The position numbers were made by a program, and so were the translations under genes. A stretch of 35,048 bases of DNA from an uncultured Chloroflexota bacterium. GTDB taxonomy: Bacteria; Chloroflexota; UBA11872; VXNJ01. The notes beneath the pieces are model-generated. The model saw only the letters and a list, made by a program, of their open reading frames with translations. It was not told the origin of the DNA and searched no databases. How positions within the stretch are numbered: the stretch's first letter is position 1; each line of letters begins with the position of its first letter. Location: contig CAYYTN010000001.1 in assembly GCA_964474495.1 (NCBI GenBank), positions 14,740 through 49,787 on the forward strand, written 5' to 3'. Below are positions 1-35,048 of the stretch, one piece after another.

Positions 1-731
1 GGCACGGGCAACGTCCGTGCCCAGCGGAACCCGACAGGCCGATCGCCGTCGGGGAGGGCCCGAGGAAACCATCGGGCCCGGGTGGTAAGCAAAGGCCAGG
101 CGAGGAGAGCCCAGGCTAACGCGGGGTATGTCCAAGTGGCATGACCCAACGCCAGCACGCTCAGACTTAGAGCGAGCAGCAAGTGGCGAAGCAGCGAAGC
201 CTTTCTTGCGCAGAGCATGAACATCCAGAACGACAACGCCACCGCGATCATGGTCTGCCCATCGGACCAGCCGTTCAGGCCGAACCACGACGCCACAGGG
301 TCAAAAATGACGAAGGCCCCGGTCAGCACCCCGCCTACAAGGCGGCCGGTAGCCATATACACCGTATGGGCGGCGATAGGGGCGATCAGCGCGCTGCTAA
401 CGACGAGAAACCAGGCCCAGACTTGAAACCCAAGTTGGATGCCGAACACCTTGAACAGGAGGGCCTGCAAAGGTACGAACATCAGACCCTCGCCGCGGTA
501 GCTCAGGGCAGAGACGTCACCGTCCGCCAAACGCAGGGCTTTGCTGATCCAGACAGCATCGGAATAGCCCCAACCCGCACCGTCCCACCAGGCTGCGTAG
601 TCAAGCCTGACAAATGCGGCCGCACGAATCAGCAGGGCCGCCGCGAACAGGCCGATTAGCAAGAGACTGAGCGGGGACCGAAAGGCGACGCGAAACCTTG
701 TTGCCAGGGAAGCCAACTGGCCGGTCGTCAC
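1..731 (-). CDS. GT-C fold membrane glycosyltransferase (PMT_2/ArnT-like), N-terminal ~243 codons only; the 3' end lies beyond the window start
   Basis: Absent from the ORF track because it runs off the window. The reverse frame with codon high ends at 731, 728 and so on is open from 731 down to position 3. GTG at 731..729 overlaps the TGA stop of the upstream gene (GTGA); an alternative TTG is at 716. Translation: VTTGQLASLATRFRVAFRSPLSLLLIGLFAAALLIRAAAFVRLDYAAWWDGAGWGYSDAVWISKALRLADGD...GLMFVPLQALLFKVFG...APIAAHTVYMATGRLVGGVLTGAFVIFDP... It shows successive hydrophobic helices and an acidic first loop, as in PMT_2/ArnT-type enzymes. Confidence 0.6.
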   Translation of the reverse strand, partial: MTTGQLASLATRFRVAFRSPLSLLLIGLFAAALLIRAAAFVRLDYAAWWDGAGWGYSDAVWISKALRLADGDVSALSYRGEGLMFVPLQALLFKVFGIQLGFQVWAWFLVVSSALIAPIAAHTVYMATGRLVGGVLTGAFVIFDPVASWFGLNGWSDGQTMIAVALSFWMFMLCARKASLLRHLLLALSLSVLALGHATWTYPALAWALLAWPLLTTRARWFPRALPDGDRPVGFRWARTLPV

Positions 732-2065
732 GGCGACTGAGTCGAATCTCGCCTGGTCAGGCGAAGTAACAGGCTGCCGATCGCAACCACGCTCCATGCG
801 ATCCCCGCCATTTTAGGAAGACGGACTGTATGGATGCGTTCGAGGACGTCGAAGTTGCCGGCGAAGGGAATGTGGTCTTTCAGAACCGGTATGCCTACGT
901 GTCGGGCATTTGGCCCTTCCAGGATGTGGGCAGCTAGCGCGATCAATGTGAGAGTGATGGCGAAGAATACTGCAACCGCCAACAAGATCTCGCGGTTCCC
1001 TCCGAACAGTCGGCGGACATCCAGGTAGATGTCCTGCAAGATGTCTGCCCAGTACTTAATCATCATGCGACTGGCGGCCCTGTACATAATCATGCGACTG
1101 GCGACCCCTCCGAGGTGCTTCTTAACCCCCACTCGTGGCATGGAAAAGTGTGCAGTTATGTACGGTGCTAGATACTTGTCGTGCAAGAAGCGGCTAAATT
1201 GTCCCCCCAGGGCCAGCAACCAGACGGCGATCCCCGTGAGGACCATTATCCTGGCCCATTCTCCCCAGAATTCTGCCTCCAACTCAGGCAGGATTCGGGA
1301 ACCGGCCCGGTGGAACCTGACGGCGAGGACGAGGAGAGTGACCGATAGACCAAGCAGATACGGGGAGTGATGCCGCCAAACTCGCGAACCGTGCCGCGGA
1401 GTCAGCTTTGCAAAGAAGTAGCCTACAACGAGGGCCAGGACCGAAATTGCCACAACAATTCCTGGTACACCGACTGGAAAGCTCGATACCACTACCCGAA
1501 TAACGTCAGTTCGTTGAACGGTGCGCCATGGGCGGATAGCGACATCAATGTGATCTCCGGTAGGGATACCGTTGGTGACGGCGCCACCGGGTAGCAGATC
1601 GGTAAGTGAGGCCATGACGTAGATCGGTGTCTGCACCGAGTCTCCGACCACTATCTGCAGACTAAGCCGCCGACCCTCAACGTCCGAGATGGGAGCGAAG
1701 TCCCAGCGTGCCGAGGCAATATCCGGTCCTACTACCGCATCCAGGTTCCCCTGCCGCAGTAGGGAACCGGCCTCGTACAAGCGAATGACAAGCGCCACCG
1801 GCAGTTCGCGGGCGGAGTCGGCCTGGATAAAGAATTCGAGCCCCGTGAGATAGGTACCTTCCCCCTCGAACTGCTGCTCTACGGAGCCACCGGGAGCCAG
1901 TGGCCCGATGGCGAAGATTGGCTCGGGAACAGTGGCATTGAGCGGGGCGTTCCACGAAAGAGTCCAGAGCAGAACGGCAGTGACCATGCTGGTGCCAATG
2001 ACGGCGGCGTAGGCGACCAGGTAGAACGGGCGGAGGGATCGTCGATGTGGTTGCGAATCGAGCAT
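728..2065 (-). CDS. Polytopic membrane protein of unrecognised family (paralog A of three): N-terminal anchor, ~140-aa non-membrane domain, ~5 C-terminal helices
   Basis: 445-aa ORF with an ATG start. TM anchor FYLVAYAAVIGTSMVTAVLLWTL. The domain carries GPLAPGGSVEQQF, YLTGLEFFI, LVIRLYEAG and PISDVEGRRLSLQIVV, followed by hydrophobic helices. The stop overlaps the GTG of the next gene. The opposite-strand ORFs here are Arg/Pro-rich shadows. Confidence 0.75.
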   Translation of the reverse strand: MLDSQPHRRSLRPFYLVAYAAVIGTSMVTAVLLWTLSWNAPLNATVPEPIFAIGPLAPGGSVEQQFEGEGTYLTGLEFFIQADSARELPVALVIRLYEAGSLLRQGNLDAVVGPDIASARWDFAPISDVEGRRLSLQIVVGDSVQTPIYVMASLTDLLPGGAVTNGIPTGDHIDVAIRPWRTVQRTDVIRVVVSSFPVGVPGIVVAISVLALVVGYFFAKLTPRHGSRVWRHHSPYLLGLSVTLLVLAVRFHRAGSRILPELEAEFWGEWARIMVLTGIAVWLLALGGQFSRFLHDKYLAPYITAHFSMPRVGVKKHLGGVASRMIMYRAASRMMIKYWADILQDIYLDVRRLFGGNREILLAVAVFFAITLTLIALAAHILEGPNARHVGIPVLKDHIPFAGNFDVLERIHTVRLPKMAGIAWSVVAIGSLLLRLTRRDSTQSP

Positions 2066-2071
2066 CGGCGC

Positions 2072-2077
2072 ATTCTA
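2072..2077 (-). promoter_or_regulatory. Candidate -10 box TAGAAT placed 6 nt upstream of the ATG at 2065 (leaderless geometry)
   Basis: The minus strand reads GCGGC-TAGAAT-GCGCCG-ATG. There is no Shine-Dalgarno in the 6-nt spacer. It fits the TANNNT / TAGRRT -10 consensus of high-GC Gram-positive bacteria. No convincing -35. Confidence 0.35.
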
Positions 2078-2080
2078 GCC

Positions 2081-2092
2081 GCATCCGGATGC
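2081..2092. repeat. Perfect 12-bp palindrome GCATCCGGATGC immediately upstream of the candidate -10 (possible operator)
   Basis: Read directly from the sequence. It lies in the -35/spacer zone of the putative promoter for 728..2065, within the 476-bp divergent intergenic region. Confidence 0.3.
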
Positions 2093-2173
2093 CCCGGACA
2101 GATGCAGGCTCCGTTGCCATTGCGGTAAGGACCATGCAATGAGGCACCGGGCAGGCCCGGCACCGCCGAGGCG

Positions 2174-2187
2174 CCGTCATTTGACGG
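2174..2187. repeat. Palindrome CCGTCA-TT-TGACGG (6+6 with a 2-nt centre) in the divergent intergenic region
   Basis: Read directly from the sequence. The function is unknown. A 2-nt centre argues for a protein-binding site rather than an RNA hairpin. Confidence 0.25.
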
Positions 2188-2541
2188 CAATGGTCGGGTA
2201 CTTTGGCAGTCGAGGCCCAAGCGGCAATGTGCCGCACCCGGGTCGCTTCAGGTGGAGCGCCGTTCGCGAGTAGACGAACCTCCGGTTACCGGGGGGTAGC
2301 GCGATTTCAGGGGCCCGATCGAGATTGATTCCGATCCCTCTCACGGTGGGCGCTGTCGGAAGTCGTGTCCCCCGGGGGTTGTGGCTCTGCGAAGAGCCAG
2401 CGTTCCACGGCGATTGCCAGCGCCGGGTGGCCTCGTAGTCGAGGAACGATGCCAGGGGGGCGGCCGATGGGGAGGGTGCGGTCCCGCCCCGCCTTCGCTC
2501 GCGATTGACTAGGCTATGGACGGCAATCAGTCTAATGGGAG

Positions 2542-4113
2542 ATGTTCTTGGTAAAGGGACAATCGGGCTACGCGCAAATTGGTCCTGCCGGCCCAATCTC
2601 GGCCCGGACGGACTCGGTAGCAGCGTTCTTCGATGAGGCGTTGCCATCGCTTGACGGTTGGTGGCGGAGAAACGGCGGTTACCACGACGCGGTAACCGAG
2701 TTGCACCAGCGCCTGATTCCGGCCGGAAAATCCGTCCTCGAAGTTGGCTGTTCGCTCGGCAATCTTTTGGCGGCGGTGCAGCCCCGGCTCGGCGTGGGGG
2801 TGGATTTGAGCCAGATGACCATTCGCGAGGCGGGGCGGCACCACCCAGAACTCCGATTTGTAATTGGAGACGCGCATTCGCTCCCGGTCAGCGGCGAATT
2901 CGACTACGTGATTCTGCAGGACCTGGTGGGTCACCTGGAGGACATCCTGGCGGCCCTGCGCTCGCTGAGGGCGGTGATTGGTCAGGACAGTCGAGTGGTG
3001 CTGAGTTACTACAACTTTGTCTGGTCGCCGATCCTGTCGCTGGCGGAGAGGCTGGGGCAGAAGATGGAACTGCCTCGCCAGAACTGGCTGAGCATGAATG
3101 ATCTTCGCGGGTTGCTGGACCTGGCGGGTTTCGAGGTTGAGGATCAGGGAACGGAACTGCTGTTGCCCCGCCAGATACCGGGCGTCAGCAGTTTCGTGAA
3201 CCGCCACTTGGCGCATCTGCCGCTGCTTCGGCACCTGTGCCTCCTGGAGTATTTCGTCGCCCGGCCAAAGCCGTTGCCGGCCGGTAAGGACCAGACGGTT
3301 TCGGTCGTGGTTGCATGCCGCAACGAGGTGGACAATGTTGCCGAGTGCGTCCGTCGGACCCCGGAAATCGGGGCGGGGACGGAGCTCATCTTTGTTGACG
3401 GGGCATCGACGGACGGTACATGGGACCTGCTCAAGCGGATCAGGGACGCGGAGCGGGGCCGGCGCGACATCAAACTAATAGAGCAGGTGCCAGGATTCGA
3501 TTATGAATCGTCGGAGAATAGTGTGCCATCCGGCTCGGACGGGATGCTGGCGCTGGGCAAGGGCGACGCGGTACGCAAGGGGTTTGCCGCGGCAACGGGA
3601 GATATTTTGATGATTCTCGACGCCGACATGACGGTGGCGCCGGAGGATCTTCCGAAGTTCTACTACCCGCTACGAGACAGTCAGGCGGACTTTGTGAACG
3701 GAGTGCGGCTTGTCTATCCGATCGAGCGGGAGGCCTTTCGCCCGGTCAATTTCCTGGGCAACAAGCTCTTCAGCATGGTGTTCTCACGGATTCTTGGGCA
3801 GCCGGTGAAGGACACGCTCTGCGGCACGAAGGCTTTGCGTCGCGACAGCTATGAGAGATTGGCAGCGGGGCGTGAACACTTCGGTGAGTTCGATCCTTTT
3901 GGGGACTTTGACTTGCTGTTTGGGGCAGCGAGACTGGGTTTGCGAATCGTAGATATGCCCGTTCGGTACTACCGAAGAGTCGCCGGCTACACGAAGGTCT
4001 CGGTGTTGCGCCACGGACCTTTGCTGGGCGCGATGACGCTGGTGGGCTTTCGCAAGCTCATGTGGCCACGCTGGTCGGGACGACTGCGGGGCTTGTTTGG
4101 CGGCGGCGGATAG
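2542..4113 (+). CDS. Bifunctional fusion: class I SAM-dependent methyltransferase (N-terminal) plus family 2 glycosyltransferase (C-terminal)
   Basis: 523-aa ORF. MTase motifs are VLEVGCSLGNLL (motif I), ILQDLVGHLEDI and VVLSYYN. GT2 motifs are VSVVVACRNE, ELIFVDGASTDGT, ILMILDADM (DxD) and LCGTKALRR. GGGAG abuts the ATG at 2542, so the TTG at 2548 is an alternative start. Confidence 0.85.
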   Translation: MFLVKGQSGYAQIGPAGPISARTDSVAAFFDEALPSLDGWWRRNGGYHDAVTELHQRLIPAGKSVLEVGCSLGNLLAAVQPRLGVGVDLSQMTIREAGRHHPELRFVIGDAHSLPVSGEFDYVILQDLVGHLEDILAALRSLRAVIGQDSRVVLSYYNFVWSPILSLAERLGQKMELPRQNWLSMNDLRGLLDLAGFEVEDQGTELLLPRQIPGVSSFVNRHLAHLPLLRHLCLLEYFVARPKPLPAGKDQTVSVVVACRNEVDNVAECVRRTPEIGAGTELIFVDGASTDGTWDLLKRIRDAERGRRDIKLIEQVPGFDYESSENSVPSGSDGMLALGKGDAVRKGFAAATGDILMILDADMTVAPEDLPKFYYPLRDSQADFVNGVRLVYPIEREAFRPVNFLGNKLFSMVFSRILGQPVKDTLCGTKALRRDSYERLAAGREHFGEFDPFGDFDLLFGAARLGLRIVDMPVRYYRRVAGYTKVSVLRHGPLLGAMTLVGFRKLMWPRWSGRLRGLFGGGG

Positions 4114-4298
4114 GACCGACGCGGTACTAAGTTTGACTAGGTGCAGTATTCTGGCAGGCGCTGTCGGCGCAGAAGATGGACGGTTGTCGGCTTCTGAGGA
4201 CGGGTTCTAATTTTGCGGGCATCATGCTCGCCGATGGATCTTTCCGCTCCGGCAGGCAGCTACGGAATCTCGCACCGGGTCAAGGGGCCGCTCGCACG

Positions 4299-5246
4299 AT
4301 GAAAACCGATTTCTGGCGGGACAAGTCGGTGCTGGTGACCGGCGGGTCCGGTTTCCTGGGATCGCGACTGGTTCGGATGCTGGAGGGTCGGGGACCGGGC
4401 AGGGTAGTGGTCCCCCGCTCAGCAGATCACGATTTGCGCACACGTGAAGAATGCGGCGCTGTAGTTGCGGATATGGACATTGTGATCCATCTGGCGGCAC
4501 AGGTGGGTGGCATTGGACTCAATCGAGAAGTTCCCGGCGAACTGTTCTACTCAAACCTGATGATGGGTACGCAGTTGATGGAAGAAGCGCGACTGGCCGG
4601 TGTCGGCAAGTTCGTGGGGATTGGAACGATTTGCAGCTACCCGAAACATACGCCGACGCCGTTCAGGGAGGCCGATCTCTGGAAGGGTTATCCAGAGGAG
4701 ACCAATGCTCCGTATGGATTGGCAAAGATAATGCTGCTCGTTCAGGGGCAGGCGTACCGGCAGCAGTACGGGTTCAAGTCGATCTACCTGATGCCGACGA
4801 ACCTTTACGGGCCGGGCGACAACTTCGACCCTGACTCGTCGCACGTGATACCGGCGCTGATCAAAAGGGTCCTTGATGCGATGGACGCCGGAGAGGAGGA
4901 GGTGGTTGTGTGGGGCACCGGGACGGCGACCAGGGACTTTCTGTACGTCGATGACGCCGCCGCCGGCATTCTGAGCGCCACGGAGCGATACGACGGAGAA
5001 GCGCCGCTGAACCTGGGATCGGGCTCGGAGATCGGCATCAGAGAGCTTGCCGAGTTGATTGTGGAGCTCTGTGGGTACCGGGGGAGGCTTATCTGGGACG
5101 CGAGCAAGCCCGATGGGCAACCACGACGCATGATCGACTCGACGCGGGCACGAGAGGCGATCGACTTTGTGGCGACTACGAGTTTTCGGGACGGGCTCAA
5201 GGAGACTGTTGAGTGGTATTTGCGGCGGCGGGGGCACGGGGGCTGA
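4299..5246 (+). CDS. fcl: GDP-L-fucose synthase (GDP-4-keto-6-deoxy-D-mannose 3,5-epimerase/4-reductase)
   Basis: Colinear with E. coli Fcl: [21 protein letters not shown] (YxxxK), [53 protein letters not shown] moved the start from the track's 4176 to ATG 4299, which lies 11 aa before GxxGxxG. The 41 upstream codons are Arg/Gly-rich and not protein-like. Confidence 0.85.
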
Positions 5247-5319
5247 AATTCCGCGGGATTCCGCAGGCGTTCGATACGGCAAAGGCACCGAGAGGCCATG
5301 GAGCGCGGCGGAACTCCAC

Positions 5320-5325
5320 TAGAAT
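5320..5325 (+). promoter_or_regulatory. Candidate -10 box TAGAAT, 74 nt upstream of the carbamoyltransferase start
   Basis: Exact TAGAAT in the 153-bp gap between fcl and 5400..7067, on the strand of the downstream genes. There is no clear -35. Confidence 0.3.
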
Positions 5326-5399
5326 GGCAGCCGTTCCACCTTTGGCCCCCCTCCCGGTCGGTAAACGGATTCGGTGGAAGGCTCTGAGGAGAAGACTGC

Positions 5400-7067
5400 T
5401 TGAACGTGCTCGGACTGACGGCCACGATTTCCTGGAATACGGCCGCGGCGCTTATTCAAGATGGGAGGGTGGTGGCCGCGGCGGAGGAGGAGCGATTCAA
5501 CCGGGTCAAACAGGCTCCCCGGATGCCGCCGGTGCAGTCGGCTGAATTCTGCCTCAAGTTCGCGGGACTAACGGCCACGGATATCGACTATGTGGCGGTG
5601 GGGTTTGCGGCGCCGTCTCGATATGCGTTCTTGCGCGCGATTGGCACGCTTCGAGACCTGGAATTTGAGAACTTCCTCCACACGTTTCCTTCCCTCGGTG
5701 AGTACTTGATTCAGCAGTACAAGTTGCGCCGCGATCTGGAGGAAGCGATTCCCGGTATCACCGGCAGGCCCTGGGTCTACGTACGCCACCATGTTGCCCA
5801 TGCCGCCAGCGCGTTGTACGCCTCGGGTTTTACCGAAGCCAGCGTTCTGACGATTGACGGTAATGGTGAGAATGACAGCGGGTTGCTGGGAGTGGCCGAG
5901 GGCGGCAAGCTGAAGGTTCTGGGGCGCAAGCTGGCTCCGGAGTCGCTGGGGGGCCTGTACAGCAACGCCACCCATCAACTCGGGTTTGTGCGCCATGTCG
6001 AAGAAGGTAAGACCATGGGACTGGCGGCGTACGGCGAGCCCGTTATCGAAATAGAGGGGCTTCGCGTTGGAAGTGATTCCTACGAGATGGATCGTCGCTT
6101 CCTGATCTCAGGATTCTGGGAAGGTCTGGGGGAACCGCGTCGGTCCGGTGAGGAAATCACCGACGGGCATAAGGATCTCGCGTCGAGCGTCCAGAATGCC
6201 CTTGAAGAGGCCGGAAAGGCCTTGGCGCGCGGTCTGTACGAGGCCACCGGAAAACGAGCACTCTGCCTGGCCGGCGGGGTGGTTCTCAACTGCGACATGA
6301 ACGCCAAGATTCTGGGGCTCGATTGCGTGGACGATGTTTTCATTCAGCCAGCGGCGCACGATGCGGGGACGGCACTGGGTGCGGCGCTGGAGGTGGCTGC
6401 CCGGCACGGAGATCCGACGAACTTTGTCATGGAGCATGCATACTGGGGTCCGGAATACGGCAGCGAAGAGATACAGGCGTTCCTTGACGAGGCAAAAGTT
6501 GCGTATTCGCGTCCTCCTGACATTGAGCAGGCCGTGGCGGAGCGGCTGGCCGCGGGGGATATCGTGGGCTGGTTCCAGGGACGGATGGAGATTGGCCCGC
6601 GAGCCCTGGGGGGACGGAGCATCCTGGCGAACCCGGCGATGCCCGAGATGAAGGACAAAGTGAACGCCGAGGTGAAACACCGTGAGGGCTGGCGGCCGTT
6701 CGCTCCTTCCATCCTTGAAGAAGAAGCCTCGAAGCTTGTATTCGATTCGTATCCGTCGCCGTTCATGCTGCTCACCTTCACCGTGAGACCGGAATGGCGC
6801 GAGCAACTCGTTGCGTCGATGCACGTAGACAACACGGTGCGCTCGCAGACGGTCTCAAAGAAGACCAACCCGCGATATCACGGCATGATCAGTAAGTTTT
6901 ACGAAATCACCGGCGTGCCGGCGGTGCTGAATACGTCGTTCAACGATCGTGGCGAACCGATCGTTATGACACCGCAGGACGCGGTGCGGTGCTTCTCGAG
7001 CACGGGCCTGGATCACCTGGCTGTCGGCGACTTTCTGATTTCAAAAGAGCGCGGAGACACCGGCTAG
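5400..7067 (+). CDS. NodU/CmcH-family carbamoyltransferase
   Basis: 555 aa. N-terminus LGLTATISWNTAAALIQDGRVVAAAEEERFNRVK. Further motifs are RHHVAHAASA, GRMEIGPRALGGRSILANP, WRPFAPS and NTSFNDRGEPIV. TTG start at 5400, preceded by GAGGAG (5386..5391) at 8-nt spacing. Confidence 0.9.
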   Translation: MNVLGLTATISWNTAAALIQDGRVVAAAEEERFNRVKQAPRMPPVQSAEFCLKFAGLTATDIDYVAVGFAAPSRYAFLRAIGTLRDLEFENFLHTFPSLGEYLIQQYKLRRDLEEAIPGITGRPWVYVRHHVAHAASALYASGFTEASVLTIDGNGENDSGLLGVAEGGKLKVLGRKLAPESLGGLYSNATHQLGFVRHVEEGKTMGLAAYGEPVIEIEGLRVGSDSYEMDRRFLISGFWEGLGEPRRSGEEITDGHKDLASSVQNALEEAGKALARGLYEATGKRALCLAGGVVLNCDMNAKILGLDCVDDVFIQPAAHDAGTALGAALEVAARHGDPTNFVMEHAYWGPEYGSEEIQAFLDEAKVAYSRPPDIEQAVAERLAAGDIVGWFQGRMEIGPRALGGRSILANPAMPEMKDKVNAEVKHREGWRPFAPSILEEEASKLVFDSYPSPFMLLTFTVRPEWREQLVASMHVDNTVRSQTVSKKTNPRYHGMISKFYEITGVPAVLNTSFNDRGEPIVMTPQDAVRCFSSTGLDHLAVGDFLISKERGDTG

Positions 7068-7071
7068 CGTC

Positions 7072-9834
7072 ATGATCTCACGGCCGATGCGCGCCCTCGG
7101 CCAAGCCCCGGCGTTACGCGGGCACGGTCCGTGGGTGGTTTTCGGGTTTGTGGTGGTCGCTGCGGTCTGGGTGAAGCTGATCACCATGCCGGGCGAGCTT
7201 CTGCAGCGTGATCTTGAGTACCCGCTCGTCTCCGACTACGTCCTGGATGATTTCTATCCAATGCTGGCTTCGGACGGACGGAGCGCGCTGGGTCATATGA
7301 GTCTTACGCCGGTGATGGGGTTGGTGGGGGTGCTGCTGGAAGGGATCGGCGGTACATCGGGCGCGATGATCCGCGGGCTCGTCGTCGGGCAGTCGCTGGC
7401 CGCTTTCGCATCGATGTATCTCCTGTTCCAGCTGGTGGCGGAGAGGGGCGCTACCCAGGTCTTACCGACCAGAGTGGGTGGGCTGGCAGCGGGGTTGTTC
7501 TACGCGCTGAACCCCTGGGCCATCGCGCGGGTGGAACACCTAGGCCTGTTGATCGGCTATTCCCTGCTGCCGCTGGTTTTGGGATTGGCGCTACTGGCAG
7601 TGCGACGGGGTTCGGCGCGGTTCGCCGTTGGGGCCTCGCTGGCGTTCTGGTTCACGGCGGCGAGTCCCCACTACCTGGTCTTCACGACTGCCATCCTGGC
7701 CGCACTCGCCCTCTACTACCTGATGGGTGCGAGGACCTGGGGCGCAGCCCGCCTGATGATTCGCCTCGGTGCGGTCGGGATGGCCACAATCGTTGGCCTG
7801 GTGATGTTTCTGGTACTGCCGACGCTGGCGTCATCCTGGTTGAGTGGAGGCCTGCCGGCCGAGATTGCCGCGGGTGCGGACGATCTGGCGATTCGGGATG
7901 GCGCGGCCTCCCGGTTGGAGATAATTACGTTGACGAGCAACGCGGTCTGGTCGGATGTGATGCGCCCCGCCGGGCAAGCCGGCTGGGCGTGGATGATGGT
8001 TGCCTTGCTACCGGCCGGAAGCCTGGTCTGGGTGTCCTTCTTCGGTAGACCTCGCGCCGGGGTTGGGATGCTGCTGCTGGCGCTCGCGGTGGTGGTGGTC
8101 ACGGTCGAGGTGTTGGTGGTCAGGGAAGCAGGATCGGGGGCAACGGGGTTTGTAGTTTCACGAATTCCCGGTGGACGCGCCCTGCGCGAGCCGGACAAGC
8201 TGTCGGGCCTGCTGGCGCTGGCGTTCGCCTGGGGCGTGGGAGGAGTTGTGGGGATGCTCGTGTGGTCGCTTACAGGCTCGGCACACAGGGCTGGGCAGAG
8301 GCTCGGGATTTCTGTGTTGTTGGTTGCGCTGGTGCTCGCGGCAACGGCGATGCTCACGCCAGCGATCCGCTATTTCCTTTGGACAGAGGGGGTTGCGAAC
8401 TGGCTGCCCCACTCCTGGCCGACCGGGTACGAGCGGCCGCTGGCGGCGTTGCGCGATGCGGAAGGGGCGACACGGACGGTAGTTTTCGAGAGAGATGAAC
8501 GCGTGCCCATCTGGGACGACACCAGGGTGCTGCGTCAGCCGGTATCGCGCTCCCTGGCCGGAGTGCCAACCGTGGGTTGGCGCCACGGCGGGAACAGCGT
8601 GTTCTTGAGCGGTCTCCTGCAACTGGAGGGCGCAGATCTGGTCCGCGCAATCCGACTGGCCGGAGCTGATCGTTTGCTGGTGGTGCACGATACAAGGGAA
8701 GGGGCCGAACTAAACGAGCGAGTGGCGAGGACGGGTGAGTTCGAGGTGCTGGTGGCGGATGAATACGTAACCCTATACAGCAGTGGGGAGGTGTTCGGCG
8801 GTTCGGGCTACGCCGCCGGCGGCTGGTGGCCGGTTTACGGTCTGAACGGCGCGGCGGCCGGAGCGTTCGGGGTAGAGCCGGCTCTGATGGTGATTGCCGA
8901 TGCCGGGGCATCGGGCTGCCCGGCGGAACTTGCGGCCCTGCCGATGATTGGCTCCACTCCCGTTTCGGGAGCCCTCCCGCCGTGCACGTTGCCGGATCGA
9001 CTGATCCGATTGCATCCCGAAACGGAAGAAGCCAACGAGTGGGAGGCGACCGGGGGATCGGCGGCGGAGCTGTCCCGTTGGTCCCAGGCGACAGGGCGGC
9101 AGGATCTAACGGCGCGGGAATATGACTACGGGTTGGGTTTCGCCTGGATCGAACCGGGACTCCCGGAAGGGCGGAACGCGATCTTCCCGGTGGGGCAGGT
9201 GGAGGTGGGCGCGCCGCTGTACCTGCGAGCGTTGGTTGGCGGGGCGGCGGCGGCATTGGAAGTGGAGGTGCTGGATTCTTCTGGTGCGACGCTGGCCAGG
9301 ACTGACGTTGCAGCGGATGGGGAGCCGCGGCTCGAATGGGTGCCGATCACGATCGTCGAGGGAGGGGGCTCGTTGCGGCTTCGGATTACGGCCGCCGAGG
9401 GCTTCGGTGCGGTGAACGCGGTGGCCCTGGGTAGCCGTATCTTCGGGCCGGCGATAGTGGAAACGGCTGCGGAACTGCCCACGGCCGTGCTGGTTCGGCG
9501 AGAGTCAAGAACACAACTGAAGGCCACGGTCGAGGGTTCGTCCGGGGCCTTTGCGCTGGTGGTAGCGGAAAACTACTCGCCCGTCTGGCGGGCGAGATAT
9601 CCGGGCGGAGAGGCATTGCCCTTCCCGGCTGGTTACGCACGAATGGGTTTTATGATCCCGGCTGCCGGCGATTTTGAAATAACGGTCGACTTCGTGCCTC
9701 AGGGTTGGCACGACGCGGGATTGATTGTTTCGGGAGTGACGTTGGCGGGCGCGGTTGCGTACCTGATTTGGCCGATGGCAGGGTGGGTGATTCAGATGGG
9801 GCGGCGGGCGAGGCAGACCACCGAAGTGCCGTAG
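7072..9834 (+). CDS. Giant GT-C fold membrane glycosyltransferase, divergent AftD/DUF3367-like paralog (920 aa)
   Basis: The ATG lies 4 nt after the carbamoyltransferase stop. The N-terminal ~430 aa are multi-TM, with QRDLEYPL in the first loop, FYALNPW and ALREPDKLSGLL. The C-terminal module is VAENYSPVWRA...GYARMGF...DFVPQGW plus a terminal TM helix, shared with the three larger paralogs. Confidence 0.7.
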   Translation: MISRPMRALGQAPALRGHGPWVVFGFVVVAAVWVKLITMPGELLQRDLEYPLVSDYVLDDFYPMLASDGRSALGHMSLTPVMGLVGVLLEGIGGTSGAMIRGLVVGQSLAAFASMYLLFQLVAERGATQVLPTRVGGLAAGLFYALNPWAIARVEHLGLLIGYSLLPLVLGLALLAVRRGSARFAVGASLAFWFTAASPHYLVFTTAILAALALYYLMGARTWGAARLMIRLGAVGMATIVGLVMFLVLPTLASSWLSGGLPAEIAAGADDLAIRDGAASRLEIITLTSNAVWSDVMRPAGQAGWAWMMVALLPAGSLVWVSFFGRPRAGVGMLLLALAVVVVTVEVLVVREAGSGATGFVVSRIPGGRALREPDKLSGLLALAFAWGVGGVVGMLVWSLTGSAHRAGQRLGISVLLVALVLAATAMLTPAIRYFLWTEGVANWLPHSWPTGYERPLAALRDAEGATRTVVFERDERVPIWDDTRVLRQPVSRSLAGVPTVGWRHGGNSVFLSGLLQLEGADLVRAIRLAGADRLLVVHDTREGAELNERVARTGEFEVLVADEYVTLYSSGEVFGGSGYAAGGWWPVYGLNGAAAGAFGVEPALMVIADAGASGCPAELAALPMIGSTPVSGALPPCTLPDRLIRLHPETEEANEWEATGGSAAELSRWSQATGRQDLTAREYDYGLGFAWIEPGLPEGRNAIFPVGQVEVGAPLYLRALVGGAAAALEVEVLDSSGATLARTDVAADGEPRLEWVPITIVEGGGSLRLRITAAEGFGAVNAVALGSRIFGPAIVETAAELPTAVLVRRESRTQLKATVEGSSGAFALVVAENYSPVWRARYPGGEALPFPAGYARMGFMIPAAGDFEITVDFVPQGWHDAGLIVSGVTLAGAVAYLIWPMAGWVIQMGRRARQTTEVP

Positions 9835-10595
9835 GGAACGTCCCAGCGCGCCACTACCGGTGCTTCGGCGGCGAAGATGGCGTACAGGATCGGGTTCAGC
9901 AGACCGGGCAGAAGCCGGTTTTCGGATCTTGCCGCCATACCGGTCAGACGCAGAACTCGCCGGGCGGCCAGGATGGGGAGTGCCAGCGCAATGTTCATGC
10001 ACGTTGATCGGACGACTTGAAGGCCGGAAGCCACCAGGCGCTCTTCGATCATGCTCCGGGAGTAGCGACGATGGTGGCCGGACACCTCGTCCTGCCAGCC
10101 CCACAGCGAGCGGAAGGCGGGGACCACGACGACCGCCAGTCCGCCGGGTTTCAGGACGCGGCAGATTTCGGCGGCGGCATCCGGATCGTCGGGAATATGC
10201 TCGAGGACATCAGTGGCCAGGACAGCGGCAAACGCCTGATCGCGAAACGGAACCGCGACGGCATCGGCTAGGGTCTCGGCGGAGTAGCCGGCTTCGCGAC
10301 TGAGAGCCAGCGCTTCGAAGGATGAATCGAGTGCGAACTGCGGACGGGCAAATTGCTCTAGCAGGTCCCGGTTGGTGCCGGGACCGCTGCCCAGATCGAG
10401 TATCGGGCCGGCGGGGATGGAATTCAGGTGGGGACGTAGCAAACTGCCCAGGACCGTGCGCCGGCCGCGGTACCACCAGTGGCGTGACTTGATTGCGTGC
10501 AGCTCGCCTACGAGGTCGGGGTGCATGTTCGGCTGTTCATCCATGTTTCGGAGATTGTGGGTTGAACCCGGGGCGTGACTGCCGCCCTCCATCAT
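9792..10595 (-). CDS. Class I SAM-dependent methyltransferase
   Basis: 267 aa, with HWWYRGRR, ILDLGSGPGTN (motif I), ATDVLEHIPDD and VLKPGGLAVVVVP. Several in-frame Met codons could serve as the start. The 3' end overlaps the 7072..9834 gene by 43 nt (convergent). Confidence 0.85.
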   Translation of the reverse strand: MMEGGSHAPGSTHNLRNMDEQPNMHPDLVGELHAIKSRHWWYRGRRTVLGSLLRPHLNSIPAGPILDLGSGPGTNRDLLEQFARPQFALDSSFEALALSREAGYSAETLADAVAVPFRDQAFAAVLATDVLEHIPDDPDAAAEICRVLKPGGLAVVVVPAFRSLWGWQDEVSGHHRRYSRSMIEERLVASGLQVVRSTCMNIALALPILAARRVLRLTGMAARSENRLLPGLLNPILYAIFAAEAPVVARWDVPYGTSVVCLARRPI

Positions 10596-10759
10596 GGAGA
10601 CGGCGCGCCTCTTTTGCCAGCGGCGGGAGGACCAGTTTCGGGAGAGGCCGATTGCCCGACCGTCCGCTGGTCAAGAATAGTTTCGCTGAACAGCTTTGCA
10701 CCGCCGGTTGTTCGTGGTGGTGACGACACTTCGGGCGGATGAGGTAGAGCGCGTAGCGG

Positions 10760-10765
10760 TAGAAT
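10760..10765 (+). promoter_or_regulatory. Candidate -10 box TAGAAT, 157 nt upstream of the GtrB/ArnC-like gene
   Basis: Exact TAGAAT (context GCGG-TAGAAT-CTCGC) in the 327-bp divergent intergenic region. It implies a long leader that contains the GC hairpin at 10783..10803. Confidence 0.3.
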
Positions 10766-10922
10766 CTCGCACTGATGGGAGCGTGGCGCCGACGCTGCGC
10801 CACTTGCACCAAACGGATGGCACGCGATTGATCACGATCCAGATTGATAGATCTCCCCGATCCCGCGTATGGGCGCGGACCGGGCGCCCCGTCCTGTTGC
10901 CCGGTCGAGGGATCGCGACCTA

Positions 10923-11921
10923 ATGATCGAGTTTTCGGTGGTAGTACCTCTTTACAACGAGGCCGGTAACGTTGCGCGGCTGGTTACCGAACTGGTGGAG
11001 TCGTTGTCCGGGCGGGACTTCGAGATAGTGCTGGTAGATGACGGTTCGGATGACGGCACCGTCGCTGAGCTGGCGAAGGTGGCCGGGGAGGAGCCTCGCG
11101 TTCGGGTCGTGTATCTAACTAGGAACTTCGGTCAAACGGCCGCCCTGGCGGCCGGTCTGGCCGACGCGACTGCCGAGACCATCGTCACGATGGATGGCGA
11201 TCTGCAGAATGATCCATCCGACATTCCGGGGCTTTTGGACAAATTGGACGAAGGCTTCGACGTGGTCAGTGGCTGGCGCCGGGAACGCACTGGCTCATTT
11301 GTGTCGAGGCGTCTGCCGTCACGGATCGCGAATTGGATGATCAGCCTCGTTGTGGGGGGAAGGGTGCACGACAACGGCTGCGGACTCAAGGCATACCGGC
11401 GCGAACTTTTGGAACAGCTCCAGCTCTACGGAGAAGGGCACCGCATTTTGATGGCCCAGGCGGTGGAACTCGGTGTGAGGATCGCGGAAGTGGAGGTGGC
11501 GGATCGGGCGCGAAGTTACGGGGCCTCGAAGTATGGAATCTCACGGACCTACAAGGTCTTGCTGGATCTGCTTGCGTTGAAGTTCTTGTCTTCCTACGCG
11601 TTCAAACCGATACGGGTTTTCGGCGGAATCGGATTCATTTTCCTGGCGGCATCGCTTCTCCTGGGAGCGGGCCTCATAGTCTGGCGACTGTTGGGCGAAG
11701 GATTCATCATCCAGACGCCGCTGTTGTTGGTGGCCGCGGTTCTTTTTATTGTGGGAGTCTTCCTCGTCTTGCAGGGATTGCTCGCGGAATTGACGGTTCG
11801 CCTGTACCACGAGGTCCACGGTGGGCCTATCTACCGAACGAGGGTTCCTGTCCTGAGGTCGGCGGAGGATCAATCCGGCGAGAACAAGCCGGATCACGAT
11901 CCTTCCGACGGCGAACGATGA
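10923..11921 (+). CDS. Polyprenyl-phosphate glycosyltransferase, GT2 (GtrB/ArnC/DPM1-like)
   Basis: Motifs FSVVVPLYNE, EIVLVDDGSDDGT, LTRNFGQTAALAAG, VTMDGDLQNDP, DVVSGWRRER and RIANWMI, followed by two C-terminal TM helices. This is the ArnC/GtrB layout. ATG 10923 is preceded by GAGGGA (10907..10912). The track start at 10869 only adds an Arg-rich extension. Confidence 0.9.
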   Translation: MIEFSVVVPLYNEAGNVARLVTELVESLSGRDFEIVLVDDGSDDGTVAELAKVAGEEPRVRVVYLTRNFGQTAALAAGLADATAETIVTMDGDLQNDPSDIPGLLDKLDEGFDVVSGWRRERTGSFVSRRLPSRIANWMISLVVGGRVHDNGCGLKAYRRELLEQLQLYGEGHRILMAQAVELGVRIAEVEVADRARSYGASKYGISRTYKVLLDLLALKFLSSYAFKPIRVFGGIGFIFLAASLLLGAGLIVWRLLGEGFIIQTPLLLVAAVLFIVGVFLVLQGLLAELTVRLYHEVHGGPIYRTRVPVLRSAEDQSGENKPDHDPSDGER

Positions 11922-14900
11922 TGAGGGCCAGGGCGGTGACGGCGGCGGTCATCGCCGAAACAACAACCGCGGCCGAGAACCATCCTTGGGGTTGAAAGTT
12001 TATTTCGACCAGTCCGTTGTCCGACGGCTCAAACAGGTAAGCGTTGGCGTAGTCGTCTACCTGGAAGTGCGGCAGTGGCCAGCCACCGGACGAAGCTACC
12101 CACTGCTCGTGAAATGACTCATTGAAGACCAGGACGCACGGCGAGTCGCAGTTCACATCGACGCTATAGCCAGTTGGGGATGCCCGGAGGACCGTGACGG
12201 CACCGGATTTAGGTGGGGACTGGCGAACCGAATCTGGGATGAGTTCGAGGAAGTAGTCCTCCTGGCCGAGTTGCGGGATCGTGATGGAGGAGGTCCCGGT
12301 GAGATGTAAGGTCGTGCCGAAAAGAGAGACCGAGCCTTCCTGAGGGTCCATGAAAGTGGCGCGACCGTCTACCGCAATGATCAGAGGATTGGGGCGGCCG
12401 CCGGGCCAGTCGAGATCGCCGAAGGGGCGGAAGGAAACTTGTAGCCGGTACTCCCCGGGTGGAGTCGCGGGACGCCACTCAAAGATCGCGCGAGAAAGGC
12501 CTGGATCACCCCGAACCGCGAAGGCCGCGTTCTGACCTCCGCGAAGGTCGGAAGGATGGGGGGAATAGAACGAGATCACGTTCTCGCCCGGATGTATCCG
12601 AAGTGCCGGCACGCGGATGGCGGTGGGCGTATCTGGTGGAACCTCGGTGACGCTCAGCAGCTCGGAATTCAGGTAGACAAAAAAGGAACGAGCCCGGGCA
12701 TAGGAGAATACGCTAAGGGAAAGCTCGGCCAGCACTGGGGTATTGGACTCGTTAGATGCGAGATAGTGTTCGCCATTGTTCAAGGTGAACCACCGCCAGG
12801 TGTGCCCGGGGGTTAGATCCTCGAACTGCCCCCAGGTTGTTGGGTCGCCGTAGCTGATGGATAGGCCGGGGGCCGCAGCCCGGACGGATCCTTCGAGATC
12901 GGCCGTATCGGCAAACACAACCGACTGCAAATCGGAACGACCGGAACTGATGCGGCCGTCTGACGCTTGCCCGGTCAGCAACGATTCGGCCGCCGCCGGC
13001 AGATCTTCGGAAGCCACGAAGACGGTGTTGGGATTCGCGTCGGGAGATGCAAGGAGCGCGACGCGGCGCGCATCAAGATTTGCCACGGCGGTGATTTCGG
13101 AAGCGATCGTGAAACGCGGCCTTGGTGTCTCGACCTCATAGATGTCCCATTTACCGAAGGTTGCGACCCGGATAACTCCGGGAGCATTTGCAAGAATCCG
13201 CTCGACGTTCTCGGGGGAGTCCGTTACGCGATAGCCGGAACCCTGGTAGAAGTCGTAGCGTACGTCGCGCTCATGTACCAGGTAGCGGACGCCGAGTCGG
13301 GATAGCAACGCGGGGGCAGCTTCGGATAGCTCGTCCAACAGATCGGCCTCAATGCGTTCAACCAGACGTTCGCTGGCGTTAGGCGCCCCCTGTGAGATCT
13401 TGGTGTTCTCGGTGGATCGTTTGAAGATCACGGGGTGTGTGGTCAGGGTCTGGAGGAACGATCCGAAGCCGGTATAGCCCCACTCACTGAGCCAGGGGGA
13501 ATCGCCGGGAATGGTCATGATTCGGAAATCGCCAGGCTGCCGGTTTATCCAGTCGGCGGCTTCATATACGTAGACGGGCGGTCCAGCGTGATTGGGGTTC
13601 AGGAACGTCCGCTCACCGGCAGTCGGGAAGGCAAGCCCGAAGGTGAGGGGGTAGGCGTAGAGGGGGCCGACGGCAAAGTACAGGGCGAAGGCGCAGAACA
13701 CCGCTCCCCGGGCGGCAGCCCGGTTTGACCAGATTCCGACAACACGGACGAGAGCGAATTCCGCGAATCGAATCAAGGTCGGAGCCGACAGGCCGATCAG
13801 GACCGCATAGCCGATGACGGTGAGAAAGGAGAACTTGAACCACGGACTCCTGATGATCCAGAAGAATGGGAGGTTGTCGACCGCCCAGGCATACGCCGGG
13901 CCAAGGGGGGAATTCAGGCCGGCGCCGGCGATGAGGCCGATCCCGGTCAACAGAACGAAATAGCCCTTGTATTTGCCGCGTCCCCGTATTGCCCCGAGGA
14001 GCACCAGCGCAAAGGTCGTCAGACCCAGAAGCACCAGCAACATGCTGCCGGCGAAGCGGGCTGCATAGGTGCGGTAGGGGTCGACAAGGCCCTGGTACCA
14101 CGTCCAGTCACTGACAAAGCGGATGTTGTTGCCGATCGATGTGTAGAGGCTCTGCCCTTCGAGAAACTGGCGACTGGTCCGCTGGAATTCGGGGAAGCTA
14201 TCGGAGGCTTGAGCGGCTTTAATGCCGGCAATTTCCGGGACGATCCAGAACGCGTGTAGAAGGGGGAGCACAATCGACAAGGAGAGCCCGGCCATCAGCA
14301 CTCTTCCCAACGCTGGCCATCGTCGCCGGGCGGCCGCAGACAGCGCCACGGTCAGGAACAGAAGCGGTACCGGAACAATCGCCAATATCATCTCGCTGAC
14401 GTTGTTGCCGATTGGCGCGGCGGCCAGGGACATGAGAGCAGAAATCAAGACTGCCCGGAGATAGCCGGTCCCGCTGGAGAAGACCCGCACCCAGAGCCCT
14501 ATCAAGAAGGGCATCACGGCCACGGCCGCGATCATCGGCTCCTTGTAGCCAAGCCAGTTGGAGATCAACCAGAGATTGAACATGTAGAACAACACGGCCG
14601 CCATCCGAACGAGGCGCCTTTGGTCGCCCTGGTACACACCCACCATCAGGTAGTACATGCTTAAGCCCGGGATTGTGAACCAGACGACGAACTGGGCCAT
14701 CTGGGCCCCAACGATCCCGACGCCGAGGCCCTGTAAGGCGGCGGCGATGAACAGCGTTGGGAACCGGCCCGAGTCGAGAATCTTCTGGGCTCCAGTTCCG
14801 AGTTGATCGTTCCAGACGTACCAGAACTGGGTGAATTCGTCCCAGTTGGGTGGGACCATGAGGTCCTCGGAGTTGAGCAATTGCCCTTCCCGGAACCAGA

Positions 14901-15009
14901 GAAGCGGCGCGAGTCCAAGTACCAGGATCAAGACGAAGTCGCCGATCGGCGCCCGACGGTTGATCCGCCCGAACCAGCCGGCCAGGGCGTGCGTCACGAA
15001 TGGATCCAA
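11827..15009 (-). CDS. Giant GT-C fold membrane glycosyltransferase, AftD/DUF3367-like (1060 aa)
   Basis: Motifs NSEDLMVP (first loop), FYMFN, FFWIIRSPWFKFSF, IRFVSDWTWYQGLVDPYRTYA, a large non-membrane region, FNESFHEQWVA...DDYANAY...FQPQGW and a terminal TM. The track start is TTG with no clear SD, so the start is uncertain by a few codons. Confidence 0.8.
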   Translation of the reverse strand: MDPFVTHALAGWFGRINRRAPIGDFVLILVLGLAPLLWFREGQLLNSEDLMVPPNWDEFTQFWYVWNDQLGTGAQKILDSGRFPTLFIAAALQGLGVGIVGAQMAQFVVWFTIPGLSMYYLMVGVYQGDQRRLVRMAAVLFYMFNLWLISNWLGYKEPMIAAVAVMPFLIGLWVRVFSSGTGYLRAVLISALMSLAAAPIGNNVSEMILAIVPVPLLFLTVALSAAARRRWPALGRVLMAGLSLSIVLPLLHAFWIVPEIAGIKAAQASDSFPEFQRTSRQFLEGQSLYTSIGNNIRFVSDWTWYQGLVDPYRTYAARFAGSMLLVLLGLTTFALVLLGAIRGRGKYKGYFVLLTGIGLIAGAGLNSPLGPAYAWAVDNLPFFWIIRSPWFKFSFLTVIGYAVLIGLSAPTLIRFAEFALVRVVGIWSNRAAARGAVFCAFALYFAVGPLYAYPLTFGLAFPTAGERTFLNPNHAGPPVYVYEAADWINRQPGDFRIMTIPGDSPWLSEWGYTGFGSFLQTLTTHPVIFKRSTENTKISQGAPNASERLVERIEADLLDELSEAAPALLSRLGVRYLVHERDVRYDFYQGSGYRVTDSPENVERILANAPGVIRVATFGKWDIYEVETPRPRFTIASEITAVANLDARRVALLASPDANPNTVFVASEDLPAAAESLLTGQASDGRISSGRSDLQSVVFADTADLEGSVRAAAPGLSISYGDPTTWGQFEDLTPGHTWRWFTLNNGEHYLASNESNTPVLAELSLSVFSYARARSFFVYLNSELLSVTEVPPDTPTAIRVPALRIHPGENVISFYSPHPSDLRGGQNAAFAVRGDPGLSRAIFEWRPATPPGEYRLQVSFRPFGDLDWPGGRPNPLIIAVDGRATFMDPQEGSVSLFGTTLHLTGTSSITIPQLGQEDYFLELIPDSVRQSPPKSGAVTVLRASPTGYSVDVNCDSPCVLVFNESFHEQWVASSGGWPLPHFQVDDYANAYLFEPSDNGLVEINFQPQGWFSAAVVVSAMTAAVTALALIIVRRRKDRDPACSRRIDPPPTSGQEPSFGR

Positions 15010-15051
15010 TCGGGTTGTCGGCTCGATCGCGGGGAGGCTGCGGCGGGCGCG

Positions 15052-18000
15052 CTAATGAGGGTCTCCCTCTGATCTGGAAATGCGATCTCGTATGGCCATT
15101 CCAGCGACCGCAAGAACCGCGAGGGCGAGGGCAGTGACCGAGACGATCGCACCGCCCACGAAGAGTCGTTGCGGGCCAAAGGACAGGCTGATCGCCTGCT
15201 CCCCGGCTGGGATGATGTACGCATTGGCGAAGCCGTTCACGCGATATTGGTCCAGCGGGGCCGAGGTTGAAGTGGCGACCCAACGGGGGTCGAACGATTC
15301 TCCGAAGATCATGATGGCCGGGTTGTCGGCCGAGATTTCAAGGTCGTATGAAGTGGGGCTCTCCTCGGCGGGAAGGGCGTGACCAGGGGCTGGGCCGGCC
15401 CCCGGGCCTCCGCCCGAAATGACGCGGATGGCGTAGTTCTCGGAGCCGGCCTGTTGCACGGTGATGGTGTGACCGCCGGGTTCGAGGGCCACGGTGGTGA
15501 TGAATGTAGGCTCGCCCAGCAGGTCCTGCCGCTCAAAATTCAGGGCCACATCGTCCAGGCTGGCGGTCACCGCGGCAGGAAACGCATCCAGACCATAAGG
15601 GCGTATCTCTAGTCGGTGGGCCCCGCCGCGTGGAGCGTCGAACGTGAGGTCGAAAGCAAGCCGGCCGGAGAGGAGGCTGCGGTCCAGGACGGCGAAGTTG
15701 CGATTGACGTTGCCGACCGCGGTAGGAGGGTGGGCGGTATAGAGCATCAGATAGCTTTCGCCGGGAGGGATCGTGACATCTTTGACCAGGACGTCGGTTT
15801 CGCGGTCGGCGGGCAGTCGTTGGATGAGCAGGGGGACGTTGGAAGGGGTCGGGCCGTCGTAGGGAAAAACATAGAAATCCCGGGCTTGCCCCAGCGATGT
15901 CACGGTCAGCATCAGATTGGTGCGGACCGGGCTGGCGGACTCGTTTACCACGATCAGCGCGCGCTTTCCATCTGGCTCGAGCCAGTGCCAGCCACTTCCA
16001 TCGTCGGCAGTCTCGACCACCGCAAGGTGTTCGCCGAACTGAAACTGGACGGGATCGTCGGCCGATGGATCGAGCGGCGGGCGGGCGACCACATCGGGAT
16101 TCTCCGTTGAGGCCAGGAAGACCACCCGCAGTCCGGGGTCGAGGAGTTTTAGTTGCACTCGATCGACGAGGCTTGCATAGATGGTCTCCGGCACCAGGAC
16201 CACTTCGCCAGTGGCAGAGTCGAGCGTGCCGGTGAGGAGATGAGATCCCGCGTCGAGCAATTGGGTGCCAAGTGGTATCCAGAATGGTGTCGCGGAGGAC
16301 GGGGTCGAACTTAGATCGAGGGGGCGACCGTCCACGGCGAGGTCACCCGAAGGAAAGCGGTTACGGTTCGGGGATCGCAACCAGACACGATACTCGGCGG
16401 TTTCACCAACGGTAAATGCCACCGGAATGCCGCTGCGCGCTACCGGATGGCGATACTCAGCCGGAATAAGGTCGAGGGCGAGCTCCTCGGGCCCGCTGGC
16501 GAAGAACAGGATCTCCCGGAGCAACGGTGACTCCATCGCTCGGGAGAGACTTTCGGGGGTCTGCTGTTCCGAGAACAGCAGCGCCGGAGCGGTAAGCAGA
16601 TCCATCCCGGCCATGGTCGGGATGGCCTCGACTCCGCCGGCGACGAGGGACAGCCCCGAAGCCAGATAGAACTTCGGCAGAGGGTTATCGACGGAGTACA
16701 CGTCCCAATCTCCGAAAGTGGCCTCCGGATGGATACCCAGCTGCTTCTCTAGCCGGAGACGCACCCAGTCGGCGGAGTCGACATCGCCGGAGTACAACCA
16801 ATATTTGATACCCGTTTCGTGGTTGAAATAGCGGACGCTCATCAGTTTCAGGATTTCGTCAGCCCGTCGGGTGGTTGCCCGGTAGATCGCTTCGTAGGCG
16901 ATGTCGTTCAACATCGCGTTGGTGGCTGAAACGAGGGAACCGGAGACCGTTTGAAACGGGTAGACAATCGGCGTGACACCAAGCTGCGTGAGTGCCGGAG
17001 AGCCTCCGACAAAACCGTTCTGGTCGGCCCAGATGGTCGTCTCGGGCAGCGCCGCGACTCGCCCGCCGTGAGCGTTCTCGTCGAGCCAGCGGGATGCCTC
17101 TGCAACATAGTCCGGGATTTGCATCCGATTGGGAGGCAGATGCTCACGGACCGCGGCGGGCGGGAACATCTGACCGGTGGTGACGGGGTAGGCATAGATG
17201 AGGTTGGTGGCGACGAGAGTGAAGGCAACAAAGGCCGAGGTGGGGCTGCCAAGTTGCCTGCCGATTCGCGACTGCGCCGAAGCCTGTCGCAGCCATCCGG
17301 TGATGTTCGCGGCGCCAAGCCCACCGAGAACCGCAAAACCGAGACTGGTGACCAGGGCGAACTTGAACCAGGGGCTGCGGATGATCCAGAACAGGGGCGC
17401 ATTGCGCACCAGCCAGAGATAGATCCGATCCATCGGCGGATGGGTGCCCATGCTTAATAGGAGGGCAAAGAGGGTGACGGTGCCGAAGAACAGGCGGAGC
17501 CGTCTCCCGCGCCCGGCGAGTCCAGCTAGAGCCAGAACCGGGGCCACCCAGGAGAGGATCGCCAGGGTCGCGGAATTTTCGTAGGTGTCGGCATAGGGGC
17601 GGTACGGCTCGTTCCAACCCTGGTACCAGGTCCAATCACCCTGAAAACGCAGCACTTTGGCGAAGGACGTGTTTGCGGACAAACCGCCTAGCCAGTTTGA
17701 TGCGAGCTCGCTGGAAGTCGTGAGTTCGCCGGTCGTGGTTGCCTGGATTTGCCCGACGAAGGGAATGATCCAGAATGCGTTGATCAAGATCGAAACGGTC
17801 ACCAGGATGCCTACCGTGCGGAATACCGGGACCAGGCGGGAACTCAGCCGGCCATCGGTTGAAAACAGCAGATACGCCAGCGCGAACGCGGCAATCGCGG
17901 CGACGAAGACCAGCACGAGTGGGGGGTTCACGCCCACCCCCGAGGACCACAGGGCAACCGGTGCCGTGTAGAGGGCCAGGCGGAGGGACGATATGCGCCC

Positions 18001-18537
18001 TTTGAAACCCAGATAGAGCAGCGTGAGCAGCAACGGCAGGGCGGTCTGAGCGGTGAGCACGCCGATGTTGAATCCGCGCCAGGCGTGTTCGATGAAGAGA
18101 TTGAACATGTAGAAGCTTGCCCCGACCACAGCGGCGGTCTGCCATTGACCACGGGACAGCCGGGAGGTGAACAGCGCTCGTACAAGCACGTACACGCCCA
18201 GGCCGGACAGGGTCATCCAGAGAATCATGATCAGGCGCTGGGTGACGGCCGGGCTGAATCCAACTGCCTGCAAACCGGCCTGCTGAGCGAACGTGAGGAT
18301 GGCGGTGTGAGCGACGTTATACGGGGTGCCGGTGTTGAGAACGGGGTTCCAGGAATGCAGCGTGAGGAAGAATTGCTGAGGCGTACGCGGCAGGGCCAGA
18401 TCCTCGGATATCAGGATGGTGTCCCAAGGAGCCCAGAGTGCAGGGATGAGCCCCAGGGCAACGATCAGGGCCGGAACCGCGTAGGTAGATCGATGGAAGG
18501 TCATGAGGACGCCGCCGAGTCGGGCGGAATCTCGCAT
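15052..18537 (-). CDS. Giant GT-C fold membrane glycosyltransferase, AftD/DUF3367-like (~1161 aa)
   Basis: Motifs ISEDLALP, FYMFN, LFWIIRSPWFKFAL, LRFQGDWTWYQGWNEPYRPYA, FGESFDPRWVA...NGFANAY and a terminal TM. The track start at 18627 would overlap the upstream gene by 83 nt. ATG 18537 (7 nt after that gene's stop) or ATG 18504 is more plausible. Confidence 0.8.
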   Translation of the reverse strand: MRDSARLGGVLMTFHRSTYAVPALIVALGLIPALWAPWDTILISEDLALPRTPQQFFLTLHSWNPVLNTGTPYNVAHTAILTFAQQAGLQAVGFSPAVTQRLIMILWMTLSGLGVYVLVRALFTSRLSRGQWQTAAVVGASFYMFNLFIEHAWRGFNIGVLTAQTALPLLLTLLYLGFKGRISSLRLALYTAPVALWSSGVGVNPPLVLVFVAAIAAFALAYLLFSTDGRLSSRLVPVFRTVGILVTVSILINAFWIIPFVGQIQATTTGELTTSSELASNWLGGLSANTSFAKVLRFQGDWTWYQGWNEPYRPYADTYENSATLAILSWVAPVLALAGLAGRGRRLRLFFGTVTLFALLLSMGTHPPMDRIYLWLVRNAPLFWIIRSPWFKFALVTSLGFAVLGGLGAANITGWLRQASAQSRIGRQLGSPTSAFVAFTLVATNLIYAYPVTTGQMFPPAAVREHLPPNRMQIPDYVAEASRWLDENAHGGRVAALPETTIWADQNGFVGGSPALTQLGVTPIVYPFQTVSGSLVSATNAMLNDIAYEAIYRATTRRADEILKLMSVRYFNHETGIKYWLYSGDVDSADWVRLRLEKQLGIHPEATFGDWDVYSVDNPLPKFYLASGLSLVAGGVEAIPTMAGMDLLTAPALLFSEQQTPESLSRAMESPLLREILFFASGPEELALDLIPAEYRHPVARSGIPVAFTVGETAEYRVWLRSPNRNRFPSGDLAVDGRPLDLSSTPSSATPFWIPLGTQLLDAGSHLLTGTLDSATGEVVLVPETIYASLVDRVQLKLLDPGLRVVFLASTENPDVVARPPLDPSADDPVQFQFGEHLAVVETADDGSGWHWLEPDGKRALIVVNESASPVRTNLMLTVTSLGQARDFYVFPYDGPTPSNVPLLIQRLPADRETDVLVKDVTIPPGESYLMLYTAHPPTAVGNVNRNFAVLDRSLLSGRLAFDLTFDAPRGGAHRLEIRPYGLDAFPAAVTASLDDVALNFERQDLLGEPTFITTVALEPGGHTITVQQAGSENYAIRVISGGGPGAGPAPGHALPAEESPTSYDLEISADNPAIMIFGESFDPRWVATSTSAPLDQYRVNGFANAYIIPAGEQAISLSFGPQRLFVGGAIVSVTALALAVLAVAGMAIRDRISRSEGDPH

Positions 18538-18544
18538 TTTCAGG

Positions 18545-19642
18545 CTACGCCTCGGAACGCAGTGAGGCGGCCATGCCGAGGAGCAGGGCCAGCCCGAGCG
18601 AGATCTCGGCGAGTGCCCCGGAAACATTGCCCGCGTCGTCCATCTTCAGCAGCGCAAAGCCGATGGACAGCCCGAGGAGGGTCAGAGTGGCGGCCAGGAG
18701 CGGTGGCCACAGCACCGCGGGGAGGAGCATCTTTCTGAGGGGGACCTTCCGCGTTCCCTGGTTGTGAACCCAGCGATATGCCAGCCAGATCATCAGGAGC
18801 GCGGTGTCCAGGAGCCATGCGTAGGCCAAGGCCGTATTCCAATAGGTGGCGATGAGGGTGGACTGCAAGCCCTCGCCGAACTGCTCGGCGAAGGTCGCGG
18901 CAGCGGCCGTCAAGATGAGGGCCATCATGACCGGCACGAGGGCGATGAATGGAAGCGGGGAAATGACGGTGGCTCGGATATGCCGCAGGGTCAATGCACC
19001 GAGTGCTATCCCGCCGGCGCTGGCGACGGCAATCGCCAGGACGTAGAGCGCCGATCGGATCGGGTCGACCCCGATGGTGTCGCGCATAAGCGACCAGGCG
19101 CTCACGGAGGCGATTGGCGAGACCAGCGCTCGGAGATCGGGAAGGGTATCGGCGCCGTTGATTGTCAGCTGGTTTGGCGGCAGGTCGTAGAGGTGTTCGC
19201 TGCCTAGGACAACAAGGCCGCCTGGAGAATAGGCGGCCACTTCCATCTCGTACTCAAGGTACGGCCCATCGTCGGCCGGGATTGGTGGCAACGGGATCGC
19301 GGTCACCACCTGGTGGTTTGGGCCGTTGGTACGCTGAACGGACTCTCGAAGGATCTCACGATCACCCCCCGACCGCCGAATCCGCAGGTTGACGTAGGCT
19401 AGCCGCCGAGAATCAGAAGGTCGCACGAGGGCTGCAAAACCGGATATATCCCCAATTTGCGTTTCGATACGCTGGCTCACGCTGCCACCAGGCTCCAGGT
19501 ACACCACTTCTTGATAGGCCCGCTCGATCTCCCAAAGTTGTACGTTGCGACGAAGGGTGAGTTGACTTACAACTGCGATTACGGCGAGAAGAGCTAAACC
19601 GGCCCAAGCTGCCAGGGTGAATACTCGACGGCGCCCGGTCAA
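18545..19642 (-). CDS. Polytopic membrane protein of unrecognised family (paralog B of three), embedded between two giant GT-C genes
   Basis: 365 aa. TM anchor FTLAAWAGLALLAVIAVV. The domain carries VYLEPGGSVSQRI, DISGFAALV, VNLRIRRSGG and PIPADDGPYLEYEMEV, followed by ~5-6 hydrophobic helices. The TTG start overlaps the upstream TGA (TTGA). Confidence 0.7.
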   Translation of the reverse strand: MTGRRRVFTLAAWAGLALLAVIAVVSQLTLRRNVQLWEIERAYQEVVYLEPGGSVSQRIETQIGDISGFAALVRPSDSRRLAYVNLRIRRSGGDREILRESVQRTNGPNHQVVTAIPLPPIPADDGPYLEYEMEVAAYSPGGLVVLGSEHLYDLPPNQLTINGADTLPDLRALVSPIASVSAWSLMRDTIGVDPIRSALYVLAIAVASAGGIALGALTLRHIRATVISPLPFIALVPVMMALILTAAAATFAEQFGEGLQSTLIATYWNTALAYAWLLDTALLMIWLAYRWVHNQGTRKVPLRKMLLPAVLWPPLLAATLTLLGLSIGFALLKMDDAGNVSGALAEISLGLALLLGMAASLRSEA

Positions 19643-22600
19643 GACGCGGTGTCTTCTGGGGGACGGGTCCTACGGGCCACCCGGTCGCGTGCAAGCCTTA
19701 TCAGTAATAGCGATACCAGGGCGGCGATGCTAGCGGCGGAGATATTTCTGGTGGCGTCGGCGAGAGGCTGTAGGTTGAATTTGAACTCGATTTCGTACTC
19801 TCCGACTTGGTCGACAAAGAAGCCATTGGCAAACCCATTCACTTTCAAATGAGGTTCAACTGGGACCCCATTGATAGTGGCTTCCCAACGGTCGTCGAAC
19901 AGTTCGTTGAGCATGATCATGGTCGGACGCTCAGTTCGCACGGACGCGCGGATAAGGCTGCTGGAAATGGATTCATACTGGATGACCAGATCCTGGTGGT
20001 CGGTGATTTCCGATCGGATGGGCACCAGTGTCACGGGAATGGATGCACCCAGTTTCTGGTCGATGATCAGTGTGTGTGGCCCGGCCGAGAGATTCACGGT
20101 GGTCGTCGCGATCCGAAACTTATCGTCCCCGGTGAGGACAGGGAGCAAGTCCTCCCCGTCGATAGTCAGAGCGTTCAGCAGATCGTGATGGTCAGGGCTG
20201 GCAGACGACTGGTACGTCAGATGGACCCCAAGGCGATAGTTGCCGCCCTCTGCAACATGGAAGGTTCGCTCGCGTTTGATCGTCCCGATCACGACCGGCA
20301 TTTCGTATTCGAAACTGGCAAAGCTCCCGTCCGACAGAAGCGCGTCTCCCTCAGGGGAGTAGAGATTCACAAAGGTTGTCCCAGGTTCAATGTCGATTGA
20401 GAGGACTAATACTTCCCGAGGTATCGAAGGCTGAAGGAGGAAGATCGAATGAAAGGCACCTCCCACGTTAATCCAAAGGGACCTGGGAATGGTCCCAATC
20501 GGGGTCGGCCGAAGAACCATGGCGATTGTTTGTGCAGATCCTGATTGGTTGGAAATCTCTAGGTGGGGTGAGTATTTCTGCACCGCTCGAAGGCGCCGTG
20601 TGCTTAATCCCTCGACTCCTGTCTCGAGCTCGTCCCAGTTATCTTTGAGCGCGATCGTTACCCGCATCTCGACCGGGAGATCGACAATATCTTGGGGAGT
20701 GATGCGGCCGAAAAGGTAGATGTAACTTGGGAATTGTTGTCCAGGGGTGAGACCGAGCTCAGAGCTGCCGGGAAACGCAACACTAGACTCGCTGTCCATT
20801 AGCATCTTATTGTCCAGAGCGATCCGATCGGCTGCGCGAACAAGGACGAGCCGAAGCCCGTCAGGAGCCGGCGAAGGGAATCCTAATTTGAGTGTGCTGC
20901 TGCCCTGAACCCCTTCAAAACTACCCCAGTAGACCCAGGAATCGGGAAGCTCGAATACATCGGCGAACGGGTCGAGGGTTAGCGGTTTGCCGTCGATGGA
21001 CGGAGCCCTAGGGCCTTTGGGGGTGGGAAACACATCTTGCCGAAGGAGTTCACGGTTGACAAAGTCGAACCCGGAAAGGCTAGAAGAGTTCGCCTCCGTG
21101 ACTAGCTCCCAAAGCTCGTACGTTCCGTCGACCGATATCTCCATGTCCACGGAGTTGGACCCCGGCGGAATAGTCAGGCTGCTCTCATTGCTCTTGAACG
21201 CAAGAAACTCGTTGAAACCATTCCCGAGGCGCAGGATGCTCGCCGGAGGTATATCTTTAGCGAACTGTGCGGTAGTGGAATCTTCCCCAGAAGGGTCGAT
21301 CATGACGATGGCAGGGTCAGGATCAGCCAGGCTGTTCGTAAGCGGACTAAGAGACTGGAGCCCGGTCAGCGTGAGAACTGTAAGCGGCGAACCCCAGACG
21401 AGGTCTCGAACATCGGGGACAGCGAAAAAAATCAGCGGACCAAAACGGGCCACCTCATCGATCCCTTGCCACTCCAGGACCCTATCAATGTACTCGTCTA
21501 AATTGTCCGCAAACTCCGGTCGGACGACATCGCGCTGGTGAAGGAAATAGCCGATGCCAGACCTCCCGGCGACCCGGGCAATGGGAACAGTCCGAGTGCC
21601 CAGCGTCTGGGCATACAGGTAGGCTTGCATCTCAGACGGTTCGACCAGATTGATGAAGGGCTCGGTAGTTAGCTCGCCGACCGGTGGGATGTAGCCGGTA
21701 TAGCCCCAATCGGTCGTAAGCCGTAGCGCAGGAGGGAACGAGAGCACGCGGTAGTCGCCCGGGTGTTCATTCATCCAGGCCGCTGCCTCGACAAGATAAT
21801 CTGGCATCTGAACTTGAAGGGTGCTCAGGGGAGAATCTAGGGGACGCTGAATGAAGAAGCGCCCCCGGACGATGGGCATTGTGTACAGGAGATAGAGCAC
21901 CGCCAGGAGCAAAGGGAAGCTCGCTGACAGGGTCCGGGCGGTCCGCCCATAGCGGAGACCGAAGCGCGAGCTGGCCAGGAACTGGCCTATGGATGCCGTG
22001 GTCGCGGCGACGAAGAGACCGGCCAATGGCGCAAAGCCAAGGATTGTCAGGGAAGTGGCTTTGTACCAGGGGCTCCGCAGGACCCAGAAAAGAGGCACAT
22101 TTTTCCACAGCAAAGCGAAGATCGGACCGAACGGACCGTTGATGCCACTGCCCAAGACTAGCCCGAGGAATGCCACGAAGCCGAAATACAGACATTTGCG
22201 ATCTCTCTGGACGGCGAGACCGCCAAGGGCAACCAGTGGAAGCAGGAAACTCCCGACGATAAGTAGCGGATTCTGAAAGTACCCCGCCGCGTAGGGAACA
22301 TACGGGACGCCTTTGAAGCCGCCGTACCAGACCCAGGCGCCCTGCATCCGCCAAACATTGAGCGGATTGGTATAGCTGGAGAGGTGAGTGAGTTGGGCAA
22401 GTCCAACGTCCTTCGTGCGACCGATAAAATTTTGTCCCGGTCCGCCGGTAATGAGTCCGACGGACTGCGGTACGAGCCAGTAGGCGTTGACTGCCACGAT
22501 AAGAACCAGGGCGATTGACGCCAGCATGAGCATTCGACGTGCTTGCAGGGCCCGGCCGGTCGCGAATCGATGGATCATATACATGATCATGTAGAGGGGA

Positions 22601-23229
22601 ACGGGGATCATCGCGATCAGGGCCATGGGCGGGTTGGCTCCGACACCAGATCCGACCACGGTAATCAAAGCTATAAGGGCCGCACTAGTCAGCAATCGAC
22701 CATTCCGCGTGAATGAAATGGTCACTGCCAGGGAAAGCGGTAGTGCGACTAATGCGCTGAGGTTGGCAATGTTGACGCCCTGCCAGAGTGGTTCCTGATA
22801 GAAATTGAACATGTAAACGAGGCTGGCGGCTACCCACGCTATTCGGGAAGTGGTCAGGTACTGCATTAGGACGTACATGGAGAGCCCCACAGCCGACAAC
22901 CAAAGTGCGAACTGGAGCCGCTGGGCAAGCTCGATGGATGCACCGACGGCACGGAACAGGGCGGGCCAGAAGAGGAAGAACACCGCAGGCAGACGATCAT
23001 CGGGGCTTGAACCGAAACCGACGCGGGATTGCCAGGTGCTAAAAAATTCTGCCCATTGATCGAGAGTCATAGGGAGGATGAAATCTTCGGCCTTGGCCAC
23101 GTAGCCTGACTTTACCCAGAACAGCGGCGCGAGCCCGGCTAGCAGAACGACAGCCAGGGCCGGGGACGGCAGAAAACGCTGTCCGAGGGAGATCCAGCGG
23201 CGTTGGGGCACTACCGATGGCCTAGTCAT
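19639..23229 (-). CDS. Giant GT-C fold membrane glycosyltransferase, AftD/DUF3367-like (1196 aa)
   Basis: Motifs KAEDFILP, VYMFN, LFWVLRSPWYKATSL, WRMQGAWVWYGGFKGVPYVPYA, LNELFDDRWEA...NGFANGF and a terminal TM. The ATG overlaps the upstream carbamoyltransferase stop by 8 nt. G+C is visibly lower than in its paralogs. Confidence 0.8.
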   Translation of the reverse strand: MTRPSVVPQRRWISLGQRFLPSPALAVVLLAGLAPLFWVKSGYVAKAEDFILPMTLDQWAEFFSTWQSRVGFGSSPDDRLPAVFFLFWPALFRAVGASIELAQRLQFALWLSAVGLSMYVLMQYLTTSRIAWVAASLVYMFNFYQEPLWQGVNIANLSALVALPLSLAVTISFTRNGRLLTSAALIALITVVGSGVGANPPMALIAMIPVPLYMIMYMIHRFATGRALQARRMLMLASIALVLIVAVNAYWLVPQSVGLITGGPGQNFIGRTKDVGLAQLTHLSSYTNPLNVWRMQGAWVWYGGFKGVPYVPYAAGYFQNPLLIVGSFLLPLVALGGLAVQRDRKCLYFGFVAFLGLVLGSGINGPFGPIFALLWKNVPLFWVLRSPWYKATSLTILGFAPLAGLFVAATTASIGQFLASSRFGLRYGRTARTLSASFPLLLAVLYLLYTMPIVRGRFFIQRPLDSPLSTLQVQMPDYLVEAAAWMNEHPGDYRVLSFPPALRLTTDWGYTGYIPPVGELTTEPFINLVEPSEMQAYLYAQTLGTRTVPIARVAGRSGIGYFLHQRDVVRPEFADNLDEYIDRVLEWQGIDEVARFGPLIFFAVPDVRDLVWGSPLTVLTLTGLQSLSPLTNSLADPDPAIVMIDPSGEDSTTAQFAKDIPPASILRLGNGFNEFLAFKSNESSLTIPPGSNSVDMEISVDGTYELWELVTEANSSSLSGFDFVNRELLRQDVFPTPKGPRAPSIDGKPLTLDPFADVFELPDSWVYWGSFEGVQGSSTLKLGFPSPAPDGLRLVLVRAADRIALDNKMLMDSESSVAFPGSSELGLTPGQQFPSYIYLFGRITPQDIVDLPVEMRVTIALKDNWDELETGVEGLSTRRLRAVQKYSPHLEISNQSGSAQTIAMVLRPTPIGTIPRSLWINVGGAFHSIFLLQPSIPREVLVLSIDIEPGTTFVNLYSPEGDALLSDGSFASFEYEMPVVIGTIKRERTFHVAEGGNYRLGVHLTYQSSASPDHHDLLNALTIDGEDLLPVLTGDDKFRIATTTVNLSAGPHTLIIDQKLGASIPVTLVPIRSEITDHQDLVIQYESISSSLIRASVRTERPTMIMLNELFDDRWEATINGVPVEPHLKVNGFANGFFVDQVGEYEIEFKFNLQPLADATRNISAASIAALVSLLLIRLARDRVARRTRPPEDTAS

Positions 23230-25138
23230 CTCGGGTCTTGGAGATCATGTAGGGCCCGATGGATAGATTCCGTAGACCCGAATCCACGAATGTCTTCACG
23301 GCGTCGGCCGCGTTGCATACAACCGGCTCACCATGGAGGTTGAAACTGGTGTTCAACACCGCCCCGATGCCGGTCATGCCCTCGAACGCTTTGATCAGCC
23401 CGTGGTATTCGGGATTGTCTGATTGCCGCAGGATCTGGGGGCGCATCGTCTTGTCGAACGGATGGATCGCGGCCGCCAGGCTGTCGTGTGCCTCGGGCAC
23501 TGTTTCGAAGGCCGTCATCATGTGGGGCGAGGGCACCTGCCCAGGATTCTTGATGTAGCGGTCCTGGCTCTCGTCCAGGACGGTCCCGGCGAACGGCATC
23601 CAGAAGTCACGTTGCTTGATCTGATGGTTGATGATGGGCACCACTTCGGGGTCTGAAGGGTTGGCGAGGATGGAGCGGTTGCCCAGCGCGCGGGCACCAA
23701 ATTCCATCCTGCCTTGGCATCGGGCGACAATCTGGCCGTCCTGCAGCATTTTGGCCGTTTCCAGATCCACGTCTTCCGGTTGGCGCACCCCGCAGGTTTC
23801 AGCCAACCCGAAATCGCGGATGGCACCGTCGATTTCGGCGGGGACCAGGTCGGGGCCAAGGTAGAGGCTGTCCAGCGGCGCCGGCGTCTTTCCGGTGAGG
23901 AGTTGATAGCCGTTGTAGGCGGCGCCGATCGCGGTTGATTCGTCTCCGGCGCTTGGGCACACGCCGAAATGCTGGAGTCCAGGTAGGTCCTTCAGAAGCA
24001 TGTTGGCCTTCACGTTCATGAAGACGCCACCGGCGGCAAGCAGGTTCACCGCTCCCGTCTCCCGCAGGGCATTTCGGGCAAACTTTTCCATCAAGTCTTC
24101 GCAGTGTTGTTGGGCTGCCCCGGCAACCCAATCAAACCGTTGGCGACGTAGGGCGGCCTCCAGGCGATGTCCGGCAGCCCGGGTCGAGGTCGGCCCTCGA
24201 AACTGCAGCCCGTCTACATGAAGCAGTTCCTGAAAGATCGGCAGAACTCGTTTCACGCCCTCTTCGTCCGCGTAGGGAGCCAGCCCCATGACTTTGTATT
24301 CGTGCTCCCCAGCCTTCATTCCCAGAGCGCGGGTGACGAGGGTGTAGAAGATGCCAAGGGAATAGAGGTTGGCGGTTTTGGCGACCCGGGTCATGGTGCC
24401 GTTCTCGGCCACGGAAACTGTGGCGCAACAATCATCGCCGGCGCCGTCCAACGTGAGTACGAGCGTCCGCCCACTCGGAGTCGGTCCAAAGAAAAGGGCC
24501 GATGTTGCGTGGCAGAGATGATGGTCGGCAGACTGGATCTTCGATTCCGGCAGGCCCAGCTCTTCGGCCAGGTCACGGTATTGAATCCGCCGCAAACGCG
24601 GCCAAACCGTCGGAGCGTAGACGCGCTCGTAAACGTTCTTTTCCAGGACATCCAGCACCCGCGAGGCCACCCGGTTCGAATTTCCCATGCCGTATATGAA
24701 CTGTGCGCTGCGATGCACCGCACGACGCAGTGAGGTGACCCGGCGGGCGCCGGTCTCGGCGGCCTGAGTGGCCGGATCGACGTGATCGATGGCCACGCCA
24801 AAGTGGGGGTATGGGTTCTTGTAGGTCAGAACAACAAGGTCTAGCCGTTCCGACGGAATCCCGGCGAAATCGAGGACATATTGGATCGCCTGCCGCGGAT
24901 ATCCGGTGTCGTTCTTGAATCGGGTGAACCGCTCTTCACTGGCGACGGCGATTATCTCCCCGTCGCGCAACAGTGCAGCTGTGCAGTTGTGCGCCTCGCT
25001 GATTCCGAGAATGTAGGTCGGGCTTACGGCGTGATCCGCCGAGTTTCCGTCTCTGGCCAAACTGGTCCCTAAGCTCTTTGTGCAGGCCACGTTTGCCGGT
25101 GCACCCCCGGTGGAAGATGCCTTCCGGTATGGCAACAA
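23222..25138 (-). CDS. NodU/CmcH-family carbamoyltransferase (second copy)
   Basis: Motifs YILGISEAHNCTAALLRDGEIIAVASEERFTRFK, DHHLCHATSALFF, GRMEFGARALGNRSILANP, WMPFAGT and NTSFNLHGEPVV. The start is uncertain: the track start at 25138 is TTG, and an in-frame TTG at 25060 lies closer to the conserved N-terminus. Confidence 0.9.
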   Translation of the reverse strand: MLPYRKASSTGGAPANVACTKSLGTSLARDGNSADHAVSPTYILGISEAHNCTAALLRDGEIIAVASEERFTRFKNDTGYPRQAIQYVLDFAGIPSERLDLVVLTYKNPYPHFGVAIDHVDPATQAAETGARRVTSLRRAVHRSAQFIYGMGNSNRVASRVLDVLEKNVYERVYAPTVWPRLRRIQYRDLAEELGLPESKIQSADHHLCHATSALFFGPTPSGRTLVLTLDGAGDDCCATVSVAENGTMTRVAKTANLYSLGIFYTLVTRALGMKAGEHEYKVMGLAPYADEEGVKRVLPIFQELLHVDGLQFRGPTSTRAAGHRLEAALRRQRFDWVAGAAQQHCEDLMEKFARNALRETGAVNLLAAGGVFMNVKANMLLKDLPGLQHFGVCPSAGDESTAIGAAYNGYQLLTGKTPAPLDSLYLGPDLVPAEIDGAIRDFGLAETCGVRQPEDVDLETAKMLQDGQIVARCQGRMEFGARALGNRSILANPSDPEVVPIINHQIKQRDFWMPFAGTVLDESQDRYIKNPGQVPSPHMMTAFETVPEAHDSLAAAIHPFDKTMRPQILRQSDNPEYHGLIKAFEGMTGIGAVLNTSFNLHGEPVVCNAADAVKTFVDSGLRNLSIGPYMISKTRDD

Positions 25139-25225
25139 GTTTAGCGGCCCGAAGGAGGTCAGTCAGATCAAAAGCAATCACCTGCCCTGCCTGTTTCTTC
25201 CCGGTATTCGATCGCCAAATTCGGC

Positions 25226-25231
25226 TAGGCT
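25226..25231 (+). promoter_or_regulatory. Candidate -10 box TAGGCT placed 6 nt upstream of the ATG at 25238 (leaderless geometry)
   Basis: The plus strand reads CGGC-TAGGCT-TTCCGA-ATG. The flank (CGGCTAG), the spacing and the lack of an SD match the 2072..2077 site. Confidence 0.35.
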
Positions 25232-25237
25232 TTCCGA

Positions 25238-26296
25238 ATGACCCCTAATGATCCCCCGTTGGCGCAGAGAGATCCGGATCTTGCCCCTGCTGCTCCGGTT
25301 TGCCCGGTATGCGGCGATCCCCATCGGCATAGAACTGGGCTGGAGCCGAGTTCTCCGTATCTGGACGGGGCCAGCTATCACATCGCCCGGTGCGCGGGCT
25401 GCGGGCTGCTACAAACCCAACCCTGGCCGACTCCAGAGTTATTGCGGCAGGTCTACGATTCTGGGAACTACTACTCGACCGTTGAGGCCTCGGCGACGGG
25501 AACGCCGAACCAGCCGCTCATCGAACGGGCGCGCAGCGCCGTCCGGTCCCTGGTGGTGCGTCACCACTTTGCCGCCGGTGGCGCTGGCCTGCAGGGCCGC
25601 CTGGCTTCGCTGGTCGCCCGGCGCCGATTTGGCTGGGGGCCGCCGGGATTGTCGCCGGGGAAGCTGCTGGACGTTGGCTGCGGAGACGGCGCCTTCCTGC
25701 TGGATGCGCGCGAGGCCGAATGGCAGGTGACGGGAATCGAAACCTCGCAGGTCGCGGTCGAGAATGCCGGACGGCTCGGGTTGAATGTTCTGGCCGGCTC
25801 GCTCGAGGACCATCCCTTTGGGCCGGCCGAGTTCGATGTTGTGCGGCTATGGAGCGTTCTCGAGCACGTGCCTGACGCCGGATTGGCGTTGGGCGAGATT
25901 GCGAAGCTCCTGCGACCTGGCGGCTGGGCGATTCTGCAAGTGCCTAACGCTGGAGGCTTTACAGCACGTCTGACCGGATCCCGCTGGCCGGGCTGGGACG
26001 TCCCGGCCCATCTGGTTCATTTCACCCGGGCCACGTTCGAGCGGGCTGTCCGGGCGGGCGGGATGTTGCCGATGGAGATTCACAGCTGCTCGGTGGGAAC
26101 CATGACCGGGCGCCACCCGTGGCTTGCATCCACCCCGGGTCGAGTGGCGGTTTTCGCAATGGACCAGCTATTCGATTTGCTGGGGGGTGGGGATACGCTG
26201 ATGATGTTTGCGCGTAAGCCGCTGGATCCGCGCTCCGGCGAGGGCTCTGCGGCAAGAACCGCCTACCAGCCCGCCAGTTGCGTGAAGTCGCAGTAG
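25238..26296 (+). CDS. Class I SAM-dependent methyltransferase with an N-terminal Cys4 zinc-ribbon
   Basis: 352 aa, with CPVCG...CAGCG, LLDVGCGDGAFL (motif I), VVRLWSVLEHVPD and LLRPGGWAILQVP. The 3' end overlaps the convergent GNAT gene by 34 nt. Confidence 0.85.
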   Translation: MTPNDPPLAQRDPDLAPAAPVCPVCGDPHRHRTGLEPSSPYLDGASYHIARCAGCGLLQTQPWPTPELLRQVYDSGNYYSTVEASATGTPNQPLIERARSAVRSLVVRHHFAAGGAGLQGRLASLVARRRFGWGPPGLSPGKLLDVGCGDGAFLLDAREAEWQVTGIETSQVAVENAGRLGLNVLAGSLEDHPFGPAEFDVVRLWSVLEHVPDAGLALGEIAKLLRPGGWAILQVPNAGGFTARLTGSRWPGWDVPAHLVHFTRATFERAVRAGGMLPMEIHSCSVGTMTGRHPWLASTPGRVAVFAMDQLFDLLGGGDTLMMFARKPLDPRSGEGSAARTAYQPASCVKSQ

Positions 26297-27423
26297 TCAA
26301 ACGGCGATAGCCAGGCCGAAGCGGTCTTCAGATTCAGGCCCTCGTCGCTGAACTTGACCGTGCCTGCTGCCACCGCTTCGGGGATATCGCTTACGCCGAA
26401 CAGGACCGACGGCAGTCCACCAGCAACGACGTTCAATTCGGAGTCTTCCGGACGGGCGTCGGCAAACGTGATCTCTCCGCCGGTGAACTCCAGGGTCACT
26501 CGCTCGTTTCGGGCGGAAATTGCCAACCGTGCCGGGCCAAGGCGGAGTTCGCGACCGCGAGCTCGCAAGAACGGGGAGAGTTGTCGGCAAAGCCTCTCCA
26601 ACGACACGATGTAGATCAGGTTCTCGCCGCTGCGCTTTTCCCAGGGGAGCCCGGGTGTCGCCCTGACCAGATGACCGTGCGGCGAGCCATGGAGTTGGAA
26701 CGAGTCCAGGTCCAGTTGGGCGGCGACCGCATCCAGATACGTTGTCGGATTGTCCCCGGTTGCGTAGAGCAGCGACGATATGGTCCAGAGGTCGTCCACG
26801 TACCGGACCGCGGCGGCGGCGACCGGCGTATCTTGATCCCGGACGAGGTGCCAGGCGGTGCCGTTCGATACATCGGTGTTGCGATCTTCCACCCCGGCGG
26901 TCGTAGCGGCATAGGCGCGCCGGAGATCGGAGATGATGCCGCGCTCCGCAGGCAGGGCTCCTTGCACGGCCAGCTCTGGGCGTGCGCGACCAACCCGGCC
27001 GATTGCCGCCATGCGTCCCTGCACGACCTCGAATCCGCGGCGCCGATACATCTCGTACGCCGGCCCACGGGTTGGGTGGGCCACCAGCCATATTGCCGCG
27101 AGTTCATGCCGGTTCGCGAACTCCACCGTCCGGGCGTAGAGCTGAGCCCCGATGCCTTGTCCGCGATGGGTGTCCTTGACCAGGACCTGGCCAACGTTGC
27201 CGAACCTGAGTCTCGCCTCACCGTGGAGCAGAGTGCGGACGGCGATAAGACAATGACCAACGATCTCCCCATCGGTCTCGGCGACGACGATCGAATCCTC
27301 CAGCAAGCCGGTGTCGTTGAATTTGTCGGCGTAGCGGGCCTCGCTGAGCCAGCCGAGTGAATCGATCATCGGCCATAGTTGGGCATCGTCGTCGGGCCGC
27401 CAGTAACGGTACGAGATCGTCAT
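26263..27423 (-). CDS. GNAT-family acetyltransferase with an extended C-terminal region (Eis-like length and layout)
   Basis: 386 aa. The acetyl-CoA motif is VLVKDTHRGQGIGAQLYARTVEFA within the first ~150 aa. A further ~230 aa resemble the three-domain Eis-type architecture, but that call rests on length only. Confidence 0.75.
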   Translation of the reverse strand: MTISYRYWRPDDDAQLWPMIDSLGWLSEARYADKFNDTGLLEDSIVVAETDGEIVGHCLIAVRTLLHGEARLRFGNVGQVLVKDTHRGQGIGAQLYARTVEFANRHELAAIWLVAHPTRGPAYEMYRRRGFEVVQGRMAAIGRVGRARPELAVQGALPAERGIISDLRRAYAATTAGVEDRNTDVSNGTAWHLVRDQDTPVAAAAVRYVDDLWTISSLLYATGDNPTTYLDAVAAQLDLDSFQLHGSPHGHLVRATPGLPWEKRSGENLIYIVSLERLCRQLSPFLRARGRELRLGPARLAISARNERVTLEFTGGEITFADARPEDSELNVVAGGLPSVLFGVSDIPEAVAAGTVKFSDEGLNLKTASAWLSPFDYCDFTQLAGW

Positions 27424-27461
27424 TTCACCCTGCCTGATCGGAGGCGGCCGCGCTCAGGCCG

Positions 27462-28439
27462 CTACTTGTACATGCTGCGGCCGGCCTGGTCGCGAAAGTA
27501 CTCGATGGTCTTCTCGAGACCGTCATCCAGGGAGGTCTCGGCGCTCCAGCCGACAAGACCGTGTATACGGCTGAGATCGGGCACCCGGCGCGGAATATCC
27601 TCATAGCTGGTTCCGAACACCGATTCGTGGGTGACGAACTCGATGTCGGAATCGAATCCACCCAGGCGTTTGAGGGTCTCGGCGATTTCTAGGACGCTCA
27701 CCTCCCGGTCGGTGCCTACGTTCAGGATGCTGTTGGCCGCAGCCGGTGACATGGCGCTCTGCACCATCCCCTCGACGGCGTCTTCGACGTAGCAGAAGGT
27801 GCGGGTCTGCCGGCCGTCGCCGTGTACCTGCACCGGCAGTCCGTTGAAGAAACGGTGCAGAAAGATCGGGATCACCCGCCCTGCGCCCAGCGAGTCGAGG
27901 CGGGGTCCGTAGACATTGAAGAGTCGGAAGATAACGAACTCCAGCGCGTTCCGTTGCCGATGGGCGAGGATGAAATGTTCGACCGCGGCCTTGGAAGTGG
28001 CGTAGCACCAGCGGTTGACGGAAGTCGAGCCGAGCACCCGATCGTCGTCTTCAGCCCAGGGGATCTTGGGGTTTCGACCGTAGACCTCGGAGGTGGAAGT
28101 GAAGACGATCTTCTTGCCGTAGCGGGAAGCCGCCTCTACAACCTGCAGGCCGGCGACCAGGTCCATCTCCATGGTGCGCAGCGGATCCTCAACGTACACC
28201 CTGGGATCGGCGATCGCGGCCAGATGGTAAATCACATCGCAGGCGCGGATTTCGCGGTCCATGAGCAGTTCGTCGGTGATCGAACCCTGGAGAAATCGGA
28301 AATCGGGATTGTCCAACAGGTGGTTTATCTTGGAGCCGTCCGAGAGATCCAGCGCGACAACCGAGTCCCCGCGCTCGAGGTGGGATTCGCAGATGAAGGA
28401 GCCGACGAAGCCAGCTCCGCCGGTTATCAGGATGTTCAA
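27462..28439 (-). CDS. Extended SDR sugar-nucleotide enzyme, UDP-glucuronate decarboxylase-like (ArnA C-terminal domain / UXS / apiose-xylose synthase type)
   Basis: Motifs ILITGGAGFVGS, STSEVYG (the Ser-Glu pair typical of UXS/ArnA decarboxylases), YATSK (YxxxK), FRLFNVYGPRLD, GDGRQTRTFCYVED and YEDIPRRVPD. Colinear with the E. coli ArnA decarboxylase domain. The TTG start overlaps the upstream TGA (TTGA). Confidence 0.8.
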   Translation of the reverse strand: MNILITGGAGFVGSFICESHLERGDSVVALDLSDGSKINHLLDNPDFRFLQGSITDELLMDREIRACDVIYHLAAIADPRVYVEDPLRTMEMDLVAGLQVVEAASRYGKKIVFTSTSEVYGRNPKIPWAEDDDRVLGSTSVNRWCYATSKAAVEHFILAHRQRNALEFVIFRLFNVYGPRLDSLGAGRVIPIFLHRFFNGLPVQVHGDGRQTRTFCYVEDAVEGMVQSAMSPAAANSILNVGTDREVSVLEIAETLKRLGGFDSDIEFVTHESVFGTSYEDIPRRVPDLSRIHGLVGWSAETSLDDGLEKTIEYFRDQAGRSMYK

Positions 28440-30082
28440 CTATTGGGGTCCTTTCGGCCGTCAACCTTGAGTAGACAGAAGTTGCCGGATCGAAGTGCCA
28501 CGGTTGTCTCGTCGAGGCCCAGTTCGCCCGGTTGCACGTAGTTTTCGTTTATCAGCAGATGATCGATTTCCCAGCGATCAAATATGTCGGTAATCGGTAC
28601 CTGTAGAAGTGGAAAGAAGTCGTCATAGTGATGCAGGTGGCCGAGAGAACTATCTGTGCTGAGAACTTTAGCGGCAGAGAACTGCAGGGCGGAATCCGCC
28701 AGGGCGAGCGGGATGGTCATTAGTCTTGCCGGGCGGTCCAGCGAATCCAACCTGGTCATGATTTCCAGCAGGGCCGGGGTCACCGAGCGGTCGACATCAC
28801 GGGCGACCACGCGGTATTGAATGAACAGGGCCGGGGCCAGGCCTCCGAGCAACGCTACCGTCACAAGGGATACCGCGAGCACGATTCCCCACCCGGGGGA
28901 CGCGGTGGAGACCAACCCGGCGACGATGAGCGCGACCGGAAACACCCCATACTCTACGTAGCGCTCACCCTCACCGATGAACTCCAGCGCCGGTATTTGG
29001 CGGATGAGGATTCCGGCAACCATCAGGCTCAGCGAAAGAACGAGAAGGAACTCGAATTCCTGTTGCCAGGCGACCGGGCCGGCGATGGCGAAACTGAGGA
29101 CCTGGTTGATCGCCGCCACGATGGCGAAGATCACGAAAGCGTTGGCGCTGAAGACGGCCACGAATGGGGCCTTGCGGATGGCCTGGTAGATCTTGAAGAC
29201 AGGGTCGGCGCTGTCTTCGCCTTTGCCGGGAAGCCCCCGGATCTGGTGGGCAAAGCGATTGTGGATGTTCCCGCGCCACCAGTTGAGCATGGCAAGGTGC
29301 CCCTTGAAGACCTGCCAGTAGAGCCCACGCGAGACCACAATCGCCAGGAGCCAACTGCCGAGTGCCGATAGCAGGTAGTACGGCGTCAGAAAGAACAGGC
29401 TCAGCGCTACCGTGGCGACGACGAGAGCCTGCAGAGCCATCCGGTGGGTCAGAAATAGCAAGGTACCCGCGAGCAGGGATGCTGGTAACCAAGCCCACTC
29501 CCCAGTTGCGGTGAAGGCAAGGTTGGTTAGCATCAACCCGGTGAACATCAGTGACGCGAGCGGTCGGGTGGTCAGACTGGAGTTCGCCATAACAACTATC
29601 GGGGCCAGGGCGTAGGCTGCCTGGGCCGCGATTGATGCCCAGAGATTCTCGGTGAATGAGTACGCCACGACAAAAACCATGAACGAATGCGTGAAATCGA
29701 AGATCGGACTCACCAGCCACTGCGATTTCTCCAGTAGTCTTAGGGGAAACAACGACAGCAGCCAGCGCAGCATCGGTGGATAGTCGGATGGTTCGGGAAT
29801 CAGGTAGCGATCGAAAACTACGGCGGGGTCGCTGCGCTTCCGCCGGTAGTAGTCGGCCATCACCAGGTGGCGCCAGGTGTCCACGCCGAAAAGGCGATTT
29901 CGGAACCGGGGCCAGGTTTGCAGCAGGAAGGAGGCAACTGAGAGCAGCAGGCCGATCAGGTAGATCAAGGCCCGCCTCTGTTGCCGTTGGAGACCCTTTG
30001 AGTAGGGTCGAAAAAGTCGGGCTGGCGCGCTGCTGTGTCCATCGCGCGGAAGATGATATCTCAGCCCCGCCCGCGGACGCAC
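28436..30082 (-). CDS. Polytopic membrane protein, probable GT-C glycosyltransferase (PMT_2/ArnT-like)
   Basis: About a dozen hydrophobic helices, loop motifs GVDTWRHL and SDYPPMLRWLL, and a ~100-aa C-terminal soluble tail. The track start at 30082 is GTG and overlaps the divergent gene. An in-frame TTG at 29968, preceded by GAGG, is an alternative start. Confidence 0.55.
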   Translation of the reverse strand: MRPRAGLRYHLPRDGHSSAPARLFRPYSKGLQRQQRRALIYLIGLLLSVASFLLQTWPRFRNRLFGVDTWRHLVMADYYRRKRSDPAVVFDRYLIPEPSDYPPMLRWLLSLFPLRLLEKSQWLVSPIFDFTHSFMVFVVAYSFTENLWASIAAQAAYALAPIVVMANSSLTTRPLASLMFTGLMLTNLAFTATGEWAWLPASLLAGTLLFLTHRMALQALVVATVALSLFFLTPYYLLSALGSWLLAIVVSRGLYWQVFKGHLAMLNWWRGNIHNRFAHQIRGLPGKGEDSADPVFKIYQAIRKAPFVAVFSANAFVIFAIVAAINQVLSFAIAGPVAWQQEFEFLLVLSLSLMVAGILIRQIPALEFIGEGERYVEYGVFPVALIVAGLVSTASPGWGIVLAVSLVTVALLGGLAPALFIQYRVVARDVDRSVTPALLEIMTRLDSLDRPARLMTIPLALADSALQFSAAKVLSTDSSLGHLHHYDDFFPLLQVPITDIFDRWEIDHLLINENYVQPGELGLDETTVALRSGNFCLLKVDGRKDPNS

Positions 30083-30850
30083 CGCTCGGATGCGGATAGT
30101 AGGTCGATCGTGCCCGCGATCGCTTCGAGGCTGCTTGCGTTTGCCGGGGTCACGGCGGTGCTGTTTCTCGGTGTGCTGTTCCTCGGGCAGGACCGGAATC
30201 TACCGATCTCATTTGTGCAGGAGGAGTATGCGTTCCCCTACGGTCCGTTGGCCGCCGGGGTCGGGCAGAGTTTCGCTGCGCCGGCCCCGTATCTCAGCCG
30301 CGTGACGGTGACCGTAGATGCGCGAGGCATTTCAACGGCTGGCTTTCCCCTCAACCTGAGGATTCGGAATGATAGCGGAGAGGTGATCGCCGAGTCCCGG
30401 CAGCTGATTGATCGCGCGGGCATCTCCGAGCCGGCAATCTCGTTTGTCCCGATCGCGGACTCGAAGGGTCGGCTGTTCGAAATCGAGGTCCAGCCCGCGG
30501 AGGGAGCGGAAGGCGAAATCTACCTGCCGATGCGGGCTGGATCGGGGATTTCCGGTGAGACGTTCCGCGACCAGGAGGGCCGGTCAGCAGACGACTGGTC
30601 CAGCAACCTCCGGCTCGAGCAGACGGTTCGCCCGCTGACCTTCTTTCGGAGCATCTTCGCCGCGGACCCGCTCATCGGGATGGCCCTCCTGGCGGTGCTT
30701 GGCCTTCTTGCCGGGAGTCTGGCGGTCGTACTAGGCAGCATTGGGCGGGCCCTGAGGCTCAAGATGGATTCGTTTGCGGCTAGCGTTTTCGGAGCGGACC
30801 TGACGCTCGCTCTGGTATGGGCAGCCTACGTCCTGTACCCGGTAGCGTGA
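30035..30850 (+). CDS. Membrane protein of unrecognised family (paralog C of three), divergent from the 548-aa GT-C-like gene
   Basis: 271 aa (GTG at 30035; ATG at 30053 is an alternative). TM anchor LLAFAGVTAVLFLGVLFL. The domain carries YGPLAAGVGQSF, YLSRVTVTV, LNLRIRNDSG and PIADSKGRLFEIEV, followed by two C-terminal helices. Confidence 0.6.
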   Translation: MSIARKMISQPRPRTHRSDADSRSIVPAIASRLLAFAGVTAVLFLGVLFLGQDRNLPISFVQEEYAFPYGPLAAGVGQSFAAPAPYLSRVTVTVDARGISTAGFPLNLRIRNDSGEVIAESRQLIDRAGISEPAISFVPIADSKGRLFEIEVQPAEGAEGEIYLPMRAGSGISGETFRDQEGRSADDWSSNLRLEQTVRPLTFFRSIFAADPLIGMALLAVLGLLAGSLAVVLGSIGRALRLKMDSFAASVFGADLTLALVWAAYVLYPVA

Positions 30851-30919
30851 TCGACGCTGGTCCCCGGTGGCGGGGCATCCCGAGCCGGACGATCGCTCTC
30901 GGGGCTATAACGGACGCGG

Positions 30920-32560
30920 CTATCGGCGTCCCATTCTGCGGCGGACCAGGAAGTCGTGGACGCGTTGTTCAAAGAGGTTGTTGGCCTGGAAACTAGCTCC
31001 GCGCAGCTGACGGACAACCCGCCAGATCCTGCCCGGGTGGAGGAGGTACGCCAGTGAGTAGAAAGAGGCCATCGCGATGAAGCGGTAGATGGCAAGTTCC
31101 CAACCTGGAACCGCCCGACAGTGGGACGCCATGATAGTGAAGTCGAATTGGACGAGCAGCTTGTGAAAGTAGGCGTCATCGGGGTCAGGGATTTCGCCGC
31201 TGGACCGCAATTCGTGATAAAGCTCCGAGCCGGGGTAGGGCGTGAAGATTGCGACGTTGCAGTCGTGAGCTCCCTTCAGAGCCACCTGGATCACCTGACG
31301 GACCGTTTTCCAGATGCTGCGCCGGCCTTCCTCGGGAAGTCCGATGATGTAGTTGACTTTGACGGTGTGGCCGATACGAACTGCGGCGCCAACGGTCGTG
31401 ACGATGTTGTCGAGATCGAGTCGCTTGCGAACCTGATCCAGGGTCTCCTGTGAGCCGCTCTCAGGTGCGAATACGAGGAACGCGCAACCGGATTTGAATA
31501 GCGCGCGCAGAGTGTCCTCATTGAGAGCCTCTGAGCGGGTTCCAGAAGGTAACTGCCAGCTGATATTCAGACCCCGTCGGTCGAGCTCATGGCAGAAGTC
31601 CAGAATCCAATCAGCGCGGACAACAGCGGTTAGGTCCGCGAAATCGATGCTGTTGGTCTGATACAGGGAAATATTCTGTTCGATTTCATCGACGACTTTG
31701 ACTGGATCACGCATGAGATAGCGCGTGGTCCACATCGTTGGATTCGAACAGAAAGTGCACTGATAGGGGCAACCGCGGGTCGCGAGGATGGGCATGTTCC
31801 GGCCTCGTCCGATGCCAGCGCTCCAGTTGCCGCTGAAATAGGCGTTGACGTTGCAGAGATGCCAGGCGGGACCTGGCAGGTTGTCAATGTCGGTGACTCG
31901 GCGGCTGAGACCGTTGTCAACCAGCCGACCATCGGTGTCAAGGTATGCAAGCCCGCCGACGCTCTGCGGTGACTCGCCTGTCGCCAGCTTGTGCACGAGT
32001 TCAAGGAAGGGCATCTCGCCCTCACCTTTCACGACGTACTTGATTCCGACTCCCGCGCCAAGAAGGAGCTCGGGCATCGCCGTGCTGTGCTCGCCGCCCG
32101 CAATGATGGTGAGATCTGGATAGGCCGCGTGGATCTGCCTCAACAATTCGCGGTGGAGCGGCCATTCCTGAGAGAACATCAACGAAACCCCGAGGACACC
32201 AGCATCCGGATCGATTCGCTGAATGATTTCTTCGGCGTTCAACCCCTGGGTCTTGTGGCGACCGTCGGCGGTAGACCGGAGTTCCATGATCCCCTCTCCC
32301 TGGGAATCGATGATGTCAACCTCGTAGCCGGCAGCGTCGAGCGCGGCTGCGATATAGGCCGGCCCGATGGGCAAAATCATGACTGAGCTGTAGGCAGTGC
32401 TGGAATAGACGCTGAAGGGCCGCAAGATTTGGATCTTAAAAAAGGTCGATTCCGGGCGGGCGAACTGGCTCAGCGCATCTTCCACGCTGAGTGCGCGCGG
32501 GGGTTCGATGTAGCGACGGGGCTTCTTTGACACGGGCAATCCCGCATGGATAGTCGACAA
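30920..32560 (-). CDS. B12-binding-domain radical SAM enzyme (class B radical SAM, methyltransferase-like)
   Basis: 546 aa. ILPIGPAYIAAALDAAGYEVDIID is a cobalamin-binding Rossmann-like N-domain. GCPYQCTFCSNP is the CxxxCxxC radical SAM cluster motif. The track start is TTG; in-frame TTG/GTG alternatives lie within 10 codons. Confidence 0.9.
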   Translation of the reverse strand: MSTIHAGLPVSKKPRRYIEPPRALSVEDALSQFARPESTFFKIQILRPFSVYSSTAYSSVMILPIGPAYIAAALDAAGYEVDIIDSQGEGIMELRSTADGRHKTQGLNAEEIIQRIDPDAGVLGVSLMFSQEWPLHRELLRQIHAAYPDLTIIAGGEHSTAMPELLLGAGVGIKYVVKGEGEMPFLELVHKLATGESPQSVGGLAYLDTDGRLVDNGLSRRVTDIDNLPGPAWHLCNVNAYFSGNWSAGIGRGRNMPILATRGCPYQCTFCSNPTMWTTRYLMRDPVKVVDEIEQNISLYQTNSIDFADLTAVVRADWILDFCHELDRRGLNISWQLPSGTRSEALNEDTLRALFKSGCAFLVFAPESGSQETLDQVRKRLDLDNIVTTVGAAVRIGHTVKVNYIIGLPEEGRRSIWKTVRQVIQVALKGAHDCNVAIFTPYPGSELYHELRSSGEIPDPDDAYFHKLLVQFDFTIMASHCRAVPGWELAIYRFIAMASFYSLAYLLHPGRIWRVVRQLRGASFQANNLFEQRVHDFLVRRRMGRR

Positions 32561-32594
32561 TTGAGATCTGCCCCCTTTCCGTTTGGCTGGGCCA

Positions 32595-32600
32595 ATTCTA
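32595..32600 (-). promoter_or_regulatory. Candidate -10 box TAGAAT, 34 nt upstream of the radical SAM gene start
   Basis: The minus strand reads CCTCAG-TAGAAT-TGGCCC, within the 174-bp gap after the flippase gene. A purine-rich AAGGGGG lies between it and the TTG start. The coordinate is read by eye and could be off by 1. Confidence 0.3.
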
Positions 32601-32734
32601 CTGAGGACTAAGCCATGGGGCCCAACTCAGGAATAGGCATCTAATAGCCCGGTTTCGGGTGTAGGCGAGTTCGCTGCCCAACCGCACTTTACCGAGCGGC
32701 CGGACTCCCACCAGTGTTTCGAACGAGAGGGTAG

Positions 32735-34078
32735 CTAGTCGGAGATGGTCTCGGCGGTGGGGTGGGATGCTGATCGTCGGATGAGCAGGTACGTTTCAAC
32801 GGCCAGGTAGGCCGTGGTGATGGCGAGGGTGATCGTGAGGCTGGTGGCAAGGTCTTGCACCGAGTTGTGCCAGCGGAACATGGCCGCAAGCATGGCGGCA
32901 ATAGCCACCAGCATCAGGCGCCACGGCCGCAGGTTCCCGGCGCCGATGTGCAAATGGGCCAGGGCGTAGCTCAGCGATAGCAGCGTTCCGGCCACGATGT
33001 AGATGGACAGTAGGGTCTGGTTTAGATCGAACTGGTCCGGGAAGGCGATGGCGAAGACTTGTGTTGGAAAGATGAGCACTGTCAGAGCAACAACTGCCAC
33101 GATGGCGCCGATCAGACCGACGCTCACGAGCAGGCTGGGCACTATCGATTGGCCGGTGGAGAACTGCCGAATCACATGCGGCAGCAGCACGATGGATACC
33201 GGCGAGGTGGCGAAGAAGAGAGTCCGCCCGATTAAGGCGACAGCCGAATAGTTGGCCGCCTGAATCTCGGTGAAATAGCCTTTTACAAACAAGATGTCGG
33301 CATTCATGACGATGGCTAGCGCGAATGAGATGCCCAGGACGCGCAGTTGATCGCGTCCGCCCAATACGATTTGGGTCTCTGTATCGCGCGAGTCATGAGT
33401 TCGGCGGGTAACGCGAAGAAGAAAGATGGCCCCGCCGACCACGGCCACGGCGGCCCCGACCGAAGAGCCGGCCACCGCGCCGGCCGCTGCCCACCCAAAC
33501 AACACCATCCCGGCGCCGGCGCCAAGGCGGGAGGCGGTCTCGGCGACGCCAATCGCGCCCAAGAAGAGGAAGGAACTCGTTCCTGCCAGCGACCCCTTCA
33601 CGACGATGGAGACTAGGGACAGCACGATCGCCGATCCCACGACCATCAGGCTGGCGACTCCGTCGAATTGAAGGACATTGCTGAGCCAGCCGCTCAATAT
33701 GCCTAGCGCGACCGCGATGGCCAGTCCGACCACGCCCACTCTGGCGGCAGTCCGGGCGAACCAGCGCCACAATTCTTGGCCACGGCCCTGTACATACAGG
33801 TCACCCGAAACTTTGATGACCAGCGAGTTGAGCGCGGTGCCAGGGACGCTGAGAAGAGCCAGGAGCGAAACCGCGGCGACCATCTCAGCCCAGGCCGCCG
33901 GGGTCAGAAGTCTGGCCATGACAAACTGAAAAGCGAAACCGAGGACGTTGACAACCATGGAAAGCCCAAACAACACCAGGTTGTCCCGAAAGATCCCGGG
34001 GCGAACAGCCGCGGCGGTCAGCGAGGACACTCTTCCCGTCGAAGTGGAGCGGTGGGCGTCTTCGCTAGACGCTTTCAT
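32735..34078 (-). CDS. Wzx-like oligosaccharide/polysaccharide flippase (MOP superfamily)
   Basis: 447 aa with ~12-14 hydrophobic helices. The N-terminus FRDNLVLFGLSMVVNVLGFAFQFVMARLL is typical of polysaccharide biosynthesis flippases. The ATG overlaps the upstream GT2 gene by 14 nt. Confidence 0.65.
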   Translation of the reverse strand: MKASSEDAHRSTSTGRVSSLTAAAVRPGIFRDNLVLFGLSMVVNVLGFAFQFVMARLLTPAAWAEMVAAVSLLALLSVPGTALNSLVIKVSGDLYVQGRGQELWRWFARTAARVGVVGLAIAVALGILSGWLSNVLQFDGVASLMVVGSAIVLSLVSIVVKGSLAGTSSFLFLGAIGVAETASRLGAGAGMVLFGWAAAGAVAGSSVGAAVAVVGGAIFLLRVTRRTHDSRDTETQIVLGGRDQLRVLGISFALAIVMNADILFVKGYFTEIQAANYSAVALIGRTLFFATSPVSIVLLPHVIRQFSTGQSIVPSLLVSVGLIGAIVAVVALTVLIFPTQVFAIAFPDQFDLNQTLLSIYIVAGTLLSLSYALAHLHIGAGNLRPWRLMLVAIAAMLAAMFRWHNSVQDLATSLTITLAITTAYLAVETYLLIRRSASHPTAETISD

Positions 34079-35048
34079 ATTCGCGGTAGAGCTTCCAGAA
34101 GTAGTTCAGGGGAACCGACACCTTGGCGGTTCGCATCAATTCCCGATCCGAAACCTGGCGAATCTCCTGCTGAACCGCCCGGCGGGACGCCAGAGTGCCG
34201 CGCAGATTGCGGATGTTCCAGAAGAGGGCCTCCAGAATCGCGGAAGATTTTCGGAACCGGCCGCGCAGAGCGTACATGGCGGCGATGCCGATGCAAAGGA
34301 CCAGATGCACCGGCAAAATCTTCAGCGCCTCGACGGTGCCGAGATTCTTCAGCATCGAATGGATTCGGTTTTTGAATGAATGGAAATTGACCAGGTGGGA
34401 ATCGGTATTCCGGGAGGTGCCGGCCAGCAGATGGTTCACGCGAGCATCAGGCACGAAGAAGATCTTGCTACCGGAGAGCCAGGTCCGCCAGCAGAGATCG
34501 GTCTCCTCGAAGTAGGCGAAGTACTTCTCATCGAATACACCGATGCGCTCCAGCAGCGATGACCGGAACATCATGCACGCGCCTTTGGCGGAGAAGATCG
34601 GCTCCGGTGACGTCAGCCCGATATCCGGGGCCAGGTAGCCGTGGTGGTAGAGCATGCCGGACCAGGTAAGGAAGTCGCCGATTGAGTCCAACCGGGTCGG
34701 GTCCTTCATCCAGAGGATCTTTGGTTCGCAGCCGCCGACCTCGGGGTGGGTCTCCATGAAATCCACCAAAATGCCGAGGAAGTCGGGTTCGACCGTAGTG
34801 TCGGAGTTGAGGAAGAGGACGTACTCTCCCGCGGCTTGCGGATAGGCCAGCAGGTTGGCGCCCACGAACCCCAGATTCTCGGTCGACTCAAAAAGGCGCA
34901 CCTCGGGAAACTCTTCCCGTATCATCCGGGCGGAGCCGTCGGCGGAGCCGTTGTCGACGCACAGGACCTCGAGGGCCGGATAGGCCACGCTGCGCAGCGA
35001 TTCCAGGCAGTCGCCAATCAACGAACGAGTGTTGTAGTTGACGATCAG
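34065..35048 (-). CDS. Family 2 glycosyltransferase (rhamnosyltransferase-like), 5' end truncated by the window edge
   Basis: The frame stays open upstream of the track start (35021) to the window end: LIVNYNTRSLIGDCLESL. Further motifs are VLCVDNGSADGS, NLGFVGANL, FLNSDT and ACMMFR. Confidence 0.85.
   Translation of the reverse strand: MIVNYNTRSLIGDCLESLRSVAYPALEVLCVDNGSADGSARMIREEFPEVRLFESTENLGFVGANLLAYPQAAGEYVLFLNSDTTVEPDFLGILVDFMETHPEVGGCEPKILWMKDPTRLDSIGDFLTWSGMLYHHGYLAPDIGLTSPEPIFSAKGACMMFRSSLLERIGVFDEKYFAYFEETDLCWRTWLSGSKIFFVPDARVNHLLAGTSRNTDSHLVNFHSFKNRIHSMLKNLGTVEALKILPVHLVLCIGIAAMYALRGRFRKSSAILEALFWNIRNLRGTLASRRAVQQEIRQVSDRELMRTAKVSVPLNYFWKLYREYESV

Follow-up and report, generated by a model that had tools for sequence, protein, structure and literature searches.

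Why should a gene for a carbamoyltransferase (CT) stand directly ahead of a gene for a giant membrane glycosyltransferase of the GT-C type, and why should this happen twice on opposite strands of one locus? The question is raised by a 35,048-nucleotide stretch of DNA from an uncultured, probably marine Chloroflexota bacterium, here called the window, which belongs to a locus for a cell-envelope glycan. A first-pass annotation had proposed that each CT tailors a donor or acceptor handled by its partner GT-C. The genes relevant to this proposal are the following.

2542..4113, plus strand: g03, SAM methyltransferase fused to a GT2 akin to the polyprenyl/dolichyl-phosphate hexose transferases
4176..5246, plus strand: g04, SDR-family nucleotide-sugar enzyme, GDP-L-fucose-synthase-like
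5400..7067, plus strand: CT1, TobZ/NodU-type carbamoyltransferase of 555 aa, predicted cytoplasmic, clade A
7072..9834, plus strand: GTC1, 920-aa membrane protein, divergent AftD-like GT-C
9792..10595, minus strand: SAM methyltransferase (Pfam Methyltransf_11/23), convergent with GTC1, whose 3' end it overlaps
10869..11921, plus strand: ArnC/GtrB/PgfS-like GT2 whose C-terminus carries TM helices, candidate synthase of a polyprenyl-phosphate sugar
11827..15009, minus strand: AftD-like giant GT-C of 1060 aa, final gene of the minus-strand operon, without an adjoining CT
15052..18627, minus strand: AftD-like giant GT-C paralogue, ORF of 1191 aa, without an adjoining CT
18545..19642, minus strand: g_18545, 365-aa membrane protein encoded between GTC2 and the next GT-C of the operon, conserved in this position
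19639..23229, minus strand: GTC2, AftD-like giant GT-C of 1196 aa, first GT-C of the operon
23222..25138, minus strand: CT2, TobZ/NodU-type carbamoyltransferase, clade B, ORF of 638 aa
25238..26296, plus strand: SAM methyltransferase (Pfam Methyltransf_23, E 2.5e-23), divergent from CT2 with a 99-nt spacer
26263-27423, minus strand: GNAT acetyltransferase (Pfam), candidate donor-sugar synthesis gene
27462-28439, minus strand: ArnA-C-domain/UDP-4-keto-pentose-synthase-like SDR, candidate donor-sugar synthesis gene
32735-34078: Wzx-like (MOP/Wzx) protein with 12-13 TM segments

Both CT-giant GT-C pairs were found on opposite strands as annotated, and direct reading of the junctions confirmed their coupling. 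The CT1 stop codon TAG at 7065-7067 is followed by 'cgtc' and the GTC1 ATG at 7072, giving the claimed 4-nt gap, and on the minus strand the end of CT2, '...CGA GAT GAC TAG', overlaps the start of GTC2, 'ATG ACT AGG', by the claimed 8 nt (ATGACTAG). A five-gene operon starts with CT2 and continues with GTC2, the membrane protein g_18545 and two further GT-Cs; in it, g_18545 overlaps the end of GTC2 by 4 nt and the true start of the 15052..18627 gene probably lies downstream of 18627. On the plus strand, g03 is probably the first gene of a g03-g04-CT1-GTC1 unit; the g03-g04 gap is 62 nt and g04 ends 153 nt 5' of CT1. Several neighbors keep their places elsewhere: the g03 synteny and the convergent methyltransferase/GTC1 layout are found in locus L001, a g04-type gene also precedes CT1 in L001-L003, a homologue of g_18545, which itself had no match in a Pfam search, occupies the equivalent position in L090-L096 and L103, and orthologues of the 15052..18627 gene hold the equivalent operon position in L090-L098. 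Homologues of the 25238..26296 methyltransferase lie beside GT-C arrays in many loci, and an SDR-GNAT pair like that at 26263..28439 stands immediately 5' of the CT in L005. When the order and strand of all 21 window genes were shuffled, both CTs fell directly 5' of a same-strand giant in 0.7% of trials; conservation in other genomes is a stronger argument against chance than this result.

Judged by sequence, CT1 and CT2 are complete TobZ/NodU-type enzymes. The Pfam domains Carbam_trans_N and Carbam_trans_C are matched at E 4e-43 and 2e-70 by CT1 and at E 1e-34 and 4e-58 by CT2, CT1 matches TobZ (3vex) at E 8e-111, and CT2 matches the PDB carbamoyltransferase 7xb6 at E 3e-59 and TobZ at E 5e-59. 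All residues invariant among 26 diverse CTs are kept in both proteins, and no TM-like segments were seen in either. The annotated CT2 ORF is probably too long: its homologues measure 606-614 aa, and a start at TTG 25060 would give 612 aa. Since their scores against the NCBIfam NodU equivalog (160 and 90 bits) are far under the cut-off of 1000, neither is a NodU orthologue. The annotation of the two CTs as homologous yet divergent agrees with their 32% identity across 612 aligned columns, and both motif pairs quoted for them were found. In neighbor-joining trees of CTs and of GT-Cs, both without support values, CT1 falls in clade A and CT2 in clade B of the CT family; because of this separation and the low identity, the possibility that the CTs are recent duplicates unrelated to the GT-Cs, which had been named as one way to refute the proposal, is ruled out.

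Identification of the giants is less direct. The 11827..15009 protein matches PF11847 (GT-C_AftD) at E 4e-12 and 45 bits, over the 26-bit cut-off, and is a paralogue of the products of the 15052 and 19639 genes; the 15052..18627 protein is, over its full length, 32% identical to it and 26% identical to GTC2. GTC2 scores slightly under the cut-off (E 5e-6, 25.2 bits) and GTC1 had no match in Pfam and PDB sequence searches, so the GT-C label of these two needed profile and structural evidence. The GTC2 family profile (A2) matches the AftD structures 6w98 and 6wbx at E 2e-9, and residue D49 of GTC2, in the first loop, is invariant. GTC1 runs from a multi-helix domain at the N-terminus through a beta-rich ectodomain to a TM anchor at the C-terminus; its family (A3) aligns with A2 over residues 44-408 (hhalign probability 99%, E 3e-18), and its AF2 model, which is of moderate confidence only (pLDDT 59.5, pTM 0.57), has AftD 6w98 as its best Foldseek match (E 1e-10), followed by STT3 and PglB. 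On this profile and model evidence GTC1 is a remote AftD-like homologue. For all four giants of the window, the evidence supports both a GT-C fold and a relationship to AftD; the initial assignment of GTC1 and GTC2 stands, but the giants number four rather than two, and only two of the four have CT partners.

By profile matches, the locus also holds parts for a lipid-linked donor: ArnC-like and AglJ/Dol-P-hexose-transferase-like GT2s, SDRs and the Wzx-like protein. In g03, Pfam finds Methyltransf_23 and Glycos_transf_2, and the best NCBIfam profile is AglJ (E 1.5e-23), with Dol-P hexose transferase and ArnC also matched, all under curated cut-offs. The 10869..11921 GT2 (Glycos_transf_2, E 2e-35; TM-like segments at residues 253-283) matches ArnC at E 2e-50 over profile positions 7-307 of 316 and PgfS at E 2e-41, each under cut-off. 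For g04 the matches are Pfam Epimerase (E 6e-54) and, under cut-off, NCBIfam GDP-L-fucose synthase (E 5e-85), and for the 27462-28439 SDR they are NCBIfam UDP-4-keto-pentose/UDP-xylose synthase (E 1e-60) and ArnA (E 4e-54).

The CT-GT-C adjacency, on whose conservation the proposal depended, is kept in related and in distant genomes. Among CT-sampled loci, all sampled members of the CT1 clade (the window, L001, L004/L010, L005, L007, L011, L125, L126 and L127) have AftD-like GT-Cs adjoining or within 8 kb, whereas none of the 78 genome loci of other CTs (identity 48% or less) has one within the available flanks (Fisher test uncorrected for phylogeny, p = 2e-12 for GT-C presence and 3e-6 for direct adjacency). 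The CT lies directly 5' of the GT-C in five of these CT1-clade loci, with the window and L001, its relative at 89%, taken as two, and in one more only a second CT stands between them. Among GT-C-sampled loci, GTC2 orthologues at 84, 66, 45 and 38% identity still have a clade-B CT directly 5', and both CT types stand in tandem ahead of one GT-C in L108 and L125. The linkage occurs in Chloroflexota, Nitrospinaceae, Omnitrophica and Actinomycetes; same-strand direct adjacency with overlaps or gaps of 102 nt or less recurs in the first three lineages, and such tight adjacency is seen in two CT clades. In the immediate outgroup of the CT1 clade (L128, whose CT has one member of its 90% protein cluster named Nanoarchaeia), the CT directly follows a PMT_2-type GT-C, and PMT_2 proteins lie within two genes of four more distant CTs.

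The exclusivity at the clade level, the recurrence of tight adjacency across lineages and CT clades, and the different GT-C family beside the outgroup CT all speak against generic operon packing, in which the CTs would tailor a nucleotide sugar or a cytoplasmic lipid-linked oligosaccharide for Leloir GTs (GT2/GT4) and stand next to GT-Cs through dense packing. We consider this explanation possible but rather unlikely. Leloir GTs are indeed encoded (GT2; GT4 in related loci), and a nucleotide sugar or lipid-linked oligosaccharide bearing a carbamoyl group could serve them without any involvement of the GT-Cs; most members of the wider CT family reside in ordinary Wzx/Wzy-type loci. Exceptions to the pairing also favor generic packing. 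The slot 5' of the giants is often held by SAM methyltransferases or GT2s, and also by small membrane proteins or other GT-Cs; the CT is missing at some GTC2 orthologues (L094/L095, L098); and the clade-A CT precedes a GT4 or a methyltransferase, not a GT-C, in L126 and L127. In the neighbor-joining tree, the GT-Cs that accompany CT1-clade enzymes form a polyphyletic set of paralogues, which also favors generic packing, so the two families show no strict co-diversification.

Gene order varies as well: the CT is 3' of the GT-C in L116 and L127 and divergent from it in L011 and L126, another gene intervenes in L102, CT-CT-GT-C is a further layout, and clade-B relatives at 44-46% identity (L123, L124) have no adjoining giant GT-C. 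The first-pass idea of a fixed module thus survives as a recurrent, conserved linkage that is neither obligate nor one-to-one, and the statement that each CT serves its partner was too strong. The association is best stated at the level of the CT clade and the GT-C array.

Carbamoyl phosphate, ATP, SAM and acetyl-CoA are found only in the cytoplasm, GT-C active sites face outward, and GT-C donors are polyprenyl-phosphate-linked sugars. The topological argument of the first-pass annotation (CT cytoplasmic, GT-C site outward) holds as established biochemistry, and given the location of these cosubstrates and the nature of the donors, the decorations would therefore precede flipping of the sugar. 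Building on the observed gene identities, junctions and conserved association of CT clades with GT-C arrays, we give about an even chance to a model in which the CTs pre-decorate polyprenyl-phosphate- or nucleotide-linked sugars and, after flipping, the GT-Cs transfer them outside. The four AftD-like GT-Cs would assemble or decorate a glycan outside the cytoplasmic membrane as follows: i) SDR enzymes would supply a nucleotide sugar; ii) ArnC/AglJ-like GT2s would load it on polyprenyl phosphate; iii) CT1 and CT2 would carbamoylate it from carbamoyl phosphate and ATP via carbamoyl-AMP, as TobZ does, while methyltransferases, GNAT and the radical-SAM enzyme may attach other groups; iv) the decorated lipid-linked sugar would be flipped; and v) the GT-C accepting that donor would transfer it to the growing glycan. 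Placing the CT gene immediately 5' of the GT-C gene, with a 4-nt gap or an overlap, would let the tailoring enzyme and the GT-C acting on its product be expressed together. We infer three points of this model: that the CTs act on the donor and not on the acceptor, that their substrate is carried on a lipid instead of a nucleotide, and that O-carbamoylation is the reaction.

The same topological logic would apply if the CT carbamoylated a lipid-linked primer oligosaccharide, built on the cytoplasmic face, that the GT-C recognizes or extends after flipping, for instance via a CBM-like ectodomain. AftD-type enzymes bear carbohydrate-binding modules for complex acceptors (bioRxiv 10.1101/2019.12.22.885152), WapO (PA5005) of Pseudomonas, a putative LPS core heptose carbamoyltransferase, acts on a lipid-anchored oligosaccharide (PMC8005017), and the window encodes a Wzx-like protein. 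We nevertheless regard acceptor tailoring as improbable: no polyisoprenyl-phosphate priming transferase (PGT) was identified within the window and the locus has many ArnC/AglJ-like monosaccharide-loading GT2s, although the present evidence does not distinguish donor from acceptor. By analogy with the ACP bound to AftD and Emb proteins, the CT might instead serve the GT-C mainly as a subunit for binding or regulation on the cytoplasmic side, the tight translational coupling at the 4-nt junction and 8-nt overlap then reflecting stoichiometric complex formation. Cytoplasmic ACP does regulate AftD (bioRxiv 10.1101/2019.12.22.885152), and an ACP/KAS-III/MBOAT set lies beside the AftD-like gene in L126. 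Such a role is very doubtful, however, as the retention of all family-invariant residues in both CTs argues for catalysis and an obligate complex would not fit the variable gene order well; neither a CT-GT-C fusion nor any other sign of interaction turned up, the sole long homologue (P0085) having an intein and no GT-C domain.

Several known systems resemble parts of the locus. CT1 and CT2 share with TobZ, NodU, CmcH, GdmN and NovN the two-domain architecture (Kae1-like N-domain and YrdC-like C-domain), strong sequence matches and the family-invariant residues; those known enzymes act on secondary metabolites or Nod factors, whereas CT1 and CT2 are encoded beside GT-Cs in a locus for a cell-envelope glycan. 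WapO, one precedent for the preferred model, is likewise a carbamoyltransferase-family protein of a cell-envelope glycan cluster and acts on a lipid-anchored glycan from the cytoplasmic side, but the LPS core is built by Leloir GTs without a GT-C partner. The giants resemble mycobacterial AftD (6w98, 6wbx; PF11847/DUF3367) in their N-terminal TM domain, large ectodomain and C-terminal TM anchor, in Pfam, profile and (for GTC1) best structural matches, and in a conserved first-loop acidic residue comparable to the essential D41 of AftD. They differ in being shorter (920-1196 aa vs about 1400 aa), only about 12% identical in structural alignment, and multi-copy beside CT, methyltransferase and radical-SAM genes, with no sign of decaprenyl-phospho-arabinose as donor; they also occur outside Actinobacteria, whereas AftD homologues were reported across Actinobacteria only (bioRxiv 10.1101/2019.12.22.885152).

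The three-component systems of extracytoplasmic glycosylation, together with the Gtr and Arn pathways, offer a further comparison. The former consist of a polyprenyl-phosphate sugar synthase, a flippase and a GT-C, and auxiliary enzymes that modify and diversify their lipid-linked donors provide a precedent (Kelly et al. 2024, PMC11127046). Common to these systems and the window are GT-Cs with outward sites, ArnC/GtrB/AglJ-like GT2s, an ArnA-C-domain-like SDR, a MOP/Wzx-like protein, and the principle of modifying a lipid- or nucleotide-linked donor with auxiliary enzymes in the cytoplasm, ahead of flipping. The window differs in that its auxiliary enzyme is a TobZ/NodU carbamoyltransferase, not reported in those systems, in its giant AftD-like GT-Cs, which occur as arrays of three or four paralogues in place of a single GT136/GtrX/ArnT-type enzyme, and in that no GtrA-type small flippase was identified. 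The recurrence of the CT-GT-C linkage in several uncultured bacterial phyla suggests, without proving, that carbamoyl-decorated surface glycans are built outside the cell, and the best reading of the CT/GT-C arrangement is as a putative variant of the known lipid-linked-donor/GT-C systems.

The window is a dense glycan-biosynthesis locus of ~61% G+C, and its two carbamoyltransferase (CT) genes lie in two gene runs on opposite strands, as follows.

Genes of the two CT-containing runs
plus strand, first gene of the CT1 run: g03, methyltransferase fused to an AglJ/Dol-P-hexose-transferase-like GT2
plus strand, after g03: g04, GDP-fucose-synthase-like SDR
5400-7067, plus strand: carbamoyltransferase CT1
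7072-9834, plus strand: giant membrane GT-C GTC1
11827-15009, minus strand: giant membrane protein
15052-18627, minus strand: giant membrane protein
18545-19642, minus strand: membrane protein g_18545
19639-23229, minus strand: giant membrane GT-C GTC2
23222-25138, minus strand: carbamoyltransferase CT2

The first-pass annotation had described each CT as tightly coupled to a giant GT-C, and both the ORF list and the junction reads match this literally. The CT1 stop codon TAG (7065-7067) is followed after a gap of 4 nt by the GTC1 ATG at 7072, and the minus-strand CT2 stop and GTC2 start share ATGACTAG, an overlap of 8 nt. CT1 and GTC1 end the plus-strand run g03, g04, CT1, GTC1; CT2 is the first gene of a five-gene minus-strand unit (CT2, GTC2, g_18545, and the giants at 15052 and 11827) whose genes overlap or are closely spaced. 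The annotated CT2 ORF is probably too long at its 5' end: homologues span 606-614 aa, and a TTG start at 25060 would give 612 aa. Both giants named in the annotation are present, but the window holds four giant membrane proteins of like topology, two of which adjoin a CT. Chance adjacency is ruled out by conservation across phyla and by a within-locus gene shuffle (p = 0.007 for both CTs falling directly upstream of a giant on the same strand).

By sequence, CT1 and CT2 belong to the TobZ/NodU/CmcH carbamoyltransferase family. Both score above the Pfam cut-offs for the Kae1/ASKHA-like Carbam_trans_N domain (PF02543, cut-off 24 bits; CT1 148.6, CT2 121.1 bits) and the YrdC-like Carbam_trans_C domain (PF16861, cut-off 27 bits; 235.9 and 196.4 bits), have no TM-like segments, and are matched by the solved O-carbamoyltransferases TobZ, GdmN and NovN at E values of 1e-110 to 1e-48. 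In an alignment of 26 diverse members including both proteins, all family-invariant residues are kept in each (H130, H134, D153, D321, K426, R428, N511, T512, S513 and N515 in CT1 numbering), comprising HxxxH and Asp positions in the N-domain and Lys/Arg and NTSxN positions in the C-domain, which probably correspond to the metal and nucleotide sites of TobZ. Scores against the NodU equivalog (NCBIfam NF041651, cut-off 1000 bits) are only 160 bits for CT1 and 90 bits for CT2, and the two are therefore not NodU orthologues. They are homologous but divergent, as had been noted, with 32% identity; this value and their separate clades in neighbour-joining (NJ) trees rule out a recent tandem duplication. 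A Rosetta-stone fusion of CT and GT-C was also sought, and the sole over-long CT homologue, P0085 (901 aa, 45% identity to CT1), has no GT-C domain; an insertion that resembles an intein and includes a LAGLIDADG domain splits its C-terminal domain.

All four giants begin with 9-12 TM-like segments, continue with a large region outside the membrane and end in a C-terminal TM anchor. The family GT-C_AftD (PF11847, formerly DUF3367, cut-off 26 bits) is matched by the 11827 protein at 45.2 bits and fell just short for GTC2 at 25.2 bits; the 15052 protein gave no PF11847 match in the Pfam search. These three proteins are paralogues at 26-32% identity. GTC1 had no Pfam, NCBIfam-level or PDB sequence match, so that the GT-C label holds for it through profiles and a structure model but not through a direct family match. 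Direct searches of the PDB with the GTC1 and GTC2 sequences gave nothing useful, and AftD was reached only by family profile and structure model. A nine-sequence AftD-like profile (A2) reaches the cryo-EM structures of AftD (chains of 6w98 and 6wbx, E 2e-9), and the profile of the GTC1 family (A3) matches A2 with 99% probability (E 3e-18) across the membrane domain. The AlphaFold2 model of GTC1 is of moderate confidence (pLDDT 59.5, pTM 0.57; membrane domain mostly 70-90), and among its PDB matches Foldseek ranks AftD first (E 1e-10), with STT3 and PglB next (E 1e-7 to 1e-5).

Taken together, the paralogy, profile and Foldseek evidence identifies all four giants as AftD-like GT-C proteins, with GTC1 as a divergent branch; the GT-C fold, a multi-helix N-terminal membrane domain plus an extracytoplasmic domain, fits all of them. 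An aspartate in the motif 'SED..LP' (D49 in GTC2 numbering) is invariant in 9/9 AftD-like giants, and the A3-A2 alignment places the near-invariant D47 of the GTC1 family on it. In AftD, D41, an acidic residue of the first extracytoplasmic loop, is essential; D49 and D47 may be its counterparts. To our knowledge, AftD-type GT-Cs have been studied solely as mycobacterial cell-wall arabinosyltransferases and drug targets. Run against 1.84 billion representatives, a profile of the 11827, 15052 and 19639 proteins matched 8,546 clusters with E <= 1e-3, of which 1,406 remain with E <= 1e-30. The homologues described in the AftD structure paper all come from Actinobacteria (bioRxiv 10.1101/2019.12.22.885152).

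Conservation of the pairing was sampled from both sides. Neighbourhoods of CT1 homologues were picked without reference to any GT-C and inspected singly; relatives of CT1 and of CT2 are called clades A and B, respectively.

Neighbourhoods of CT1 homologues (CT identity to CT1 in brackets)
L001, metagenome (89%): CT, then directly a GTC1-type protein
L004/L010, Chloroflexota MAG (63%): CT, then directly a GTC1-type protein
L005, source with a Nitrospinaceae-named member in its 90% protein cluster (55%): CT, then directly a standard AftD-like giant
L007/L008, Omnitrophica (54%): CT, then directly a standard AftD-like giant
L125 (52%): GT-C, 922-aa protein, GT2, clade-A CT, clade-B CT, GT-C
L127 (51%): CT 7 kb from a giant; giant, then clade-B CT
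L011 (50-51%): CT divergent from an adjacent GT-C array
L126 (50-51%): CT divergent from a GT-C array 4 kb away

The adjacency seen in the window recurs in other genomes, with Chloroflexota, Nitrospinaceae and Omnitrophica among these CT-first loci. In 78 further CT loci among those listed by the genome scan (37-48% identity; some short), an AftD-like protein was found by neither BLAST nor an HMM of 13 giants. The loci from the genome scan, at least 80, are a sample and not a census. Fisher tests of clade A against the distant CT loci gave p = 2e-12 for a giant being present and p = 3e-6 for direct adjacency; since the lineages are not independent, as the tests assume, these values only illustrate a clade-level trait. 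In locus L126 (1108-7896, GCA_040960375.1) the CT is divergent from a gene row that starts with an AftD-like GT-C and goes on with a 404-aa protein, an MBOAT, a KAS-III-like enzyme and a small PP-binding (ACP-like) protein. The set brings to mind mycobacterial AftD, to which an acyl carrier protein is bound (bioRxiv 10.1101/2019.12.22.885152).

From the GT-C side, a scan of metagenomes with the AftD-like profile, made without reference to CTs, yielded 32 loci. The operon order [CT]-GTC_A-g18545-like-GTC_B-GTC_C is conserved. The GTC2 orthologues of L090, L091 and L106 (83-84%), L097 (66%), L092 (45%) and L093/L096 (38%) each have a clade-B CT immediately upstream, and no CT was found at those of L094/L095 (35%) and L098 (39%). 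Other arrangements are clade-A CT, clade-B CT, GT-C (L108); CT, 273-aa ORF, three GT-Cs (L102); and GT-C followed by CT (L116). A SAM methyltransferase precedes the giant in L104, L113 and L007 and a GT2 does so in L114, L115 and L117; further giants are preceded by a g18545-like protein or another GT-C. In each of the orthologous operons (L090-L096, L103), a protein of the g_18545 type separates the first GT-C from the second. Within the window, g_18545 and the proteins at 728-2065 (minus strand) and 30035-30850 (plus strand) are weakly paralogous, without a Pfam family, each with an N-terminal TM helix, a ~150-aa ectodomain and a C-terminal TM bundle; a related domain is held by a 1281-aa protein of L001.

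In NJ trees all GT-C-linked CT1 relatives form one clade, clade A. Its immediate outgroup is the CT of L128, whose 90% protein cluster has a Nanoarchaeia-named member and which directly follows a PMT_2-type GT-C (L128:6270-9674). Four distant CTs (L034, L040, L072 and L075) likewise have a PMT_2 protein no more than two genes away. As these CTs fall outside the AftD-linked clade, the link of the CT family to GT-C enzymes may be broader than the AftD-like family. In the NJ tree of the GT-Cs, those partnered with clade-A CTs do not group together but are spread over the paralogue groups, and this polyphyly leaves strict co-diversification of the two families unsupported. In L123 and L124, clade-B relatives at 44-46% identity have no giant as a neighbour, and CT-CT tandems occur in L122 and L123. 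One clade-A and one clade-B CT precede a single GT-C in L108:2428-8946 and L125:8001-14480; the window instead carries the two types on opposite strands, each before its own GT-C.

We conclude that the CT/GT-C association is real, old and specific to two CT clades in several phyla. What is conserved is a CT clade together with a GT-C array rather than a fixed one-to-one pair, and adjacency of two genes should not be equated with a fixed module.

The remaining genes of the window bear on what the CTs might modify.

Other assigned genes of the window
10869-11921, plus strand: ArnC-like GT2 with C-terminal TM helices (ArnC E 2e-50 over full length)
26263-27423, minus strand: GNAT
27462-28439, minus strand: ArnA-C-domain/UDP-4-keto-pentose-synthase-like SDR
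30920-32560, minus strand: B12-binding radical-SAM methylase-like protein
32735-34078: Wzx/MOP-like membrane protein, 12-13 TM-like segments
three SAM methyltransferases

A GT2 of the GtrB/ArnC type is predicted by similarity to be encoded alongside the GT-Cs, the ArnC, AglJ and Dol-P hexose transferase scores of the window GT2s all being under the equivalog cut-offs; homologues of these polyprenyl-phosphate-type GT2s occur in L001, L004 and L007. The Wzx-like protein has no significant Pfam match, no GtrA-like small flippase protein was found in the window, and several further membrane proteins are without family assignment. The nearest matches of the SDR are UDP-4-keto-pentose/UDP-xylose synthase and the ArnA C-domain; together with the ArnC-like GT2 and the GNAT, the SDR makes up an Arn-like set that hints at an amino-pentose-type donor. 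DegT-type aminotransferases are encoded in L001, L004, L005 and L098 and are absent from the window. The closest family of the radical-SAM protein is the Sden_1168-type P-methyltransferases (E 1e-50, under cut-off), and similar genes recur in L004, L007, L091, L123 and L128, which points to unusual methylation of the glycan at carbon or phosphorus. The block 25238-30850 (methyltransferase, GNAT, SDR and the genes at 28436 and 30035) is a variable cassette within the locus: L091, a close relative, lacks it and has its radical-SAM gene beside the CT2 orthologue. Within this block, a 548-aa protein (28436-30082, minus strand) with 8-10 TM segments and no family match has homologues (33-43% identity) accompanying ArnA-C-like SDR, GNAT and/or CT genes in L005, L094 and L123, and could be a transferase, polymerase or flippase of these loci that has so far escaped recognition. 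At the left edge, a 158-aa plus-strand ORF (183-659) appears to be spurious; the actual gene lies on the minus strand (3-554), runs off the window, and is 71% identical to a 609-aa L001 protein with no Pfam match.

GT-C enzymes act at the outer face of the membrane on polyprenyl-phosphate-linked donors, and TobZ-type CTs require carbamoyl phosphate and ATP; carbamoylation must then precede flipping. The most economical mechanism would be that the CT carbamoylates a nucleotide- or lipid-linked monosaccharide donor before the flip, being co-expressed with the GT-C that uses the decorated donor, and that the flipped donor would be transferred outside by this GT-C. The CT may instead tailor the acceptor, serve Leloir glycosyltransferases of the same cluster, or be a structural partner of the GT-C. 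With SDR sugar enzymes and GT2s resembling ArnC and AglJ encoded in the locus, the likely CT substrate is a monosaccharide donor, nucleotide- or lipid-linked. Under donor carbamoylation, methyltransferases in the same slot upstream of giants fit a 'tailoring enzyme plus GT-C' logic. A stronger proposal, which we consider rather doubtful at present, is that the two CT clades are dedicated to polyprenyl-phosphate-linked monosaccharide donors and the arrays of AftD-like GT-Cs (and of PMT_2-like ones in relatives) are specialised to transfer carbamoyl-sugars outside.

AftD-like GT-Cs appear here as multi-copy arrays in marine and groundwater phyla without cultured representatives, genomically wired to carbamoyl-, methyl- and acetyltransferases. 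If the CTs pre-decorate lipid-linked donors, the cytoplasmic-modify/transfer-outside logic of the Arn, Gtr and GT136 systems would gain a new chemical group, a +43 Da signature would be predicted on envelope glycans along with CT activity on polyprenyl-phosphate sugars, and CT-clade membership would provide a genomic rule for finding such loci. If the clades are indeed dedicated in this way, uncultured Chloroflexota, Nitrospinota, Omnitrophota and Actinomycetota would make an unrecognised class of carbamoylated, methylated envelope polysaccharides, with 'tailoring enzyme plus GT-C' cassettes as the evolutionary unit of glycan diversification.

Full-text searches of a limited library returned no paper linking a carbamoyltransferase to GT-C enzymes or lipid-linked-donor pathways, and for DUF3367 only an unrelated annotation paper; within these limits the pairing appears undescribed, as had been supposed. 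We know of no member of the TobZ/NodU family for which polyprenyl-phosphate-linked monosaccharides are an established substrate class. The lipid-linked-sugar carbamoyltransferase MoeM5 acts in moenomycin synthesis. WapO, a putative core-heptose carbamoyltransferase, acts on the lipid-anchored LPS core (PMC8005017). In the three-component systems of Kelly et al., auxiliary epimerases diversify the lipid-linked donor (PMC11127046), and these systems share with the window a GtrB/ArnC-type GT2 encoded together with a GT-C.

Follow-up and report, generated by a model that had tools for sequence, protein, structure and literature searches.

The window, by which the whole stretch of 35,048 nucleotides analysed here is meant, encodes four giant membrane proteins, A (A920), B (B1060), C (C1161) and D (D1196). 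From their sequences and predicted structures, these are GT-C-fold enzymes whose nearest characterised relative is AftD, and the gene cluster in which they lie probably builds a heavily decorated sugar polymer at the cell surface, outside the membrane. An arabinan-style extracytoplasmic assembly of a methylated, carbamoylated glycan, in which A-D would be non-redundant GT-Cs using polyprenyl-phosphate sugars and supplied with lipid-linked pentose-type donors, is the explanation in which we place moderate confidence.

Architecture of the four paralogues

A is encoded on the forward strand (7072-9834, 920 aa), and B (11827-15009, 1060 aa), C (15052-18537, 1161 aa) and D (19639-23229, 1196 aa) are encoded on the reverse strand. 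The longest reading frame of C (15052-18627, reverse strand) comprises 1191 aa; an internal methionine at 18537 is the likely start, since the resulting length fits that of the orthologues (1134-1164 aa) and the overlap with the upstream gene disappears. All four proteins are composed of a polytopic N-domain (approximately residues 20-460), a β-rich ectodomain of 450-650 aa and one C-terminal transmembrane (TM) helix, a layout that the earlier note had anticipated and that was recovered both by a hydropathy scan and in the AlphaFold model of B. The ordered motifs quoted in that note could all be located in a four-way alignment. These include an acidic motif in loop 1, (S/A)ED.x.P or RDLEYP, followed by FYMFN or FYALN, by FW(I/V)(I/L)RSPW(F/Y)K or LREPDKL, and by the C-terminal module NE(S/L)F..W.A ... 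(F/Y)AN ... F.PQ, while RxxGxWxWYxG..PYxxYA is limited to B, C and D and absent from A.

In an all-vs-all BLASTP comparison, B, C and D share 26-32% pairwise full-length identity: B and C are 31-32% identical over ~620 aa and 31% over ~340 aa (262 bits), B and D 28% (222 bits), and C and D 26% over 1225 aligned columns (256 bits); the identity of D to B and C is 26-30%. A, the divergent member, is linked to B by BLASTP only weakly, through two segments at E ~1e-4, and profile-profile comparison with hhalign aligns the A family with the B/C/D family over 841 collinear columns (probability 99.8%, E 5e-30). On this sequence evidence A is certainly a distant homologue of B, C and D, and the description of the four as paralogues of one shared architecture stands.

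Relationship to AftD and to other GT-C enzymes

The Pfam family GT-C_AftD (PF11847) matches B at 45.2 bits, above its cut-off of 26, and D at 25.2 bits, slightly under it; D orthologues have a precomputed PF11847 match, and A and C have no Pfam match on their own sequence. A profile of the B/C/D family matches the AftD structures 6W98 and 6WBX (E 6.5e-17), the match being made up of three collinear segments. The best Foldseek match is AftD both for the model of B (pLDDT 81, pTM 0.77; E 1e-22, TM-score 0.49) and for the low-confidence model of A (pLDDT 59.5; 6W98, E 1e-10), and the matches that follow are STT3, PglB, ArnT and AftA. The earlier assignment to AftD-like GT-Cs is upheld by these results.

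The position of STT3 and PglB directly after AftD raises the question of protein glycosylation, in which A-D would act as oligosaccharyl- or glycosyltransferases on, for instance, the S-layer protein of a monoderm Chloroflexota cell devoid of peptidoglycan. Cultured SAR202 and Dehalococcoidia do lack peptidoglycan genes and possess an S-layer-like coat (PMC10444878), and two glycosyltransferases of the window, GT2_b and MT-GT2, also resemble AglJ, an enzyme of archaeal S-layer glycosylation. However, AftD is far closer than the oligosaccharyltransferases (E 1e-22 against 2e-6), and the relationship with it takes in the ectodomain and C-terminal module as well. Moreover, no WWDxG-type motif is conserved at the equivalent place, where the sequence of B, WGYTG, contains no acidic residue, and the window contains no S-layer or sequon-rich gene. 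We regard this alternative as improbable.

AftD (Rv0236c and MAB AftD; PDB 6W98, 6WBX and 6WBY) is the mycobacterial arabinofuranosyltransferase of arabinogalactan and lipoarabinomannan. Its homology with A-D is collinear and runs from the polytopic GT-C domain over the first soluble domain to the C-terminal β-module with its TM helix, and both have a large β-sandwich (CBM-like) ectodomain and an acidic residue in loop 1. However, sequence identity is just 11-14%, A-D are shorter by 200-450 residues, and they end in one TM helix, whereas the C-terminal TM region of AftD consists of several helices and includes a four-helix bundle that binds an acyl carrier protein according to the AftD paper. 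AftD is encoded by one gene in its actinobacterial hosts, compared with four tandem paralogues in this Chloroflexota window, in which ArnC-like, ArnA-like, carbamoyltransferase and methyltransferase genes are found instead of those for decaprenyl-phospho-arabinose. At the sequence level, A-D are not AftD orthologues: the helix bundle at the C-terminus is missing from them, and they show no conservation at the positions equivalent to E251 and D474. In the explanation favoured here, they are reasonably likely to form part of a large, uncharacterised branch that is sister to actinobacterial AftD.

As for the conserved residues, A-D share an invariant Asp in the first extracytoplasmic loop, which is nearly invariant across their families; the Lys of an R-x3-4-K motif (R-x-x-x-K) is invariant and falls in the alignment on K361, which is essential in AftD. 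Two of the five AftD-essential residues, E251 and D474, have no counterpart in any of the four proteins, nor is E475 conserved, and catalytic details may therefore differ from those of AftD. Together with the absence from A of a Pfam match, of the WxWYxG..PY loop and of the RSPWFK form of the motif, this loss would fit the view that at least one paralogue, especially A, is an inactive GT-C-derived scaffold or a glycan-binding or export component. This is nevertheless very unlikely, given that the A family keeps strictly conserved polar residues of its own and the R-x3-K spacing of AftD, and that each paralogue, as an orthogroup of its own, has long been subject to purifying selection. Among A orthologues down to 26-30% identity, R372, E373, D375, K376 and W481 are invariant, the R372/K376 motif among them, and D47 and D482 are nearly so.

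Giant GT-Cs encoded by tandem paralogous genes are already known from mycobacteria, where embC-embA-embB encode three arabinosyltransferases of ~1,100 aa with CBM-type ectodomains. These have separate linkage or acceptor roles and use a polyprenyl-phosphate pentose to build a polymer outside the membrane (established knowledge and PMC11127046). The Emb proteins belong to another GT-C family, though: A-D have no match to the Pfam Emb domains, Foldseek relates A to them at only 7.6e-3 to 3.8e-2, and donors and taxon differ as well.

Gene order and conservation

A is the last gene of an operon with the order MT-GT2, Epim1, CmT1, A, and begins 4 nt after CmT1. On the opposite strand, CmT2 shares its last 8 nt with the start of D and D its last 4 nt with the start of H365, and C and B are separated by 42 nt. 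The D-H365-C-B block, together with the ArnC-like GT2 gene that abuts B, recurs in at least eight Chloroflexota assemblies, its genes being 1:1 orthologues. In Chloroflexota assemblies, A, B, C and D form one orthogroup each, at 30-85% identity and with congruent topology in a neighbour-joining tree calculated without support values. By these sequence comparisons, A-D are ancient, non-redundant paralogues.

Related cassettes are seen in Nitrospinaceae, in Omnitrophica metagenome-assembled genomes and in unassigned contigs, where AftD-like genes are accompanied by subsets of F548, Epim2, carbamoyltransferase, methyltransferase and ArnC-like GT2 genes, the companion set being incomplete at some loci outside Chloroflexota. 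The AftD-like subfamily of A-D has thousands of members. The locus type is conserved and fairly widespread in metagenomes as judged from sequence, and so no one-off; to call it exceptional, as had been done, was an overstatement in view of the same layout in many assemblies and of the size of this subfamily.

Supply of donor sugars

No UbiA-type or DprE gene was found within the window, as previously noted, yet the donor sugars are not wholly open as had been claimed, since an ArnC-like synthase, an ArnA-C-like decarboxylase and an N-acyltransferase are all encoded there. The first, GT2_b (10869-11921, forward strand), is an ArnC/GtrB-type polyprenyl-phosphate sugar synthase whose gene is convergent with B and abuts it, an adjacency that is conserved. 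In phmmer searches of the PDB it matches ArnC (9bhc) over its full length at E 7e-45, GtrB (5ekp) at 1.5e-33 and DPMS at 8e-21; it scores 171 bits with the NCBIfam ArnC model, under the equivalog cut-off, and has two C-terminal TM helices in the hydropathy scan. Epim2 (27462-28439, reverse strand) belongs to the UDP-glucuronate decarboxylase family (UXS/ArnA C-terminal domain-like), with matches to UXS1 (4lk3, 1e-48) and ArnA (2bll, 3.5e-45) and 205 bits for NCBIfam PRK11908 (cut-off 294). As it scores equally well against UDP-xylose synthase and ArnA, a plain pentose is a possible donor. The GNAT N-acyltransferase (26263-27423, reverse strand; Pfam) has orthologues fused to an ArnA-N/Fmt-like formyltransferase domain in three related loci (L007, L010 and L012), those of L007 and L012 with a sub-threshold SCP2 domain match as well. 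The window has no aminotransferase, and a DegT aminotransferase lies within the cluster in L006, L008, L010, L014, L037 and L040. These DegT and formyltransferase genes of relatives point to a pentose or a 4-acylamino-4-deoxypentose of the Ara4N type as donor.

The resemblance to the Arn pathway of lipid A modification with L-Ara4N (ArnA, ArnB, ArnC, ArnD, ArnE/F, ArnT) thus extends from the full-length similarity of GT2_b to ArnC and that of Epim2 to the ArnA decarboxylase domain to the ArnA-N-like domains and ArnB-class (DegT) aminotransferases of relatives. However, GT2_b and Epim2 both fall under the NCBIfam equivalog cut-offs, and the window contains no ArnB, ArnD, ArnE/F or recognisable ArnT. 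The terminal transferases here are likely the AftD-like enzymes and F548 rather than ArnT, and lipid A would be excluded as acceptor if the host has the monoderm envelope generally reported for Chloroflexota.

Two further enzymes may feed the pathway. Epim1 (4176-5246, forward strand) is a GDP-L-fucose-synthase-like SDR (NCBIfam NF047922, 285 bits, cut-off 500), and MT-GT2 (2542-4113, forward strand) is a fusion protein that combines a SAM methyltransferase with a DPM1/AglJ-like GT2 domain (Pfam, NCBIfam), with no TM helix in the hydropathy scan and a GT2 half that matches ArnC and DPMS weakly in the PDB.

The GtrB/ArnC character of GT2_b also bears on whether A-D only decorate side chains, in the manner of the three-component Gtr systems, which consist of a GtrB-like synthase, a flippase and a GT-C. 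Every enzyme would then add a single kind of branch sugar to a backbone made elsewhere. The window has no polymerase, initiating phosphoglycosyltransferase or exporter, and post-polymerisation glycosylation by CBM-bearing GT-Cs, following the same logic of polyprenyl-phosphate sugar synthase, flippase and GT-C, is documented for Gtr-type and GT136 systems (PMC11127046). Yet the known GT-Cs of that type are ArnT-like decorators of O-antigens, much smaller, mostly single and serotype-variable, whereas four AftD-like enzymes of ~1,000 residues are here fixed in operon order, deep lineages having 1:1 orthologues of them, no small flippase was found, and the nearest relative, AftD, elongates or branches a polymer built outside the membrane. 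Side-chain decoration is therefore a possible but rather unlikely account.

Membrane partners and modification enzymes

H365 (18545-19642, reverse strand) is a membrane protein with no match in Pfam, NCBIfam or the PDB, whose gene lies between D and C in every Chloroflexota locus examined. It has two paralogues in the window, E445 (728-2065, reverse strand) and I271 (30035-30850, forward strand), which are linked to each other by BLASTP (E 1e-5); I271 also scores 212 bits with the H365-family HMM, in whose alignment it is itself included. A GT-C-like protein of 1281 aa in the related locus L002 contains an E445/H365-type domain as an insertion. The I271 gene is kept divergent from that of F548 (28436-30082, reverse strand), a polytopic membrane protein with nine hydrophobic segments in the hydropathy scan. 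F548 occurs in 59 related loci and is a constant partner of Epim2, which follows it in 33 of the 47 longer F548 loci with an F548 match. The two further GT-C genes proposed in the earlier note could not be confirmed: F548 has no Pfam, NCBIfam, PDB or hhalign match and no detectable GT-C similarity, and E445 is a membrane protein of another kind.

Modification enzymes are numerous. CmT1 (5400-7067, forward strand) is a NodU/CmcH-type carbamoyltransferase with orthologues, 50-89% identical, beside AftD-like genes in several phyla, and CmT2 (23222-25138, reverse strand), whose place upstream of D is conserved, is a second one; both match Pfam Carbam_trans_N and Carbam_trans_C. MT_a (9792-10595, reverse strand), conserved in related loci, and MT_c (25238-26296, forward strand), kept in relatives beside D or the GNAT gene, are class I SAM methyltransferases by Pfam, and a B12-binding radical SAM enzyme (30920-32560, reverse strand; Pfam, NCBIfam) is a likely C- or P-type methyltransferase. 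G447 (32735-34078, reverse strand), with 12 TM segments in the hydropathy scan, is a candidate Wzx/MOP-type flippase; it has no direct Pfam match and shares 22% identity with an L003 protein of the Polysacc_synt family (PF01943). GT2_d (34065-35021, reverse strand; Pfam, NCBIfam), a Leloir-type GT2 glycosyltransferase, lies at the window edge. In close relatives the next gene encodes an AsnB-like amidotransferase.

A model for glycan assembly

Homology, fold, architecture and conserved synteny are the direct observations on A-D, and from them we infer the following enzyme roles under arabinan-style assembly. Nucleotide sugars tailored by Epim2 and the GNAT enzyme would be converted by GT2_b, at the cytoplasmic face, into lipid-linked monosaccharide donors for B, C and D, while MT-GT2 may make that for A; Epim1 would supply a second sugar. 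Leloir-type GT2s would build a primer, which G447 may flip. At the outer face of the cytoplasmic membrane, A-D would each form a different linkage, by elongation or branching, in one common surface glycan, and their β-sandwich ectodomains would hold the growing polymer by analogy with Emb and Aft proteins and mycobacterial arabinan. H365 probably serves the C and D enzymes as an accessory subunit. Against this reading, the window has no aminotransferase, no initiating phosphoglycosyltransferase, no small flippase of the ArnE/GtrA type and no identifiable acceptor gene. The sugars would be decorated by the two carbamoyltransferases, by three to four SAM methyltransferases and by the B12-radical-SAM enzyme.

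A literature search found no paper describing such a system, and the A-D locus is probably a cluster for an undescribed surface polymer in an uncultured marine bacterium of the Chloroflexota.

Four giant paralogues and their common architecture

ORF calling across the 35,048-bp window (G+C about 61%) recovers four large reading frames, in agreement with the earlier note: A (7072-9834, + strand, 920 aa), B (11827-15009, - strand, 1060 aa), C (15052-18627, - strand, 1191 aa as the longest ORF) and D (19639-23229, - strand, 1196 aa). For C, translation from an internal Met at 18537, yielding 1161 aa, is preferred, since this start fits the orthologues of 1134-1164 aa and removes an overlap with the upstream gene. 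Judged by BLASTP, B, C and D are full-length paralogues: B and C share 31-32% identity (262 bits), B and D 28% (222 bits), and C and D 26% across 1225 columns (256 bits). A matches B in just two short segments (E about 1e-4), and its kinship becomes apparent when a profile of A orthologues is compared with the profile of the B/C/D family, which gives a probability of 99.8% (E 5e-30) over 841 collinear columns.

Hydropathy scans and AlphaFold models agree on the layout that had been read from the sequence: an N-terminal domain that is polytopic up to residue ~450-460, then 450-650 residues of beta-rich ectodomain, and lastly one transmembrane (TM) helix at the C terminus. The ordered motifs previously listed for these proteins are all found in the four-way alignment of A-D.

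Membership in the GT-C fold and relationship to AftD

The GT-C fold of the four proteins and their relationship to the mycobacterial enzyme AftD are established by the Pfam match of B, by a family-profile match to solved AftD chains and by structural comparison of the B and A models, which bears out the core reading of the earlier note. In the Pfam search, B scores 45.2 bits against PF11847 (GT-C_AftD; DUF3367; cut-off 26) and D falls just short at 25.2 bits, while C and A are without a match. A family profile built from B, C, D and 12 relatives matches the cryo-EM chains 6W98 and 6WBX of Mycobacteroides abscessus AftD at E 6.5e-17, in three collinear pieces, which cover the membrane part, the first of the soluble domains and the module at the C terminus. 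AftD is reached by this family profile only: single-sequence phmmer searches of PDB sequences with A and B return zero matches, and the profile of the A family on its own matches no PDB chain. For the AlphaFold model of B (pLDDT 81, pTM 0.77), Foldseek ranks AftD first (E 1e-22; TM-score 0.49 across the full chain), followed by STT3 oligosaccharyltransferases, ArnT and AftA. The model of A, which is weaker than that of B (pLDDT 59.5), retrieves AftD (E 1e-10), then STT3 and PglB. C and D are assigned the same fold from their 26-32% full-length identity to B.

An acidic residue in the first extracytoplasmic loop, Asp49 in B numbering, is identical in A-D and nearly invariant in 15 family members, its counterpart in the A family being the nearly invariant Asp47. 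In those Chloroflexota loci whose flanks reach that far, a gene for an ArnC/GtrB-type synthase abuts B, a context that supports a polyprenyl-phosphate-linked sugar as the predicted donor for A-D.

A YfhO-type teichoic-acid glycosylation locus, one of the competing assignments named in the earlier note, was looked for with Pfam PF09586, which is absent from A-D. The full proteins have no match and neither do the C-terminal modules at E up to 1, and a YfhO relationship of these modules was rejected. Faint C-terminal matches to YfhO occur in just two neighbouring proteins of other loci.

Differences from AftD proper

A-D are members of a wider AftD-like branch of GT-C enzymes and not AftD orthologues. 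Their identity to AftD is 11-14%. The essential residues of M. abscessus AftD are K39, D41, E251, K361 and D474 (bioRxiv 10.1101/2019.12.22.885152). In a MAFFT alignment of the recovered AftD N-terminal sequences with the family, K361 corresponds to a Lys found without exception in A-D and their relatives, set in an R-x4-K motif in B, C and D and in R-x3-K, the spacing found in AftD, in A. D41 lies within two residues of the first-loop Asp of the family, in a region where the alignment is ambiguous. For E251 and D474/E475, no equivalent position is conserved in any of A-D. A further difference concerns the C terminus, where AftD has a multi-helix TM region, with acyl carrier protein bound to a four-helix bundle within it (bioRxiv 10.1101/2019.12.22.885152), in contrast to the single TM helix of A-D. 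As previously observed, the genes for decaprenyl-phospho-arabinose (UbiA-type DPPR synthase, DprE1/DprE2) are absent among the ORFs of the window.

Layout of the locus and companion genes

The four genes lie in a glycan locus that takes up the rest of the window. Its + strand carries, in order, MT-GT2 (a fusion of a methyltransferase with a DPM1/AglJ-like GT2), a GDP-fucose-synthase-like SDR, the carbamoyltransferase CmT1 and A, which starts 4 nt after CmT1. Its - strand carries the second carbamoyltransferase (CmT2), D, the membrane protein H365, C and B, with overlaps of 8 nt (CmT2/D) and 4 nt (D/H365) and a spacing of 42 nt between C and B. The locus continues with a GNAT, an enzyme of the UDP-glucuronate decarboxylase family and the polytopic membrane protein F548. 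A promoter and terminator scan gave nothing beyond shuffled expectation, and no Rfam families or tRNAs were detected in the window. G+C is ~57-58% over gene D (19-23 kb) and 60-66% elsewhere, and GC skew is positive across 1-35048, the cumulative curve climbing monotonically whatever the gene strand.

H365 (18545-19642, - strand), E445 (728-2065, - strand) and I271 (30035-30850, + strand) form a second paralogous family in the window, without matches in Pfam, NCBIfam or PDB searches. In its members, a TM helix at the N terminus precedes ~170 aa of beta-rich ectodomain and 3-5 further hydrophobic (TM) segments. The H365 gene stands between D and C in every case, and that of I271 is divergent from F548 in every case. 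A related Chloroflexota MAG encodes, as its fifth AftD-like gene, a 1281-aa protein (locus L002, 14061-17906, - strand) that joins a GT-C-like membrane domain to an AftD-like C-terminal module and has an E445-like domain as an insertion (aa 435-652), a fusion that links the E445/H365 family in function with the GT-C enzymes.

At the right edge of the window lie a candidate 12-TM flippase, G447 (32735-34078, - strand), and a Leloir-type GT2, GT2_d (34065-35021, - strand). Just past these two genes, the close relatives L018, L019, L021, L022, L024, L025 and L027 carry an AsnB-like amidotransferase gene, so the cluster probably runs past the edge (35021-35048), in an extension that might include uronic acid amidation. 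At the left edge, the first 727 nt are without a convincing coding assignment. An ORF at 183-659 (+ strand; 158 aa), which is R/Q/H/D-rich, of low complexity and without a family match, is probably no gene and was judged spurious.

A candidate donor pathway of Arn-like character

The gene convergent with B encodes GT2_b (10869-11921, + strand), a GT2 that ends in two TM helices. Among solved structures it is closest to ArnC (E 7e-45 over the full length), then to GtrB and dolichol-phosphate-mannose synthase, which points to a polyprenyl-phosphate sugar synthase of ArnC/GtrB type. Despite the full-length match, the score of 171 bits against the NCBIfam ArnC model lies under the equivalog cut-off of 529, and the protein is therefore described as ArnC-like and not as an ArnC equivalog. 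The 3' ends of B and GT2_b overlap by 95 nt (11827-11921), and the overlapped tail of B shows weak conservation and low model confidence.

The decarboxylase-like enzyme Epim2 (27462-28439, - strand) matches UXS1 (1e-48) and ArnA (3.5e-45) about equally in the PDB. It directly follows F548 (28436-30082, - strand), whose profile retrieved 59 loci in a metagenome scan (L015-L047 among them). Of the 47 loci in which F548 was matched, 33 have the decarboxylase directly after it, as have nearly all of those long enough to show this flank, and the decarboxylase is succeeded by a DegT aminotransferase (L037, L040), a formyltransferase (L017, L020, L041, L047) or GNAT. F548 and the decarboxylase look like a conserved module of their own, with a possibly ArnT-like or flippase function, and the pair is often found beside a DegT, formyltransferase or AsnB-like gene. 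F548 itself shows no detectable relation to ArnT, and neither Pfam, NCBIfam, a profile search of the PDB nor an hhalign comparison with the AftD-like profile gave it a significant GT-C match. The two further GT-C genes of the earlier note stay putative. As to the terminal Arn steps, the window has no PMT_2/ArnT (GT83) match and no EmrE-like (ArnE/F flippase) match.

The window GNAT (26263-27423, - strand) and its L008 version are without a formyltransferase part, whereas the orthologues at L007 (29-1879), L010 (1-1845) and L012 (2185-4260) are three-part fusions in which Formyl_trans_N/C domains precede the GNAT, with a sub-threshold SCP2 match in those of L007 and L012. This suggests a lineage-specific switch between N-formyl and N-acetyl chemistry. 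A DegT gene adjoins CmT1 in the Chloroflexota loci L006, L008 and L010. Formyltransferase and DegT are both absent from the window and present in orthologous clusters, and the wider cassette as a whole would cover every cytoplasmic step of an Arn-like route, in which UDP-GlcA would be decarboxylated, transaminated, N-acylated and transferred to polyprenyl phosphate. Since the window has neither aminotransferase nor formyltransferase, this organism may use a plain pentose as donor or encode the missing enzyme at another site. The earlier note had left the donor sugars unassigned; a plausible pathway is now at hand in the ArnC-like GT2, the decarboxylase and the GNAT.

Orthologues and spread

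On the genome level, the closest relatives are without exception MAGs of uncultured Chloroflexota, two of them with closed chromosomes. Several have contig names that derive from ocean samples, and a host lineage of SAR202 type is plausible. The block CmT2-D-H365-C-B, with the ArnC-like GT2 convergent on B, recurs in Chloroflexota assemblies, as does the arrangement of a SAM methyltransferase (MT_a), A and CmT1. Within ±10 kb flanks, the two closed-chromosome MAGs show part of the block only (D, H365, C and B in L007; B alone in L009).

Each of A, B, C and D has its own best-matching orthologue in related assemblies, at 30-85% identity, and a neighbour-joining tree (without support values) resolves four orthogroups with congruent branching inside each. 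The duplications are therefore probably old and the copies non-redundant. In the same tree, the B, C and D groups have nested among them proteins of one Nitrospinaceae MAG, one Omnitrophica MAG and one unassigned contig, and actinobacterial AftD forms a long, separate branch. An assembly artefact or collapsed repeat is ruled out as the source of the paralogues by the recurrence of the same four orthogroups in independent assemblies.

A word-index search with B found just 35 relatives, and an exhaustive search by profile brought up 27,170 representative clusters with E ≤ 1e-3, of which 4,105 reach E ≤ 1e-30. AftD gets no more than about 64 bits with the same profile, which leaves thousands of clusters nearer to A-D than AftD is. 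Ten clusters of strong relatives that were looked up come from metagenomic sources, one being also in an NCBI assembly. The locus, which the earlier note had taken to be exceptional, is hence of a conserved type that is widespread in uncultured bacteria. The paper on the AftD structure reports homologues in Actinobacteria only (bioRxiv 10.1101/2019.12.22.885152), and the literature searched under AftD/DUF3367 outside Actinobacteria, carbamoyltransferases alongside GT-C enzymes, and arabinofuranosyltransferases of Chloroflexota or Nitrospinota gave no account of such a system.

Proposed role and biological meaning

We think that the four enzymes together build one surface glycan. It would be assembled on the outward side of the cytoplasmic membrane from lipid-linked monosaccharides, with A, B, C and D each making a separate linkage, and its sugars would be modified by carbamoylation and methylation in the cytoplasm. 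Mycobacterial Emb/Aft enzymes, among them the tandem paralogues embC-embA-embB, follow the same logic. The main rival to this reading is that A-D decorate with side chains a polymer made elsewhere, in the style of Gtr/GT136 (PMC11127046). A second is protein (S-layer) glycosylation, which would suit the structural matches to oligosaccharyltransferases and the report that cultured SAR202 are without peptidoglycan genes and have an S-layer-like coat (PMC10444878). A third, that some of the copies are inactive, is unlikely in view of the polar motifs they conserve.

An extended form of the single-glycan proposal, which we consider rather improbable, would have the D-H-C-B/A enzymes, fed by Arn-like lipid-linked (amino)pentoses, polymerise a previously unknown carbamoylated/methylated pentose-rich wall polymer. 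This would be the Chloroflexota counterpart of mycobacterial arabinan and a principal structural layer of the envelope in those monoderm Chloroflexota of the deep ocean that may be without peptidoglycan, with versions of the machinery exchanged with Nitrospinota and Omnitrophota.

From the 4,105 clusters at E ≤ 1e-30 that are nearer than AftD, the locus points to a large, uncharacterised branch of giant GT-C enzymes, for which it supplies a conserved and testable genetic context made up of carbamoyltransferases, methyltransferases, a decarboxylase and a donor synthase of ArnC-like type. Should the product prove to be a major polymer in the envelope of abundant marine Chloroflexota, it would matter for the construction of these poorly understood cells and for the refractory, methylated or carbamoylated sugars that they release into the deep-ocean carbon pool.

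Follow-up and report, generated by a model that had tools for sequence, protein, structure and literature searches.

A family of unannotated membrane-anchored proteins with a CBM-like domain as candidate helper subunits of GT-C enzymes in an uncultured Chloroflexota bacterium

Introduction

What are three membrane proteins of no recognised family doing among the glycosyltransferase genes of a Chloroflexota gene cluster? This question is raised by a stretch of 35,048 nucleotides of DNA from an uncultured bacterium (hereafter the window), for which a preliminary description had proposed that three proteins, here called A, B and C, are paralogs that are each adjacent to a GT-C gene and that represent a dedicated accessory family for GT-C enzymes. 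Such enzymes make mycobacterial arabinan, teichoic-acid decorations, O-mannosylated proteins and many uncharacterised envelope glycans, and their recognition of polymeric acceptors is poorly understood. In bacteria, GT-Cs are generally taken to work as single subunits.

Results

A, B and C are distant copies of one protein family

The three open reading frames were found at the positions given in the preliminary description, and the motifs quoted from them were confirmed in all three. B (18545..19642, minus strand) is a 365-aa membrane protein with a TTG start, the position of which is matched by homologs P0002-4; it is composed of a first transmembrane (TM) helix (TM1, residues 2-28), a predicted beta-sandwich (residues 32-180) and five helices (residues 182-363), and the HMM envelope and AF2 model together place its CBM-like domain at residues ~30-186 (19085..19555, minus strand). 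A (728..2065, minus strand) is a 445-aa paralog with TM1 at residues 16-34, the domain at ~38-193 and then about 4-5 helices. C (30053..30850, plus strand) has TM1, the domain and 2 helices, and its more likely start is ATG 30053, giving a protein of 265 aa that fits P0005 (265 aa) and other homologs, rather than GTG 30035, which would give 271 aa. Hydropathy and the AF2 model of B both bear out the architecture first described for these proteins, which is an N-terminal TM helix followed by a ~150-aa non-membrane domain and 2-6 further helices, with totals of 3 TM helices in C, 6 in B and about 6 in A.

The proposed paralogy also held, with BLASTP and cross-subfamily HMM and HHalign similarities that are all above chance. 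BLASTP aligned A with B (E=2e-6, 26% identity over 175 aa) and A with C (E=7e-7, 26% identity over 137 aa), and gave E=0.019 for B and C. HMMs built from a single subfamily placed the other two paralogs second and third among 397 six-frame ORFs of the window, and alignments of subfamily profiles against each other with HHalign, a comparison suggested at the outset, reached probabilities of 92.6-95.4% (E 2e-8 to 5e-7). A, B and C are the only family copies that a profile scan of the window ORFs detected, and an HMM scan found their domain neither in the giant GT-Cs of the window nor in any other ORF. A, B and C thus belong to a single protein family without annotation, of which they are distant, diverged copies.

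Sequence conservation is strongest inside the sandwich, where Q57, R87 and P120 (B numbering) are nearly invariant and G126 is also conserved; the three nearly invariant residues could be structural rather than ligand-binding. In the helices that follow the domain, W268 of B is the same in all three proteins and lies in a column that is mostly W in a 40-sequence alignment. The N-termini of the three proteins are rich in K/R and their domain is net acidic.

The shared domain is weakly similar to carbohydrate-binding modules

The AF2 model of B (pLDDT 90.1, pTM 0.83) consists of a TM helix, an 11-strand beta-sandwich and a helical bundle. Using this model, Foldseek matched only jelly-roll/CBM folds, all of them weakly (E>=1.9e-3, TM-score at most 0.5), including the N-terminal domain of the CE2 structure 2waa (E 1.9e-3), CBM4 1gui (TMt 0.47), 8xmz (0.49) and CBM16. 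The same domain in the model of the homolog P0057 matched CBM6, CBM36 and BcsB (9fmt_A, E 0.011; 6yg8); as for homology to BcsB, the Foldseek matches were weak and local (E 0.011-0.04, TM-score <=0.13) and no match to the Pfam BcsB model was found.

Searches of A, B and C against Pfam and NCBIfam at E<=10 returned nothing besides a spurious PetM match of 18 residues within a TM helix of B, and the domain profile had no match among PDB sequences. By sequence, Pfam, NCBIfam and the PDB place the domain in no described CBM family. The earlier statement that no known domain could be assigned was therefore right in that no curated family covers A, B or C, but the fold itself is not an orphan, since it is a jelly roll weakly like those of CBMs and BcsB. 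From these models, the domain appears to be a jelly-roll beta-sandwich of the carbohydrate-binding-module type, to which it is weakly similar, and we infer that it may bind glycans. Jelly-roll folds also fill non-sugar roles.

B lies between giant AftD-like enzymes and C beside two unassigned membrane proteins

B was originally described as wedged between two giant GT-C genes, and the gene map confirms this arrangement in detail: the TTG start of B overlaps the TGA stop of the upstream gene g1196 (19639..23229, minus strand, 1196 aa) by 4 nt, and the stop of B is separated by a 7-nt gap from ATG 18537 of the downstream gene g1161 (15052..18537, minus strand, 1161 aa from that ATG). A third giant gene, g1060 (11827..15009, minus strand), encodes 1060 aa. 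Pfam GT-C_AftD matches g1060 with E 4.2e-12 and g1196 with E 4.9e-6, the latter scoring 25.2 bits against 26 and thus falling just below the curated cutoff. g1196 is paralogous to g1060 (E 2e-59), and g1161, which is without a Pfam match, is paralogous to both g1060 (E 1e-70) and g1196 (E 5e-73). These giant GT-Cs have about 11 N-terminal TM helices and a single C-terminal TM helix. In relatives, the g1196 ortholog stays adjacent to B-like genes, and the B-like P0024 (26% identity) and P0031 (24%) are found between or after giant AftD-like genes.

The gene divergent from C had been called a 548-aa GT-C-like gene. Its divergent orientation is correct, but we found no GT-C similarity in its product, the polytopic membrane protein g510 (28436..29968, minus strand). 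TTG 29968 is its more likely start and yields the 510 aa seen in its homologs rather than the 548 aa obtained from GTG 30082, so that an 84-nt spacer separates it from C instead of an overlap. The most constant neighbour of C-type genes is g447 (32735..34078, minus strand), a polytopic membrane protein of 447 aa with ~11 TM helices; a radical-SAM gene separates it from C in the window, and in all relatives that were examined the g447 ortholog and the C-type gene converge. Neither g510 nor g447 had a Pfam, NCBIfam or PDB match, and comparison of both with the other enzyme families (A's partner g635, the AftD-like proteins and g920) gave HHalign probabilities <3% and was also negative by BLASTP. 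Overall, the partner-gene synteny of A, B and C is kept down to roughly 15-26% identity.

As for its wider content, the cluster encodes a large envelope-polysaccharide pathway of uncultured marine Chloroflexota to which belong the three AftD-like giants, two carbamoyltransferases, several methyltransferases and one B12-radical SAM enzyme. A GT2 gene (10869..11921, plus strand; Pfam Glycos_transf_2, E 2e-35) encodes two C-terminal TM helices, at 253 and 283, which is how a polyprenyl-phosphate sugar synthase is built, and it is likely to supply the lipid-linked donors of the GT-C enzymes.

A fused ortholog joins an A-type module to a probable GT-C enzyme

A had been said to overlap the start of a truncated GT-C gene at 1..731, and its TGA stop indeed overlaps by 4 nt with the GTG start of g635 (1..731, minus strand), the gene downstream. 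The 243 codons present in the window are the 5' part of this gene, which in full, on contig L008, encodes a polytopic protein of 635 aa with a probable GT-C fold. The gene for the A-like P0033 is similarly followed by a g635 ortholog with a 4-nt overlap.

In P0057 (1006 aa), an A-type module is joined to an ortholog of this downstream gene: residues 416-1000 match the 635-aa protein with 32% identity (E 2e-63), and P0057 sits in the orthologous locus, beside the MT-GT2 and epimerase genes. P0054, P0048, P0063 and P0035 gave matches to the A-downstream gene of the same kind. g635 itself had no match in Pfam. The top Foldseek matches of the P0057 model were all GT-C structures, with STT3 (8agc_A, E 3.5e-5) followed by PglB, AglB, Pmt4 and DPY19 (E 3.5e-5 to 3e-2, prob 1.0); model confidence is moderate (pLDDT 70.6, pTM 0.52), and the module-enzyme interface in it is not reliable. 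Judging from this fused ortholog, we assign a GT-C fold to g635 with moderate confidence. An HHalign probability of 94.9% between g635 and the AftD-like proteins was discounted, since non-equivalent regions had been aligned (46-223 against 388-608).

Altogether, the notion that each of the three proteins is adjacent to a GT-C gene holds for B, through Pfam GT-C_AftD and paralogy, and with moderate confidence for A, through the fold of the fused ortholog, but the neighbours of C are without a GT-C match.

The module recurs in fusions with several polytopic enzyme families

When 1.84e9 representatives were scanned exhaustively with HMMER, 169 clusters were detected at E<=1e-3, 41 of them at E<=1e-10; the majority are unfused proteins of this kind. 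The full family emerged only with this profile scan: word-indexed homolog searches returned 4 proteins when started from B alone and 3 from P0057, and scanning a genome collection yielded none with B alone and only two Chloroflexota MAGs with the C-family alignment.

Among 165 related proteins that were checked, 77 have the architecture of A, B and C, with a TM helix, the domain and 1-6 further TM helices. In 16 others, the TM helix and domain precede at least 7 TM helices, so that the module is N-terminal to a polytopic region, and in 12 the domain is placed after at least 5 TM helices. The TM helix and domain stand alone in 12 members, and 18 are without any TM helix. The fusion partners of the module are YfhO (six cases), DUF2142 (four), PMT (four), PMT_2 (three), DUF6541 (two) and DUF6044 (one). 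Fusions with an N-terminal module involve DUF2142/PMT and PMT_2, which are GT-C families, as well as DUF6541 and DUF6044, which are polytopic and not counted as GT-C, and the domain is located in the C-terminal part of some YfhO or PMT_2 proteins. Fusions can carry just TM1 and the sandwich, with the later helices replaced by the enzyme's own. Among the family fusions, none joined a B-type module to AftD-like enzymes or a C-type module to g447 or g510.

Domain matches with weaker E-values were also found beside methyltransferase, WsaF/GT4, GDSL and sulfatase domains. Since the methyltransferases, WsaF/GT4 and GDSL enzymes are presumably cytoplasmic, the domain is not strictly a GT-C or an extracytoplasmic module. 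What had been called a dedicated accessory family for GT-C enzymes is therefore tied to them through fusions and synteny, but it is not dedicated to them, as it also occurs with non-GT-C enzyme domains. Taken as sequence evidence, the fusions and the synteny support a functional tie of A, B and C to GT-C-type enzymes.

Discussion

Considering the observed paralogy, fold, fusions and conserved synteny, we favour, as modestly probable, that A, B and C are separately encoded, membrane-anchored CBM-like helper subunits of the adjacent GT-C enzymes. The conserved core would then be a signal-anchor helix with a cytoplasmic N-terminus, followed by an extracytoplasmic jelly-roll beta-sandwich and by 2-6 variable helices, and this core would be a module that moves among membrane glycosyltransferases of the lipid-linked-sugar (GT-C) type. 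Many bacteria carry it in cis, either N-terminal to the enzyme or within the enzyme's extracytoplasmic C-terminal part, whereas in this Chloroflexota cluster it is encoded by separate genes that are translationally coupled to, or located beside, that of the cognate enzyme: A would pair with the 635-aa protein of probable GT-C fold, B with the giant AftD-like GT-Cs, and C with g447 and/or g510. The helices may dock onto the transmembrane bundle of the enzyme, and the beta-sandwich may hold or orient the growing acceptor glycan on the outer face. Both the extracytoplasmic topology of the domain and a physical complex with the enzyme are what we infer from these data.

Such a module would do in trans what AftD and EmbC do with CBMs of their own, or what BcsB does for cellulose synthase. 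AftD carries three CBMs (bioRxiv 10.1101/2019.12.22.885152), and the C-terminal domain of EmbC is described as a lectin-like CBM (PMC3044687). These are extracytoplasmic beta-sandwiches on glycosyltransferases that use lipid-linked donors, thought to hold the polymeric acceptor; A, B and C resemble them, their own extracytoplasmic location being predicted, and the enzymes that flank B are AftD-like by Pfam. Unlike these CBMs, the module of A, B and C forms a polypeptide of its own, complete with signal-anchor and helix bundle; its sequence is not similar to theirs, and the giant GT-Cs of the window are without its domain. BcsB, too, is anchored in the membrane, carries jelly-roll carbohydrate-binding domains on the outer face and is encoded by a gene of its own beside that of the synthase, but it serves BcsA, a GT-2 processive synthase and not a GT-C, it is by far the larger protein, having two CBD and flavodoxin-like repeats and a C-terminal anchor, and the structural match to it is weak and comes without sequence homology.

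GT-C catalytic subunits with small membrane-anchored partners that bear lumenal domains exist in eukaryotes, as with the non-catalytic OST subunits (OST48/Wbp1 and others) around STT3 or PIG-X with PIG-M. The likeness to A, B and C is one of concept, the predicted fold of A's partner being STT3/PglB-like; the differences are that no homology to OST subunits or PIG-X was detected and that the subunit type of A, B and C also occurs as a fused N-terminal module. Significant sequence similarity is found in the extracytoplasmic C-terminal region of YfhO proteins (PF09586), which are GT-C: the domain profile of A, B and C matches residues ~590-790 of six of them (library-wide E 3e-5 to 3e-4), where the matched domain is followed by a final TM helix. 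There, the enzyme itself contains the domain, at an internal or C-terminal position, and the Pfam model for YfhO gives no match to A, B or C.

A different possibility is that A, B and C are not transferase subunits but surface proteins with a membrane anchor, binding or tethering the envelope polysaccharide once it is finished, for example as a cell-wall anchor, a scaffold or an S-layer attachment, and that they owe their place in the cluster solely to their action on the product of the pathway. The CBM-like fold, the 12 members reduced to a TM helix and the domain, the 18 members without a TM helix and the joining of the domain to non-GT-C enzymes would all suit such a role. We nevertheless consider it unlikely, since the module is fused to at least five polytopic families, of which at least three are GT-C, and specifically to the neighbour of A itself, since the 4-nt overlaps translationally link the genes to those of enzymes, and since the partner gene particular to each subtype is retained down to identities of roughly 15-26%.

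The helper-subunit reading assigns a role to the sandwich. Alternatively, A, B and C could be stabilising or chaperone-like subunits in which the TM part matters and the sandwich is just a structural spacer, in the manner of PIG-X towards PIG-M or of OST subunits that are not catalytic. AftD has TM12 and a separate TM13-16 domain (bioRxiv 10.1101/2019.12.22.885152), and the window giants end on a single C-terminal TM helix after their ~11 N-terminal ones, so that the helices of B, which contributes six, might supply in trans the TM13-16 bundle absent from the giant proteins; the invariance of W268 would fit with this. But what is conserved across the superfamily is TM1 and the sandwich, with the strongest conservation in the latter, whereas the later helices number from 0 to 6 and are missing in many fusions, and we therefore judge this explanation to be distinctly improbable.

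The suggestion in the preliminary description that these proteins are polyprenyl-phosphate sugar flippases replacing GtrA, or Wzz/PCP chain-length regulators, did not survive and seems very improbable to us: although A, B and C are membrane-embedded beside transferases and no GtrA- or Wzx-type gene was recognised in the ORFs that were compared with Pfam and NCBIfam, A, B and C match neither GtrA nor Wzz in these databases, their helix count is not conserved and may shrink to TM1 and the sandwich in fusions, their outer domain is a beta-sandwich and not the helical coiled-coil of PCP proteins, and g447 and g510 are at least as good as flippase candidates. GtrA proteins (4 TM, ~120 aa) and Wzz proteins (2 TM flanking a helical periplasmic domain) also differ in layout from A, B and C, with their 3-6 TM helices and beta-sandwich, and anti-sigma/regulator and Wzy-like readings were ruled out on architecture.

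Returning to the helper-subunit reading, in-cis CBMs on GT-Cs are already known from AftD and EmbC, and what is most likely new here is a family without annotation, in which CBM-like modules are split off, anchored in the membrane and paired with GT-C enzymes. About 170 representative clusters now labelled 'hypothetical' gain an annotation handle from it, and the split and fused pairs provide partner predictions that are directly testable at the level of protein-protein interactions. An anchor and beta-sandwich module that is fused or split across at least five polytopic enzyme families also hints at a common acceptor-handling device. A stronger version, which we regard as possible but doubtful, is that the GT-Cs of this lineage are obligate two-subunit enzymes, with a fast-evolving CBM-like subunit that docks on each and sets its acceptor specificity. 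If this were true, the swap or divergence of a small subunit would diversify the envelope glycan with the catalyst unchanged, YfhO, PMT-like, DUF2142 and AftD-like enzymes would have a split or fused specificity module in common, and these bacteria would possess a counterpart of the multi-subunit eukaryotic OST.

Paralogy of A, B and C

Translations confirmed the coordinates and all four motifs described for the membrane proteins A (728..2065 (-), 445 aa), B (18545..19642 (-), 365 aa, TTG start) and C (30035..30850 (+), 271 aa as first described), in a window of about 61% G+C. The junctions were also as reported: the TGA stop of A overlaps the GTG start of the downstream gene, the TTG start of B overlaps the TGA stop of the upstream gene, and 7 nt separate the stop of B from the next ATG at 18537. 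The more probable starts are ATG 30053 for C (265 aa, as its homolog P0005) and TTG 29968 for the divergent gene (510 aa), so that the spacer becomes 84 nt, identical to that in relatives. Hydropathy profiles displayed the proposed common architecture of one N-terminal helix, a polar stretch of ~150 residues and then more helices (2 in C, about 5 in A and B).

BLASTP similarities, though modest, reached significance between A and B (E 2e-6, 26% identity across 175 aa) and between A and C (E 7e-7); that between B and C was marginal (E 0.019). To avoid circularity, one profile per subfamily was built, each from independent homologs. Each of them placed the other two paralogs at ranks 2 and 3 among 397 six-frame window ORFs, HHalign among these profiles gave probabilities of 92.6-95.4% (E 2e-8 to 5e-7), and a joint profile detected these three copies and no others in the window, its big transferases included. 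Thus, the three-way paralogy put forward in the preliminary description is borne out and is, judging from these profiles, real and ancient.

The domain is a predicted CBM-like beta-sandwich

Searches of Pfam, NCBIfam and PDB sequences gave no match for the A/B/C domain, in agreement with its earlier description as belonging to no recognisable family. An AlphaFold2 model of B, computed on a 40-sequence alignment, was confident (pLDDT 90.1, pTM 0.83) and displayed a helix (2-28), an 11-strand beta-sandwich (32-180) and helices across 182-363. Foldseek against the PDB returned weak matches, to jelly rolls only: the N-terminal domain of a CE2 esterase (2waa, E 1.9e-3), a CBM4 (1gui, TM 0.47), a porphyran-binding CBM (8xmz, TM 0.49), CBM16 and viral jelly rolls. 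In a second model (P0057, below), this domain also matched BcsB, CBM6 and CBM36. These matches in two models point to a CBM-like fold, although the structural resemblance is weak and the domain falls into no described CBM family. K/R residues are abundant at the N-termini and the domain is acidic overall; from these N-termini and the positive-inside rule, the sandwich would lie outside the cell.

Genomic partners of A, B and C

A is found on JGI contig Ga0115653_1006250, where the downstream gene truncated in the window encodes a 635-aa polytopic protein with no Pfam match. P0057 (1006 aa) begins with an A-like module, and its residues 416-1000 match the 635-aa protein (32% identity, E 2e-63); P0054, P0048, P0063 and P0035 display the same pattern. 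Since P0057 adjoins orthologous methyltransferase-GT2 and epimerase genes, it represents a fused version of the A/635-aa locus. Its AlphaFold2 model was of moderate quality (pLDDT 70.6, pTM 0.52), yet every top Foldseek match was a GT-C enzyme: STT3 from yeast and human (best E 3.5e-5), AglB, PglB, Pmt4 and DPY19. The A-like P0033 is followed by a separate ortholog of the 635-aa protein (35% identity, 4-nt overlap). The methyltransferase-GT2 (523 aa; 2542..4113 (+), 13068..14627 in relative locus L010) adjoins the A/635-aa pair and is kept both in the split locus of the window and in the fused locus of P0057.

B is wedged between 1196-aa (upstream) and 1161-aa (downstream) proteins. The 1196-aa protein and a third giant of 1060 aa match Pfam GT-C_AftD, although the former scores slightly below the curated cutoff. 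Pfam gave nothing for the 1161-aa protein, which is nevertheless paralogous to both (E 1e-70 to the 1060-aa protein, 5e-73 to the 1196-aa one). All three lie in tandem in this Chloroflexota genome (11827..23229 (-)) and share a layout of about 11 N-terminal helices, a large soluble region (~550-700 aa) and one helix at the C-terminus. Elsewhere, AftD is known as part of the arabinan pathway in mycobacteria and their actinobacterial relatives. The placement of B is kept in homologs that share 60%, 26% and 24% identity with it, which follow a ~1150-aa AftD-like gene or stand between two such genes; in L013, the giant on the upstream side shares 38% identity with the 1196-aa protein. A JGI 3300072015 contig (416,464 nt) has the same gene order as window 11827..28439, and its epimerase and GNAT are of equal length to those of the window (325 and 386 aa). 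Identity to B is just 26% for its B-like P0024; the C-like P0006, possibly on the same contig, is 78% identical to C. This suggests that the stretch with B and the giants is hypervariable, as a serotype-like portion of the cluster would be.

In every locus examined, the C-like gene converges with the gene for a 447-aa polytopic protein (32735..34078 (-)), which is 46% identical even where C itself is at ~20%. The 510-aa gene (28436..30082 (-) with its earlier 548-aa start) is adjacent to the C-like gene in four loci and 3.6 kb away in L015. Both proteins are conserved and polytopic, with no detectable family. In L015, identities are ~20% for C, 46% for the 447-aa and 54% for the 510-aa protein, and the small module proteins evolve much faster than neighbouring enzymes. 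The 510-aa protein has an invariant 'FGVDTWRH...ADYY' segment directly behind TM1 that recalls the acidic motif in the first loop of GT-C enzymes, and it ends in a soluble domain of ~130 aa. With ~11 TM helices, the 447-aa protein could be Wzx/Wzy-like or a small GT-C. In the window, a radical SAM gene separates C from the 447-aa gene (30850..32735); in L015 (8738..12224) it stands on the far side of the 447-aa gene, and L004 and L006 lack it at that position: a local rearrangement in an otherwise conserved block. Altogether, the claim that each protein neighbours a GT-C gene stands for B, through the GT-C_AftD matches and paralogy, and, with moderate support from the P0057 model, for A; sequence and profile searches could not establish it for the neighbours of C.

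According to Pfam, these genes belong to a large glycan-assembly cluster: the methyltransferase-GT2 fusion, two epimerase/dehydratases, two carbamoyltransferases (Carbam_trans_N/C; 5400..7067 (+) and 23222..25138 (-)), three more methyltransferases (four such domains in the cluster), a GNAT, a B12-binding radical SAM enzyme (30920..32560), two further GT2s and several large polytopic proteins. The carbamoyltransferases, methyltransferases, GNAT and radical SAM enzyme imply, from their annotations, a heavily decorated glycan that would be carbamoylated, methylated and acetylated. The GT2 at 10869..11921 ends in two helices, as polyprenyl-phosphate sugar synthases do, and is a putative enzyme of that type. 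A 920-aa protein (7072..9834 (+)) has ~10 N-terminal TM helices, one C-terminal TM helix and no Pfam family; it weakly resembles the MmpA trehalose-lipid delivery protein (NCBIfam, E 1.3e-6, far below cutoff) and the giants (HHalign 37%), and may be a fourth GT-C-like enzyme.

The module recurs in fusions to GT-C families

Word-indexed searches found few relatives. An exhaustive HMMER scan, in which the domain profile was run against 1.84 billion representatives, gave 169 clusters at E<=1e-3, of which 41 reached E<=1e-10 and 7 reached E<=1e-30. In the family alignment, the A-, B- and C-like subtypes form separate, recurring lineages, and close relatives come from marine Chloroflexota MAGs. Named members sampled were all annotated 'hypothetical protein', except one Paenibacillus YfhO protein. 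Among 165 retrieved proteins matching the profile, 77 were of the stand-alone type (TM, domain and 1-6 helices), 12 had TM and domain only, 16 had TM, domain and at least 7 helices, 12 had the domain after at least 5 helices, 18 had no TM helix and 30 were other. Pfam partners in cis on long family proteins were YfhO (six, with the domain at about residues 590-790, preceding the last helix), DUF2142 (four), PMT (four), PMT_2 (three), DUF6541 (two), DUF6044 (one) and an LtaS-like sulfatase (one); YfhO, PMT, PMT_2 and DUF2142 are GT-C families. No fusion of the B or C subtype was found among the retrieved members. Weaker matches adjoin methyltransferase, WsaF/GT4 and GDSL domains, showing that the sandwich is not exclusive to GT-C enzymes.

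A proposed non-catalytic partner of GT-C-type enzymes

What the family conserves is TM1 together with the sandwich. The helices that follow differ in number and, in fusions, the enzyme's own helices take their place, which argues against a transporter role or the flippase role suggested earlier. Chain-length control by a Wzz-like regulator is likewise disfavoured, since the domain is a beta-sandwich, unlike Wzz. The proposed accessory family for GT-C enzymes holds in part, through the fusions and synteny, and can be sharpened: A, B and C would be the split form of a recurrent CBM-like N-terminal module. Most economically, each would be a non-catalytic, membrane-anchored, CBM-like partner that would form a complex with a GT-C-type enzyme and bind the acceptor or product glycan, handling it on the outer face. 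AftD carries CBMs in cis (bioRxiv 10.1101/2019.12.22.885152), and the A/B/C module would do the same work in trans; the CBM of EmbC (PMC3044687) and BcsB, as partner of cellulose synthase, offer further parallels. A, B and C make up an unannotated family and would be a split variant of a known principle, that of CBMs attached to GT-C enzymes.
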